A stretch of 64,000 nt of DNA from Mustelus asterias (Eukaryota): positions 186,001-250,000 of the forward strand of contig NW_027590369.1 in NCBI RefSeq assembly GCF_964213995.1, in the 5' to 3' direction. Made by a program: the position numbers and the translations under genes. Each line of letters starts with the position of its first letter. Position 1 is the stretch's first letter. The notes under the pieces were generated by a model that was not told the origin of the DNA, did not search any database, and was given only the letters and a program-made list of their open reading frames with translations. Positions 1-64,000 of the stretch are shown here, piece by piece.

Positions 1-756
1 ACTCGTTAGTCACACATTTTAACTCAACCAATGGCTCTTTCAATTGACCCCTTCTCAACCTCTCCACACCTGTCACATAACTTCCATGTTAATACGATTA
101 AAGGTGGCATTTAGCTTCTATTTTACAATTACATTTTACCTACCCTGCAATTATTCTCTTCACTGCTCTTTGTTTAACATTTAGCATCGTGTTGCGTTGT
201 GTGAACTAACTGACACATGACCCGTGAACTCTTTCTTTGATATTTACTGTTCGCTATCTCGTTTCACAACAAGGGAACGCCTGCTGCTGCGAGCGCCACC
301 TATTCCTTCCTCCTCGTCTGTGGCCGAATAAGATCGAGATGCCTCAATGGAGATGCTTATTAGAAAGGACAGTTGGAAATGGAAGAATGCTCTTTCTTCG
401 ACCAACTTAGATATTCAATCGGTCATGCCAGATCACCCTGTAATTTGATCATTTTTCACAAAAAAAACGCGATCATAGAACGCTGAATATTGATGCATAA
501 ACGAAGCTTACACTTCAGACCATTAAGATTGAGTTTCATCAAACAACGTGAAAAGGAACATTCGTGTCATTTGAGAAATACGGGAAAGTGAACGTTAAAC
601 CTGCATTTGGATTCGGAACCAGAGCAAATCAGATTCGATACAAGGCAAAATTGTCAATTATATACCATTAATAATAGTTTGAGAAAGATATACGTAGTGT
701 AGATAGATAGACAAACAGGCGGACAGACAGACAGTTTGACGGAAGGACAGACGGGC

Positions 757-1208
757 NNNNNNNNNNNNNNNNNNNNNNNNNNNNNNNNNNNNNNNNNNNN
801 NNNNNNNNNNNNNNNNNNNNNNNNNNNNNNNNNNNNNNNNNNNNNNNNNNNNNNNNNNNNNNNNNNNNNNNNNNNNNNNNNNNNNNNNNNNNNNNNNNNN
901 NNNNNNNNNNNNNNNNNNNNNNNNNNNNNNNNNNNNNNNNNNNNNNNNNNNNNNNNNNNNNNNNNNNNNNNNNNNNNNNNNNNNNNNNNNNNNNNNNNNN
1001 NNNNNNNNNNNNNNNNNNNNNNNNNNNNNNNNNNNNNNNNNNNNNNNNNNNNNNNNNNNNNNNNNNNNNNNNNNNNNNNNNNNNNNNNNNNNNNNNNNNN
1101 NNNNNNNNNNNNNNNNNNNNNNNNNNNNNNNNNNNNNNNNNNNNNNNNNNNNNNNNNNNNNNNNNNNNNNNNNNNNNNNNNNNNNNNNNNNNNNNNNNNN
1201 NNNNNNNN
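757..1208. other. Assembly gap (452 N) flanked by GACA/GATA-type microsatellite
   Basis: Run of n characters; agatagatagacaaacaggcggacagacagacag before it and agacaggcagacggac after it. Confidence 0.99.
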
Positions 1209-1339
1209 AGACAGGCAGACGGACATGCAGTTAGGTAGACTGTCACATAAAATATTCAAGAAATATGCATATGGTATTTATAACTACATTTTAACGTCCA
1301 AAGAAAGAACATTATCAATACAGATAAATTTATTTTATT

Positions 1340-2000
1340 TGACACAGCGGCAGAGAAAAAATTGTAAGTGACAAATTGTGTTCTCAATGAGCACGGCATA
1401 GAGCCAAATGTTAAATGTAGCAGTGGATGTAGGAAGGGGGAGCGCTTTGGAGGGCATAGCGCCAAGGCAGCTGATCGTGCGTCTGCAAATGGTGGAGCAA
1501 TTAAAATCCCGGATGCACATGAGGTCACTGTTGCAGCACAATAAATGTCTTAACTGCACTATTATTGTTGGTTGTTCCACAGATGAACAGGAGCCATGCC
1601 TGTGGGATTGGGGAGCAATAATGGGGATGTTAAAATGCCTGTCATGCAGGGTATGTGTGTCACCATGAAAAACAGTGATGAGTGAACGGAATGTGGAGCA
1701 ACTGACAATACTGTTTTTGGAAGAACACAAACTGTTCTTCAGGAGGATTCAGTTCAGTCAGCAGAGCATAGGGATGTCCTCACTGGTAACAGAAATATGG
1801 ACGGACCTTTTGGCAGATGTCGGTTGCTGCTGGGTTGCGAAAGTCTGTTCCTGCCAAGGATGTTGTTCGAGGGTTTTGCATAATGGAATTGGTATTAGTG
1901 GCTCAGCAAAGGGTAAAGTACAATTCTGATGTTGTGGGGCATTAGTTTCATCCTCAATCTATGCCTATGGACATCGATGTCGCCTCTGGCTAAGGATTCA
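1340..2000 (-). mobile_element. Degraded LINE (probably L2-type) 3' region
   Basis: Minus strand has ttttaattgctccaccatt...tcagctgccttgg...ccctcc, resembling the L2-type 3' end I recall from shark genomes; a similar piece lies at about 57480-57650 (+). No intact RT motifs; boundaries approximate. Confidence 0.35.
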
Positions 2001-2350
2001 AGCGGATCCAAATATTAACTTTCAGTTTTGTGATCCTTCCCCATACTTAATCAATAGCAGGAGTCGCCCGATTATGCATCACAGAACTTGGAACATGTTG
2101 TGATGATTCGTGTACTTTCAGCAGCCTTGGGCAATCGGAGCTAATGGAAGGCAGAAACTTTCAGTTGTGCACAAGAGATAATTTGGCAAGTCTGAATGTA
2201 CATTAATTAAATATGATTTAAACATATCACACAAAGTAAAACCATTTAGCTGAATGCATGTAACAGCTTGATGTTCATGATGTATTTAACAACTGTTGTA
2301 ATGGAGCAAAACACGATTGAAAATGTTATTAATTGAACGAGGAAACTCAC

Positions 2351-2447
2351 CAGGTACAGCAACAGCAGCGAGAACTGGATAGTAGATTTTTTGTATATTC
2401 CGAATAGAAAAAAGTATTCTTGCCACTGATTGATGATCTCTTTCCAT
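2351..2447 (-). CDS. Exon 1 of a GPR139/GPR142-like orphan class A GPCR (locus 1); exon 2 not in readable window
   Basis: Translates MERDHQSVARILFSIRNIQKIYYPVLAAVAVP, then G|gtgagt (phase-1 donor at 2350); 97 nt = 32 codons + 1; in-frame upstream stop; same YYxxxxxxxxP-G|gt layout as exons at 15760 and 41853. Confidence 0.85.
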
Positions 2448-2546
2448 TATTGTAGTCTCTTTCGCAATCTCTGTTCATCGGGTTAGTCCAGTTCATGTAT
2501 GAACGTTCTCGTTGACTCTATGGAACATCACAGTGAGCTGATTCCT

Positions 2547-2556
2547 TTAATATACG
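2547..2556 (-). promoter_or_regulatory. Candidate TATA box for GPCR locus 1
   Basis: gtatattaaa on minus strand about 100 nt upstream of the ATG at 2447. Confidence 0.35.
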
Positions 2557-4104
2557 TTGTGAGATGTCTCTGCAGACACATCTTGACTCCATGGATACAC
2601 TGATTAATTACAGCCACTGAGCAAACAGGCGGTGTTAACTCATTCTTCAAAAATGACTGCTGAATTAGAGATCAAAATTGCACGCAAATTAAATAGGCAT
2701 GAATAAAGTTAACAGATCTCTGAATATTATCGACAAATATCTCAGCAAGCATAAATAAAATGTTAAGAGTGGTGTGACGTACAGACCATATATTTTCGTA
2801 CAATTTCACGAAGACACGGTTCTTCACGCCAGAGTCAGAAAATACATTTTTATGTCCTAAAAATCAAAATAAATGAAAAGTTTGGGACAGTTCGTACTGA
2901 GAGCGACACCTGAGTAAGATTCATCGTTCTGTTCTGCACACGCAGAAACGTCACACTGCACTAATAGAATGAATGTCAATATATTATTCGCATGACAAGT
3001 GAAAGAGTGGTACAGATGTCACTGACATTGCAGCCCTGGATTCACATGTTCGTTCTTCACATGTATGTCCTCGCATTAACTGCATGGAAGAATCATGGAG
3101 TGTTTATATAATAATGGGTCGTGTCACCGAATGGAAATGTTGTTACAGAGACTCAAAGTTGGTGGTTGGTTCAAAGCATTGGAACAAAGCTGGAACAAAG
3201 CATTCATGGATGGAGACACATAGAGAATCTTTGCTTTCAGAAACAACACACAAGCCATAAATGTCATCTTTTCCATTAACCAGGGCACGGGTTAGGGGCA
3301 AGCTACTGCCTGGTAATTGGATGTTGCCATTTAGATGCATAGAAGGGAAATTATTTTCCGGGATGATATATTTAAAGGAGTTACTTTCAGTATGAATGAA
3401 AAATAAATTACCTGTGCAGAACACCGCAAACATGCAGTCATTGAGCAGGGAGTAAATAGTCCCCATAAAGGGAAGGTACGTTTGGTGGCAACGTTACTAA
3501 AACCAGGAACTGTTGTTTGTTGCTTGCTGGTTTTGTGGTTCTTTGCAGATAGTTATTCAAGGATCAGTCAGATGACTGCGTCTCTGAGCACTTCCCGGCA
3601 GCACAATGCTGATGAAGTGATTCTCGTGAAAACACGGACTACAAATTTCTTCAAGCATTCGGAACTAAATATAATGAAACGTTCCAAGCGAGATCCAGCC
3701 AGGAGAAGACACAATCCATCCCTGGCCTTCACAGTGGCAGCTGCAATATCTAAGTGACACGATTGCCTTTCAGAAATGCAAATACTTCAGTGAATATGCA
3801 TCAGAGAAGAATGCACATTTAACATTATTCACTGGTTCAAACAACTGACGAGTCAAATGTTGGAGTCGGGGTCAGTTTCTTATTCAAACCCACATTCTGA
3901 CTGGAGAGCCTAATTAATATTCCCACAAGGGAAAGTTGCAAATTTACTTCATTTCTGGCAGGCAAAATACAATATTTTTCCATGCAGTGATAGAGAAGGA
4001 GAATCGCTGAGTAGAAAAAAAGGACATTTTTCAAAGCGATGTTCTCAGAACTCAAAGTTCCATCCTTTGTTCGAGTAAAAAGATGCAAACAAATATTTAA
4101 ACGG

Positions 4105-4760
4105 CGGATGCAGTGGCATACCAGTGTTGCCACTAGAATAGCCATCCAGAGACCCAGGCTATCTTGAAAGAAATCTTAGAAACCCTACAGCACAGAAAGA
4201 GGCCATTCGGCCCATCGAGTCTGCACCGACCACAATCCCACCCAGACCCTACCCCCATATCCCTACATATTTTACCCACTAATCCCTCTAACCTACGAAT
4301 CCCAGGACACTGAGGGCAATTTTAGCATGGCCAATCAACCTAACCCGCACATCTTTGGACTGTGGGAGGAAACCGGAGAAACCGGAGCAAACTCACGCAG
4401 ACGCCAGGAGAATGTGCAAACTCCACGCAGACAGTAATCCAAGCCGCGAATCGAACCAAGGTCCCCGGAGCTGAGGAGCAGCAGTGCTACCCACTGTGCT
4501 ACCGTGCCGCCCTGGGAGGCTCTGGGACAGTAATGCTCTGGGAACCGTTCTTCCAATCCCACCATGGTAAATGATGACATTTGAATTAAATAATAATCTG
4601 GAATTAAAAATCAAATTAGGACCATGAAAGCAATGTGTTTCAACAGTACCCTTTCGGTAAGTAAGGAAACATGCTGTCCTTACCAAGTCTACAGCAATGT
4701 TGTTGACCTTTAAATGTTGCCATGGACGCCAACATTCCATGAAGGAATAAAGTAGAATAA
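4105..4760 (+). mobile_element. tRNA-derived SINE (second family) split by an HE1-type SINE insertion
   Basis: cagtggc...ccagagacccagg / taatgctctgggaaccgttcttccaatcccaccatgg...gaccatgaaa...ggaataaa; matches the uninterrupted copy at 59505-59845. Confidence 0.6.
4177..4512 (-). mobile_element. HE1-type tRNA-derived SINE
   Basis: Minus strand GGGCGGCACGGTAGCACAGTGG (A box)...GGTTCGATTC (B box), TGTGCGGGTTAGGTTGATTGGCCATGCTAAATTGCCC core, CR1-like tail. Confidence 0.9.
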
Positions 4761-7184
4761 TGAAGAAAAAAGTAGCATCTGGCGAATTTAGTAAATCTAG
4801 TTTGTATCTGCCTATATGAATGGTTTCAGTAATCAAGAAAAATACACGCCCACAACTCTGAATTAGTGCAGCATTTGTGCCATGGGGAAGTCTTCAGATC
4901 GTCGTTTGTCCAAATTTTCCTTACAAACTACTTATCTATTTACAATGTGTGTTTTCTGAAAAGTTGCATATAACACACACCGTTCCGTGTTTCCAATTGT
5001 TTGCTACATCACCAGTGAACAAAGGCAAAAGAAAGAAATCCGGCACGGGGGTGATTCAAAGTTGCTTCAATTTACCTCCGAACTCGTTTTTCCACATGTT
5101 GGGACTTGTACCACTAGAATGACCTTTATTAAATAGTTCTCACCCTTTTTGGTGCCTGGAATGGACTGATTCTGGTATAGATCAAATTGTGGAACAACAG
5201 CAATCTCTGAGTGCTTTGTTGTGCAGTTGTTTTTATCTCATTGTGTGTCTCAATATGTGTCCAAATTAATCATGCCCCAGTAAAGTTAAAAATGGCAAAG
5301 GTTACGCCAACACGAACAATGGGCAAAAGAGACCCATCACCTGCAGCAAGTGTTATGCCTGTTGATTTTACTAATTGTTGTAATTATACATTGGTTTATC
5401 ACGTTGAAAACGTGTTAAAATAATACCACTGAAAAAAATAAAAATATTTTACTGGCCTCGTAATTAAAATTAAAGTAAACATTCAGAACAAAGGAACATT
5501 GAAGCTGAAGCAAGGAATTCGGCAGTCGAGATTTAGATCCCACTCAGGGAGGTCGTGGCAGATCATGCAGTACATCTTCGACGTTTCCCCACTCATTCCA
5601 TATTCAGAGATGTCCATTTGATTTAGATTTCTAACCTTTTTATGATTTGAATAGGACGTTTGAATGACGCACCACTATCTCAGCGAAAAAGAAACATTGT
5701 CTGTACCACATTCTTAAATGGCCTGACCCTTATTCTGAGACTCTGACAGATTATTTTGGACTCATGAACAAGGGGACGCTCTGTATGCATCCAGCATACA
5801 TAGCAAAAATGTACTAAGTTTCAATAGGATCACTTCACATTGTTTAGGAATCGAAAGAGTGTTGTCCGATTTTCCTGGACCAGAGCACGAAACGGTTACA
5901 GAAGATTTCGTATTCGTGACGGGTCTACAGGTGTAAGATCCGTTTTTCACAGAAGCTGTACCCCCCGCTCCCACCTCCCCTCCCCCCCCCCAACCCCCAC
6001 CACCATGTTTACTTGTAAGACCCATGATTGGTTCAATGTAGCTTGCTTTTCCAGTTAATACTGTGGACATGACACCCATGTAATGAACTGCATTCTTCAT
6101 CAGGAATAATAGCACCCAGCGAACATGAAATATGAATCACGAAACCACACACAAAACGCACCTTTGTTACACGGGGTTTCCGAAATAAATTGTAAAATAA
6201 ATGTTCAGCGGGTTTGTGGGTTTAAGATTAATTTTCGTTCCGTGTAAGTACTACAAATTATTATTTTGAATCTGGTGGATACAATTATCCTTTGATGGTG
6301 AGGAGTGTTTCAGAAAAAAATCATTATTTCTTTGAAATTAAGAATGTCATCAAGCTTATTACTATCTGTAATGAGAACCTGAAAGACTGGGGAAAGAACA
6401 GCATCTGCGGCAACATCTGTGAGAAGAGATACATGGTTAAAAGTTTCGAGATAATTTTCCTCTTCTTTAAAGCTGAGGAGAGGGGGGACTGCGATCGGTT
6501 GCATGCAGTTGAACAATGTTGCGTTTTCTGGAGGTCCACGCTGATATGTTGCATACTCTTGAAATGTGATGTGCTGTATGCAACTGAAATGTGATGTGTT
6601 GAATGCAGGTGGATTGTGATGGGTTGTATGCGTTTAAATTTTGATATTAGATCAAAAAAGGTTGAGTACTTGATTCGACTGCACCCCACGTTCACCTGAG
6701 CTGAACTTTCAGATCTGAATCTCGCAATGAAAATATTTGCCTCGCGAGATCACTTGAAATGTTCACTGGGTGAATATTTTCACTGTACTCCATTGATGCT
6801 GCCCGGATACAGCGTAAAGTAAAACACAGAAACAACAATATGCCTGTTGTGACAACGACAGTACTCATCAATAAGTCTAAGCGTGCGGTTTGTGGAGCAC
6901 CAGATGCCGTATCGAGTGAGTGGAGACTCGCCCAATGAGGAACAGCCAGCCGGGGATTTTTAGCCTGTAGCTGTGCCCAGATCGGATTTGTAGGTCACGA
7001 GTTGAGGATTACATGGCTGTAAACTGTGGGAGCGGTCTTTTCCTTTGGGGCACAATAAAAGGTGTTGGGGACGGCATTTGGCTGAAGTATTACATTGGTG
7101 TCGAGGAGAAAACAATGCATTTTCCTCCAGCATTCCTTGCAGACAAACTCTAAACATCAAGAATTTATCTGGTCAGAAAAAATA

Positions 7185-10100
7185 ATTATGCATCTTTTCG
7201 GGAAACTTGAACCCTATCACACCATTGGGGGAAGACTGGGTCCAATACACTGCATGCATTATTTCGTCCGTGCTAACAACATTGAAGGAGACAAGAAAAA
7301 AAAACTTGACATTGCTAACAGCATGCCGGGCCCCGACTTTCAGTTTAGTAATACGCCGAATCTCTCCTGATGCCCCAAATCAAAAAAAATAATGAACTCG
7401 TCGGCCTGATGAAAATCCACGACAACCTGAACTCCCCTTCAATATTCCAGAGATATTGCTTCAATATTGCTTGGGGATCCCCTGTGGAATCTGCCACTGA
7501 GTTCTTGGCCAGGTGGCAGAAACTTGTTGAACACTGCGGAATTGGATCATCTCTGAATGAAATGTTGTGGGACAGATTTGCATTTGACATAAAAGACCTA
7601 ACCACTCAAAGGTCGCTCTTGGCAGAATCCAATGTGGACTTTATAAAGTCCATTGAGGTAGCCTTGTCAATTGAACATGCCACACAAGGGGATCAGTAGT
7701 TACAAGGGGCATCAGCCAGCTATATCTTTGAGCCGGGGGTAGGCATCACATGCAAACAGTACTCAATGCAGAGCACTTGTGTCAATCAGGGATGAAAAAT
7801 ACCCATTCATTATCGGAATCTAAAGGCATCACTAGGTCGTCAATGCCAGCACGAAGAGTATTAAAGAACATGCTCCAAAGCGTTGCACTTGATAGCTGAA
7901 TCACTGCTGCAAGCGTTGTCGAAGTGCAAAACCACGGTGATGTTTCAGAAATGGGAAATAAAAATGTGCTGCCTAAGAAGAAAGCCAAAGCTATTCTCTG
8001 TATTTAACTTACAGGTATCCCCTTTTACAGAGACAGGGACACTACAACTAAATCGTATTATAACAACTGGGAATGGTTGAGTTACGTAAATGGTCATCTC
8101 TTGAAGATGAAGGTGGATACTGGCGTCGCAGTCTCCATTATCAGAGAACAGACCTGTAAGCACTTCCATTCGGGGATCCAATGCCTGAGTTTGGAAGTTT
8201 TGAAGGACCAGCTAAACACCTACACGCGGGAAGATTTACAAATAAAAGGCACCACAGTGGCCGCAGTGACATCTAGACAGCAATCAGATCGGCTGCCATT
8301 CATTGGTGTCCGGGGGAATGGACAAAGCCTGCCTGAGGTACAATTGGGTCCTGCAGATTACAGTTGTCTAACCTGCTGAAGATCTGCAGGCGAGGCATGT
8401 GGGGACTGTACGATGATATCAGGAGATACCCTGGAGCTTTTCAGGAGGGCCTGGGGAAAATAGAAAGAGTCAGGGCCAAGATCTACGTTGACACTAATTC
8501 TCCACCTGGGGTATTTCAGATCTAAACCAATCCCAAAATCCAGGCGAGAGAACGTGGAAACTGAACGAACGCGCCTTGAAGTCTTGGGTACAATAAGACC
8601 TGTGCAAATTACAGAATGGGCTTTGCCCATCCTACTGCTCTTCAGTTCGTCTTAATTAAATAACTGTCAATCGGGTATCCAAACTCGTTCTTGTACTCCA
8701 TGCCCAAGATTGAAGAATTGTACGCCACGTTAACGGGTGGCAAGCTGTCCTGCAATTTGGACATGAACCACGCCTATCCTCAACTTGAATTGGACGAGTT
8801 ACCCTGAAATATCTGTGACTTTCAACACACAAAAAGGACTGAACGAATATACCCGTTTACCCTTCGGGATCTCAACAGTATGTGCGTGGGTCCCATCAGC
8901 GTGTGTCATCTTCCGAAGGATACTAGTGAACACCCTTCATGGGCGAGACAAAGCAGCAGTTTCCTTAGATGATTTTTAGGTCACGGGGGAATTAGAAGAG
9001 GAACAACTGCCGAACCTAGAAGAAGTATTGCAGGATATCCAGAGCGGGAGTACGCTCGATGGGGAAGAAATGCGTTTTCCAAACAGCTGAAGTAACCTAT
9101 TTAGGCAGCCAAGTAGATGGAAGGTGGTTACATCCAGTGGAGGATAAATTAAAAGCCATCAAGGAAACATCAACCCAACTAACAGCACGGAATTCAATAC
9201 TTTTTGGAGTAAGTAAATTATTACAGAAAATGTATCCTGAATTTGGCTTCGATGCTGCCAACTTGCATACCTTATTCCGAATATATCACAGATGGTCCTT
9301 GGAATCTCCGCAGGCAGTGGCTTCATCTATAGTTAAACGCCAGTTACTGTCATTAACATACGGGCCCTTTTTGACCCGAAAAGTTTGATTCTAATTTATC
9401 TTGTCACCTCTCCCCATACAGAGTTGGTGCAGGGATGTCAATTGCTGAAAAGACAGATGGAGTCGCCCATCGTGTGTGGCTCCTGGACCTGTTGGATGCA
9501 GAATGATGATATCCTCAAATTGGGAAGGAAAAGCTGGTGGTCGTTTTTGGTACGAACAAGTGCCACCAATGCGTCTTAGGTGAATATTTTATAGTCATCG
9601 AACATAACGCCTTACTGGACCTCTTCTAATTGTACCGCACCGCACCGTACACAACAACATGTGTGGCTCCAACGTCGCTATTAATGGAATGTCGGTTCGT
9701 GAAAGTATGGACTTCCAATTCACAAACGTGGTGGATAGAATATTGTCCCAGAAGGAGAATTGAAAAAGAAACTTTGATTCGAAAAGGTCCAAAATAACTT
9801 ACGCAACGGTTGACCTGATTCATTTAAGGAACTTTCAGCAGGGCCCCGCATGTATCCCTGCAATCGTTTGGGTGAAAAAACGATCAGTATCCTAAAAGGC
9901 CAAAGTTCAGAATACCAACCGGAAGAAGCACAGAGGCCACCTCATGGTCAGGTTCTCCATGCGCGAGGCATCCCACCACTGGCCATGGAGATAGGCCTTG
10001 CCAATGACTGTCCACAGCTTAAAGGTTACTCCGAGTTCCCACTCTGGATAGTAATGGCATGGACTCTGAAATGAGCGCTGAAGAAGTGGGCCTCCAGGCT

Positions 10101-10300
10101 GAAGTGGAACCTGAGCAGGATGTTACCGAGACCTCAAGGACCCCAGCAGATCATCAGTATATATTTCTGTGCGCTTCCTAGAGTCGGAGCTTCCTTATTG
10201 AGAGAACTGAGGCTCGCAAAGTGGGGTGCATCCAGCGGGTTTTTGAAACATGTACCTTTACCAGGAGCAGGCTTGTAGATGCCGAGGTGAGAGCTGTCTG
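7185..10300 (+). mobile_element. Degenerate Ty3/Gypsy (Mag/K02A2.6-like) gag-pol remnant
   Basis: Gag LFGKLEPY...EDWVQY...LNEMLWDRF...QRSLLAE; aspartic protease VNGHLLKMKVDTGVAVSII (8077-8379); RT FNTQKGLNEYTRLPFGIS...SLDDF (8785-8979); RNase H remnant; many stops and frameshifts; right boundary approximate. Confidence 0.85.
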
Positions 10301-10399
10301 ACTATAAGCTGCAGGAGGAACAATTAACTTTGATACACAAAAAAAATGTTGGTGACGCTGAACTCGCGTTTGGCTGAATTACGACAGTAGCATTCCAAT

Positions 10400-13300
10400 A
10401 TGTCGTTTTAAGTCTCTTTATGGCCTTGTTCCACCTAGCACTTCACTTCATTATGCTTGCCTTCCCTATTACTGCATGCGAGCTTTTTATAATTTATGTA
10501 CCAATATTCTGAATCTCTCCCTGCTGCAGGTATCTGCAGTCTTTCCTCGTTTGATTAATATTCAGTTACTATAATCTTTCTAACAAAGTGTATAACATTA
10601 CATTTTCCTACATTTCAGTACAACCTCCTGGGTTTTAACGATTCACTTACCCTGTCTATATGCCTTTGTAAACTCTTTGCGCAACCCTCACTACAAGGTA
10701 TCCTCACCACTTGAATAGATATATAATTGGGAAGTGCTAATGATCAGATAGGGGTTACAGTGTGTATGTAAGCCTATTTATAACTAACAAATCAATGTTA
10801 ACTTTTTTTTCTTTTTTTGAAGAGCTTGAGAAAGGGTATTACAGAGATTTGTACCTGGGATGGATGCTAGTTGATGGAGAAATGGCAGTGATGGTGTGGG
10901 GGTGGCCATGGAGCTAGTTGCAGAAGTGGGGAAATGAGACAATGAAGCTATTGAATCGTCTATTACATAAATAAAAATGTATCAGAATCGCAGATTTGAT
11001 ACTGGGAAGGAAAGACAATAAAGATGTGATGGTCTGAGGAGGTGTGAGAACACACTCTACACACTCTTATGTGATATTTCATCGAAAGCCTTCTGAAAGT
11101 CCAAATAAACAAAAACCACTGGCTTCTCTCATCATCTCCACGTTTTCGAACTCTATCTCTACTCAAACTGATCTCCTTCAATTGCTCCCTTTCACTAAAC
11201 CGTGTGCTCCCAAACGTTTCTGATACTCTATTTGTGCCCTCCTTTGTGAAGACAGAACAAACGTATGGATTCAGGTTGTCGTCTATTTCTTTGTTTCTCA
11301 TTATAAATTCCCCTGATTCTATCTGTAAGGGACCTACAATTGTCTTCCCCGAAATTTTTCTGCTCATAAACTTGTATAAATATATACAGTTTGATAAAAC
11401 GTTACCTGACAAGCTCACACTCGTACTCTATTTCACAGTTCTTAACCAGTCCTTTCGTCGGTATTTGTTGAATTGTATCTGTTCACAATACAAAGAACAA
11501 AGAACAAAGAACAATACAGCACAGGAACAGGCCCTTCGGCCCTCCAAGCCCGCGCCGCTCCCCGGTCCAGGATTGAATCCTGAATCCAGGATTCCCGCCC
11601 AATTTTCCAGCCTATCTACATACCAATATCCTATCCACCGAGCTGTCCCCCACAGCTACGATGCTTTGTTCATTACAACCTATTAACTCAACCCCACCCC
11701 CCCCCCATTCCAGACCATGTGATCTCCAGGGAGAGGGCTGCCCTGCAGGGTCTGCTGTTTTTCTTACCAATATGTCTGCCTCTCCCAGTTTCCCTTGGAA
11801 GCCATCGTTTGGCCGCCTCTCCAGTTTTATTTTTCGCCAGAGAGTAATTCGCAATTGTTGCAGTTTACAAGTGTTCTCCTTGAATGTTTGTCATTGCCTA
11901 TCACCGTCACCGGTATAAGTCAGGCTTCCTAATCTATCATTGCCAACTCGTGCCTTTAATCATTGCAGTTCATTTTTAAAGCGTATGATTTAGGAGCATA
12001 TTCTCAGCATCAACTAGGTCACTCTTGATCTTATTGAAAATATCTGTCATGTTGTGGTCGCTTATCACCAACTGTTCTCTCACAACTAGGTTACCAACTG
12101 TTCCTTTATAATTCTACAATGCACAGTCTTGGATGGTCTGTTCTTTAGTTGGCTCCTCAACATATTGGTCCAGAAAGCATCCCGTATATACTCCATTTAT
12201 GCCTCTTGTACGGTATTGTGACAAATTTGATTAGCCCAATCTATATGCAGATTAACATGACTCATAATAACAAATGTTCCGTTTGTGGATATATCTGTCA
12301 TTGCCCGTTTAATGTCAGTCCCAACATCACCACAACATTTTGGGGGCTAATATACAATACTTCCTAAGCTTTTTCGCCCACTTATTTTTTCTTAGCTCTA
12401 TCCATATATCTTTCCCATTAACGGAATTAATATCCTTCCTCAGCGTGGTGTTTATTTCCACTTTAATTAGCAAAGCAAATCCAACGCCTTCACCTTTTTA
12501 CGTTCCAAAATACTGAATACCCCTCGATGTTCAGTTCCCATCACCCTGTAAGCATCTCTCGGAAATCCCGAATACAGCCTACCAGTATACATCTATTTGT
12601 GCAATACTTAATCACGGTATTGTGAATGCTCCGACATTAAGACACAGCACATTTAGGCTCGTCTTTTTCACATTACTGTTGTTGTTTGCACTATTTCTCA
12701 TTGAAGAACTGCTTGAATTTGCCCTTACTTTCTCTGCATATGCGATTCTCGCTCCTCTTCTGTCTTTTTTGTGATTGATTTCCCCTCATCTGACTCCATG
12801 CATAGTTCGCATTCCCATAAATTTTAGACTAAATTTTCCCCAACCCCTCTAGCCAATACTCCCCCTTGGATATCGTTCCTGACCCTGCCCAGGTATAATC
12901 TGTCCTGTTCGTAAAGGTCCCACCTCCACCAGAACTGCTGCAATTTCCACAGCAATCTGAAACACTCTCCCTCTCACTATCGCTGCAGCCATGTATTCAT
13001 CCTATATATCCTGTCATTTCTACTCTGACAAGCACGTGGAACTGGTATTAATCCTGAGATCACAGGCTTTGAAGTCCGGAATTTTAAAACTTACTTCGTA
13101 ACTCCATATAATTTGCATTTAGTACCTCATCCTATTTTATCCTATCTAATTGGTACTAATGTGTACCAGGAACACTGATTGTTCACCTTCCCACTCTACA
13201 ACGTGCTGGAACCGCCCCAAGGCATCCTTAGCCCTAGCACAAGGGAGGCAAAATATCATCCTGAAGTCTTGGTTGCGGCCACAAAAACGCCTGTCTTTTC

Positions 13301-13545
13301 CCCTTACAATTGAATCCCCCATAACGATTGCATTCTCACACTTTTATTCTCCTCCCCTTTTCAGCAGAACCAACCGTGGTGCAACGAATTTGATGTTGCT
13401 GCTTTCCCCTGAAAGGTCGTTCCCTTCAACGGTATCCAACACGGTATCGTTGTTTTTCAGGAGAATGGCCACAGGACAATCCTGCACTGCCTCAGACTCT
13501 TCCTCTGCCTGCTGGTCACCAATTCCCTCACTGCCTTGGGAGTCT
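10400..13545 (-). mobile_element. Old, internally deleted CR1 LINE (ORF1 esterase and ORF2 remnants)
   Basis: Minus strand AIVMGDSIVRGKDRRFCG esterase motif near 13280-13340; ORF2-like IVGPL...NPYVCSVFTKE in ORF 10963-11418; heavily decayed. Confidence 0.75.
11489..11735 (-). mobile_element. Young 5'-truncated CR1 3' end inserted into the older CR1
   Basis: (caaagaa)n tail followed by tacagcacaggaacaggcccttcggccctccaagcc, the same tail as the elements at 20263 and 52032. Confidence 0.8.
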
Positions 13546-14831
13546 TAACCTCCAGTGTCGTCTCCTCTTGTACAGCTATTGCATTTGAAGTACTCACCTA
13601 TATGTTTATGAAATGTAGTGCGGATTCCCCCTTCACCGCCCTGTGCAACATTGAGTCCCAGACTTTGAACATCCTCAGGGTGAAAATGTTTTTCCTCGAT
13701 TGCGATTGAAATCCCCTGGCCATTCCCATAATTTATCCCCCCGGTCATGGTCCGGCTACTATGGGAAACATTCCTTCCTATTTACTCTATCTATGCCACC
13801 CATAATTCTGTGCACCTCGATGATGTTCCTCCCAGCCTTCTCTGCTCAAAGGAAAACAATCCAGATAAGCTCGCAACACTTGAGAGTGCAAAGTCTCCTG
13901 ATCACGTTCAACTTGAAACCTGTTGCAGTGCAATCGCATCCTTCTTATATTGTCGCGACCACATTTGAAACAAATAATCTTTTGGCACTACATGCAGTAA
14001 GATCCACTGCCACAGTCTGTTACCACAAACAGACAACTTATAATGTGTGATGGCACAAGGGACTCCCGAAACCTTAAACTACCGCCCGAAGTCAACGGAC
14101 ATTTCCATTGTCCACCCCTCTTCCGCTCCGATTCCGTGGCGGGCGGGCCGGTAAACGTCCGGCGAATCCGATAAAGAACAAAGTCACAACAACACAGTCC
14201 CATACCCTACTTCACAAAATCGATAAGTAACTGAATGATACTTATTATTTAACGAACAGAAATTGACAAAATATGATCTCTGAATTATAAATTAAAACAC
14301 AATGTTGAGTGAACTTTTTACCTTCTTTTCTCAATTCATGAGACCTGTATTTTATAACGTATTGCATTTTTTCCAACAGTAATTATTGTTAATTCCACAA
14401 ACGGTTTGTTATTTAAACATTGAATTTCACTTGATGCATGGCGAAGCAATCGACTCTGTTTTTTTGTTACTGATTTGAAGTCTCATCAGTTTTCTTGCTC
14501 AGGGATCCTGGTCTCAACGCACCTCAGATTGTCCCTCAAACTTTTTGCCATTGTGCCCTAGAATTAATCGCCCCTCTCGTTTTCCTCTACGTCGAACATT
14601 TCCACTGGTTTGGGTTAATGCACATGCATTTTCAGTCTCCGTCATCTTACTTCCACTCGATCAACCCACTTACTATCTGCTCTCCACCCCCAAAAAGAAG
14701 CCCCACACCCCATTTTTAGATGAGCTTTGTGAATGAATGCCTGCGTTTAAGTTTGCGAGCAACCAGACACAGATTCAGCCTGAGTGGCGACATCGGATAG
14801 GGCAAGGGGAAAGTGAATTGTGATTTTCCGT

Positions 14832-14902
14832 GGGAGAGGGGACGGGGGGCGGGGGGCGGGGGCCGGGGGGACCGGGGGTCGGGGGAGGGGGGGGGGGCGG
14901 GG
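14832..14902 (+). repeat. G-rich tract with G-quadruplex potential / GC boxes
   Basis: About nine runs of 3 or more G separated by 1-3 nt, including GGGGCGGGG motifs. Confidence 0.75.
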
Positions 14903-15439
14903 AGTGTGGCAGATGATGGCAGGATGATGCGATGATTCAAATACGCTGATCCCGAATGTGGTTGGCTGTCCAATCTGATACAGGGAATATACCGTTTTGA
15001 CTTTCAAATATCAAAGTGGTGACCATGATGTGCCGAGGGAATGTCGGGAGAAAAAAGAGAGTGCGTATTCCGTGCCATTCGCTCGGTGCTCCGCTCGGAT
15101 CAGTGATCAGCTCTCAGCTGTCGACTTGTCTCAGCAAAGCAGGTAATTTGCTACAGTCAAAACGTTCGTTATTCATAACTATATTAAACAATGTTAAACT
15201 CATCGCAGACAGTCAACTGACTATCATTGGTATTGAAGCCGCGGAATCCAAAAATCAAAACAGGTTACTGGAACCAGTTTGTTTAGCGACAGAAATTAAT
15301 TTAATTCTCCATGGATTCGTGATAATTATGTCTCATGGGAGGGCATCATTGTTTCAATAAAACGGGAGTCACTTCTATAAGTTATGAATTGGTAACACCA
15401 TCAACAGGGAACAGTAGCTCAACTGAGAGTTATTGGAGG

Positions 15440-15760
15440 GATTGGAACAGTAGTTTGAAACATTACAATAATTGATCTGTATCTGAGAGCAATAATTTAG
15501 AACGGCTCAGCAATGGATGAGAATCTGAGAACAATCGATTGGAATGATAGAACAATTGATGAGAATCTGGGAACAATCGTTTGGAATGATACAGCAATGG
15601 ATCAGGGTCTCAGAACAATAGATTCGAATGTTACAACGTTGGAAAGGGATTTGTTAGAGTAGCTTCAGCTGACACTGCTGGTTGAATGGGCGGATCGAGT
15701 ACGCACTTTATGTTATTCAATACCTTTATTATTCTATGCTCACACTGATTGGTATTCCTG
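15440..15760 (+). pseudogene. Exon 1 of a GPR139/142-like GPCR pseudogene (locus 2) with a 7-aa repeat N-terminus
   Basis: ATG at 15513 gives MDENLRT-IDWNDRT-IDENLGT-IVWNDTA-MDQGLRT-IDSNVTT-LERDLLE* (TAG 15660); a shifted frame gives GRIEYALYVIQYLYYSMLTLIGIP, then G|gtgagt at 15760/15761. Confidence 0.8.
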
Positions 15761-15789
15761 GTGAGTTTCTCTGTCCAGTTTTGAAAGGC

Positions 15790-17230
15790 TTACATAACGA
15801 TGATCTGTGCTGCTGTTCTTTCTCTATCAAGGAATGAACTACAAATTTATGATTTCTAAATTTGCGAATGATATTAAGATAGACAGGGAAGTAACTGTGA
15901 GGACATTAATGAAGACTGAACATACTGATAGGCAGTTTAAGAGAGGTATCAAAAATTTAGCAGCTGAAATTTCCTTATAGGTAAGTTGGGCACGTTGCAG
16001 GAAATCAAATCATTATCTTATTCAGGTGGATAGATTGTAGTACTTTGTTGTATCGAGGCATTTCTGCTCCAGTACATGACAAAAAAAATTGATAGTAGTT
16101 ACAGCAAATGACTAGAAAATGATATTGTCATAGAGTCATAGAATCGTCCAACACAGAGAATACCCTTCGGCTCACCGAGTCTGCACCGACAGTAACTACC
16201 ACCACAATCGCACTAATCCCATTGTCCAGCGATTGTTCCATATCCTTTCCGTGTTACAATGTATTAAGTGCTCATCCAAATAGTTTTTAAAGTTTGCAAC
16301 ATTTTCAGTTTCCACTACCTTCCCAGACAGTGCATTGCAGATTTCCACTATCCACTCTGTGAAAGGAATGTTCTCTGAAATCCCCTGTGAATCTGCTCCA
16401 CCATACCATAGCACTATGCCGCCTCGTGTTTGGCCCCTCAAACCAAGGGGAACAGCTGCTTCCAATTCATCTTCTCCATGCCCCTCATAACCCTATGCAC
16501 CTCAATCTTCCCTCAGACTTCTATGCACTAGAAAAAAGAACATCCAAAAGCATCTGGTCTCACCTTATAGTTCAGATGAACCATCCCAGGAAAAATCCTG
16601 TTGAATCTCTCCTGTACCCCTCCAGTGCAGTCACATCCACCATTACAGTGAGGTGATCAGAACAGCACACAAAATTCCAACTGTTTATTTCAAAGTGCAT
16701 TGAATACAAAAGTAAATGAGTTTGTACCTGTTTCATCGGCCGTCCATGAGAACACATCTGGATGGTTTTGACAGTTTTAACTATGGTACACGAGGGGAAA
16801 AAATTTATACAAATTCTTTTGACGCAGTCCAGGGAAATAATCTCACATATGCAAACAGCGTATCGCCACTTGCTTACCAAGAATCTATCCATCTCTACCG
16901 TACCATAATTCAAAAGCCGCGGTTCCATCTGCTTTGGAGAAATGTTGTTCCGAAGACCAACGTTCCCCTGAGAGAGGACAACAATATATTCACCTCTGTC
17001 TTAATGGAAGACCTTTAATAGTAACAGTGAACCCTAGTTCTTGCTCCTCCCTTTCGCGAAATACCCTATCCACATCCATACTGTCGAAACCCCTAAAAAT
17101 ATTCTGTGTTTGAACCAAATCGCCTGCTACACATTTAACCTCCAACAGATGTAGGTACAGTTTGTCCAACCTTTCCGCCTCAGACACGCTGCACATTCCA
17201 TGCATTAATTTATTCAAATTTACGTGAACT
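15790..17230. mobile_element. Cluster of decayed CR1 fragments in both orientations
   Basis: SKFANDIK (FADD-like) near 15855 (+); catagagtcatagaatc tail and 3' end at 16128-16640 (-); FRGFDSMDVDRVF at 16990-17217 (-). Confidence 0.7.
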
Positions 17231-17476
17231 GATTTGAAAGCAGTAAAAATTCATAAGCATCATTATAGGGGTAATGGAATTCACTTACAGATCTGCTGGA
17301 AAATTCGGGACTGTTTTAATTGGAGATGCTTTAGTTGAGATTTGATCGTTGTGTTCAATAGCATGCGGGGTCAGAAGACATGACGTTATGGCATCCGATT
17401 CACATTTGTGGAGGGAAAGTGATGAAAATGGGGCAGTTCAAATTGCCATCTGACATTGAATATCCTTAGTCTATAT

Positions 17477-19728
17477 CAGTGGTCCCCAAAGGGTGCGGCG
17501 GGCCACATTGGTGCGGCGATGGCAAGTGTGGTGGGAAGATTCAAGGACAATCAAAGAAACATTTAAACATCGACAGATATTTTTGCAAAGTGAGAGCAAA
17601 AGCATCAATGAATCTGAGGACGATCCGTGTCCACGTTGTGATCCAGAATCGCCGTTCGAACAGAGTGCTGAAGAAGAGTCGTTTAATTCTACACCAGTAG
17701 CAGGCCCAAGCAAACCTCCAAAAAAGAATGTTTGTCGACAATATATGGATAGCTATATGAGTCTCGGTTTCACATGGACTGGAGATGGAAACGTACCTCG
17801 GCCTTTGTGTTTGATCTGTGGTGAGAAGCTTTCCCAAGCAAGATGAAAAGACATCTGTTGTCAAAACATGGAAATCTGGCAAGCAAGATGTTCAATATTT
17901 TGAAAGGCTTTTGGAGCAGCAGAAATGCCAACGATCAAATTTCGAAAAACGAATGACAGTCTCAGATAAGATGCAGATTATATCTTACCAAGTGGCTGAA
18001 TTGATTGCTCAACAGACAAAACCACATACACGAGCTGAAAAATTGATTCAGCCAACCTGCAGCTTGATTGTGAAAACTTTGTTTGGTTTTGATGCTGAGC
18101 GAGAAGTTATGGAAATTCATTTGTCTGGCGATACAATTCGCAGAGGAATAGTTGATAGGTCAACTAATGTTGAGAAGCATGTTTCCGAAAGTATGAAGAA
18201 TTCTAAATTTGCCATTCAAGTTGATAAATCGACCGACATTAGTGGAAAAGCACAGTTGCTTGCCGATATCAGATTCATTCACAATGACGAAATAGTCACA
18301 CAGTTTCTATTTTGCAAGGAACTTGAAAAACATACCAGAGGACAAGATATTTTCCAAACCTTGCCTGAGTGTTTGGAAAAAGTTGAGATTTCATGGGAAT
18401 CTTAAATTGGAATTTGTACGGATGGAGCGCCATGTATGAAAGGGAATGTGAGAGACTTGGGGGCACTCATCAAACAGAAAAATCCAGATGTAATATCAAC
18501 TCACTGTTTTTTCTACAGAGAGGCATTAATCACCTTGTAGCTGATTTGAAGTTGGTTCGAGATCAGACTGTGCGCATTGTGAACTTCATCAAAGCAAAAC
18601 CACTAAAGGCGCGGTTATTTGCTCAACTCTGCAAAGACATGGAATAAAAACATCAATGCCTAATTCTGCACTCGGAGGTTCGCTGGATGTCCCCCGGAAA
18701 TGTTTTAAATCGGGTGTTGGAACTGAAGAACGAATTAAGAGAGTATTTGGAACAAGAAGAGAACCCATTGTACCACCAAGTGGATGACAATGACTGGTGT
18801 GCAAATCTGGCATCTTTGGCCGATATCTTTTCCCGGTTGAATGTGCTCAGTGCCAGTATGCAAGGCCGCGATGACAATATCCTCACAACTACAGACAAAC
18901 TAACTGCATTCAAAAAAAAGCTTCAGCTCTGGCTCAGAAGAGCGGTGCGACATAACCTCGAAATGTTCCCACTGGTAAAAAGTTTTAAAACGAGCAATGA
19001 ATTGTACGGCCTCATACAGGAGCATCTTGCAACACTGGTAGAAAAGATTGATCATTACTTCCCATCATTGTCGACAGAAAAATTCGACTGGGTTAAAGAC
19101 CCCTTTGCGAATTTCAACTGTTCCGGTCTGACATTGGATGAGGAGGAGGAAATGACCTGTATTTCGAATGATCGCACCTTGAAAATGAAACACAGGAGTA
19201 TGCCACTGGACTCTTTTCGGACATACAACCAGAAACAGTATCCACTCATCTCTTCAAGAGCATTAGCTATTATTCTGCATTTCTCCACGACATATTGTTG
19301 TGAACAGGGATTTTCAGCTCTGACAAATATCAAAGACCAGTAAAGAGAAAGGCTTCTTTGTGTTGATGAAGAGATGAGAGTTTGTTTGTCTCAAATTAGA
19401 CCATATATATATGAGATAACCTGACAAAAACAAGCTCACACCTCTCATTGAGTTTGCATGCTTACTTAAGGTTACATATGTAAGAGGCTCGCCTATAAGT
19501 ATATTTTGGGAATGAATCATGTTTTTATGTAGCTGCATTGTTTTATACATTCTGGATGTCCCATGATCATATTATAAAGTAGTTATGTTCTATGTTATGA
19601 ATCAAGCACTGCGAGGAGTTTTTTTTTTGTTTCTGAATGTTTTTCTTATCAATAAAAAATTTGCTGTTGCGCGAGGAAATTTTTATTCCAAACGTGCGGC
19701 CCAGTGAAAAAATGTTTGGGAACCACTG
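17477..19728 (+). mobile_element. Full-length hAT DNA transposon (Buster/Charlie group), inactivated
   Basis: TIRs CAGTGGTCCCCAAA (17477) and TTTGGGAACCACTG (ends 19728), 13/14 match; 8-bp flanks gtctatat / gcttacat both with central TA; encloses a transposase pseudogene. Confidence 0.92.
17570..19450 (+). pseudogene. hAT transposase pseudogene (ZBED5/SCAND3/FAM200-like)
   Basis: BED-finger region RQYMDSYMSLGF...PLCLICGEKLS; FAIQVDKSTDIS; GICTDGAP; THCF; EVRW; FSTTYCCEQGFS; C-terminal KKQAHTSH*; split over ORFs 17493-17846, 17818-18405 and 18687-19343. Confidence 0.9.
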
Positions 19729-19988
19729 GCTTACATTAACACTGCAATGAATGTACTGTGAAAATACCCTAGTTACCACACTCGGGGGCTGGGTATACTG
19801 AGGGAGAATTTAGCATAGCCAATGTACCTAACAATAACGTCTTTCAGACTGGAGGATGAAACCACAGCACCCGGAGGAAATCCACTCAGACATAGGGGGA
19901 ACGTGCAGACAGTGACCAAATCCAGGAGTCAAACCCGTGTCCCTGGCGCTGTGAGACAGCGGTGCTAACCACTGTGCCACTATGCCAC
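19729..19988 (-). mobile_element. HE1-related SINE
   Basis: Minus strand GGTGGCATAGTGGCACAGTGGTTAGCACC...GGTTTGACTCC head; gcttacattaacactgcaatg tail. Confidence 0.8.
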
Positions 19989-20262
19989 CTCGAATTAAGA
20001 ACAATTGGAAACTTCCACTTTGCAGAGGCGGAAAAAAGCAGCACGTGGACAGAGCAAATGACAACAATTTTAGCATCGCTGAAAATTGCATATGGAGCAA
20101 GTAGCTTGATGGATAGACATACCAGGTACCCCAACAATAGCAAGGATGGAATAGTACACGTACTGAATAATGAAAAGTGCATATTCTAACCGATGTTTTA
20201 ATAATAACCCATCGTAATATGTAGAAGCATACCAAAGGTAAGACGATAAACTCTTGCCGTTT

Positions 20263-23137
20263 GAACAAACAAAGAACAAAGAACAAAACAGCACAGAAAA
20301 CAGGCCCTTCTGCCCTCCAAGAGTGTGCCACTCCGTTGTCCAATCAGACCAATCGTTTGTATCCCTCCATTCCCAGGTAAGTCTTAAACGATGTCGACGT
20401 GCCTGCCTCCACCACCCGACGAGACAGCGCATTCCAGGCCCCCACCACTCTCTGTGTAAAAAACATCCCTCTAATATCTGAGTTATACTTCGCCCCTCTC
20501 ACCTTGAGCCCGTGACCCCTCGTGCTCGTCACTTGTGATCTGGGAAAAATCTTCCCACCGTTCACCCTATGTATCCCCTTCATAATCTTGTACACCTCTA
20601 TTAGATCTCCACTCATTCTCCGTCTTTCCAGGGAGAACAAGCCCAGTTTACCCAATCTCTCCCCATAGCTAAGACCCTCCATAGCAGGCAACATCCTGGT
20701 AAACCTTCTGTGCACTCTCTCTAACGCCTCCACGTCCTTCTGGTCGTGTGGCGACCAGAACTGGACGCAGTACTCCAAATGTGGCCTAACCAGCGTTCTA
20801 AATAGCTGCATCATCAGACGTCTATACTCTATACCCCGTCCTACAAAGGCAAGCATACCATATGCCTTCTTCACCACCTTCTCCACCCGTGTTGCCACCT
20901 TCAAGGATTTGTGGACTTGCACACCTAGGTCCCTCTGTGTTTCTATACTCTTGATGACACTGCCATTTATTGTAAAACTCCTCCTTGCATTATTTCTTCC
21001 AAAATGCATCACCTCGCATTCATCCAGATTAAATTCTGTCTGCCACCTCTCCGCCCAATTTTCCAGCCTATTTCTATCCTGCTGTATTGCCCGACAATGC
21101 TCATCGCTATCCGCAAGTCCAGCCATCTTCGTGTCATCCGCAAACTTGCTGATAACACCAGTTACACCTTCTTCCAAATAATTTATATATATCACAAATA
21201 GCAGAGGTCCCAGTACAGAGCCCGGCGGAACACCACTGGTCACAGACCTCCAGCCGGAAAAAGACCGTTCGGACGCTACCCTCTGTCTCCGATGGCCAAG
21301 CCAGTTCTCCACCCATCGAGCCACTTCTCCTTGTATCCCATGAGCCTTAACCTTCTAAACCAATCTGCCATGTGTGACTTTGTCAAATGCCTTCCTGAAA
21401 TCCATATAGACGACATCCATGGCCCTTCCTTCCTGAGCCGTTTTTGTCACTTCTTCAAAAAACTCCACCAAATTTGTAAGGTACGACCTCCCTCTTACAA
21501 AGCCATGCGGTCTGTCACTAATCAGATTGTTCCGTTCTAAATGCACATACATCCTGTCTCTAAGAATCCTCTCCAACATCTTCCCTACCACGGACGTCAA
21601 GCTCTAATTTCCCGGGTTATCCCTGCTACCCTTCTTAAACAACGAAACCACATTCGCTATCCTCCAATCCTCAGGGACCTCACCTGTGTCCAAAGAAGCG
21701 ACAAGGTTTTCCGTCAGAGGCCCAGCAATTACATCTCTCAGCTCCCTGAGCAGTCGAAGATAGATGCCATCAGGCCCTGGGGCTTTGTCAGTTTTAATGT
21801 CCCCTAAAAAACCTAACACTTCCTTCCTTTTAATGGAGATTTTCTCTAACCGGTCAACACCTCGCTCTGAGTCACTCCCGGTTAACACGTCCCTCTCCTT
21901 CGTGAATACCGATGCAAAGTATTCATTTAGGATCTCCCCTATGCCCTTGGGTTCTAAGCATAATTCCCCTCCTTTGTCGCTGAGAGGTCCGATTTTCTCC
22001 CTGACAACTCTTTTGTTCCTAATGTATGAATAGAATGCCTTAGGATTCTCCTTAATCCTGCCTGCGAAGAACATCTCGTGACCTCTTTTTGCCCTTCTAA
22101 CTCCCCGTTTGAGTTCTTTCCTACTCTCTCTGTATTCCTCCAGAGCTCCATCTGTTTTCTGTTGCCTGGAATTAACGTATGCCTCCCTTTTCATTTTAAT
22201 CAGATCCTCAATTTCCCTGGTTATCCATTGCTCTCGAATCCTACCTTTTCTTTCTTTCCTTTTTGCAGGCACATGCCTATCCTGCAGCCTTATCAATTGT
22301 TCCTTAAAAGGCTACCACATGCCAGACGCGGACTTACCCTCGAACATCCTATCCCAATGAACGTCCACCAATTCCTGCCTAATCCGGCTATAGTTAGCCT
22401 TCCGCCAATTTGGCACCCTGCCCGTAGGACAGCACGCATCCTTGTCCATTACTATCCTAAAGTTAACAGAGGTTGTGGTCACTATTGGCCACAGGTTCCC
22501 CTACCGAAACTTTGACGACCTGACCGGGCTCATTTCCCAGAACTAGGTCCAGTATAACCCCCTCTCTAGTCGGGCTATCTACATAATGTTCCAAAGAACC
22601 TTCCAGTATGCATTTTACAAATTCCTCCCCGTCCGGAACCCCAGCTCTAAGCACTTTCCAGTCTATACCAGGGAAAGTAAAGTCCCCCACTACAACAACT
22701 CTATATTTTCTGCACCTATCCAGAATATCCTAACATATCTTTTGCTCCACTTCCCGTGGGCTGTTGGGTGGTCTGTAGTACACCCCCAGCATAGTGACTG
22801 CACCCTTCCTGTTTCTGAGTTCCACCCACAGTGACTCAGTACATGACCCCTCTAAGTTGTCTACCCTCTGCACCGCGGTAATATGGTCCCTAACTAATAT
22901 CGCTACTCCCCCACCTTTTTTAGCCCCTCCTCTGTCTCGCCTAAAACACTTATACCCCGGAATATTCAGCTGCCAGTCCTGTCCCTCTTTTAACCAAGTC
23001 TTCATCACCGCAACCACATCCAAATTCCACATAAGTATTAAGGCCCTAAGTTCATCGGTCTTAACCGTTACCCTCCTCGCATTGAAGCAGACGCATTGAC
23101 ACAGACTCCAGACCTACAGGCCCACTCAGGTCATCCT
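20263..23137 (-). mobile_element. 5'-truncated CR1 (HER1-like) LINE: ORF2 endonuclease + reverse transcriptase, disrupted
   Basis: ORFs 22730-23032 (LDVVAV..TWL..GVYYRPP), 21604-22296 (KAPGPDGI), 21355-21600 (YMDFRKAFD), 20344-21324 (GVPPGSVLGPLLF..FADD..RPHLEYCVQFWSP); (gaacaaa)n tail. Confidence 0.95.
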
Positions 23138-23621
23138 TGTTGGGACATTCCAATCATGTGTTCTCACATTCTGATCCATTGCTGTAACATTGCAGTCGTG
23201 CGTTGTCAGTTTCTGGTACGTTGTTGAACGATTACAATCCATTATTTTCAGATTATGATCTCCCTTCTCCCTCTATCTGGAGCACTTGGTCCTTGTTAGT
23301 ACCTGAGCTGGTCGATCTGCGGACACGATGGGAGAATTCATTGAAATGAATCCCTTATTAATAAAAGAAGGAAAGCTTCCAGTGGCACCGTTAAGTGCCA
23401 TGGGTAATGCCATTAATTACAGTCACAAAACAAACAGATTCAGTTAATCTGTGACAATCCGAAGCTTTTTTACCCGGTATAGATGTGTTGAGTGAGGGTC
23501 GGTGATGGAAGTAATTGGGAATAGGGGAGGCCATGCCCCGAAACTGATCCAGTTAATTAATGCAGTAATGGAGAACGTCACAGTCATACGTATGGTTATT
23601 GAAAACGCGTATGAAAATGTT

Positions 23622-23762
23622 CCACTCCCTCTGACGAAGGAGCAGCGCTCCGAAAGCGAATGGTATTTGCTACCAAATAAACCTGTTGGACTTTAACCTG
23701 GTGTTGTTAAAACTCTTACTGTGTTCACCCCAGTCCAACGCCGGCATCTCCACATCATGACT
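23622..23762 (+). mobile_element. Penelope-like element terminus with a mutated hammerhead motif
   Basis: CTGACGA-A-GGAGC-AGC-GCTCC-GAAAGCGA (23631) followed by aaataaacctgttggactttaacctggtgttg...ccagtccaacgccggcatctccacatca. Confidence 0.8.
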
Positions 23763-24272
23763 TCCATTTATGGACGCATAGAATTGCAAATCAAACACAA
23801 GATGTTTGTTTTAATGTTTATCTTTAAATCTCCCACTGGCACATTGAGTCGATTTCTGCCCACCCCATTTTTATAAGAAGGCGAGGGCACAAGATTGACA
23901 GGCGTTGTTTTCTTAGGAGTCAGGACATGGACTTCAACCACATGCAGAGACTGGAGAAGCTGTGGTTATTTTCATTAGTGCAGATAGTTGGAAGTGGAGT
24001 GAATGCAACATACTGCAGATGGTGAAAAACAGAAATAAAGAACTGTTTGATATGCTCTGCAGGACTGGCAGCGTCGGTGAAGAGAACAACCTCGTAACAC
24101 AATAAACGCACACACACAGAAACACACACACAAAAAAAAGCACACGCACACACACGTGTAATTGTGTCCAATGGAGTGGAATGGAGAACAGAAAACTCTG
24201 GCATACAGATTGATGTGGAACTCTGACCAATAAACTGATATAAAACAGAGAAAACATTTATAGAAGGATAGG

Positions 24273-24600
24273 ATCATAGACTTCCTGCAGTAAGGAAGTA
24301 GGTTATTCGGCCCATTAAGACTGCGACGACTCTCCAAAAGAGCAACTTACTCAGGCCAACTTCCTACTGCAACCCCGTAAACCTGCGTATTTACCAGGTC
24401 TACTTCACCTAACCTACACATCTTTGGACATTCAAAGGAAAACTTAGCATGGTTATTCCATCGAAACTGCACATATTTGGGCTGTGTGAGGAATCCAGAT
24501 CACCCCGAGGAAACTCATGCAAACACAGGGAGAACTCGCAAACTCCACAAAGACAGTCACAAAAGCCGAAATCTTAGTTTGATCCCTGGCAGTGTGGCAT
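24273..24600 (-). mobile_element. Degraded HE1-type SINE
   Basis: ttattcggccca...ttagcatgg...gcaaactccacaaagacagtca...atccctggc. Confidence 0.7.
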
Positions 24601-24604
24601 CTGC

Positions 24605-25830
24605 ATTACAACAGATTGTGTTACTGTGAGAAGCAGAGATACAATTCACAGACGCATTGTCTCCTATGGAAAAGCCGGTTGTGTCAACGTGGACAAGAAA
24701 TTGTAATTGAAACGAGATGTTGCTTCGCAGCAATGCTTGTTCCCACATTGTGAAGAAAACTGGAATGGACTGCAGGTATCTTCGGGAGCACAGCTGGATA
24801 TGTTATTTTGAACAATGGACAAGAATGCAAAATTAGATGTCCTTCCACAGAGCAGTTTGAGGCCTCAGTCTGAACGTTGTCTTGCAACACAGAAGTTCTT
24901 CTCGAATACTGATGGAATTGTATTTGTCAGGCTGAAAGTGAAGGCAGAGACATAGTTCCGGGGTACAGTTGGATCTGTTATTATGAGCAAATAATTGGAA
25001 TGGATTGGAAATGCTCTTCAACAATACTACAGGGTTTGTCTTTGTGAAATAGTTGGATGCGACAAAGGGTGTTCTTCATAGGAGCTGGATATGCTATTGT
25101 AAACTATATTGTAAACCATTTTACTTGGAGCAGTTCTTCTTCTGGATATGTTATTCTGAACAATATTGTGTACTACTGCCCAGAGGTATTTCAGATGTCA
25201 GGACAGTTGGATGCCTTATTCTGCATAGTCAAATGGAATACACCATCGAGTTGATCAAATTCAATTCAGATTGATGTGCTACTGTTAACAGTAAACTACA
25301 ATGTAAGACAGAAACGTTCTTCTGCACACAGTGAAATGTGTTATTCCGATCAATCTAATGGATTGGAAAACATAGTTCTTAATAAGTCCTGCAGCTGGAT
25401 GTGAAAAAGAAACAGGATTTCATTGTACAAATAAATGCTCCTCTATAGCACAACTGGGGGCGTTAATGTGAACTATGGAATGAAAATGATCACAGAGCTA
25501 TTGTTCTTCAATACAGCTGAATATGTTAATGTGAACACTCGTGTGGGCTGGAAATGTGGAATGTTCTTCTGCTGTACAACTGGATGTTCCAGTGTGAACA
25601 TTGGAGTGGGATCCTGCATAGCGATGTTCTTCGGACTGAAAGCTGGATATGTTATTTTGATAAACGGCTTGGAATTGAGGTGTTTGTGCAAGCTTACAGT
25701 ACAACTTGATGTCATATTCTGAGCAATGTAATGTAATATAGGATCGATATTTTCCGCTGTAGAACAGGTGGAATGGAACACAAAGGTGCACTTCTCCGGC
25801 TGAGCTGGAATGGGTATTGTGAACAATAGA
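24605..25830. repeat. Degenerate tandem array, about 20 units, modal period 63 bp
   Basis: Core gttcttc..acagctggatatgttattgtgaacaat recurs at 24791, 24966, 25082, 25204, 25267, 25329, 25392, 25451, 25514, 25577, 25640, 25702 and 25802. Confidence 0.8.
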
Positions 25831-28800
25831 GCCAACATTTAGCCAATATGCCGTATCTGCCATGCGCATATCCCATTCGTCCTGCGAATGTGGCACCCTT
25901 TTATTTACCCTGACGGAATCTATGTTACTTTATTTATTAAACTACTTTTTTCGATCAATGACTTTATCCTGCGCTTCCAACCAGTGCCATCACTCTCCCC
26001 GGTAGGCCTTCCACGGGGAGGTTCACATATAGAGATACACACTCAACAGCTGAGAACGGATTGTCTGTGCTCGTAACAAAAGCATTCGTTTCCAATATTT
26101 TCCCTGATGCCATAATACATCATATAGTTTGGAGTTCATGCTGAGAAATTCGCAGCTTGAACCTCTCCACAATGTGTAACTTTAGTGGTTCGCTCCTGGT
26201 GGGTAAAACTGGGACATTCCATGCAAGGTACGATCCTGTGAGGACGACAATTTTGGAGCTGCACGATACCAGTGCGACCCTGCCTTTGAATACCCACCCC
26301 ACCCGCACTGTTAATATGCTGACAGTGACCAGAGTGCGAAATGAGACAGGGACAGCAGTGATAAATGCAGCGAGTTTCATTCAAATGACTTAAAAAGCAT
26401 AGTGTCAGTGTGTCATTGCATAGACAAAATCATCCAGAGATCCAAATAACAGGAATTAACATTGTCCTCCATCTGATCCGCAGGCACTGAATCCCGATTC
26501 GGTAGAAAATAAGCTTCCCCAAAAGGACGAAAATTGTAGCACTTTAAAGTCTCTGAACATTATGCGGGAATTTCGTTTTCCTCTTCTTGAAGTTGGTCAG
26601 CTCCACAGACTCCATCATTTTCTTAACATCCTGCCAAACAAAATCCAAAAGGATAAATTAATGCCACTACCCAAGAATCTGACGGGTCCTCGGCCTAAGA
26701 AAGTTGTGACTCGGTAAGCAATTGCTTCTCCTTGTGCTGCTTAACCGAATTGTTTGCACACTCCAAGCGAGCAATGCACTGTGTGTGCTGGTGTGCATTG
26801 CTTGACATCTGTGTTAGCAATATGCCATTAGCAGCCTTGCCGACAGGTTGCTGTGAACAAAGCTGTGGAATGTCCTCGGTCATCCTATCCCCTTCTCTTC
26901 GACTATTTTAAGACAGTCGCCAAATTATAATTTTGATAAATATTTTTCGAGCAGTTCCATGCGTGAGCTAACCAACAATAGGAGCAGAGTATTTGTGCAA
27001 AGTAGCCGAAGTGAGGCGTGCCCATGTTAGGGGCAGCCTGGAACCATGTACAGCGTTCCCAGTGTTGTCTCGCAAATTCATGTGCAGACCAGAGTTGAAT
27101 CTTGACACAACATATAACGTTTTTAACGTTGAGAAAACAACGCCCCAGTCTGCCTGCCAGGAACATGTTGGAAATAAAACTACCAGCAAATCACAAAAAC
27201 AAATTTCTGTTAAATGTGGATACAATCTTTTTGGAAGATTTTCGTTTCGAAAAATGGCTTGAAGGATGAGAAGAAAAATGATCAGAATGAGGGAGGGTTT
27301 TTATGTTCGAGTATGTTACAGACACAGGGAAGAGAGTGCCTGCGGGGGTTTTGAACTGTGCTCGATGATTAAACCACCGTATCACTGAGGGGAAGTATGG
27401 GCAACTAAAATACCCGAGGCTGGTTAACTGACGCACGTTAAAACATCGATTTCTTTTGTTCAAAGTTTAGAACTGACATGGTTACATTTCCATTTGAGCA
27501 GGCCATTATCGGCTGTCCAGCCAAGCGGGGCTGATTAATTTTAGCCAAATATCAGCTATATTCTGTTGGTATGATAATACAGCCTTGAAGGACCGAAAGG
27601 CCTACAAATGTTCCTCGAGACGTTTCAGTAGATCCTTTACTGAGAAACGTACTGATCCGCAAGCAAATCCCTTGCGTTCATTCGTTTATCAGCATTGACT
27701 GATGCAGCAGCAGTCGGAACGCAAAGAGCGACAGGAAAGTATTCCTCATTTTCCATTAACCACCTCAGTGTCACAGTTTGACCAGTGGATCAGGGATGTT
27801 GTTTACATGCTGTTGCCCTGTCGTTCGTGGTTAATGGTCACAGGGACATTCGGGTCCTAACATTAGCATGTTAAATGAATGGTTCATTAATTGAGAAGAC
27901 CAGTGACTGCAATCAAATAATAAATCATTCTCCAAGGTTTATGTGTCATTTTGGTGATAGTCAAAGTCATATCTGTCTAATGATTGATTCGGTGAATTTC
28001 AAACTGAAATCTTCACCGTGCTTAAAGTCATAATAATTCTTTAAGTAGGCTGCCATTTCGCCCATCGTCCCCATGTCGGCTCTTTGAAAGAGCCACCGAA
28101 TTGTATCTATTCAACAGATGCTCTTTACTCATTACGTTTCTTTTTGATTCACTTTGAAATACTTATTAAAGCCCCTTTTCAAAATTTGCTCTTTAATTTA
28201 TTTCCATTTTTCGCTCGGGCGGCTGATACCTGATCTTGACATCTCCTTGTGTGGAAAAGGATTCAAATGAAGTGCCAATTGGAGTTTTGCTCAGTTTTCC
28301 TCATTTTTGTCTGATGAGATTCAAATTTCTTCCTGTGTACATATCCCACTGATACTCGTAGAAAAAGAACTCCACAGTTCTCCCCAGTGTCTTTTACCCA
28401 ATATTCATCCATAGACCATTATTTTGAAAGCTTGCTGTGCAGATATTATGTCAACACTGACTGAGGAATGTTGTTACGGAAAATTAATTGAATCCATTTC
28501 TTTCCACCATTTCAACTGTGATAACAACTCAGTAGCGACCTAATATATGTACAGAGACATTCTGTGTTGTTGCTTGGTGCAAAATTCTTCTTTTCATTTA
28601 CAATGTTACCTGAAATTAATCCCTCTCTTAATGCTCTTTATGTGACCCACCCACCCTCCCACCTTTCACTCTCTGACATCTCTCTCGCGCTCTCTCTCTC
28701 TCTCCCTTTCTCTCTCCGTCTCATTGTCTCTGGCAGCCCCAGTCTCTAGATATGACCCACCAACTGCCAGTACAGCTGTCCATACTCTCTCACTGAATCG

Positions 28801-29635
28801 CCATTTTGTCCAGTCATTATCTTCTTGATGATGATTGGCCTGGAAGCATTGAAGACAGCTCAAGACCAAACGATTTTCACATAGGAATGTGGACAGCCTC
28901 TACCTTTGAGCTTTTCCACAGACCGTTTAGAACAATACTCTCAATTCTCATTGCCAAGTATTTCTCTGCTCTGGGAAATACGATCTCGCTTTCTCACTTC
29001 CGATATATATATCTGGTACTTACATCTCTCTAATAACATCCCCTCTCATTGTTTCCTTGTTTCTTTCAGATCCTTGCTTTCCCCGTTCTGATTCTATATT
29101 TCCCCCAACTACGTTTTCTTGCCCCACCTCCTCCCTTCCTCGCTTTCTTTATTCGTGGCTGCTTCTCCTTCCCTCACCTTCGCCGTCGTCCTCTCAGGTG
29201 CCTCTTTCACCCTGCATTATCCAGCTGCCAAGTTGGTTCATTAATTGTAATTTCAATACGCGAACGTAGCGTTAAATACTTGCCTCCTAAGTGGAACTTG
29301 CCTGTCAACACTTGCCATCCAGTCTGACATTTCTCTCAAGTGCGAGGAATGAGCTATCCCTGGATATGAAACAATAGCTCAATGCCAGTCTATGGGGACA
29401 ATACACAGAATATCAGCTATAGAGTGTCCGTTTCTCACCAACACAATTAATTAAATAGAGCAACAATGATGTTTTGTTTTTATATGAAGGGCATTGGGAT
29501 GAATAGAGTTTCACCAGTTCGCATGGAATACATGACAGGCCATGGTATAACTGCAAGATGTGGCATGAGTTGGCATGGACATCGGATGGGTGAGTGCTGT
29601 TGGGCTGTGTTTGTTTTTTGCAGGAAACAAAAGTC

Positions 29636-30058
29636 CTGTAAGAAGTCTCACAGCGCCAGGCTAAAGTCCAACAGGTTTATTTGTTAGCAAAAGCCACTAG
29701 CTTTCGGAGCGCTGCTCCTTCGTCGGGGAAGTGGGAGTTCTGTTCACAAACAGGGCATAAAATGACACAAACTCAATTTACAAAATAATGTTTGGAATGT
29801 GAGTATTTACAGGTAATCAAGTCTTTAACGTACGGACAATGTGAGTTGAGAGAGGGTTAAGCACAGTTTTAAAAGATGTGTATTGTCTCCAGCCAGGACG
29901 GTTAGTGAGATTTTGCAACCCCAGGCAAGTCGTGGGAGTTACAGATAGTGTGACATGAACCCAAGATCTCGGTCGAGGCCATCCTCATGTGTGCGGAACT
30001 TGGCTATCAGTCTCTGCTCAGCGACTTTACCCCAGTCCAACGCCGGCATCTCCACATG
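29636..30058 (-). mobile_element. Penelope-like retroelement 3' fragment (endonuclease C-terminus, hammerhead motif, inverted terminal piece)
   Basis: Minus strand 29939-30026 reads VAEQRLIAKFRTHEDGLDRDLGFMSHYL* (GIY-YIG tail); downstream CCGACGA-A-GGAGCAGCGCTCC-GAAAGCTA; 30027-30058 carries the terminal segment in inverted orientation. Confidence 0.85.
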
Positions 30059-30574
30059 AAAAAAATCCTGGAAAACCAAGGCGGAACAGTCTGACCCTGT
30101 AGTTACTTCGGCATTGATTCCAGAGCAGCATCACTCCTCGTAACAACTCCATCACTCCAAAAAAAAAAGACCGAAAATTATTCGGTAACGGTTTCTCAAC
30201 TCAGCTTTTCAGAATCTGGAAAGTACACAATTCGGATGATAATCTTTTATTCTCCAAGTCGAATTTGCCCAACTTCCACAAGATATCAACAGAACTGAAG
30301 TCCATAATGCCTGGAAGCAGTTCCATTGCACCTTGATTGCACTTTCTGTCATGCCTTCACTCTCTTTGTAAAGTGTAATTATAAACTATACTGCAGTTTG
30401 GACCAGTAATAGATTGATTTTAACTGGTGCAGTACATCTTGTTTTCTATAGTATATAGTCCTATTGATAAGTGACCCAGCTTACATATTTTCCAGGTTCT
30501 CATTTTAATTTTCGTTGCTTTTCAGCATTATTTAGTTTTCATTAATTCATTTGGGGGATTTGCCCACACGTCAT

Positions 30575-30912
30575 CATAGAAACCTACAGTACAGAAAGAG
30601 GCCATTCGGCCCATCGAGTCTGCACCGACGACAATCCCACCCAGGCCCTACCCCCATATCCATACATATTTTAACCACTAATCCCTCTAACCTATGCATC
30701 TCAGGACAGTAAGGGGCAATTTTAGCATGGCCAATCAACGTAACCCGCACATCTTTGGACTGAGGGAGGAAACCGGAGCACCCGGAGGAAACCCACGCAG
30801 ACACGAAGAGAATGTGCAAATTCCACACAGACAGTGACCCAAGCCGGGAATCGAACTCAGGTCCCTGGAGCTCTGAAGCAGCAGTGCTAACCACTGGGCT
30901 ACCGTGCCGCCC
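30575..30912 (-). mobile_element. HE1-type SINE
   Basis: Near-identical to 4177-4512; A and B boxes, core and CR1-like tail. Confidence 0.92.
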
Positions 30913-32264
30913 TGGTTGTCTTTGAACGGAATGGCTTGCTCGGTGATCTCAGATTATTGAATAATCAATCAGATTGCTCTGCATTTGAGTTGGACGCAGG
31001 GTAGTCCAGGCTAGAAGGTTATCTTTCTTAAAAGACCCGACTGAACCAGGTGGGAATTTGCGACAGTCGACAAAGGTTTTACCGTTCACTATTGGAGATA
31101 TAATTTCAGATTTTTATTGAGTGCAAATGTTTCAATCCGCCTGGAATTGAAACTTGATTTGGAGATTTTGACCCTTGGTCTCTGGAATATTATCCAGAGA
31201 GAATCCCGCTCCGCCACCGCCTCCCAGGTCACCTATTTGTCGAAACGTGATGCGAGAATTGTTTTACTGATGTATTCCGCGTGAATAGTTTGTCCACTTG
31301 TTATAGCTGATGCCCCACCGTCAGATCATGAAATGTCCCCAGTCCAGTTGGACAGCGAGCATGGAAATCGAAGTATTAGCCTGAAAATATTTATATATAT
31401 ATATATATATATGTTTTGCATAGTTTACACATCTCTGCAAATTTGGAACTCTATCTCCGGTATTTATTGGAGCCCAGTGGAGTGCCCCACATAAACGTGG
31501 CCATGCAAAATTAATTTCACAAATCCAACTGAATTAGTTCATTCATTCTGCTCTCAAGGCCTTGCGAGCTATGCTCATATCATGGAAAGAGAACATGGCG
31601 TTGAGATAGCGGTATGTTTGGTATTTTGATGGCGATGTTTTCTGTCATATAGCTGAAAGCAGAGTTGCCACACTTTATATTTGTGTTCAAATAATGCCGC
31701 TCTTCAGCTGCTTACTATTTGGTTAAAACTTTGCGTTGCCCGCAAAAATGACAGGAAATGAAACCGCTGCTCCTGACTGCTGCAGACTGCGGCCCGCAGA
31801 CATTTGGATCCGAATCACCCCGTCATCGAATTTAGCCGTTGGAATCTTCATGTGCAGGCTTTTTAAAATTCCAAATGTTGTCATCCAATAACACATTGGT
31901 CTCTCCATTGCTTGGCTATAGTTAGGCCCACTGCTCAGCATATCAGCAGCCAATGTAGGGAGGACGAAGCCTATGATTGAACCAGCAGCACATAGTCAGT
32001 CTCAGGTTAGTTATTTTTGATTCTAGTTTTGAGAGGAATGAGTGACAGGTCTGTGCAGCCTGAAGCAGCTGCAGAATCTTGGCGGCTGGAATGATTTGAT
32101 TTGATCAGGCCGCACTTCCTGAGGCCCGAGGCAGCGTCCAATTGAATTTGTTCCGGTATTGGTGGAGGGGTGTGGTCAAATCGCCAGTGCGGATCCTCAG
32201 GAAGTTAATGCGGGACTGAAGGGAGATCTATCGGGATGGACTGGGAACTGGGGAAGTCGCGGAG

Positions 32265-32358
32265 AGGCTGGGATGTGTGAAGCCATAGCTGGCCTGGGAT
32301 GTGAAAGTCACAGCTGGCTTGGGATGTGTGAGTCACGGGAGAATTGGGATGTGTGAAG
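32265..32358. repeat. Short degenerate minisatellite (about 25 bp, gggatgtgtgaagtcacagctggc)
   Basis: tgggatgtg recurs four times at about 25-26 bp spacing. Confidence 0.6.
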
Positions 32359-32502
32359 TGATGGCGGACCCAGAGAGAGAAAAGTTTCGTTGGGTGCAGG
32401 CATGGTGATCTGGTCACGATGCGGCAGTGAGAGTTTTTGCGCAGTGAGAGTTGTTTTTTGTGAATTCCTGCGCCACAGTGTGAGACCGTGTGTGGAAGTC
32501 AT

Positions 32503-32529
32503 TGTGTGTGTGTGTGTGTGTGTGTGTGT
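32503..32529. repeat. (TG)n microsatellite
   Basis: Direct inspection. Confidence 0.95.
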
Positions 32530-34280
32530 AGACAGAGTGAGTGGTGTGGCAATCAGAGTGAGTACCTGTGTGTGATGTCAGTGAGTGTGCGTGACTGAGT
32601 GCGTGACTGAGTTGAAGTGAAATTGAGCGATTTTGTGCGCGCAGCAGTAAGAATCAGTGAGAGTCAATGGCAGTGACGGTATGTTTCTGTAACGTTGAGT
32701 GTTGGCCTGTGTGTCACTGAGAGTGGGTGTACATCTGCAACATTGAGGAAATGAGTGAGGGAGAGTGACTGCACCTTACTCTCAGTCCCACGACTCTCCA
32801 TTACTCTCAACTTTCTCCACCAAGATATACACAAGAACCAACGCGCAGTGACTGAGGATGAGTTCGTGAACAGCTTGAGACTGGGAGGATCACATAAATG
32901 CTGAAACCTTCGCTTGGTAATGTTTGCTAAATTTTCGCTTCAACTTTTCAAGTTAATGAAGTGACATTATTTTCATTTCTCTCAGCATTTCAAAATAATG
33001 TTCATAAAGCCTGAAATATATATTGACGTTCAGTATATTGTGGTGTCAAGTTTTATTATTCCAAAGTGTGCTATCAGCAACTTGATGGAGAAAACATGCA
33101 AATATGATTCCCCAAACGACAAGTTTGCAAGAGCCAGATGCAGAACCAACAAAGCGAGTCCAGTGATTACATTCTTTGCATCAAACAAATCTGTTGCATG
33201 CACCTTAATCTCTGCACTAATCGCTCACATGCACAATGGGGATGTGGAAGAATGAGATTCTCAATCTCGGCTCGGACATTTTCTGTGAAAGGGAACAATT
33301 TGTTAATTTTCTTTTACATTGTTGAGATAGGAACCCTCCGCAGTTCACTGTATAGTTCACATGGTCAGGCAGTAAGCTACTGATTCACTTGGGAAATAAT
33401 TTACTCCGCTGAATTGTTGCAGTTTTTCTGACCGTGTGGCGGGAGGTTTCCGATCTATTTCATGCTTTCAGAAACTTAATTTTTTGGACCACAGACTGCT
33501 GCAAACGAAGACTCAATAAACACATTTGCTCCGGAGAGAGAGAGAAAAAAATAGACTGTGTGATGATGCATCTAGCAAAGCATTAACCTGCATGTGTTAG
33601 CAAACGAGTTTGCATATACAGCGTTAATAAAAATTTTCGTGTTGTCTGATGCTCTTATTCTATGGTATCTGAAATATGTAGTTTCAGTCTGTATCGGATA
33701 TTTCAGGAACTAAAACTGGGGGTCGTGTAATTCTGAATAACGAGAACGAAATGTGAGTGCAGAAACTTGGGAATAAGGGAGACAGCGGTTGCCCTGCAGA
33801 TAAATTGGGCAGTAAGTGGGCTCAGGGGCGGCATTTTGTTGCAGAAGGCCGAATAAAGGGGGATCTCCCGGCTACAGGAAGCATATTTACCGGGGATATA
33901 AAAAACTATAGAAAACCGAGCGAAGAGGAAATAAAAACGAGAAGGAAAAGTAAGAGTCACAGTTGGCATACGGGGAAATTTCGGTCGAGAACAGAGAATA
34001 ATTAATCACTATTCCGAGCCAATTACAATTAAAACCGAAAAAAACGAACTGTCACTGCTGCAAATGTGAGAGAAGGAAACATAGAAATGGAGGCAATATT
34101 CATCACCTGCTGAAGCGTTTCCAGAGAGAACGAGAGATAAGGATTTTCTTCTATTACCTTTGATCGAAGCGGGGAGAATAAAGGGAGAGCTATGTTATTC
34201 CAGTGCTGTTGAGCAACAATTATCAATTGAAAATCTAATCTGATAAAGCTTGTGAAGGCAAAATATAAAATATGTATTTC

Positions 34281-34603
34281 GGGCAGCACAGTGGCACAGA
34301 GGTTAGCAGTACGGCCTCACAGCGCCAGGGACCCGGATTGAATTCCAGCCTCGGGTGACTGTCTGTGTGGAGTTTGCACATTCTCCCCGTGTCTTGCAAG
34401 GATTTCATCCGGGTGCTCCGGTGTCCTCCCACTGTCCAAAAATGTGCGGATTCGGTTGATTGGCCATGATGAATTGCTCCTTTGTGTCAGGCGAAATAGA
34501 AATGTAAATATGAGGGGTTATGGGGATGGAACCTGAGTGGGACAGTTGTCGGTGCAAGTTCAATGGGCCAAATGGCCTCCTTCTGCACTGCAGATTCCAT
34601 GAG
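34281..34603 (+). mobile_element. HE1-type SINE
   Basis: gggcagcacagtggcacagaggttagc...gtggagtttgcacattctccccgtg...ggttgattggccatg...ggcctccttctgcactg. Confidence 0.88.
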
Positions 34604-35310
34604 TCCAACTACTTTCTCCAATGTTGCTTAACATTTGAACACTTTTCATATTAAAGTGATAACCTGTATTGATCTTGCGCTTTCAACATCTCCTGACGTC
34701 ATCAAGAGATATAGTGTCAAATAGACATGTATTAATCTTTAATCTGTTTTCGTTTCCGTAATTTAGGACATTAGTCATACTAACACTCGGGTTTTAAATC
34801 CACCTGAGTGCTCAAGTGAAGCTCGACGGTTCATCTTTCATCCAAATGATCGTATCAAACATAATGGCACTTTCCATAAGTACGGACACTCTATACAGGA
34901 CGACATTCAAAACAGGTTATCCAACATAGCAGCTGCAGCACCGAGTGTACAGCATTCGCAGCGCACTGGCATTCTGAAATCATTCCACTTGTGACGGAAA
35001 AATAAACAAGTGAAAGCAGAGAAGTGGCGTTCTACTTCACCGAAAGTGGCTCATCCGTTTCTGTCCCCACATGTTACCTAAATACTGCCGACTACCACAA
35101 GCTCTGTATGACTGTACGTCCTAAAATAATTGATGAGCTTGCAGACTCCAATAATTATCACAATTTTATTGCAGGACCATAAATGTACTTCAACTTTCGA
35201 TCGATATCAATAAGATATAAACTGTAATTATTTCACTGTGAAATTACAATTATAATTGTAATTTCTGCTTAAACCAATTGTGTTAATCTATTTTCCTATT
35301 TTACAACTTC

Positions 35311-35492
35311 AGGATAAAGTGGTAAATGCTTTCTTAACATTTAAGAAAAACTTGGACGGGTTCATGGATGAGAGGGGTGTGGAGGGATATGGTCCAAGTG
35401 CAGGTCAGTGGGACTAGGCATAAAATGGTTCGGCACAGACAAGAAGGGCCAAAAGGCCTGTTTCTGAGCTGTAATTTTCTATGGTTCTATGG
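35311..35492 (+). mobile_element. CR1 3' end fragment
   Basis: TFKKNLDGFMDERGVEGYG; ttctatggttctatgg tail; possible TSD tacaacttc / tacaatttc. Confidence 0.75.
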
Positions 35493-35600
35493 ACTACAAT
35501 TTCTAATTAAAAATCGTTTGGAAACAAATATAGGTGTGAATTAGTTGCATCAATTATAATTTGTCTGTGGGATGATACATTCGCGCCATTGCCTGAATAT

Positions 35601-36505
35601 TCAGTCACGTGCAGCAGTAGTTTTAGTAATTAGATTTTTCCCACATCGCAGCGTCCTTCTCAGCTCTGTCCTGAATTTGGATTGGGTTAGAGCGTACATA
35701 CACGTGCTGGTACAACAGTTCAGTGTACTGAGCATGTCAGCGCTTTCATGAATCACAGCAACAGGGTGGTTGAAGTCGGGGAAACTGTAGCTTTCAGTGA
35801 GCCGTGAGAAAAGGAAGAGGCCGATTGTCGGCATTCACAACAAGATGAAACTCGCCGAGGCAGCAAAGAGCAACACCAGGGCTTTCCTCCGATTCTGCAT
35901 CTCGGGGTCCGCAGAACTCTGACCATCTCCCCGGAATCCCCGCCGGACACGACTGGCCACCAGGACGTGCCTGACTGTCAACAGGTTGAGCAGCACCACA
36001 GCCAAGTAAGGAACTAAGGGATTTAAAATAATGTTCATCCAGTCAAATGCTCTCCAGGCCTGCTTAGATTCAATGCTGAGACCGTCTCTATGTTCGTTTT
36101 GCAGGTTTTTATGATCATAGTAATGTATATTTGTGAAATAATTTGGGATGCTTCTCAAATATGTCGCAAGATAAATCACCACAACCACCAGAGCTGCAGA
36201 TTTCGGAGTCCAGTAAGTTCCTCTGAACTTCTGGCAGCAGATTGCCACGTAACGGTCAAAAGTGAAGGACACGGTTAGCCATACTGAGCAGTCAATCACA
36301 GCGGCACTCATGATGGAGTTGAGGCCGTAGGCTACGCTGTTAAGGTAAAACACCTGTGGGAAATGGGGAACCAGTATATGGTTTACCAGAACAAGAAATG
36401 AGAGGACCAGGACGTCTGCCGTGACCATGGCGACCAGGTAGATAGTAGTGCTCTTGCACAGACCGCAATCCCTGAGTTGGAGTGTTAGCATCGTGATTAA
36501 GTTGG
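35601..36505 (-). pseudogene. Exon 2 of GPR139/142-like GPCR (locus 3); full length except one in-frame TGA at 35835-35837
   Basis: Acceptor ttctttatttcag|CC AAC; ANLITM..CGLCKSTTIYLVAMVTADVLV (TM1-2), DCSVWLTVSFTFDRYVAICC (TM3), PLVPY..LLNLLTVRHVL (TM5), DPEMQNRRK..FILL* (TM6), LNCCTSTCMYALTQSKFR (TM7); ORFs 35835-36539 and 35601-35834 are in the same frame. Confidence 0.92.
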
Positions 36506-36859
36506 CTGAAATAAAGAACAATTCAGAGAGGTTAGACAAAAGAGCTACAGGACTTAGAGTGAGTTCAATAATGTAAAGCCAATGTCCTTTGGCTCAAATG
36601 CAATATTTATTTTACCACTTTTATATGTTTGTAATAGCCCCCACCTTGAAAACTTCAGACAATCTGCAGTACAGCATTTCTCCTCCATTTTTATTGGAAT
36701 CCATGCTTCAACATTGCGGTCTCTATTATCTCTGCAACTTACGCCTATAACTCGCTGCCACGTTTCTCTTCTCCATTTAGATGCTTTGTAAAATATCTTA
36801 CATGACGGCAAGGTGAGATCTTTAGTGATAGATATCCATAGCTGGATATCTGGATGTCT

Positions 36860-37760
36860 TGGCAGCTAAACAAACGGAGCACAGAATGCAGACAAGAAAT
36901 CAAGGATTCTCCAGCGCCGAGATTTGGAAGACTGCAAATATGAAAGATGGTCGTGATGTTGTATTAAATTAACGGTGCACTGGAGGGCATGGCCATGGAA
37001 GAAATTGGAAGTGACAATGCGACTGTTACATGTTAACGTGCAGTTCCAGGGCATTAGGAGGAAGACACGGAGAATGTTAGCCTTCATTTCAAAGGGGCCG
37101 AGTGTAGAATTGTGGAACGTGTTCAGCGTTGAAAATAAGTTTTGTGACACACCCTAGAATTCTGTGTGGAGCTTTGCGCTTCTTACCCAAGGTGTGGAAT
37201 ACTTGCATTTTTAGAAGGACTCAGTGATAGCAATCGCGAGCTTTTGACTTACAAGGCAACGTTCGACATGTGGGGACTATAGAAATTAGAGTTCTGAATT
37301 GTGAGAGATGAAACAGTTGCAAACATTAAATATTCTGGCGGGAGCTTTTCAGTCCAAATGCAAAGTGCATGCTTGCACCATATTACATTTACTGAAGGAA
37401 ATATGTTACTTTAATGCAGGCAGTTGTGGTAAGGTTAACTATAATGATTCACTGCAGAGAGCGAGTGTCTTATGAGGAAACGTTAAACAGGTTGGGACAC
37501 TGCTCGTTGGAATTTAGACGAATGAGAGGTGATCTCAATCAAATACAGAATTTTTAAGGAGCTTGACAGGGTAGATGCGAAGAGGATGATCGACCTCATG
37601 AGAGAGTCTAATGCTACAGGACATTGTTTCGGAACAAAGGGGAACCAATTTAAGAATGAGAGGATGATAAATTATTTCTCTTGGAGGATTGTGATTCCTT
37701 AAAATTCTCTGCCCAGACAGCAGTAGGGGCAGAGTCCTTGTGTAAATTTAAGGTTACAGA
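36860..37760 (+). mobile_element. Decayed CR1 ORF2 3' fragments in the GPCR intron
   Basis: RMLAFISKG; LEFRRMRGDL; CR1 C-terminal remnants. Confidence 0.65.
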
Positions 37761-37767
37761 GTGTATT

Positions 37768-38020
37768 TATTTATTAGTTACAAGTAGGGCTTACATTAAA
37801 ACTGGAATGACGTTACTGTGAAATTCTCCACAGTCCAGCGCCTGTTCGGGTCAATGCACTTAACCAGCACGCCTTTCAGAATGTGGGAGGAAACCGGAGC
37901 ACCCGGAGGAAACAGATGCAGTCACGAGGAGAACTCCACAGAGACGGTGACCCAAGCCGGGAATCGAACCAGGGTCCCTGGCGCTGTGGAGCAGCTGTGC
38001 GAACCACTGTGAGACCGTGC
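37768..38020 (-). mobile_element. HE1-related SINE
   Basis: tgtgggaggaaaccggagcacccggaggaaac...gacccaagccgggaatcgaaccagggtccctggcgctgtg. Confidence 0.85.
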
Positions 38021-38114
38021 GTAAGACTGAGTTAGATCGACTTTTCATCAAAAAGGGAATCAAAGATAATCGGTAAAAGGTAGGAAAATGGACCTGTGGA
38101 ATCGGATCAGCCAC

Positions 38115-38868
38115 GATCCAATTGCATTTGGAATATTGTGTTCAGTTCTGGTCACCTCACTATTAGAAGGATGTGGAAGCGCTGGAAAGAGTGCAGAGGA
38201 GATTTACCAGGATGCTGCCTGGTTTGGAGGATAGGTCTTATGAGGAGAGGTTGAGGGAGATGGGGCTGTTCTCTCTGGAGCGGAGGAGGCTGAGGGGAGA
38301 CTTACTAGAGGTTTATAAAATAATGAAGGGGATAGATAGAGTGAACGTTCACAAGACCATAAGACCATAAGACACAGGAGCGGAAGTAAGGCCATTCGGC
38401 CCATCGAGTCCACTCCACCATTCAATCATGGTTGATTTCAACTCCATTTACCCGCTCTCTCCCCATAGCCCTTAATTCCTCGAGAAATCAAGAATTTATC
38501 AATTTCTGTCTTGAAGACGCTCAACGTCTCGGCCTCCACAGCCCTCTGTGGCAATGACTATTTCCTCGGGTGGATGGAGCTATTACAAGGGGGCATAACT
38601 ATAGGGTTCATGGTGGGAGATATAGGAAGGATATCAGAGGTAGGTTCTTTACGCAGAGAGTGGTTGGGGTGTGGAATGGACTGCCTGCAGTGATAGTGGA
38701 GTCAGACACTTTAGGAACATTTAATCGGTTATTGGATAGGCACATGGAGCACACCAGGATGATAGGGAGTGGGATAGCTTGATCTTGGTTTCAGATAAAG
38801 CTCGGCACAACATCGTGGGCCGAAGGGCCTGTTCTGTGCTGTGCTGTTCTCTGTTCTATGTTCTATGC
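38115..38868 (+). mobile_element. CR1 3' portion with a nested antisense CR1 tail (about 38355-38554)
   Basis: [33 protein letters not shown] interrupted by gaccataagaccataag...ctctgtggcaat, resuming at gactatttcctcgg; ttctatgttctatg tail. Confidence 0.88.
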
Positions 38869-39916
38869 ATGATGCAGTCGGCTCTCGCGGTCGAACAGCC
38901 TGCACCTGTTCCTATTTCGTATAGTATTATGGTCGAGTGTGGGATACCACATAATAGACATTCAGTTGTAAATATGCTATTTCCCTTTTGTGCTACGCAT
39001 GCACAATTGTATATTCACTCAGAGTGCCATTAGTGTGTAGAATTATCTTCCCAAGGGAGCAGTAGCGACAGGGTCATTTGATACATTCAGGACTAAATTA
39101 GGTTAATATTTGGATCCACACTAAGCCAAAATTTATGGTGTAGAGCACGATAGTAGAATGAACACCACAGTCGGATTTTGAATGTTGAGATTGATGAACG
39201 TGGAAAGACAGAATAGCGCTCCCCTACTCTGTTCCGCGTATTGTAGTCTCATTATTTCTGCATAATTGGACATTATCTGAGTATTGCAGTAGGCTCATAT
39301 TTCATTCTTAGTTCTCACCACAGTTATGATCTTGCCGGCAATATCCACTCTCATACCCCCATTCACTCGGTGTTCTGAAAGTTACATACGGTCAAGCTTC
39401 CTGATCCAGTTCAGGCCGTGAGGAGAGACACATTTACAACTTATTTGGATGTACGCCAAATGGCTGCCATGCATTCGAGGATATTACTGCGCTATTGTTT
39501 TCTGAAGATAATCAATAGATTTCGTGTTTGATTCCAATTTTGGACGGCATGTTTGCCTTGTGGCACACTCAAATAGTATGCATTTCTGCTGCCTTTTAGA
39601 TGAACCCTGGTAAGTGCTGCGGGAAAAATGCAGAGTCATTTGTTGGTATTGAGCGAAGGAGAGGACAGAAACAGCTGGCGAATGCTAAAATGGCAGGAAC
39701 AATATCACAGTTCAAGTAGATTTCAATGTTTACATTATGCATGTTCGCACATCATATTTGCTGCTCAAAATCTGATACTCCTTACTCTGGGGGTGTAAGG
39801 ACTCGATTGTGCAACTGCTTTGAGAACACCCCAATTCATCAAGACCGACCCATATCTCCAGTTACCAGCCGGTTAATTCTATACCTGGCAGTCACACTAA
39901 CGTCACTATCCATCGG

Positions 39917-40136
39917 CATGATGCGGAGATTTCGGCGTTGGACTGGGGTAAGCACAGTATGAACTCTCACAACACCAGGTTGAAGTGCAATCGGTTTATT
40001 TGGTGGCACAAGCTTTCGGAGTCTCGCTCCTCCTTCAGCTTCACTCACCTGAAGAAGGAGCGAGACCCCGAAAGCTTGTGCAAACAAATAAACCTGTTGG
40101 ACTTTAACCTGGTGTTGTGAGACTTCTTAGTGTGCT
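39917..40136. mobile_element. Palindromic non-autonomous Penelope-derived element with two mutated hammerhead motifs
   Basis: Inverted arms (ctcacaacaccaggtt...aacctggtgttgtgag); plus strand CTGAAGA-A-GGAG-CGAGA-CCCC-GAAAGCTT at 40049; minus strand CTGAAGG-A-GGAG-CGAGA-CTCC-GAAAGCTT. Confidence 0.82.
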
Positions 40137-41852
40137 ATTCATGGGCTACAGCTTTGTTCGATTGAGGCTGAGTGCAAGGCTGCGGTAGAGCAGCATATGT
40201 TAATATTACAAACTTGATAGATCTCTGAACTCAATATTCATGTCAACTATATCAAACCATAGTTTATGCCGCAATGCCTGCATAATTTTGTTTATGCCGA
40301 TTTGCCTGCTTTTTTTTCCTTTTTCTATTTTCCTACCTTCCGACACGGCTTTCATTCTTCAGCGATTCACACCCACACTAGGTAAATCCCTTACTTATTT
40401 GTTGTAACTTTTACCCTTCCATTCGTATCTTGTACCATAAAACGTGTTGCCATTTAATCTCCCCTACCTTCACCCCCGCAGTTCGATTTTTACTGCCCTC
40501 CTCACTTCCTCTTGCACAACGTCCACCATCAATCTCTCTTCTTGAATTTCTGAAGAAAACGGCTTTGAGCTGAATCGTTCAGTTTGGATCTTCACAGATC
40601 CAGCCACATTTTCTGAATATTTCAATCATGTTTTTTTTTTCCTTCTTCATGACGTTATGCAACAAAATGCTACAAGAGGGACTAATCCAACAACGGATGT
40701 GAACAAAGTCCACATAGACACCAGACTAAAATAGAGTGTAACTGAACATTGACTGCTTCCTAACTATCATGCTGCTGTAAAATTGATAAACGAAATCAAC
40801 ACACTGCAGTATTGTGTGTTAAAATGGACTGCGGACAATTATGTCTCATTACATGCGGAGTCAGTGGCATCGTATTGTTGTCAATGGACTAGTAATCCAG
40901 AGACCCCGGGTGATGCTCTGAGGGCAAAAAGCGAAAATGCTGTAAAACTCAGCAGGTCTTGCAGCATCTGCAAAGAGAGAAAAGAGCTGACGTTTCGGGC
41001 TCAGATGACCCTAAGTAAAAGCTAAAATGCTCTGGGTGAGTAAGTTTGAACCCTAGTAATGTTCTATAACGGGTTCACGAATGTATTAGAGGGAAGGACC
41101 TTTGGTGTCCTTATTTGGTGTGTCCTGTATCTATCTGATCTACAGCATTGCCTTGAGCGATGGGCGATCAATTACTGGCCCAACAGGCGACGGCCGTATT
41201 TAATGCACGAATAAAAGAAATCAGTCAAGCATCACGTTCTAAACAATATCAGAGAAAATGGGTCAGAAAAATATCAGAATGAAGTCACATTTGGGTAGCA
41301 CAATTGTTACCACTGCTGCCTCACAGCGCCAAAGACAAAGGTTCAAATCTGACGTCCGGTGAGTGTTTATGTGAAGCTTGCACCTTCTCCACGTATCTGC
41401 GTGGGGATCGGAGAGGTAAACTTCCAACTATCTCAATAAAATAAATGCATGTTCATGTATTAATGATCAGTCTGCGGGATGTCTGCATGAATGCAGCAAT
41501 TGCATTTTTTTGGCGAATAACCGTTTTTCTCTGTCAGATGCTCCCCGTTTTGCTGAATTTAACCTGCATTAACTATTCATCTTATTTCAGATTTCCAGCA
41601 TCTGCGTGATCAGAGAATTTGAAAACAGATATGTTACTGCAGCGGGATGCAGTGCAGATCGGAGAACACAACAGCCATTGGTGAAGTCAATACAGAATAC
41701 TGGAAGAGTTCAAATTTGCAGCCGGAGAGATGGAAAATAATGCATTATCTATACCGAACTCACAGAAGGAAGGATTTATGTCTTATCAATGGGATAAAGT
41801 GAAGATGTATAAACAGAGTTTAACACTGACTGAAAACAATTTCACAGCTTAC

Positions 41853-41922
41853 CGGGTATACATAAAGCCGCGAGGATATAGTAAAAAACATATCGAATCC
41901 TTAGAATTATTGCTTCCTCCAT
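41853..41922 (-). CDS. Exon 1 of GPR139/142-like GPCR locus 3 (joins exon 2 at 36505 across a 5.3-kb intron)
   Basis: MEEAIILRIRYVFYYILAALCIP, then G|gtaagc; 70 nt, phase 1; G+CC=Ala joins in frame to exon 2; spliced length 975 nt = 325 codons including the terminal stop; gtataag about 75 nt upstream. Confidence 0.88.
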
Positions 41923-43519
41923 TTGATGTCCCTCCTGTGTGTGTTTGCTCACTGGCAGAACACGAAATCATTTTCTCAAAATACGTCCCGTTACTTATAC
42001 ACTATTAATAATTCCAGAGGGATAAATAGTTGTGTAATTCGCTACATCAATTACAGTACATTAAACAAACATCATTTTTTCAGCATTTTTACATGGCAGC
42101 CAATACGGCTTATTTGAGGAACATCAAACCCAGGACATGAAGGCTTCAGTCACTTGGAGACCACGGGTTACTATCATTATATTTCACTTTCAAAAGCTCA
42201 TTTAACAATTGCATAGTATATATTTTCCCAGGATATAACATTGAGAACCTCCACTGATATGTCCATTCAAAAAATCATGACAAAAATGATAGTGTGTATT
42301 CATGAATCACACAAGGATTTGAGTTTCTGTTTCCACAAAGTTTTCTGCACTGTATTGATTCTTTGATTCTATGATTTATACCTCAAACTATTCAATCCCT
42401 GCCAACAATCCATGTGTATCCTTTTTCTACCGTCAAAATGTGTTCTTGTGCTTGTTTAATTTATAAAGAGCGTACCCAACGTCCTCTCTGTGTCTGCTTC
42501 ATCTCCCTTCATAAGATCGCACCCACAGCAACAGCCAAGTCACTCGATTGCGACCTTGAAAGTTTCAGTGAAAAATGGGAAATCTATTACCGGTGCTTAA
42601 ATTACGATCATATTCAGATTCTCAGAATCTGCATGAAATTTGCTTTACTCTAGCACATTTACTTTATTTAACAGTGCGTACTTTAGTGGCGATGGCATTG
42701 TCTGAAGTTTGGAACAAATCTGTGCGAGTTTTGGCTAAAATAAAAACACAATTTAGACGAAGCAGCGAGTTTAGGACCTGAAGTAGTTGAATACATTGTC
42801 AAATGCACAAGGCTGCAAAGTATTTAACCGGACCCGAATCAATATTACTCAAGTTTGTGTTTTGCTTCACAATGGCATTTGAGCAGCCCAAGGATTGAAA
42901 TGTGGACATGTGTGAGAAATATGTGTGCTGACGTGGCTAAAGAAATGCAAGGTGAGGCCGTGCTTGTGGAATAAAAGTAGATTTTAAGTAAATTTGTCAC
43001 CCAGCCTTCACAGATTTATTTTGTTTTGTTCTGCTTTGCCTTCTGCACCCCTCTCCTACTATAGAATCCAAGCATTTTCTACTCTTTTTCATCTCCGAAG
43101 AAGAGTCAATCTCACGAAGTTAACTGACTTTCTCTGTCTCCACAGAAGGTGACCGAATTTTTGAATCGTTACACCATGTTCTGTTTCCTTTGAGAAACCA
43201 GTAACTCCACTCAATTACCTCTTATTCTTTTAGAATGTGGAAAATCACGCATTTTCTGAATATTTGGAGCTGATGTGGAGTTCATTTTAATGGTCAGAAG
43301 TTCAGTATGAAAATTTCAACAAGTATGATTCTCTCAGGGAAAAGGAGTTGGGGACATGAGGGTGGGGGCGGGGAGCGGGGGCGGGTAGCGAGGTAATATC
43401 TCTGAAAGATTATGAAAAGGTCTCAGGCAATGATTGACAAAATGATGACTTGAGGTAGCGAAAAAGAGAAAGAAAACACGCCTGGGAAAGTTTGTTTTAA
43501 TTCAAGATTTTGAGCGAAT

Positions 43520-43795
43520 GGGCGGCACAGTAGCATAGTGGTTAGCACTGCTGCCTCACAGCGCCAGGGACCCGGGTTCGATTTCCTGCTTGAGTTACTG
43601 TCTGTGCGGAGTCTGCTCGTTCTCCCCGTATCTGCGTGGGTTTCGTCTGGGTGCTCCGGTTTCCTCCCACGTTCTGGAAGATGTGCTGGTTAGGTGAATT
43701 GTCCAGAACAGGTGCCAGACTGTGGCGTCTCCAGAAATGTCACAGTAACTTAATCGAAATGTTAGTGTAAGACTTGTGACAAATAAATAAACCTT
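43520..43795 (+). mobile_element. HE1-related SINE
   Basis: gggcggcacagtagcatagtggttagcactgctgcctcacagcgccagggacccgggttcgatt. Confidence 0.88.
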
Positions 43796-45187
43796 TAACT
43801 TCATGATTGTGGCAGACATTGGAAATGATTGCGGAAAGTTCTTGGAGGAGGGCGGAAATGTGGGTTAGTGTCATTCAATGGCACGTTTAGCTGAACATTT
43901 TTGCAAATGATTCAGCCTTTCCTTCAGCACCAATGTGCTGATTTCCCCCATTGGTGGGCATAGGGATATTTGTGGATCCTCCTCCAGCGTGTCGAGCAGC
44001 AATCCCGATTTGATGTGCCAGATTTGCAGAGCTAAGATAACATGCGTCAGTTGTCGAATTGCACAGTTAAGTCTCACAAGTGCAGTATATCAATTTGGCA
44101 TGCAAGTGGTCTTGTTGTTTACTATCACATACTTGGCATTTAATTTATAATTGTGCCCGCTGAGGCTCCTGGGATACCTTCTTGGGCCTGAAACCTGTCC
44201 ACAGATTGATGTGAATAATAGAAGACTACATTGAGAGAATCTGCAAAATTCTTTACTATATTCCCTTCTTCCGGTATTTCATGAGCTCTTCAAATGTTGT
44301 TCAGTTGATTTTTTGTTTTAGCCTTGGCACCCTCTGGAAACTCGATTATTTTGCGGTCAGTGCATATTATGTTGGAAAACGCATGGATTGCATTAGTGGA
44401 TTGAGATTTATGATCGTGAGGAAATTCAGGAAAACTAATTGGGCCACGCAAGAAATGTTTTTGGGCGAATGGCTTAGAATTGATATTGCTAACTCAACCC
44501 ATACTGAAGAGCAAAAATATTTATGTGCTAGGCTAAATAACATTAATTCCTGTCATTGAAAATTAGCATTATTACACTTGCAAATTAAAATTAGTTACTA
44601 ATACACAAGCTGAACACTGGAATGACCTGCAATCAGTTACGGATACACTGTTCTCATTCTGTATGCCCGCTGACACAATGCAAGTCTCGGAAGGATTGTT
44701 CATCCGATAGTGAGCTGTGGGAGACTGTGTTGAGTGACAATGTGAGTGAGTCAGTTTTGCAGATATCTAGCTCTATTTATTGGGGACGTGAGTTCAGGTA
44801 CACCACGGTGTCTCGTTTACGTTCATCAAACAAGAATGTCTAGCTTGCCTCAGTAATGGTGGCAGCCTTAATGTTGCTTCAAAATGACATCTCGTTCACT
44901 GGTGCTTTTAAATGAGTGCCGCATGTTCGCATCATCGCATATTAAGTATTTGTGACTCCAGACAGCGAGATTTGTTTCCGCTGAACACTCCACCGAAATG
45001 ACCTGGTGAGCCACTCAGTTGTGCAGGAATCACGGTGGGAAACAAATGCTGATATTAGAAGTGACATCCACGTTCATTAAGGATTAAATAAATAAATGTA
45101 AATAATCGCTAGACTGAACTGTTCCTCAAATTTAACATTGAATTTGCATTGATTAATTGAATATACAATGACCTATGTGGAGTATGT

Positions 45188-45496
45188 GGCGGCACAGTGG
45201 TCTCACAGCAGCAGGACTTGGAATCGATTTCCGGCTTCTGTCACTGTCTGTGTGGAGTTCACACATTCTCCCGGTGTTTGCATGGGTTTTCTCCTGGTGC
45301 TCCGGTTTCCTCCCACACTCCAAAGATGTGCGGGTTATGTGGATTGTCGATGCTGAATTGCCCCTTCGGATCAGGGGGATTAGCTAGGGCAAATGCATGG
45401 TGTTATGGTGATAGAGCCTGGGTCGTCTTGCGGTAAGTGCAGACATGATGGGCCGAATGGCCTCCTTCTGTACTGCAGTGATTCTAAGATTCTATG
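45188..45496 (+). mobile_element. HE1-type SINE
   Basis: ggcggcacagtgg...gtggagttcacacattctc...gggccgaatggcctccttctgtactg...ttctaagattctatg. Confidence 0.82.
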
Positions 45497-46689
45497 AAAC
45501 CGGGCCACCACTGGGAAATCCGTGCAGACTCAGGAAGAATGTGCAAACTGCGCATCGACAGGCGCCCATGGACGAATATGGACCAGGGTCACAATCGTAT
45601 TTAAATTGTTAGATTCAGCTGAAAGTTCCTCTTGGAATTTATTTAAAAAAAATTCATTTTTTTAGCTTTTCCTTTGTCAACAGCAATTTTACAGTGACAA
45701 TAAAAACGCTGATAATTCATGTGCTAAATTCAAAATTATTAATCACAAGAACTGGACAACAACACTAACGCGTTATAATACAAAATATTTACAAGTCAAC
45801 AAATGCACTTTCCAAATTTAAATTGCAAGTTTCAAATGAACATATACATTTAGCAGATTTAAATCACAAAATATACACCAACGACTGAATATGATCATTG
45901 CAAACACAGTTTGCAAGGTAAGTTGATCAGGGTCCCGAAGCATGCCAGGAATGGTGTGAAATGGAAGGGAATTCATCAATAAATTTCAAATTATGTCCAT
46001 GGTCAGATCTAATCTGATCGTTCCACAAAATTCGGTTCCATTATCATTTCTGGCCCTGAGGAATGGAAAACCGATCAGCCTGACAATGAGATACAGACAC
46101 AGAGTTGGAATGTAATCAGGGGCGAACAGCATCCTACAATACAGAGTATTTACTTTCAGACAACTTGTTCTCCCCAGAGGCAGCCCCATCTCCAGCTCAT
46201 TTATTTCAAGTGATGCAGATGTTAATGTCTATGGCTGTTGAGTGGTTGAAACAGAATAGGTTCAGCGAGCACCAGTCGCTGCACAATTAAGCCACACTCA
46301 GTGCTGCTTGAAACTGCTTACTATACAATGTTTATCCAGGAATGCTATGATAACCCCGGATTTCCCTCTGTACGACAGTTTTCTGAAAAGACAGCGTGCC
46401 GCCCAGGAACACCACGCCTGCCCCCCATTACTCCCAAACAGTCTGAGGATATTTCATACTCTTTATCTTCGTCTCTGAAGCAGATAGAATAATTTAACAG
46501 TTGGATTTGCTGCTTTCCTTCCTTGCCAATACATTCGCCCTATTGCTCCGAACATCTATACATATCTTTCTCCACGTTCATGTCAAAGGATTTGAAGTCT
46601 TGTTCAGCCATGAAGCATACTTTGCAGTTTATTCTTTTATTAACCAACATTATTTTAGAAAAAAATTCATAACTATGTACATATTCAGA

Positions 46690-47600
46690 GCTCAATTTCA
46701 AGGTTGAATACGACTCCATCCGAAGCATTTACCAGTCTGTGTCCATATCTAGGTTTCGATGAGGATATTGTGATTCAGCAACGGGATATAGATAGATCGA
46801 GTGATGAGCGAAATTCTGGCAAACGGAGTTTAATGTGGGGAGGGATAATGTCATGTATATTGGCATATTGGCAGGGGGAATCAAAAGGCAGAGTGGGATC
46901 AAAATGGAGAGGGGCTGCAGGTGAGTGAAGTGCAAAGGTGTCTTGGCAATCGAGTGCATGAATTACAAAAATGAACTAGCAGTCAGTTCCAAAAAGTATT
47001 TAAGAATGCAAGCTAAGATGTATTTAGGCCTTCATTGGAAAATGGTTGAAGATTCAACAAAGGGTGATATTGTTGAAATTGTACAGGGTGCTGATGAGAC
47101 CTCATCTGGAATACTGCATACAGCTTTGGTCCGCGTACACTAAAAATGATAGTCATATTGGAAGCAGTCTAATGAAATTAACTATGCTATTCCCTGGGAT
47201 AAGACTGTTCCCTTTCAAGAGCGAATTAATAGTGTGCCTGTATTCCATGGAGATTGGAAGAGTGAAGGGTGACATTATTCAATCACATAACATTCTGAGG
47301 GTGATTGACAGAGTAGATGGTGCGATACCGTCAATGATGGGAGACCTCGAACAAGGGGATATGACGACAGGTAAATGTTGGTCATTTAAAACCGAGTAAC
47401 ATAAACATTTCTTCTCGCAGAGTTTGGCGAATTTCTGGAATTCTCTGCCCCAACATATAGTGGAGACCGGATCATTCACAGTATTTAAGGTGGAACTGGG
47501 CAAACATTTGATAGATCGGTGAACAGAGGGAGATGGGGAAATGATAAAGGTAAGATATTGACCATCCTTAATTACATTAAATGACGGGTCAGGCATGAAA
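46690..47600 (+). mobile_element. Decayed CR1 ORF2 3' region
   Basis: LYRVLMRPHLEYCIQLWSAY...GRVKGDIIQSHNILRVIDRVD (ORF 47046-47399). Confidence 0.8.
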
Positions 47601-49029
47601 CACTTGAGCGGGTGGTGATAAAGCTGCTTATTTAGGTTCAGCAGTCGATGTTTTGTAATCACCTCTGCACTGTTGCAGAAGCAGTTTCAAAATCCTGACT
47701 GCGCAACATTGAAGTAATTATGTTATAATTCGATCAAGATGTTAAGGGAAGAGCCATTTGTTTTGCCTGTCTCCCGATTCATCTCTCGTCCCTCTCTATC
47801 TAGCAATTGGAGATCATTACTTTACAACCTACTGTGGAAGTGCCTTGGATGCTTAAGTCTGTGAATCGAATGTGCGCCAGTGGGCATTTCCTCTCCATCT
47901 TTCAGCTTATACCATAAGCCTTCAAGGCAATCCAAGCCACTGCTGAGAGCTCGCAGAGGCGTGCTCGCCTCACTGCATAACACTATGCTTCAAACTCTGT
48001 TGTGGTAGTTTGAAAAATATCAAGCTCTGAGCCCATGTAATCCCCAAATCCGGAACAAAAAAACTCAAATACAGGATATTTTAGATAATGGTGATGTTTT
48101 ACACAAGCGAATCTGGATTGCCAGTTATATTGTCCTGAGCGAGTTGATATCTGTCCGTGCCTTTGTGTTTGTGTGTTGTTGTTTGTGATGCAGAGTTTGT
48201 GTAATAGATGAGATATTACATTCTCCCACCGATCATTCCAAGGACCAGTCAAATGTGGTGTTAGATAAAGCGTACCTTCACTCTGCACTCTTGTTTCAAA
48301 CGTCAGGTAGGGAGTAAAACTCACTCAGTTTGGTTGCATCGAAAAGTAAACAGGGCCAGTACAACATGGGGTTACAAAGAGCATAAACGTTGTATTTGTT
48401 AACGTTTGAACCCTCCCAGAATGTGTAAACCACTGTTAGAAAGAGCGTAGAAGTCCTTGGAATAGAAGACCTAACTGTTCAGATAACAGTATATTCGACT
48501 CTTGGCAGTGCCAAGGGAACTTGGAAATGTGGCAGTTGAAAGTATAGAGGCACTAATGTTGATTATATTTGGAATGTGGTGCTAATTAAAATGAAATTAT
48601 GTCAACACAATTGAGGAGAAATAGCCTCTCAAAATGTTAGATAACACGAGGAAGAGGACGGACCCTGGAGCAGTCTATTATGAAAGATCAAGCTGGCGTG
48701 AAATCGAATGCAATGGGAACCATGGAATAATATTCATAGAATCTGCAGCGGTATGGATTTTGGAAGAAATGGTGTTGATTTCAGAGATCATGCGAAGATC
48801 TGTGAGTCGAGAAACTGGAGGTATTTTTATTCCCTTATTATCCAGCAAGCGGGGTCAATTCCATATTACTGTCTTGGCCCACAAGAGCACACATTATTCA
48901 GGAAGTTATCGTCAACTCCTATATATTTCTGGTGTAATAACAAAGATGGATATCAATAATTTACATTAATCTTTCGAGTGATAATGATGGGACCAGCTTT
49001 CACACGGTGGTATTTCTTTTCTCCGACAT

Positions 49030-49918
49030 TATTAATGACTCATTTAATTAAACGAATCGGATATTACCCGCCCCCCCCCCTCCCCATCCTTAATCTGCTC
49101 TCTGCACTTGGACTGAGTCACCCCATAAGTGAAGGCATTTGTGCAGCAAAGTAAGTTGGCCAACATATACGGGAAGCTTTGAAAGATATGCTCAGAAGCA
49201 TGACGCTTCACCATATTTTTCCAGTAACATTATAATCTAAGAACTCAATAACCAATCGCGACTTATTGGATGAAGTTGCCTGATATGGCGCAGTGTAATG
49301 TTGCAGCAGGCGTATGCTATCTATCTCTGGGTCACTGTATTGTTCTACCTTGCATTGACCTCTTAGGCATTTACAGAGTCGAATGTGCCTAAAATGGGTC
49401 TCACTGTCAGAGCATTAAGCAATACAATCAATGAAAATCCAACAGCCGTGTTGCAATTCTCTCAAATCAGCCAAATACCACCCAGACTGGCTGAGAAGCA
49501 TAGACTGGTTTCACAGCAAAGAACGACGGTAAATTATCAATTATTTATCTGGGTTCAACTGCAAATTAGAAGGAGGCATTTTTCAAACAGAGCAGAATGC
49601 ATGTTTTGGCTATAATCACAGCCACAGTTTCCTAAGTGCATTATTTTGAATTCGCATTCTGTCAATATAGCTTCAAATCGATCGAAGAAAAAACGACAGT
49701 CAATCGGAGGAAGTACTCGGTGGCTGCAGAAAAATGGCATTACAATATGAGTGCGATGTTCAGATAGGGTCTAGCAAAATTATAATTATTTATCCAATAC
49801 AATATGATAGCCGTGATGATGAATAATAGTTCAGCAGCAGACATGGCCAGGATGTAGGGGCTGGTGCAACTGGAGAGCACACTTTTCTGAGACAGGTTTC
49901 CATTTACCATTAAATTAA
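49030..49918 (-). pseudogene. Heavily decayed exon 2 of a GPR139/142-like GPCR (locus 4)
   Basis: Acceptor ctttcactgacag|TT AAT TTA; across frames: NLMV..LSSCTSPYILAMSAAELLFII, FFDRFEAI, TCILLCLKN, IIDNLP, LNALTVRPIL, YSDPEIDS, ISGNFI, LLCCTNAFTYGVTQSKCREQI; multiple stops and frameshifts. Confidence 0.85.
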
Positions 49919-51160
49919 CTGTCAGTGAAAGAAGCGAAAACGTACTGAAAATGACTTATTAATAAGTCACCACATTTGACCCTGAGAGTAAGTGCTAGAT
50001 TTTAGCAGGAAGTAAAGGATTATTTGCAACTCGGTGAGTGGTAAGAGCGCACAAAATGCAGGTTGCTTTCTCCTTGGAGTGAAGATCAGAAAAGTTGTCG
50101 ATCAGAAAACTGCTCTCAACAGGCACGTATGGGTTTTGTACAGACAGAACAATGGAATAAAGGGACAAGTGATCCATCTCTATCGGTTTTAGGAAATTGT
50201 TAGAAAATGGAAAGTGAAAGATGAGTACAAGTTAATCTTTTCATTGTGATGATAGGGTGCAGAATTACCGTTGTGACCAATGAAGGAAATCTGCATCCTT
50301 GTAATGTTGCTAAATTCCATCTCCATGCAGGTTCCTCTATTATAGTCACATCATCGAGACAACGCGGAAGCAGATCAATTGGCCCATCCATCCTGCACTG
50401 AAACTCTGACAGAGCACCTTACCCATGCTCCCTGCCTGACATCTTCCAGTAACCTTATACATGTTCCCCGTTAATCCATATAACCTACACATTCTTTCAC
50501 ACTTAGGGACAATTTATCATTGCTAATCCACTTAACTTGCGCTTCTACCTGTAAGTCAGTTAATAGTATTACACAGTTAAGCCGTGGCTTGAGATATTTG
50601 TGATATTGATTACCATTCAAACTACTTCAGAGATGTGTTCCTCATAAAGATGTCGGGCTACTAACGGAGCATTCGACGTTCATATGGTCAGTCCTGTTGT
50701 TTTTAGCAGGAGTCCAATTAATGCACATCTGTCAGGATGTTTCATAGATTGTGGTCCAACTGGCATTCTAGTGCACTTCGATCGGGCACGGCAGCTTCTT
50801 GACTTTGTTGCCTAACAAGAGATTCCCTCTCCCCGTTTAAAAAGAAATAGAATTTCAGGAGCACAGATTATGAAGGTGGCATCGCAAGGAAAAATTGAAC
50901 AAATGGGATGATATTGATTAAATTAAGACGGTATTCAAAATAAACATGATGCGCGTGCGAAAATAATAAAAGGCGCCATGGGAATTGTTGATCATCCTGG
51001 GGATATTGTTCGACAAACCAATGACTCGAGTGCACCTCGAAATGCTGAGAATGGAAGAGAAGAGTCAGGAATCGATCATAGAATCATCGGGCGGCGTTTT
51101 GTCGATGAGGTAGAAATTACAAATTCTGTTGCTTTTTTTTCCAGTTCACGTTTTTAAAAA

Positions 51161-51334
51161 ATGAATGGATAACAATACAGTGAGTGTGCTGCAGGATCAC
51201 ACTGTGCAGCTGTGCATGAATGGATAACAATACAGTGAGTGTGCTGCAGGATCACATTGTGCAGCTGTGCATGAATGGATAACAATACAGTGAGTGTGCT
51301 GCAGGATCACACTGTGCAGCTGTGCATGAATGGA
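51161..51334. repeat. 55-bp tandem repeat, about 3.1 near-identical copies
   Basis: atgaatggataacaatacagtgagtgtgctgcaggatcacactgtgcagctgtgc at 51161, 51216 and 51271. Confidence 0.95.
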
Positions 51335-51419
51335 AACTGAAATCGTGAATAGTGTGCGTGCCCCACGCAAAGGCAGCAGCTCTTGTGGTTGATGCTTAAA
51401 AGCCACCTGAGTTGTCCTG

Positions 51420-52031
51420 GCAAGTTATTCAGTCTCAGTAATTGATCAGTAATTTGAGGAATGTAAAGTTCCGATCCATTTCGATTTGATTATTCACTCT
51501 TAGTTGTAATCATTGAAAAATCCGACCACTGCTTTCCTTCCCTATAAAAATATATTTTAAGCATATTCACATGACGCCCTCTGTTACTTTTCCATCCATC
51601 TGGCGTTCTTATCAAACAATTCACCACACTCAATTTTCTTTCAGTTTGACAGTGCCCACGAAAAATTGCTTTTAGCGTTTCACCGACCACTGGTTGCAAT
51701 TGTCAAACATTATCCACACGAACAAAACTACAAAATTTTGATTTATTATGCTCTTCCTGTTTCATCACATGCTGTGCCACTTTTAAATGGCGTCGAGCCA
51801 ATTCTCCTGCTCTCTGCAAACTTTCCTGAAAATATGGTTCATAGCCCAAGAATGTGCTCTCAGAACGTTGATTGACTAATTGCTGCTGAATCAATTTCAA
51901 TGGTCATTTTAGCTCATGACCAAAACCTAATTCAAATGAGTAGAATTAAGTTGAGTCATTATGTGCATCCCTAATTGCAAAGAAATTAAATGGAATTCCT
52001 TCAACCCGATCCTCTGGATAATTTTGACAAT
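51420..52031 (-). mobile_element. Ty3/Gypsy integrase C-terminal remnant
   Basis: LQRAGELARRHLKVAQHVMK (51703-51900); LIRTPD..RHVNMLKIY (51490-51699); GIPF..FAIRD and FGHE motifs near 51910-52000. Confidence 0.75.
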
Positions 52032-52119
52032 AAAGAACAAAGAACAAAGAACAGTACAGCACAGGAAACAGGCCCTTCGGCCCTCCAAGCCTGTGCCGCT
52101 CCTTGGTGCAACGAGACCA

Positions 52120-55036
52120 ATCGTTTGTATCCCTCCATTCCCAGGCTGCTCATGTGATTATCCAGGTAAGTCTTAAACGATGTCAGCGTGCCTGCCTCCA
52201 CCACCCTACTTGGCAGCGCATTCCAGGCCCCCACCACCCTCTGTGTAAAAAACGTCCCTCTGATATCTGAGTTATACTTCGCCCCTCTCACCTTGAGCCC
52301 GTGACCCCTCGTGATCATCACCTCCGACCTGGGAAAAAGCTTCCCACTGTTCACCCTATCTATACCCTTCATAATCTTGTACACCTCTATTAGATCTCCC
52401 CTCATTCTCCGTCTTTCCAGGGAGAACAAGCCCAGTTAACCCAATCTCTCCTCATAGCTAAGACCCTCCGTACCAGGCAACATCCTCGTAAACCTTCTCT
52501 GCACTCTCTCTAATGCCTCCACGTCCTTCTGGTAGTGCGGCGACCAGAACTGGACGCAGTACTCCAAATGTGGCCTAACCAGCGTTCTGTACAGCTGCAT
52601 CATCAGACTCCAGCTTTTATACTCAATACCCCGTCCTGTAAAGGCAAGCATACCATATGCCTTCTTCACCACCTTCTCCACCTATGTTGCCACCTTCAAG
52701 GATTTGTGGACTTGCACACCTAGGTCCCTCTGTGTTTCTATACTCCTGGTGACTCTGCCATTTATTGTATAACTCCTCCCTACATTATTTCTTCCAAAAT
52801 GCATCACTTCGCATTCATCCGGATTAAACACCATCTGCCACCTCTCCGCCCAATTTTCCAGCCTATCTATATCCTGCTGTATTGCCCGACAATGCTCTTC
52901 GCTATCCGCAAGTCCAGCCATCTTCGTGTCATCCGCATACTTGCTGATTACACCAGTTACACCTTCTTCCAAATCATTTATATATATCACAAATAGCAGA
53001 GGTCCCAGTACAGAGCCCTGCGGAACACCATTGGTCACAGACCTCCAGCCGGAAAAAGACCCTTCGACCACTACCCTCTGTCTCCTACGGCCAAGCCAGT
53101 TCTCCACCCATCTAGCCACTTCTCCTTGTATCCCATGAGCCTTAACCTTCTTAACCAACCTGCCATGTGGGACTTTGTTAAATACCTTACTGAAATCCAT
53201 ATAGACCACATCCATGGCCCTTCCTTCATCAACCGTTTTTGTCACTTCCTCAAAAAACTCCACCAAATTTGTAAGGCACGACCTCCCTCGTGCAAATCCA
53301 TGCTGTCTGTCACTAATGAGATTTTTCCGTTCTAAATGCACATACATCCTGTCTCTAAGAATCCTCTCCAACAACTTCCCTACCACGGAAGTCAAGCTCA
53401 CCGGCCTATAATATCCTGGGTTATCCCTGCTACCCTTCTTAAACAACGGGACCACATTCGCTATCCTCCAATCCTCAGGGACCTCACCCGTGTCCAAAGA
53501 AGCGACAAAGATTTCCGTCAGAGGCCCAGCAATTTCGTCTCTCGTCTCCCTGAGCAATCGAGGATAGATGCCATCAGCTCCTGGGGCTTTGTCAGTTTTA
53601 ATGTTCCCTAAAAAACCTAACACTTCCTCTCTTGTAATGGAGATTTTCTCTAACGGTTCAACACCTCCCTCCGAGAAACTCCCGGTTAACATGCCCCTCT
53701 CCTTCGTGAATACTGATGCAAAGTATTCATTTAGGATCTCCCCTATTCCCTTGGGTTCTAAGCATAATTCCCCTCCTTTGTCCCATACAGGTCCGATTTT
53801 CTCCCTGACAACTCTTTTGTTCCTAACGTATGACTAGAATGCCTTAGGATTCTCCTTAATCCTGCCTGCCAAGAACATCTCGTAACCTCTTTTTGCCCTT
53901 CTAACTCCCCGTTTGAATTCTTTCCTACTCTCTCTGTATTCCTGCAGAGCTCCATCTGTTTTCTGTTGCCTGGACTTAATGTAAGCCTCCCTTTTCATTT
54001 TAATCAGATCCTCAATTTCCGTGGTTATCCACGGCTCTCGAATCCTACCTTTCCTATCTTTCCTTTTTACAGGCACATGCCTATCCTGCAGCCGTATCAA
54101 TAGTTCCTTAAAAGACTCCCACATGCCAGACGCGGACTTACCCTCGAACATCCTCTCCCAATCAACATTCACCAATTCCTGCCTAATCCGGCTATAGTTA
54201 GCCTTCCCCCAATTTAGCACCCTGCCCGTAGGACAGCACTCATCCTTGTCCATTACTATCGTAAAGTAAATAGAGTTGTGGTCACTATTTGCCACATGTT
54301 CCCCTACCGAAATTTTGACGACCTGACCGGGCTCATTTCCCAGAACTTGGTCCAGTATAGCCCCCTCTCTCGTCGGGCTATCTACATACTGTTCCAAAGA
54401 ACCTTCCAGTACGCATTTTACAAATTCCTCCCCGTCCGGACCCCCAGCTCTAAGCACTTTCCAGTCTCTGCCAGGGAAATTAAAGTACCCCACTACAACA
54501 ATCCTATTTTTTCTGCACCTATCCAGAATCTCCTGACATATCCTTTCCTCCACTTCCCGTGGGCTGTTGGGTGGTCTGTAGTACACCCCCAGCATAGTGA
54601 CTGCACCGTTCCTGTTTCTGAGTTCCACCCACAGCGACTCAGTACATGACCCCCCTAAGTTGTCTACCCTCTGCAACGCGGTAATATGCTCCTTAAATAA
54701 TATCGCTACTCCCCCACCTTTTTTAGCCCCTCCTCTGTCTCGCCTAAAACACTTATACCCCGGAATATTCAGCTGCCAGTCCTGTCCTTCTTTTAACCAA
54801 GTTTCCGTCACCGCAACCACATCCAAATTCCGCATAAGCATTAAGTCCCTAAGTTCGTCTGTTTTACCCGGTACGCTCCTCGCATTGAAGCAGATGCACT
54901 CCAGACCTCCAGGCCCACTCAGGTCATCCTCCTCCAGAGTGATCCTCTTCTTAGCTAGCCTTGCCCTGGTCCCCAGCTCAACCCCAGCCTCAGTATTTAC
55001 TGACCTACTGTTTTGATCCCCACCCCCCTGCCACAC
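52120..55036 (-). pseudogene. CR1 ORF2 (AP endonuclease + reverse transcriptase) with a few stops
   Basis: CICFNARS..VAVTETWL..GVYYRPP..SDHN (53834-55036); KAPGADGI..YRPVSLTS..GVPQGSVLGPLLF..YADD (52682-53692); breaks at about 53834, 52682 and 52436. Confidence 0.95.
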
Positions 55037-56064
55037 TAGTTTAAATCCTGCCGAAACACTCTCGCAAAACTCCCAGCCAGGATATTTGCTCCCTTCCAGT
55101 TAAGGTGTAACCCATCCTTTCTGTACAGTTGCCATCCTGACTTGAAGATTTCCCAGTTATCTATGAATTTAAAACCCTCCCTCTTGCACCAGTCATTTAG
55201 CCACGCGTTCAACTGTAGAATCTCCCTGTTCCGAGCCTCACTTGCACTAGACACCGGGAGCAGTCCAGAGATTGCTACCCTGGAGGCCTTACTTTTTAGC
55301 CTCGCACCCAACTCCCTGAATTTCTCTCGAATGACCCGCCCTGCTCTTCCTACCTACATCATTTTCACCAATGTGTATAATCACATCCGTTTGACTACCT
55401 TCCTTTTTAAATATGCTTCCTACCCTCTCGGAGACATCCAGTACCCCGGCACCAGGGAGGCAGACTACCATCCTGGATTCTCGTTCACTCCCACAGAACC
55501 GCCTGTCCGTGCCTCTAACCATTGCGTCCCCCACAACTATCGTTCTCCTAAACCCCTTCTTTCCCTTCCGGACCCCTGAGCCTGTCTCCGTGGAGGCGAT
55601 CTGGTCCTCGTGGCTTACCCCTGGAGGGTTATCCCCCTCCACAGAATCCAAAACAATATACCTATTTTGGAGGGGGACAACCACAGGGGATCCCTCCACA
55701 GACTGCTCACTCCCATCCCTTCTCCCATCGGTTGCCCATCCGTTTCTTTTATGGGAGACTGCCACTGGGGTACTTTCTGGCACATCACCCTTCTGACTAT
55801 TACCCTCCTAACTGTGACCTACGTGTCTTCCTTCCGAGACCCTGGTGTCACTACCTGACTATAACTTTTATCCATTAATCTCTCATTTTCCCGAACAAAA
55901 CTGAGTTCATCGAGCCTCAACTCCAGCTCCCTTACACGATCCTTCAGGAGTTGCAGTTCCACGCATCTGGCACAGATATGGACTTCCGGGAGGCAAGTTG
56001 TCTCCAGGAACTCCCACATCCCACACCGAATGCAGTATACTGGCCTCCCACTCATACCAGCCAT
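55036..56064 (-). pseudogene. CR1 ORF1 (Cys finger, leucine zipper, SGNH esterase), disrupted
   Basis: ATG at 56064: CIRCGMWE..HICARCVELQLLKDRVRELELRLDEL; TIVVGDAMVRG..CLPGA..IHIGEND; KDGLHLN; stop at 55819 plus frameshifts. Confidence 0.9.
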
Positions 56065-56261
56065 GTCCTTTTTAGTTTTTGGGAGATAAAACAAAAAAGG
56101 GGGTGTAACAGAAGAAAAACAAACAACCTTCCTCGCCTTCGCCGAAGCCCTGTGAGCCAAAGCCCTTACAGCTCACACTCTGATCCCTGCTCACTCCACT
56201 GCCCGCTCCAGACGCTGCCCGCTCAAAAGTGCGGCCTGCTTTTCAACCCTCCAAAAAAATC

Positions 56262-56531
56262 TCCCCAGGCTGCTCCTGGGCCTACTTCCTGTTTTGAAAA
56301 TAAACCTCCTTTTTAAATTAGCCCTTTTTAAACCTTCCCCAGGCTGCTCCTGGGCCTACTTCCTGTTTTGAAAAAAAAACCTCCTTTTTAAATTAGCCCT
56401 TTTTGAACCTTCCCCAGGCTGCTCCTGGGCCTACTTCCTGTTTTGAAAAAAAACCTCCTTTTTAAATTAGCCCTTTTTAAACCTTCCCCAGGCTGCTCCT
56501 GGGCCTACTTCCTGTTTTGAAAAAAACCTCC
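56262..56531 (-). repeat. 74-75 bp tandem monomers (about 3.6 copies) in the CR1 5' UTR
   Basis: tccccaggctgctcctgggcctacttcctgttttg starts at 56262, 56336, 56411 and 56485. Confidence 0.95.
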
Positions 56532-56924
56532 GATTTGTAAGCAAATTTAACTGAAAAATAAATAAATAAAATGCAGACACAATCTCTTTTACCCTCAGCC
56601 TGCTCCTGCGGAACAATGAGGACATTGTTTTAAAGGAGGACAACAGTGGCAGATGCGTCAATAAACATTTAGGAAGGTGGTAGGAGAACTGAAAATTATT
56701 GCTCAATTCATGTCCAATGTGGATTTAATAGAAGAGGCTTAGAATGCCAAAACATGTTTCTTATTACAATGTGATATCTCTCATCGAGTACGTGTCAATT
56801 GAGATATTGTGAGTAACACTGGCATTGAATATTCGGAAGATGCAAATAGTTTGAGGAGGGTGAAGAGGAGATTTACTAAAAAATACCGGGAGGAATCTCA
56901 GCTAAGTGAGGGAGACGAGATAAT

Positions 56925-57256
56925 CATAGAAACCCTACATTGCAGAAAGAGGCCATTTCGCCCATTGAGTCTGCACCGTTCACAATCACACCCAGGCCCT
57001 ACCCACATACATACATTTACCCGCTAATCCCTCCAACATACGCATCGCAGGACACTAAGAGGCAATTTTAGCATGGCCAATCAACCTAACCCACACATGT
57101 GCGGACTGTGGGAGGAAGCCGGAGCACTCGGAGGAAGCCCACGTAGACACGAGGGGAATGTGCAAACTCTACACAGACAGTGACCCAAGCCGGGAATCGA
57201 ACCCAGGACCCTGGAGCTGTGAAGCAGCATGGCTAACCACTGTGCTACCGTGCCGC
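56925..57256 (-). mobile_element. HE1-type SINE
   Basis: Same layout as 4177-4512 and 30575-30912. Confidence 0.9.
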
Positions 57257-57320
57257 AGATAAGATGGGTGCTTCTCTCTCCTCACATCAGAGGAAACAAA
57301 TCAGGTCATGTAACTAAGTC

Positions 57321-57410
57321 TGAGAGAGAGGGGGGGAGAGAGAGAGAGAGAGAGACAGGCAGACAGACAGACAGAGACAGAGACAGAAACACAGACACAG
57401 GGAGAGACAG
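57321..57410. repeat. (GA)n/(GACA)n compound microsatellite
   Basis: Direct inspection. Confidence 0.9.
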
Positions 57411-58486
57411 TCACACTGATCCTCCATAGACATCCATATGTCTGTAACTTCGTTAAAATCCTATAACTTATCTGCATTGCTCCAAAACTGGCCTCTTGAG
57501 CATGCATGAGAATCATCCATTCAACATTGCAGAAATGTCAGTAGCTGCTTTGGCCTAACTCTGTTTTTTTTTTCCTAACGCTCTCTGCCACCCGATTCCC
57601 CTTTAAGATGCTTCTTAACACTTATTGGTCTGGCCGGATATTGGTCCTCCTTCCTATCAGAGATTCGCAGGACCACAAAACTTTTAAGACACGGAATTGG
57701 TTTATTCTTATTATGCGTGTTCAGGCCTCTGAATGAAAAATGCACCCAGTGTCATTAGCCCACCTTCTGCTCAGATCCCGCAATATCTATCCTTTTCAGA
57801 TAACGAATGAAATTGCTCCAGTGAGGCTGAATCCACTATTTCAGAAGCCTATCATTGATCAAGTGTAAGTGATGTTCTGCCGAAAGCTTCGATGATTCAT
57901 CTGGAGGAATGGATATATTGGTCACTGAGATCTTACTGGACGTCCTTTAGCTCTCGGTTGTAATGTGATATCAAGAAATGCAACGGCAGCAGCCGTATCA
58001 GAAGAAGGACAAAATGGTTTACCTCACGATTGTTGATATTGGACATCCCTCGAATGTCTACCTGAATCTGCAGTGTCCATAGTGACTTAAACACTAGACT
58101 CAACAGTAGGCCATTTCACACTTTGAGCCTGCTCCGCCATTCTTTATAATCATGGCTGATCTTCAAATTCAATATCCTAATTCCCCATTTCCCCCATATC
58201 CCTTGATCCCTTTAGCTCCAAGTACTATATCTAGTTTATTCTTTAAATGAGACAGCGACTAGTCCAAGACTGAGTGCAGCTTCTCTTTCGGTAAAATAAA
58301 CATCGGTCTGAATAGTGCTGTGTTCATTCTAGAGCCCTGCCTCTACATTCAATCTGGGATGTTAGAGACTGGAAATACTGTCCCTTATTTATAAAAAAGC
58401 TGTGATGTGGAGATGCCGGCGTTGAACTAGAGTGGGCATGGTAAGAAGTTTCACAACAGCTGGTTAAAGTCTAACAGGTCTATTTG

Positions 58487-58523
58487 GATTCACAAGCTTT
58501 CGGAGCGCTGCTCCTTCATCAGG
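58487..58523 (-). ncRNA. Minimal type I hammerhead ribozyme motif (antisense partner)
   Basis: Minus strand CTGATGA-A-GGAGC-AGC-GCTCC-GAAAGCTT-GTGA; the 5' arm of stem I is displaced by a local duplication of about 21 nt. Confidence 0.55.
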
Positions 58524-58544
58524 AGCGCTGCTCTTTCATGAGGT

Positions 58545-58587
58545 GAGTCACCTGATGATGGAGCAGCGCTCCGAAAGCTCGTGATTC
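58545..58587 (+). ncRNA. Minimal type I hammerhead ribozyme motif
   Basis: Stem I gagtcac/gtgattc; core CTGATGA (58552); stem II GGAGC-AGC-GCTCC; GAA; palindromic stem III AGCT; putative cleavage triplet CTC (after 58580). Confidence 0.7.
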
Positions 58588-59504
58588 CAAATAAACCTGT
58601 TAGATTTTACCCTGCTGTTGTGAATTTTCTTTTGCTATCAAGAACTAAGATCGGTGTTTATGAATACAAAACACGTGTATTCTGATAAAGATCCAGTTGC
58701 TTTAATAATGTGCTTTGGGGAATGATATCTGCTGTATTTTTCCAGTCTAATCGACATCTGATTCTGTTCGTGCTGCAACGGGGTTAAATTTTAACCGCAC
58801 CTCGACTATCATTCGGTATGGTTTGTCACGATAATAGCAAGGAGAGAGCAGACGCCAGAACAAGTCTAGGTTTCATTGGCATGTTCTACCTGCAATACAA
58901 TCGCACGCTGAATCTGACTCGTGAGCAATGTGTCAGGGTCATTCGTCACCATCCCTGGTATGTCCAGTCCCACTGGCATTGCAGATCCAGCAGAGCTGAC
59001 AGCTGTCTGGCACACATTCTGGATGCATTCTGGTGGGAAATCCCCAATAGTGACTCCAAAAATTATGATTTCTCACGGCATTCGTGCAAAGACAGGGAAG
59101 GACATCCTCTGCTGACTCCCACCTACCACCCTCCATCAGCTGAAAAATCCCTGCTACTCAAAGCTAAATAATAGTTGAGGGAATCATTAGCTTCAGATTT
59201 CTACCTTTCTCTTTGGTCCATGTCATTTCCTCAACCACCATGGGATTCACATCATCTCTTGCATGGAAGTTCAAACGTGCATCAGCGTCCTTTGAACAGA
59301 AAGGTCTCATCTACTGGGAACTAAGTGTCAGATTATAATACATTTTTCCAATTCGATATGGGTAACAGATTTCTTAGTCTCAGTCGAATTTACGTCTCCA
59401 TATTGTGAACTTAAAATCTGACGCAATTGCCTGCAACATTTTATACCTGGCACCAACCTCTCACTGAGAAACTCTAAGCCTTTATTTGAGTGATCAATTG
59501 CGAG

Positions 59505-59845
59505 GCTGTGGCGTCGTGGTATTGTCGCCAGATTAATAATCCAGAGAACCGGAGAAATTTTCTGGGACTCGAGGTTCGAATCCCACTATGGCACCTGAAG
59601 AAATTTCAATTCAATAAAAATATGCAATTGAAAGTCTGCTGATGACCATGAAACCATTATCGATTTTCATAAAAACCCATCTGGTTCACTGATGCCCGAC
59701 AGGGAACGAAATCTACCATCATTACCTGCCTTGACTCCACGTGACTCCAGAACCACAGCAAATTGGTTGACTCTAAAATACTGTCAGGCATGGACAATGA
59801 ATGCTGGCCCAGCCAGAACGCATGGAAGAATAAAAATAAAATTAA
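59505..59845 (+). mobile_element. tRNA-derived SINE (second family)
   Basis: gtggcgtcgtgg (A box)...ggttcgaatccc (B box)...gatgaccatgaaacc...A-rich tail. Confidence 0.8.
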
Positions 59846-60187
59846 ACACCGTCAGTTATTATGCGGCAAGCTGATTGGGCGGCTCGCCTGTCAATCACAA
59901 TGGCGGGTGGGCGTCTGTTAGTCAGGGCGAACGTCGGCTCGTAGCATCTTCATGAGGAAAACCATGTTTAAATTGAGGGGGTTTATTTATTGTTGTCACT
60001 GACTATAATGTATAAATGTTATCTGTTCCGATTTTGGAGTCAATCTTCCCCTCACACGGTGTTTTGAGGCCATTATGAGGGGCGCCGCCATCACCGAGAA
60101 GTGATGGACACAAAATGGCGGCGGTTGGGGTTGTCCCCCGGCCGCTCGGCAAGGCCGCCAACGCTTTAAAAAAATTAAAGAAAAAAA

Positions 60188-61615
60188 ATGGATTGCGCCT
60201 ATTTTCAAGGAGGGAAATAGGGATAGCCCAGGAAATTACCGACCGGTGAGTCTAACCTCAGTGGTTGGTAAGCTGATGGAGAAGATCCTGAGGAACAGGA
60301 TTTATGAGCATTTAGAGAGGCTTAGTATGCTCAAGAATACTCAGCATGGCTTTGTCAAAGGCAGGTCCTGCCTGACGAGCCTGGGTGGAGTTCCTCGAAA
60401 ATATGACTAAACACATTGACGAAGGGAAAGCGGTAGATGTGGCTGATCTGGATTTTAGCAAGGCGTTCGATTAGGTCCCCCATTCAAGGCTTCTAGAAAA
60501 ATGTGAGAGGGCATGGGATCCAAGGGGCTGCTGCCCTGTGGATCCAGAACTGTCTTGCCCAAAGGAGGCAGAGAGTGGGTATAGATGGATCTTTTTCTAA
60601 ATGGAGGTTGGTCACCAGTGGTGTGCCCCAGGGATCTGTTCTGGGACCCTTGCTGTTTGTCATTTTCATAATTGACCTGGATGAGGAAGCGGAGGGATGG
60701 GTTGGTAAGTTTGCCGACGACACGAAGGTTGGTGTGGTTGTGGATAGTCTGGAGGGATGTCAGAAGTCACAGAGGGACATAGATAGGATGCAAGACTAGG
60801 CGGAGAAGTGGCAGATGGACTACAATCCAAATAAATGCGTAGTGTTCCATTTTGGCAGGTCAAATGGGCTGAAGGAGTACAATATTAAGGGAAAGACTCT
60901 TAGTGCTGTAGAGGATCAGAAGGACCTTGGGGTCCGGGTCCATAGGACTCTAAAATCGGCCCGCAGTTGGAGGAGGTGGTTAAGAAGGCGTATGGTGAGC
61001 TGGCCTTTATCAATCTAGGGATTGAGTTTAGGAGTCCGGGGATAATGATGCAGCTATATAAGACCCTCGTCAGGCACCACTTGGAGTACTGTGCTCAGTT
61101 CTGGTCGCCTCATTACAGGAAGGATGTGGAAAAGATTGAAAAGGTGCAGAGGAAATTTACAAGGATGTTGACTGGATTGAGTGGCATGCCTTATGAGGAT
61201 AGGCTGAGGGAGCTCGGTCTTTTCTCCTTGGAGAGACGTAGGATGAGAGGAGACGTAATAGAGGTATATAAGATGAGAGGCATAGATCGGGTGGATTCTC
61301 AGAGGCTTTTTCCCAGGGTGGAAATGACTGCTATGAGTGGGCACAGGTTTAAGGTGCTGGGTGGTAGGTACAGGGGAAATGTTAAGGGGAAGTTTTTCAC
61401 ACAGAGGGTGGTGGGCGAGTGGAATCGGCTGCCGTCAGTGGTGCTGGAGGCAAACTCAATAGGGTCTTTGAAGAGACTCCTGGATGAGTACATGGGACTT
61501 AATAGGATGGAGGGTTATAGGTAGGCCTAAAAGGTAGGGATATGTTCGGCACAACTTGTGGGGCAGAAGGGCCTGTTTTGTGCTGTAGGTTTTTCTATGT
61601 TTCTATATTTCTATA
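60188..61615 (+). mobile_element. 5'-truncated CR1 LINE (different subfamily), RT region, disrupted
   Basis: PGNYRPVSLTSVVGKL; GVPQGSVLGPLLF..FADD (60503-60799); RHHLEYCAQFWSP (60967-61524); ttctatgtttctatatttctat tail. Confidence 0.93.
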
Positions 61616-62324
61616 AACAAATCGTTACATATGTAAAATCGATGAACCGAAACGTTTTGAAATAAAATTAAATATCCTGCACAACTGAAACAAGAGACAG
61701 GGAAAAAGGGATAGATGGAATAGGTAGATAGATGAAGGAGAGTGAGAGAGAAAGGGTTAGGCAGACACGTGGTGAGACAGACAATGACAGGGACAGGAAC
61801 AGAGACAGATTCAGGAATGAAAAAATGAAATGGAGGGATCTATCCGCTAAACATAGCGAATGACATTCTTATCCCCCTCCATCCCCACCCCCCCACCCCG
61901 GCAAAAACACCCCCCCATCCAGCCCCCGATCCCCTGCCCCCGCGTACATATGCTCATATCGTATTGTATTCCAGCTAAAATTATAGACTCCCACAAACAT
62001 CAATTGCAGACTGACCGGCGAATCACTTTCAACAACATTGGTCGGTGGACGAATGTTGCTACAGGGAGGGAGCAATATTCCCTCGAGGGAAAACGCTCAA
62101 AATCTTCTTTGCACTAGGTCCAGGAAAGTTGGAACGTGGGATATTCGGTTATAACTCTGCTAACCAGGTACTGGTTAATCGGCACTGTTTTGGGGGTTTC
62201 AGTGTATTAGCTTTCCAGAGATCTCGGCTGGTGCTCCCAGATGTGATTTAAAATCCATCGTGGTTGGTGTATTTAAATCCAATGAATACAACCCTCAACT
62301 GAAAGTTATTCTCAGTAATGCGGA

Positions 62325-64000
62325 CCATGAACATATCTTTGGAGTCCAAAAAAAACAACCGAGTTTATTAATGCATTTAATGGATTGACTCCTGTCCACT
62401 TTGCAAAGCAGGCTTTCATGCGATTCGGGACACTGGTCAACCTGGTTGACTCTCAAACTCTCTCTGAAATGGCCAAGCCAGTCTTTCAGATCAGGGTCAT
62501 TGTTAGGCACCAAATGCTGGCTCCTTCAGCCACGCACACGTCCTATGAAATAATGAAAATGAAGTTGAAACACGCTGAAAATAATTCACAGGAAAACCAA
62601 CTGAGGAGATTTACCTTTAACACAGCGAGATATTGCGATCTGGACTTTCTGACTGCAAGGTACGGGAAGATATCCAATAGTATATTTCTCAATGAGAATT
62701 CAACCAACAAATCACAGTGGCTGCAGTCACTTTTAGATAGCATTCAGCTCGCTGTTGTATGGGGCATGGACTGAGCAGGATGGGGAAAGACTTGCTCAAG
62801 CATATTCGGCTAAACTGGAATTCTTCAGGTTCGGAGTGGGACACAATGTTTTCAGAAGATACCCTGCAGTTAGTTTCAGGAACATCGAGGTAATTACAAA
62901 AGGGGCCAAGGCCAAGATCAACGTAAACCCGAATGCTACACATAGCTCTTTCAGAGGCAAATCTGGAGAAGGTGGAAACGGAACTACGAAATCTTGAAAG
63001 GTTGGTACAATCAGTCCTGTGCAATTTGCAGAATGGATTGTGCCCATTGTCCCTGTTCTTCGGCCTGAAAACTCAATCTGTCTGTGAGGTGACAATAACC
63101 TACAGTCAACTGGGTCTCCAAACACGATAAAAACACATGACCTAGATCAAAATGTGTAAACAAGTTAACACGTCGCAAGACGTTCTCCACATTTGACATG
63201 ATGATAAGTGATTACATGAGCTGTGAATGAAGAAAAAGTCATCAAGGAAGCGCGAACCCCAAGGAACGCCACAGAGTTAAAATCCTTATCGAGTTAATTT
63301 GTTATAACAGAAAATTTATTCTGAATGTAGCTTCCATGCTGCCCCCTTATATACACTAGTGTGCAAATGCTTCCGATTTTCCTACGGAGTGACGCAGAAA
63401 GAGGATATTTCTATAGTAAATCGTCAATTACTCTCACGAATGCAATGGCTCATTCCGACTCTGAGAAAGACCTTATTTTAACTCGTGATTCTTCCCCGTC
63501 CGGGGTGCTTGCAGTGCTATCACATTGCTGGCAAGACGGGATGGAGAATCCCGTCATGTATACCTCCCAGATCCTTCAGGATGCAGAGCGATGACACTTT
63601 CAAATTCAGAAGGGAGGTTTGGCGGCCACATTTGGTGTGGATAAGTTTCAGCAATACATCTACTGTTATTGATTTTGTTAATAGTTGCCCATCCCATACT
63701 GCGCTTCATCAAAGAGGGCAAAGCAAATCCCCCAATCAGCACCACTCGGATACAATGCTGCACATTGATATTGACTGACTATGAATAGATTCTGGAACAC
63801 CTCCATGGAATCAGGGCAGCGAATGTGGACAGTTCGACTCACACGCCTGACTCCTTTAGCAACACTCGAAGATGTTGTGATGACACTGAACCTTTTGGAG
63901 ATCTTGCTAGTGTCAGCAAAGCAGATTAAAGCCCCGACTCAAAAGATCCCAGCCTTATCCAAAATAAGGCACACAATATTACAAACTGAATTCCAGCTTG
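62325..64000 (+). mobile_element. Second degenerate Mag/K02A2.6-like Gypsy remnant, running off the window
   Basis: KGAKAKINVNPNAT; GTISPVQFAEWIVPIVPVL; RNase H AHSDSEKDLILTRDSSPSGVLAVLSH..ENPVMYTSQILQDAER (63361-63594). Confidence 0.8.

Follow-up and report, generated by a model that had tools for sequence, protein, structure and literature searches.

A mostly dead corner of a greatly expanded class A receptor family in Mustelus asterias, possibly a repertoire of chemical sensors

The window considered here, a stretch of 64,000 nucleotides from Mustelus asterias (contig NW_027590369.1 of assembly GCF_964213995.1, positions 186,001 to 250,000 of the forward strand), contains one receptor gene interrupted by a stop codon, half of a gene that is probably intact, and three relics of related genes. 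The features, in window positions, are these:

2351..2447, minus strand: exon 1 'A', 32 codons plus 1 nt, open, with a GT donor
15513..15760, plus strand: exon 1 'B', long repeat-type N-terminus, one stop and one frameshift, without an exon 2 of its own
17477..19728, plus strand: decayed DNA transposon with 14-nt terminal inverted repeats, between the convergent orphan exons 'B' and 'C'
20123..20262, minus strand: exon 1 'C', 3' part with GT donor, without an exon 2 of its own
20263..23137, minus strand: LINE insertion splitting exon 1 'C', with an RVT_1 match
23138..23242, minus strand: exon 1 'C', 5' part, with ATG and repeat-type N-terminus
35601..36505, minus strand: exon 2 of locus 3, from the end of TM1 to the C-terminus
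41853..41922, minus strand: exon 1 'D' of locus 3, 23 codons plus 1 nt, open, followed by an intron of 5.3 kb
41990..42075, minus strand: putative promoter module of locus 3 (motif positions)
49044..49918, minus strand: exon 2 'E', heavily decayed, with no exon 1 nearer than 42 kb

A preliminary description had read this region as four loci, each made of a short first exon and a second exon of about 900 nt. The four first exons stand: they end in P-G|gt, in phase 1, at 2351 (-), 15760 (+), 20123 (-) and 41853 (-), their N-termini differ as strongly as had been described (32 residues, 23 residues and the long repeat type, which in 'B' consists of three repeats of about 14 residues with N-x-T sequons), and in a scan of 264 kb the exon-1 HMM matched them with E-values of 3e-13, 4e-5, 8e-10 and 0.019, respectively. 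Second exons, of the expected length and in varied states of decay, number only two. That at 36505-35601 (-) scores 794 bits with nhmmer and has one in-frame TGA, while that at 49918-49044 (-) scores 302 bits, is broken by many stops and frameshifts, and retains about 67% nucleotide identity to the nearest intact members sampled; neither nhmmer (E <= 20) nor six-frame hmmsearch revealed another in the window. The units are thus five rather than four, and both exons are found together only at 41922-35601; this sole complete gene carries the stop, and the window holds no complete intact member of the family. The partner of exon 'A' is probably the intact exon 2 at G000:C337:172242-171337, 13.8 kb to the left of the window, a pairing deduced from order and strand that implies an intron of about 16 kb. 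Searches for tRNAs and Rfam families found none, and the transposon, which we take to be of the hAT type, has a weak DUF4371 match under the cut-off.

An excess of first exons (nine against seven second exons in 264 kb) might mean that the orphans are alternative first exons, giving variable N-termini to one receptor body, the more so as 'C' and 'A' both lie upstream of a single intact exon 2 on the same strand. Yet 'C' is split by the LINE, and 'B' lies on the other strand with its stop and frameshift. We rejected this scarcely credible reading because both orphan exons are broken; 'B' and 'C' look like remnants of two convergent genes that have lost their 3' ends.

Some 23 places carry the block that makes up the window, with 90-100% identity, its dead exons having been copied with it. 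The local arrangement is that of a block amplified recently, old relics included, in one of its copies; it does not stem from four births on the spot, contrary to the birth-and-death cluster that had been proposed. The TGA of locus 3 (35837-35835) stands in place of W6.48; an assembly error is unlikely to lie behind it, since the same stop is present in three of the 26 near copies matched. Contig depth in one DNA run was about 150 on the locus 3 exon against 10.8 on single-copy GPR139, a rough hint as to copy number from a run that may represent the source sample. Separately, in two of four sequencing runs contigs pass through the acceptor into the intron, which is uninformative on expression. 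Such amplification raises a rival view of the whole family, namely that block duplication in repeat-rich DNA carried most copies along as passengers, the functional ones being limited to a few dozen old subfamilies with an ordinary role in endocrine or neural signalling. The block copies, the depth figure and the shrinkage of 91 intact sequences to 74 distinct members at 97% identity all speak for it; we nevertheless hold it unlikely, in view of several of the observations below.

There is little doubt about the class of the receptor. It matches 7tm_1 (PF00001) at 48.7 bits, for a cut-off of 30.5, and matches nothing else among 24,736 Pfam models; no OR, TAAR, V1R or V2R appears among its 18 PDB matches. 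The AlphaFold model of an intact paralogue (P0425, pLDDT 78) shows the seven helices of the class and aligns with GPR139 (PDB 7VUG) at a TM-score of 0.69. The activation motifs of class A are in place, with D and R (as DRF) and W6.48 in all 74 members and Y7.53 in 99%; Pro7.50 is replaced by Thr in the family, and GPR139 is also non-Pro at this position. A cysteine pair linking TM3 and ECL2, kept in 63 of the 74 members, is absent from GPR139 and GPR142, as it is from the subfamily of locus 3.

GPR139 and GPR142 (PDB 7VUG, 9M42), class A orphans activated by L-Trp and L-Phe, were the receptors to which the loci had been likened. That the family might consist of further aromatic amino-acid sensors of this type, all of them for internal ligands resembling Trp or Phe, is suggested by the fact that GPR139 is the best PDB match both by sequence (E 4e-14) and by fold, and by the phase-1 intron at the end of TM1, the acceptor of which has an identical codon position in GPR139, GPR142, the family and the orphan X2 introduced below (the acceptor side being the one compared). 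Identity, however, is only 24% to GPR139 and 20% to GPR142, the true orthologues of which are single genes lying elsewhere in this genome (on C23 and C12), and the pocket residues of GPR139, taken from PMC8807744, are mostly lost: E3x32 is found in 0/74 members, F3x33 in 14/74, H5x43 in 27/74, R6x51 in 4/74 and N7x38 in 2/74. We consider this view very improbable. The members are not plain orthologues of either receptor, as the preliminary description had rightly supposed; they form a clade of their own (support 100/100), and the best tree places them with X1 and X2, two single-copy vertebrate orphans (of the types of coelacanth XP_005988539.1 and bichir XP_028654722.2), in one clade (100/97) next to which stand amphioxus genes (95/90). 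The choice of one of the two as sister to the family is poorly supported (85/32), and the AU test leaves the grouping with GPR139/142 at the border of rejection (p=0.051). Unlike the expanded family, X1 and X2 are each represented by one conserved gene in this genome (C25 and C5:28.7 Mb, respectively), relatives of X1 being named from sharks, ray-finned fishes, amphibians and reptiles. Both probably belong to the GPR210A/GPR210B sets that Rinne et al. (2019) described; in the parts of that article used here the expansion does not figure, and the word 'shark' does not occur in its text (PMC6504862).

The expectation of a large family, rather than of a few copies genome-wide, was borne out. Two independent motifs have 2,277 and 2,297 exact matches in the genome, their reversed controls none, which indicates more than 2,200 loci, a number that is made up in part of near-identical copies of blocks (23 in the case of locus 3). 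Intact and dead copies coexist: second exons are open in 91 of 120 cases (41/60, 36/40 and 14/20 in three samples), a fraction biased upward by the choice of exons through motifs. The median pairwise identity of the 74 distinct members is 47%, and chromosome-scale arrays contain divergent open genes, which argues against mere passengers, as do the multiple paralogues annotated in many sharks and rays among the 120 relatives listed. The family extends over sharks, rays and a chimaera, with subfamilies common to sharks and rays, and 116 of the 120 relatives listed bear the database name GPR139. Whichever tissue uses it, the family is among the largest receptor expansions of vertebrates. Among the top-ranked titles of a literature search that covered mostly open-access journals, no paper describes it.

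The inner half of the receptor is conserved and its outer half variable. Among the 74 members, DRF, W6.48 and the inner end of TM6 are near-invariant, while entropy is 2.6-3.7 bits at 15 of the 18 positions equivalent to the GPR139 pocket, where residues vary between subfamilies. Over 18 independent pairs, dN/dS is 0.25 (0.21-0.30) for the inner and 0.52 (0.39-0.67) for the outer part, a difference repeated in three subfamily sets, and it is 0.66 (CI 0.38-1.08) for the pocket (0.54-0.84 in the subfamily sets), these regional values being parsimony counts that gene conversion can inflate. The suggestion that the ligand pocket be examined for selection thus met with a variable pocket, in which, as in every other region, the ratio did not exceed 1. 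Overall dN/dS is 0.36-0.54 (IQ-TREE codon omega 0.50 in one set), and this purifying selection, together with pocket residues that differ between subfamilies, again counts against passengers. In one young array, dN exceeds dS at p<0.01 in 9 of 285 sites, eight of them outer, and two sites, one inner, pass Bonferroni correction; the two other subfamily sets have no site at p<0.01. An innate immune or barrier repertoire, of the formyl-peptide or Mas-related type, sensing peptides of microbes or parasites in leukocytes, mast-like cells or the sensory endings of skin and gut, would fit copy number, outer-face variation and pseudogenes equally well, as the outcome of host-pathogen pressure, and peptide receptors are among the nearest folds. 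Strong pathogen-driven selection, however, is not seen, as no region has a ratio above 1, no immune gene was found among the 66 ORFs of the window, and the names GPR139 and GPR142 occur in none of four supplementary files from a single-cell immune atlas of a shark (PMC11372145), a weak argument, as naming there may differ. We see this explanation as doubtful, if the most serious of the rivals.

The promoters, to judge from their motifs, have in common a TATA box along with a degenerate EBF-like site. Counted from the ATG, the putative promoter of locus 3 has TGTTTGTT at -149 and a TATA box at -78, with TCCC-NN-TGGA about 22 nt upstream of that box. Across the family, a TATA-like box is present in 21 of 27 promoters, TCCCNNGGGA (two mismatches at most, mostly 18-22 nt before the box) in 16 against about 2 expected, and TGTTTGTT (at most one mismatch) in 15 against 1.9, counts that are not independent since the promoters are homologous. 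A de novo EM motif scores 72 against 60 and 61 in controls, a modest excess. The exact O/E consensus is found in 0/33 promoters, and homeodomain hexamers, in 28 of 33 against 27.3 in shuffles, are not enriched. That promoter elements are retained across distant subfamilies counts against passengers. EBF factors are active in B cells and in many neurons as well, and an EBF-like site would suit B-lineage cells, and hence an immune role, too. Mammalian OR promoters are marked by O/E-like and homeodomain sites (PMC5086798).

Taken as a system, the family resembles the OR, TAAR, V1R/ORA and V2R/OlfC repertoires in being large and clustered, in its birth and death and in its short N-terminus; it also combines, as vertebrate olfactory repertoires do, a variable pocket with a conserved signalling face, and it has a compact promoter with a degenerate O/E-like site. 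It differs from them in belonging to another GPCR branch, in having one coding intron and in missing the exact O/E consensus. The top look-alike by language model was a nematode Srw chemoreceptor cluster (0.96, tied with others and a lead only), and the Srw domain (PF10324) is assigned to 3 of the 120 relatives listed. Srw receptors likewise arose by expansion from the peptide-receptor-like part of class A, and theirs is probably an independent expansion.

The family may well be a repertoire of sensors for outside chemicals, a proposal in which belief and doubt are about evenly balanced. Each intact gene would make a receptor with almost no N-terminus, the helical pocket of which would bind its own small molecule or short peptide, while the G-protein face used for signalling would be common to all. 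Under the compact promoter that they share, the genes would be switched on in a single class of sensory cell, olfactory neurons being the most plausible, perhaps with a few genes per cell. New copies would arise by tandem and block duplication, and be lost through stops, insertions and deletions. More tentatively, a small orphan branch near GPR139 might have given rise, in cartilaginous fishes, to an olfactory receptor family of their own, and this would be the main odour repertoire of sharks. Against a sensory role, a catshark top-50 brain-and-olfactory list includes no GPCR, though V2Rs are missing from it too (PMC11979771). Name searches gave no match in PMC11806052 (one file) or in PMC8455134 (12 of 24 supplementary files).

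Within this family the window is a minor corner, and a mostly dead one. Published surveys credit cartilaginous fishes with 20-62 complete olfactory receptor genes (PMC10869828) and with a relative paucity of GPCRs (PMC8455134), and find it puzzling that so large a nose should have so small a repertoire (PMC10116579). Those counts leave out the present family, whose more than 2,200 loci are concealed in databases by the name GPR139. If the olfactory reading is true, some sharks would have thousands of olfactory genes, rivalling the largest OR sets of mammals, and the idea that a few dozen receptors serve the shark's sense of smell would be overturned.

Four first exons ending in P-G|gt (A to D) were found in the window, as the preliminary description had it, but a nucleotide HMM built from intact relatives recovered just two second exons, and no third one in the window even at permissive thresholds; of the four two-exon loci proposed for 2351..49918, locus 3 alone has both exons here. 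Receptor exons of the window:

2351 (-): first exon A, open, ending P-G|gt
15760 (+): first exon B, ending P-G|gt, broken by a stop and a frameshift
20123 (-): first exon C, ending P-G|gt, split by a 2.9-kb LINE
41853 (-): first exon D, ending P-G|gt
36505-35601 (-): second exon of locus 3 (nucleotide HMM)
49918-49044 (-): decayed second exon, without a first exon nearby (nucleotide HMM)

The sole long receptor frame, with a 7tm_1 match, lies at 36593-35838(-). Exon D and the second exon at 36505-35601 make up locus 3, a 324-codon gene carrying a single TGA at W6.48, a position invariant in 74/74 intact family members. B and C are orphan first exons. These two are convergent, separated by 4.4 kb that contains a transposon, and we infer that deletion removed both 3' ends. 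The second exon nearest to A on the same strand, intact, lies 13.8 kb left of the window and is presumably its partner. The 264 kb that include the window contain nine first exons and seven second exons, five of the latter open. The initial observation holds in part, as does the reading placed on it. Remarkable as the family is, its piece in this window is ordinary and largely dead.

Other features of this DNA deserve mention. The intron of gene A holds open stretches at 3407-3754 (+), 116 codons, and 1338-1748 (-), 137 codons, neither with a Pfam match and both probably due to chance. One subfamily (window 15513-15640; loci L079, L090, L115) has its N-terminus extended by repeats of about 14 residues, some with N-glycosylation sequons, which are absent from 25 short-type first exons. 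A long LINE copy at 52036-56170, with endonuclease and reverse-transcriptase frames and few stops, is 91% identical to that inserted in exon C. Decayed open stretches at 7000-9400 resemble LTR-retrotransposon gag/pol by eye (no Pfam matches), and near-perfect minisatellites occupy 51161-51334 (55 bp units) and 56262-56531 (74 bp units). Elsewhere on the same contig, G000:C337 (window-relative positions), a 4.3-kb repeat recurs at 98% at 83145 and 123109, and an older duplication of a whole receptor gene (-37394 to -26990 vs 142453-156883, about 180 kb apart) stands at 85-89%.

The block itself is amplified. Exon B recurs at 26 places at 88% identity or more, exon C at 40/40 scored places at no less than 86%, with constant spacing among their copies, and the motif of the locus-3 subfamily matches 23 places, one of them on a chromosome-scale contig. 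The retrieved parts of a copy on contig C38 are colinear with the window block at 90-99%, and locus 3 is open there; the TGA is common to 3/26 near copies, and an open codon at its position is seen in public contigs. Contig depth of about 150 at the window locus, vs 10.8 on GPR139, in DNA run X1 (a run label, distinct from the X1 lineage below) gives a crude indication that these are genuine copies.

The expanded family suspected from the window is borne out genome-wide: the TM3 and TM7 motifs match 2,277 and 2,297 places (near-identical block copies included), with none in reversed controls. TM3 accompanies 23/32 TM7 matches within one cluster, whence a loose extrapolation to 3,200-4,600 loci. 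As for intact against pseudogene copies, second exons were open in 41/60, 36/40 and 14/20 of three samples, fractions that favour intact genes since the places were picked by exact motif among the first 100 listed. Collapse at 97% reduced 91 intact sequences to 74. The TM3 motif does not catch a young array with some 50 tandem copies (G000:C8:10.64-11.52 Mb, L179-L218; 36/40 sampled open). A protein search gave 502 matches; among the 120 listed, 118 are from named cartilaginous fish, chimaera included, and 116 bear the name GPR139. The genes are present in RefSeq, under a misleading name. Searches of the topic found no literature description of the family, and the word 'shark' is absent from a paper on GPR139 (PMC12208981).

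True GPR139 is a single gene on contig C23, and true GPR142 a single gene on C12 (57% to GPR142). When GPR139 was searched against 1.84 billion representatives (114/150 matches kept by a coverage filter), two additional lineages emerged, each with one gene in this genome: X1, named from coelacanth, sharks, ray-finned fishes, amphibians and reptiles, and X2, named from bichirs. Rinne et al. (PMC6504862) name three sets of this kind close to GPR139/142 in bony fishes, and X1 and X2 probably belong among them. A tree of 47 rows recovers the family as monophyletic (100/100); it groups with X1 and X2 (100/97) and, one step out, with amphioxus (95/90), and GPR139/142 lie outside this group. Forcing the family together with GPR139/142 costs 20.3 log units (AU test, p=0.051): such a grouping is unfavoured, although the test does not formally reject it. 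Subfamilies pair shark with ray members, which implies that expansion started before the shark-ray split.

Both single-copy genes, X1 (G000:C25:56716127-56720131, L176) and X2 (G000:C5:28698158-28702087, L177), are also named GPR139 in databases. The X1 match spans residues 10-345 in a single open frame, so the TM1 intron may be absent; no mammal or bird is named among its 120 listed relatives. The wider locus-3 subfamily, kept in rays at 56-59%, is the earliest branch of the family tree. In its subclade (window 35601-36505; L002-L026) the TM3-ECL2 cysteine pair is lost stepwise (both present in L028, one in L025, none in L002), in parallel with GPR139/142.

An intact paralogue is predicted to form a seven-helix bundle with a fold nearest GPR139. 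The GPR139 pocket (residues from PMC8807744) is not kept: E3x32 occurs in 0/74 members, R6x51 in 4/74 and N7x38 in 2/74, and 15/18 pocket-equivalent positions are highly variable. Almost no variation is seen at the end of TM3, in the second inner loop and at the inner end of TM6. From 18/23 cherry pairs (dS<0.6), dN/dS is 0.25 for the inner and 0.52 for the outer half, a direction that agrees across three subfamily sets; at 13 pocket sites it is 0.66 (0.38-1.08), vs 0.36 overall. Selection is purifying and laxer on the outer face. In one young array 9/285 sites above neutrality at p<0.01 hint at positive selection; two other subfamily sets have none. The block copies speak for mostly passenger amplification and the purifying selection against it; we consider that reading improbable.

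Promoters were compared in 42 regions upstream of first exons, 33 of them distinct. In 27 aligned regions (four with long N-termini and two near-duplicates being omitted) the order is TGTTTGTT, a TCCC-NN-TGGA palindrome about 21 nt upstream of the TATA box, the TATA box, and the ATG some 70-100 nt further. The module is well above random windows, with counts that share descent, as the regions are homologous. Locus 3 carries it; the region upstream of exon A did not pass the strict test. The putative element is similar to the O/E-like site known from OR promoters (PMC5086798), with a constant mismatch; among the 33 distinct regions the exact O/E consensus is absent and homeodomain hexamers are at the level of shuffles.

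Many divergent pockets, a shared signalling face, frames kept open by selection and a single promoter type together have the look of a ligand-discriminating repertoire. Such features may also be read as immune or barrier sensing, which seems to us rather unlikely. External chemical sensing has, in our estimate, about an even chance of being the role of the family. The olfactory neurons of the catshark are positive for TRPC2 and Go (PMC10116579), a route that a class A receptor could in principle use.
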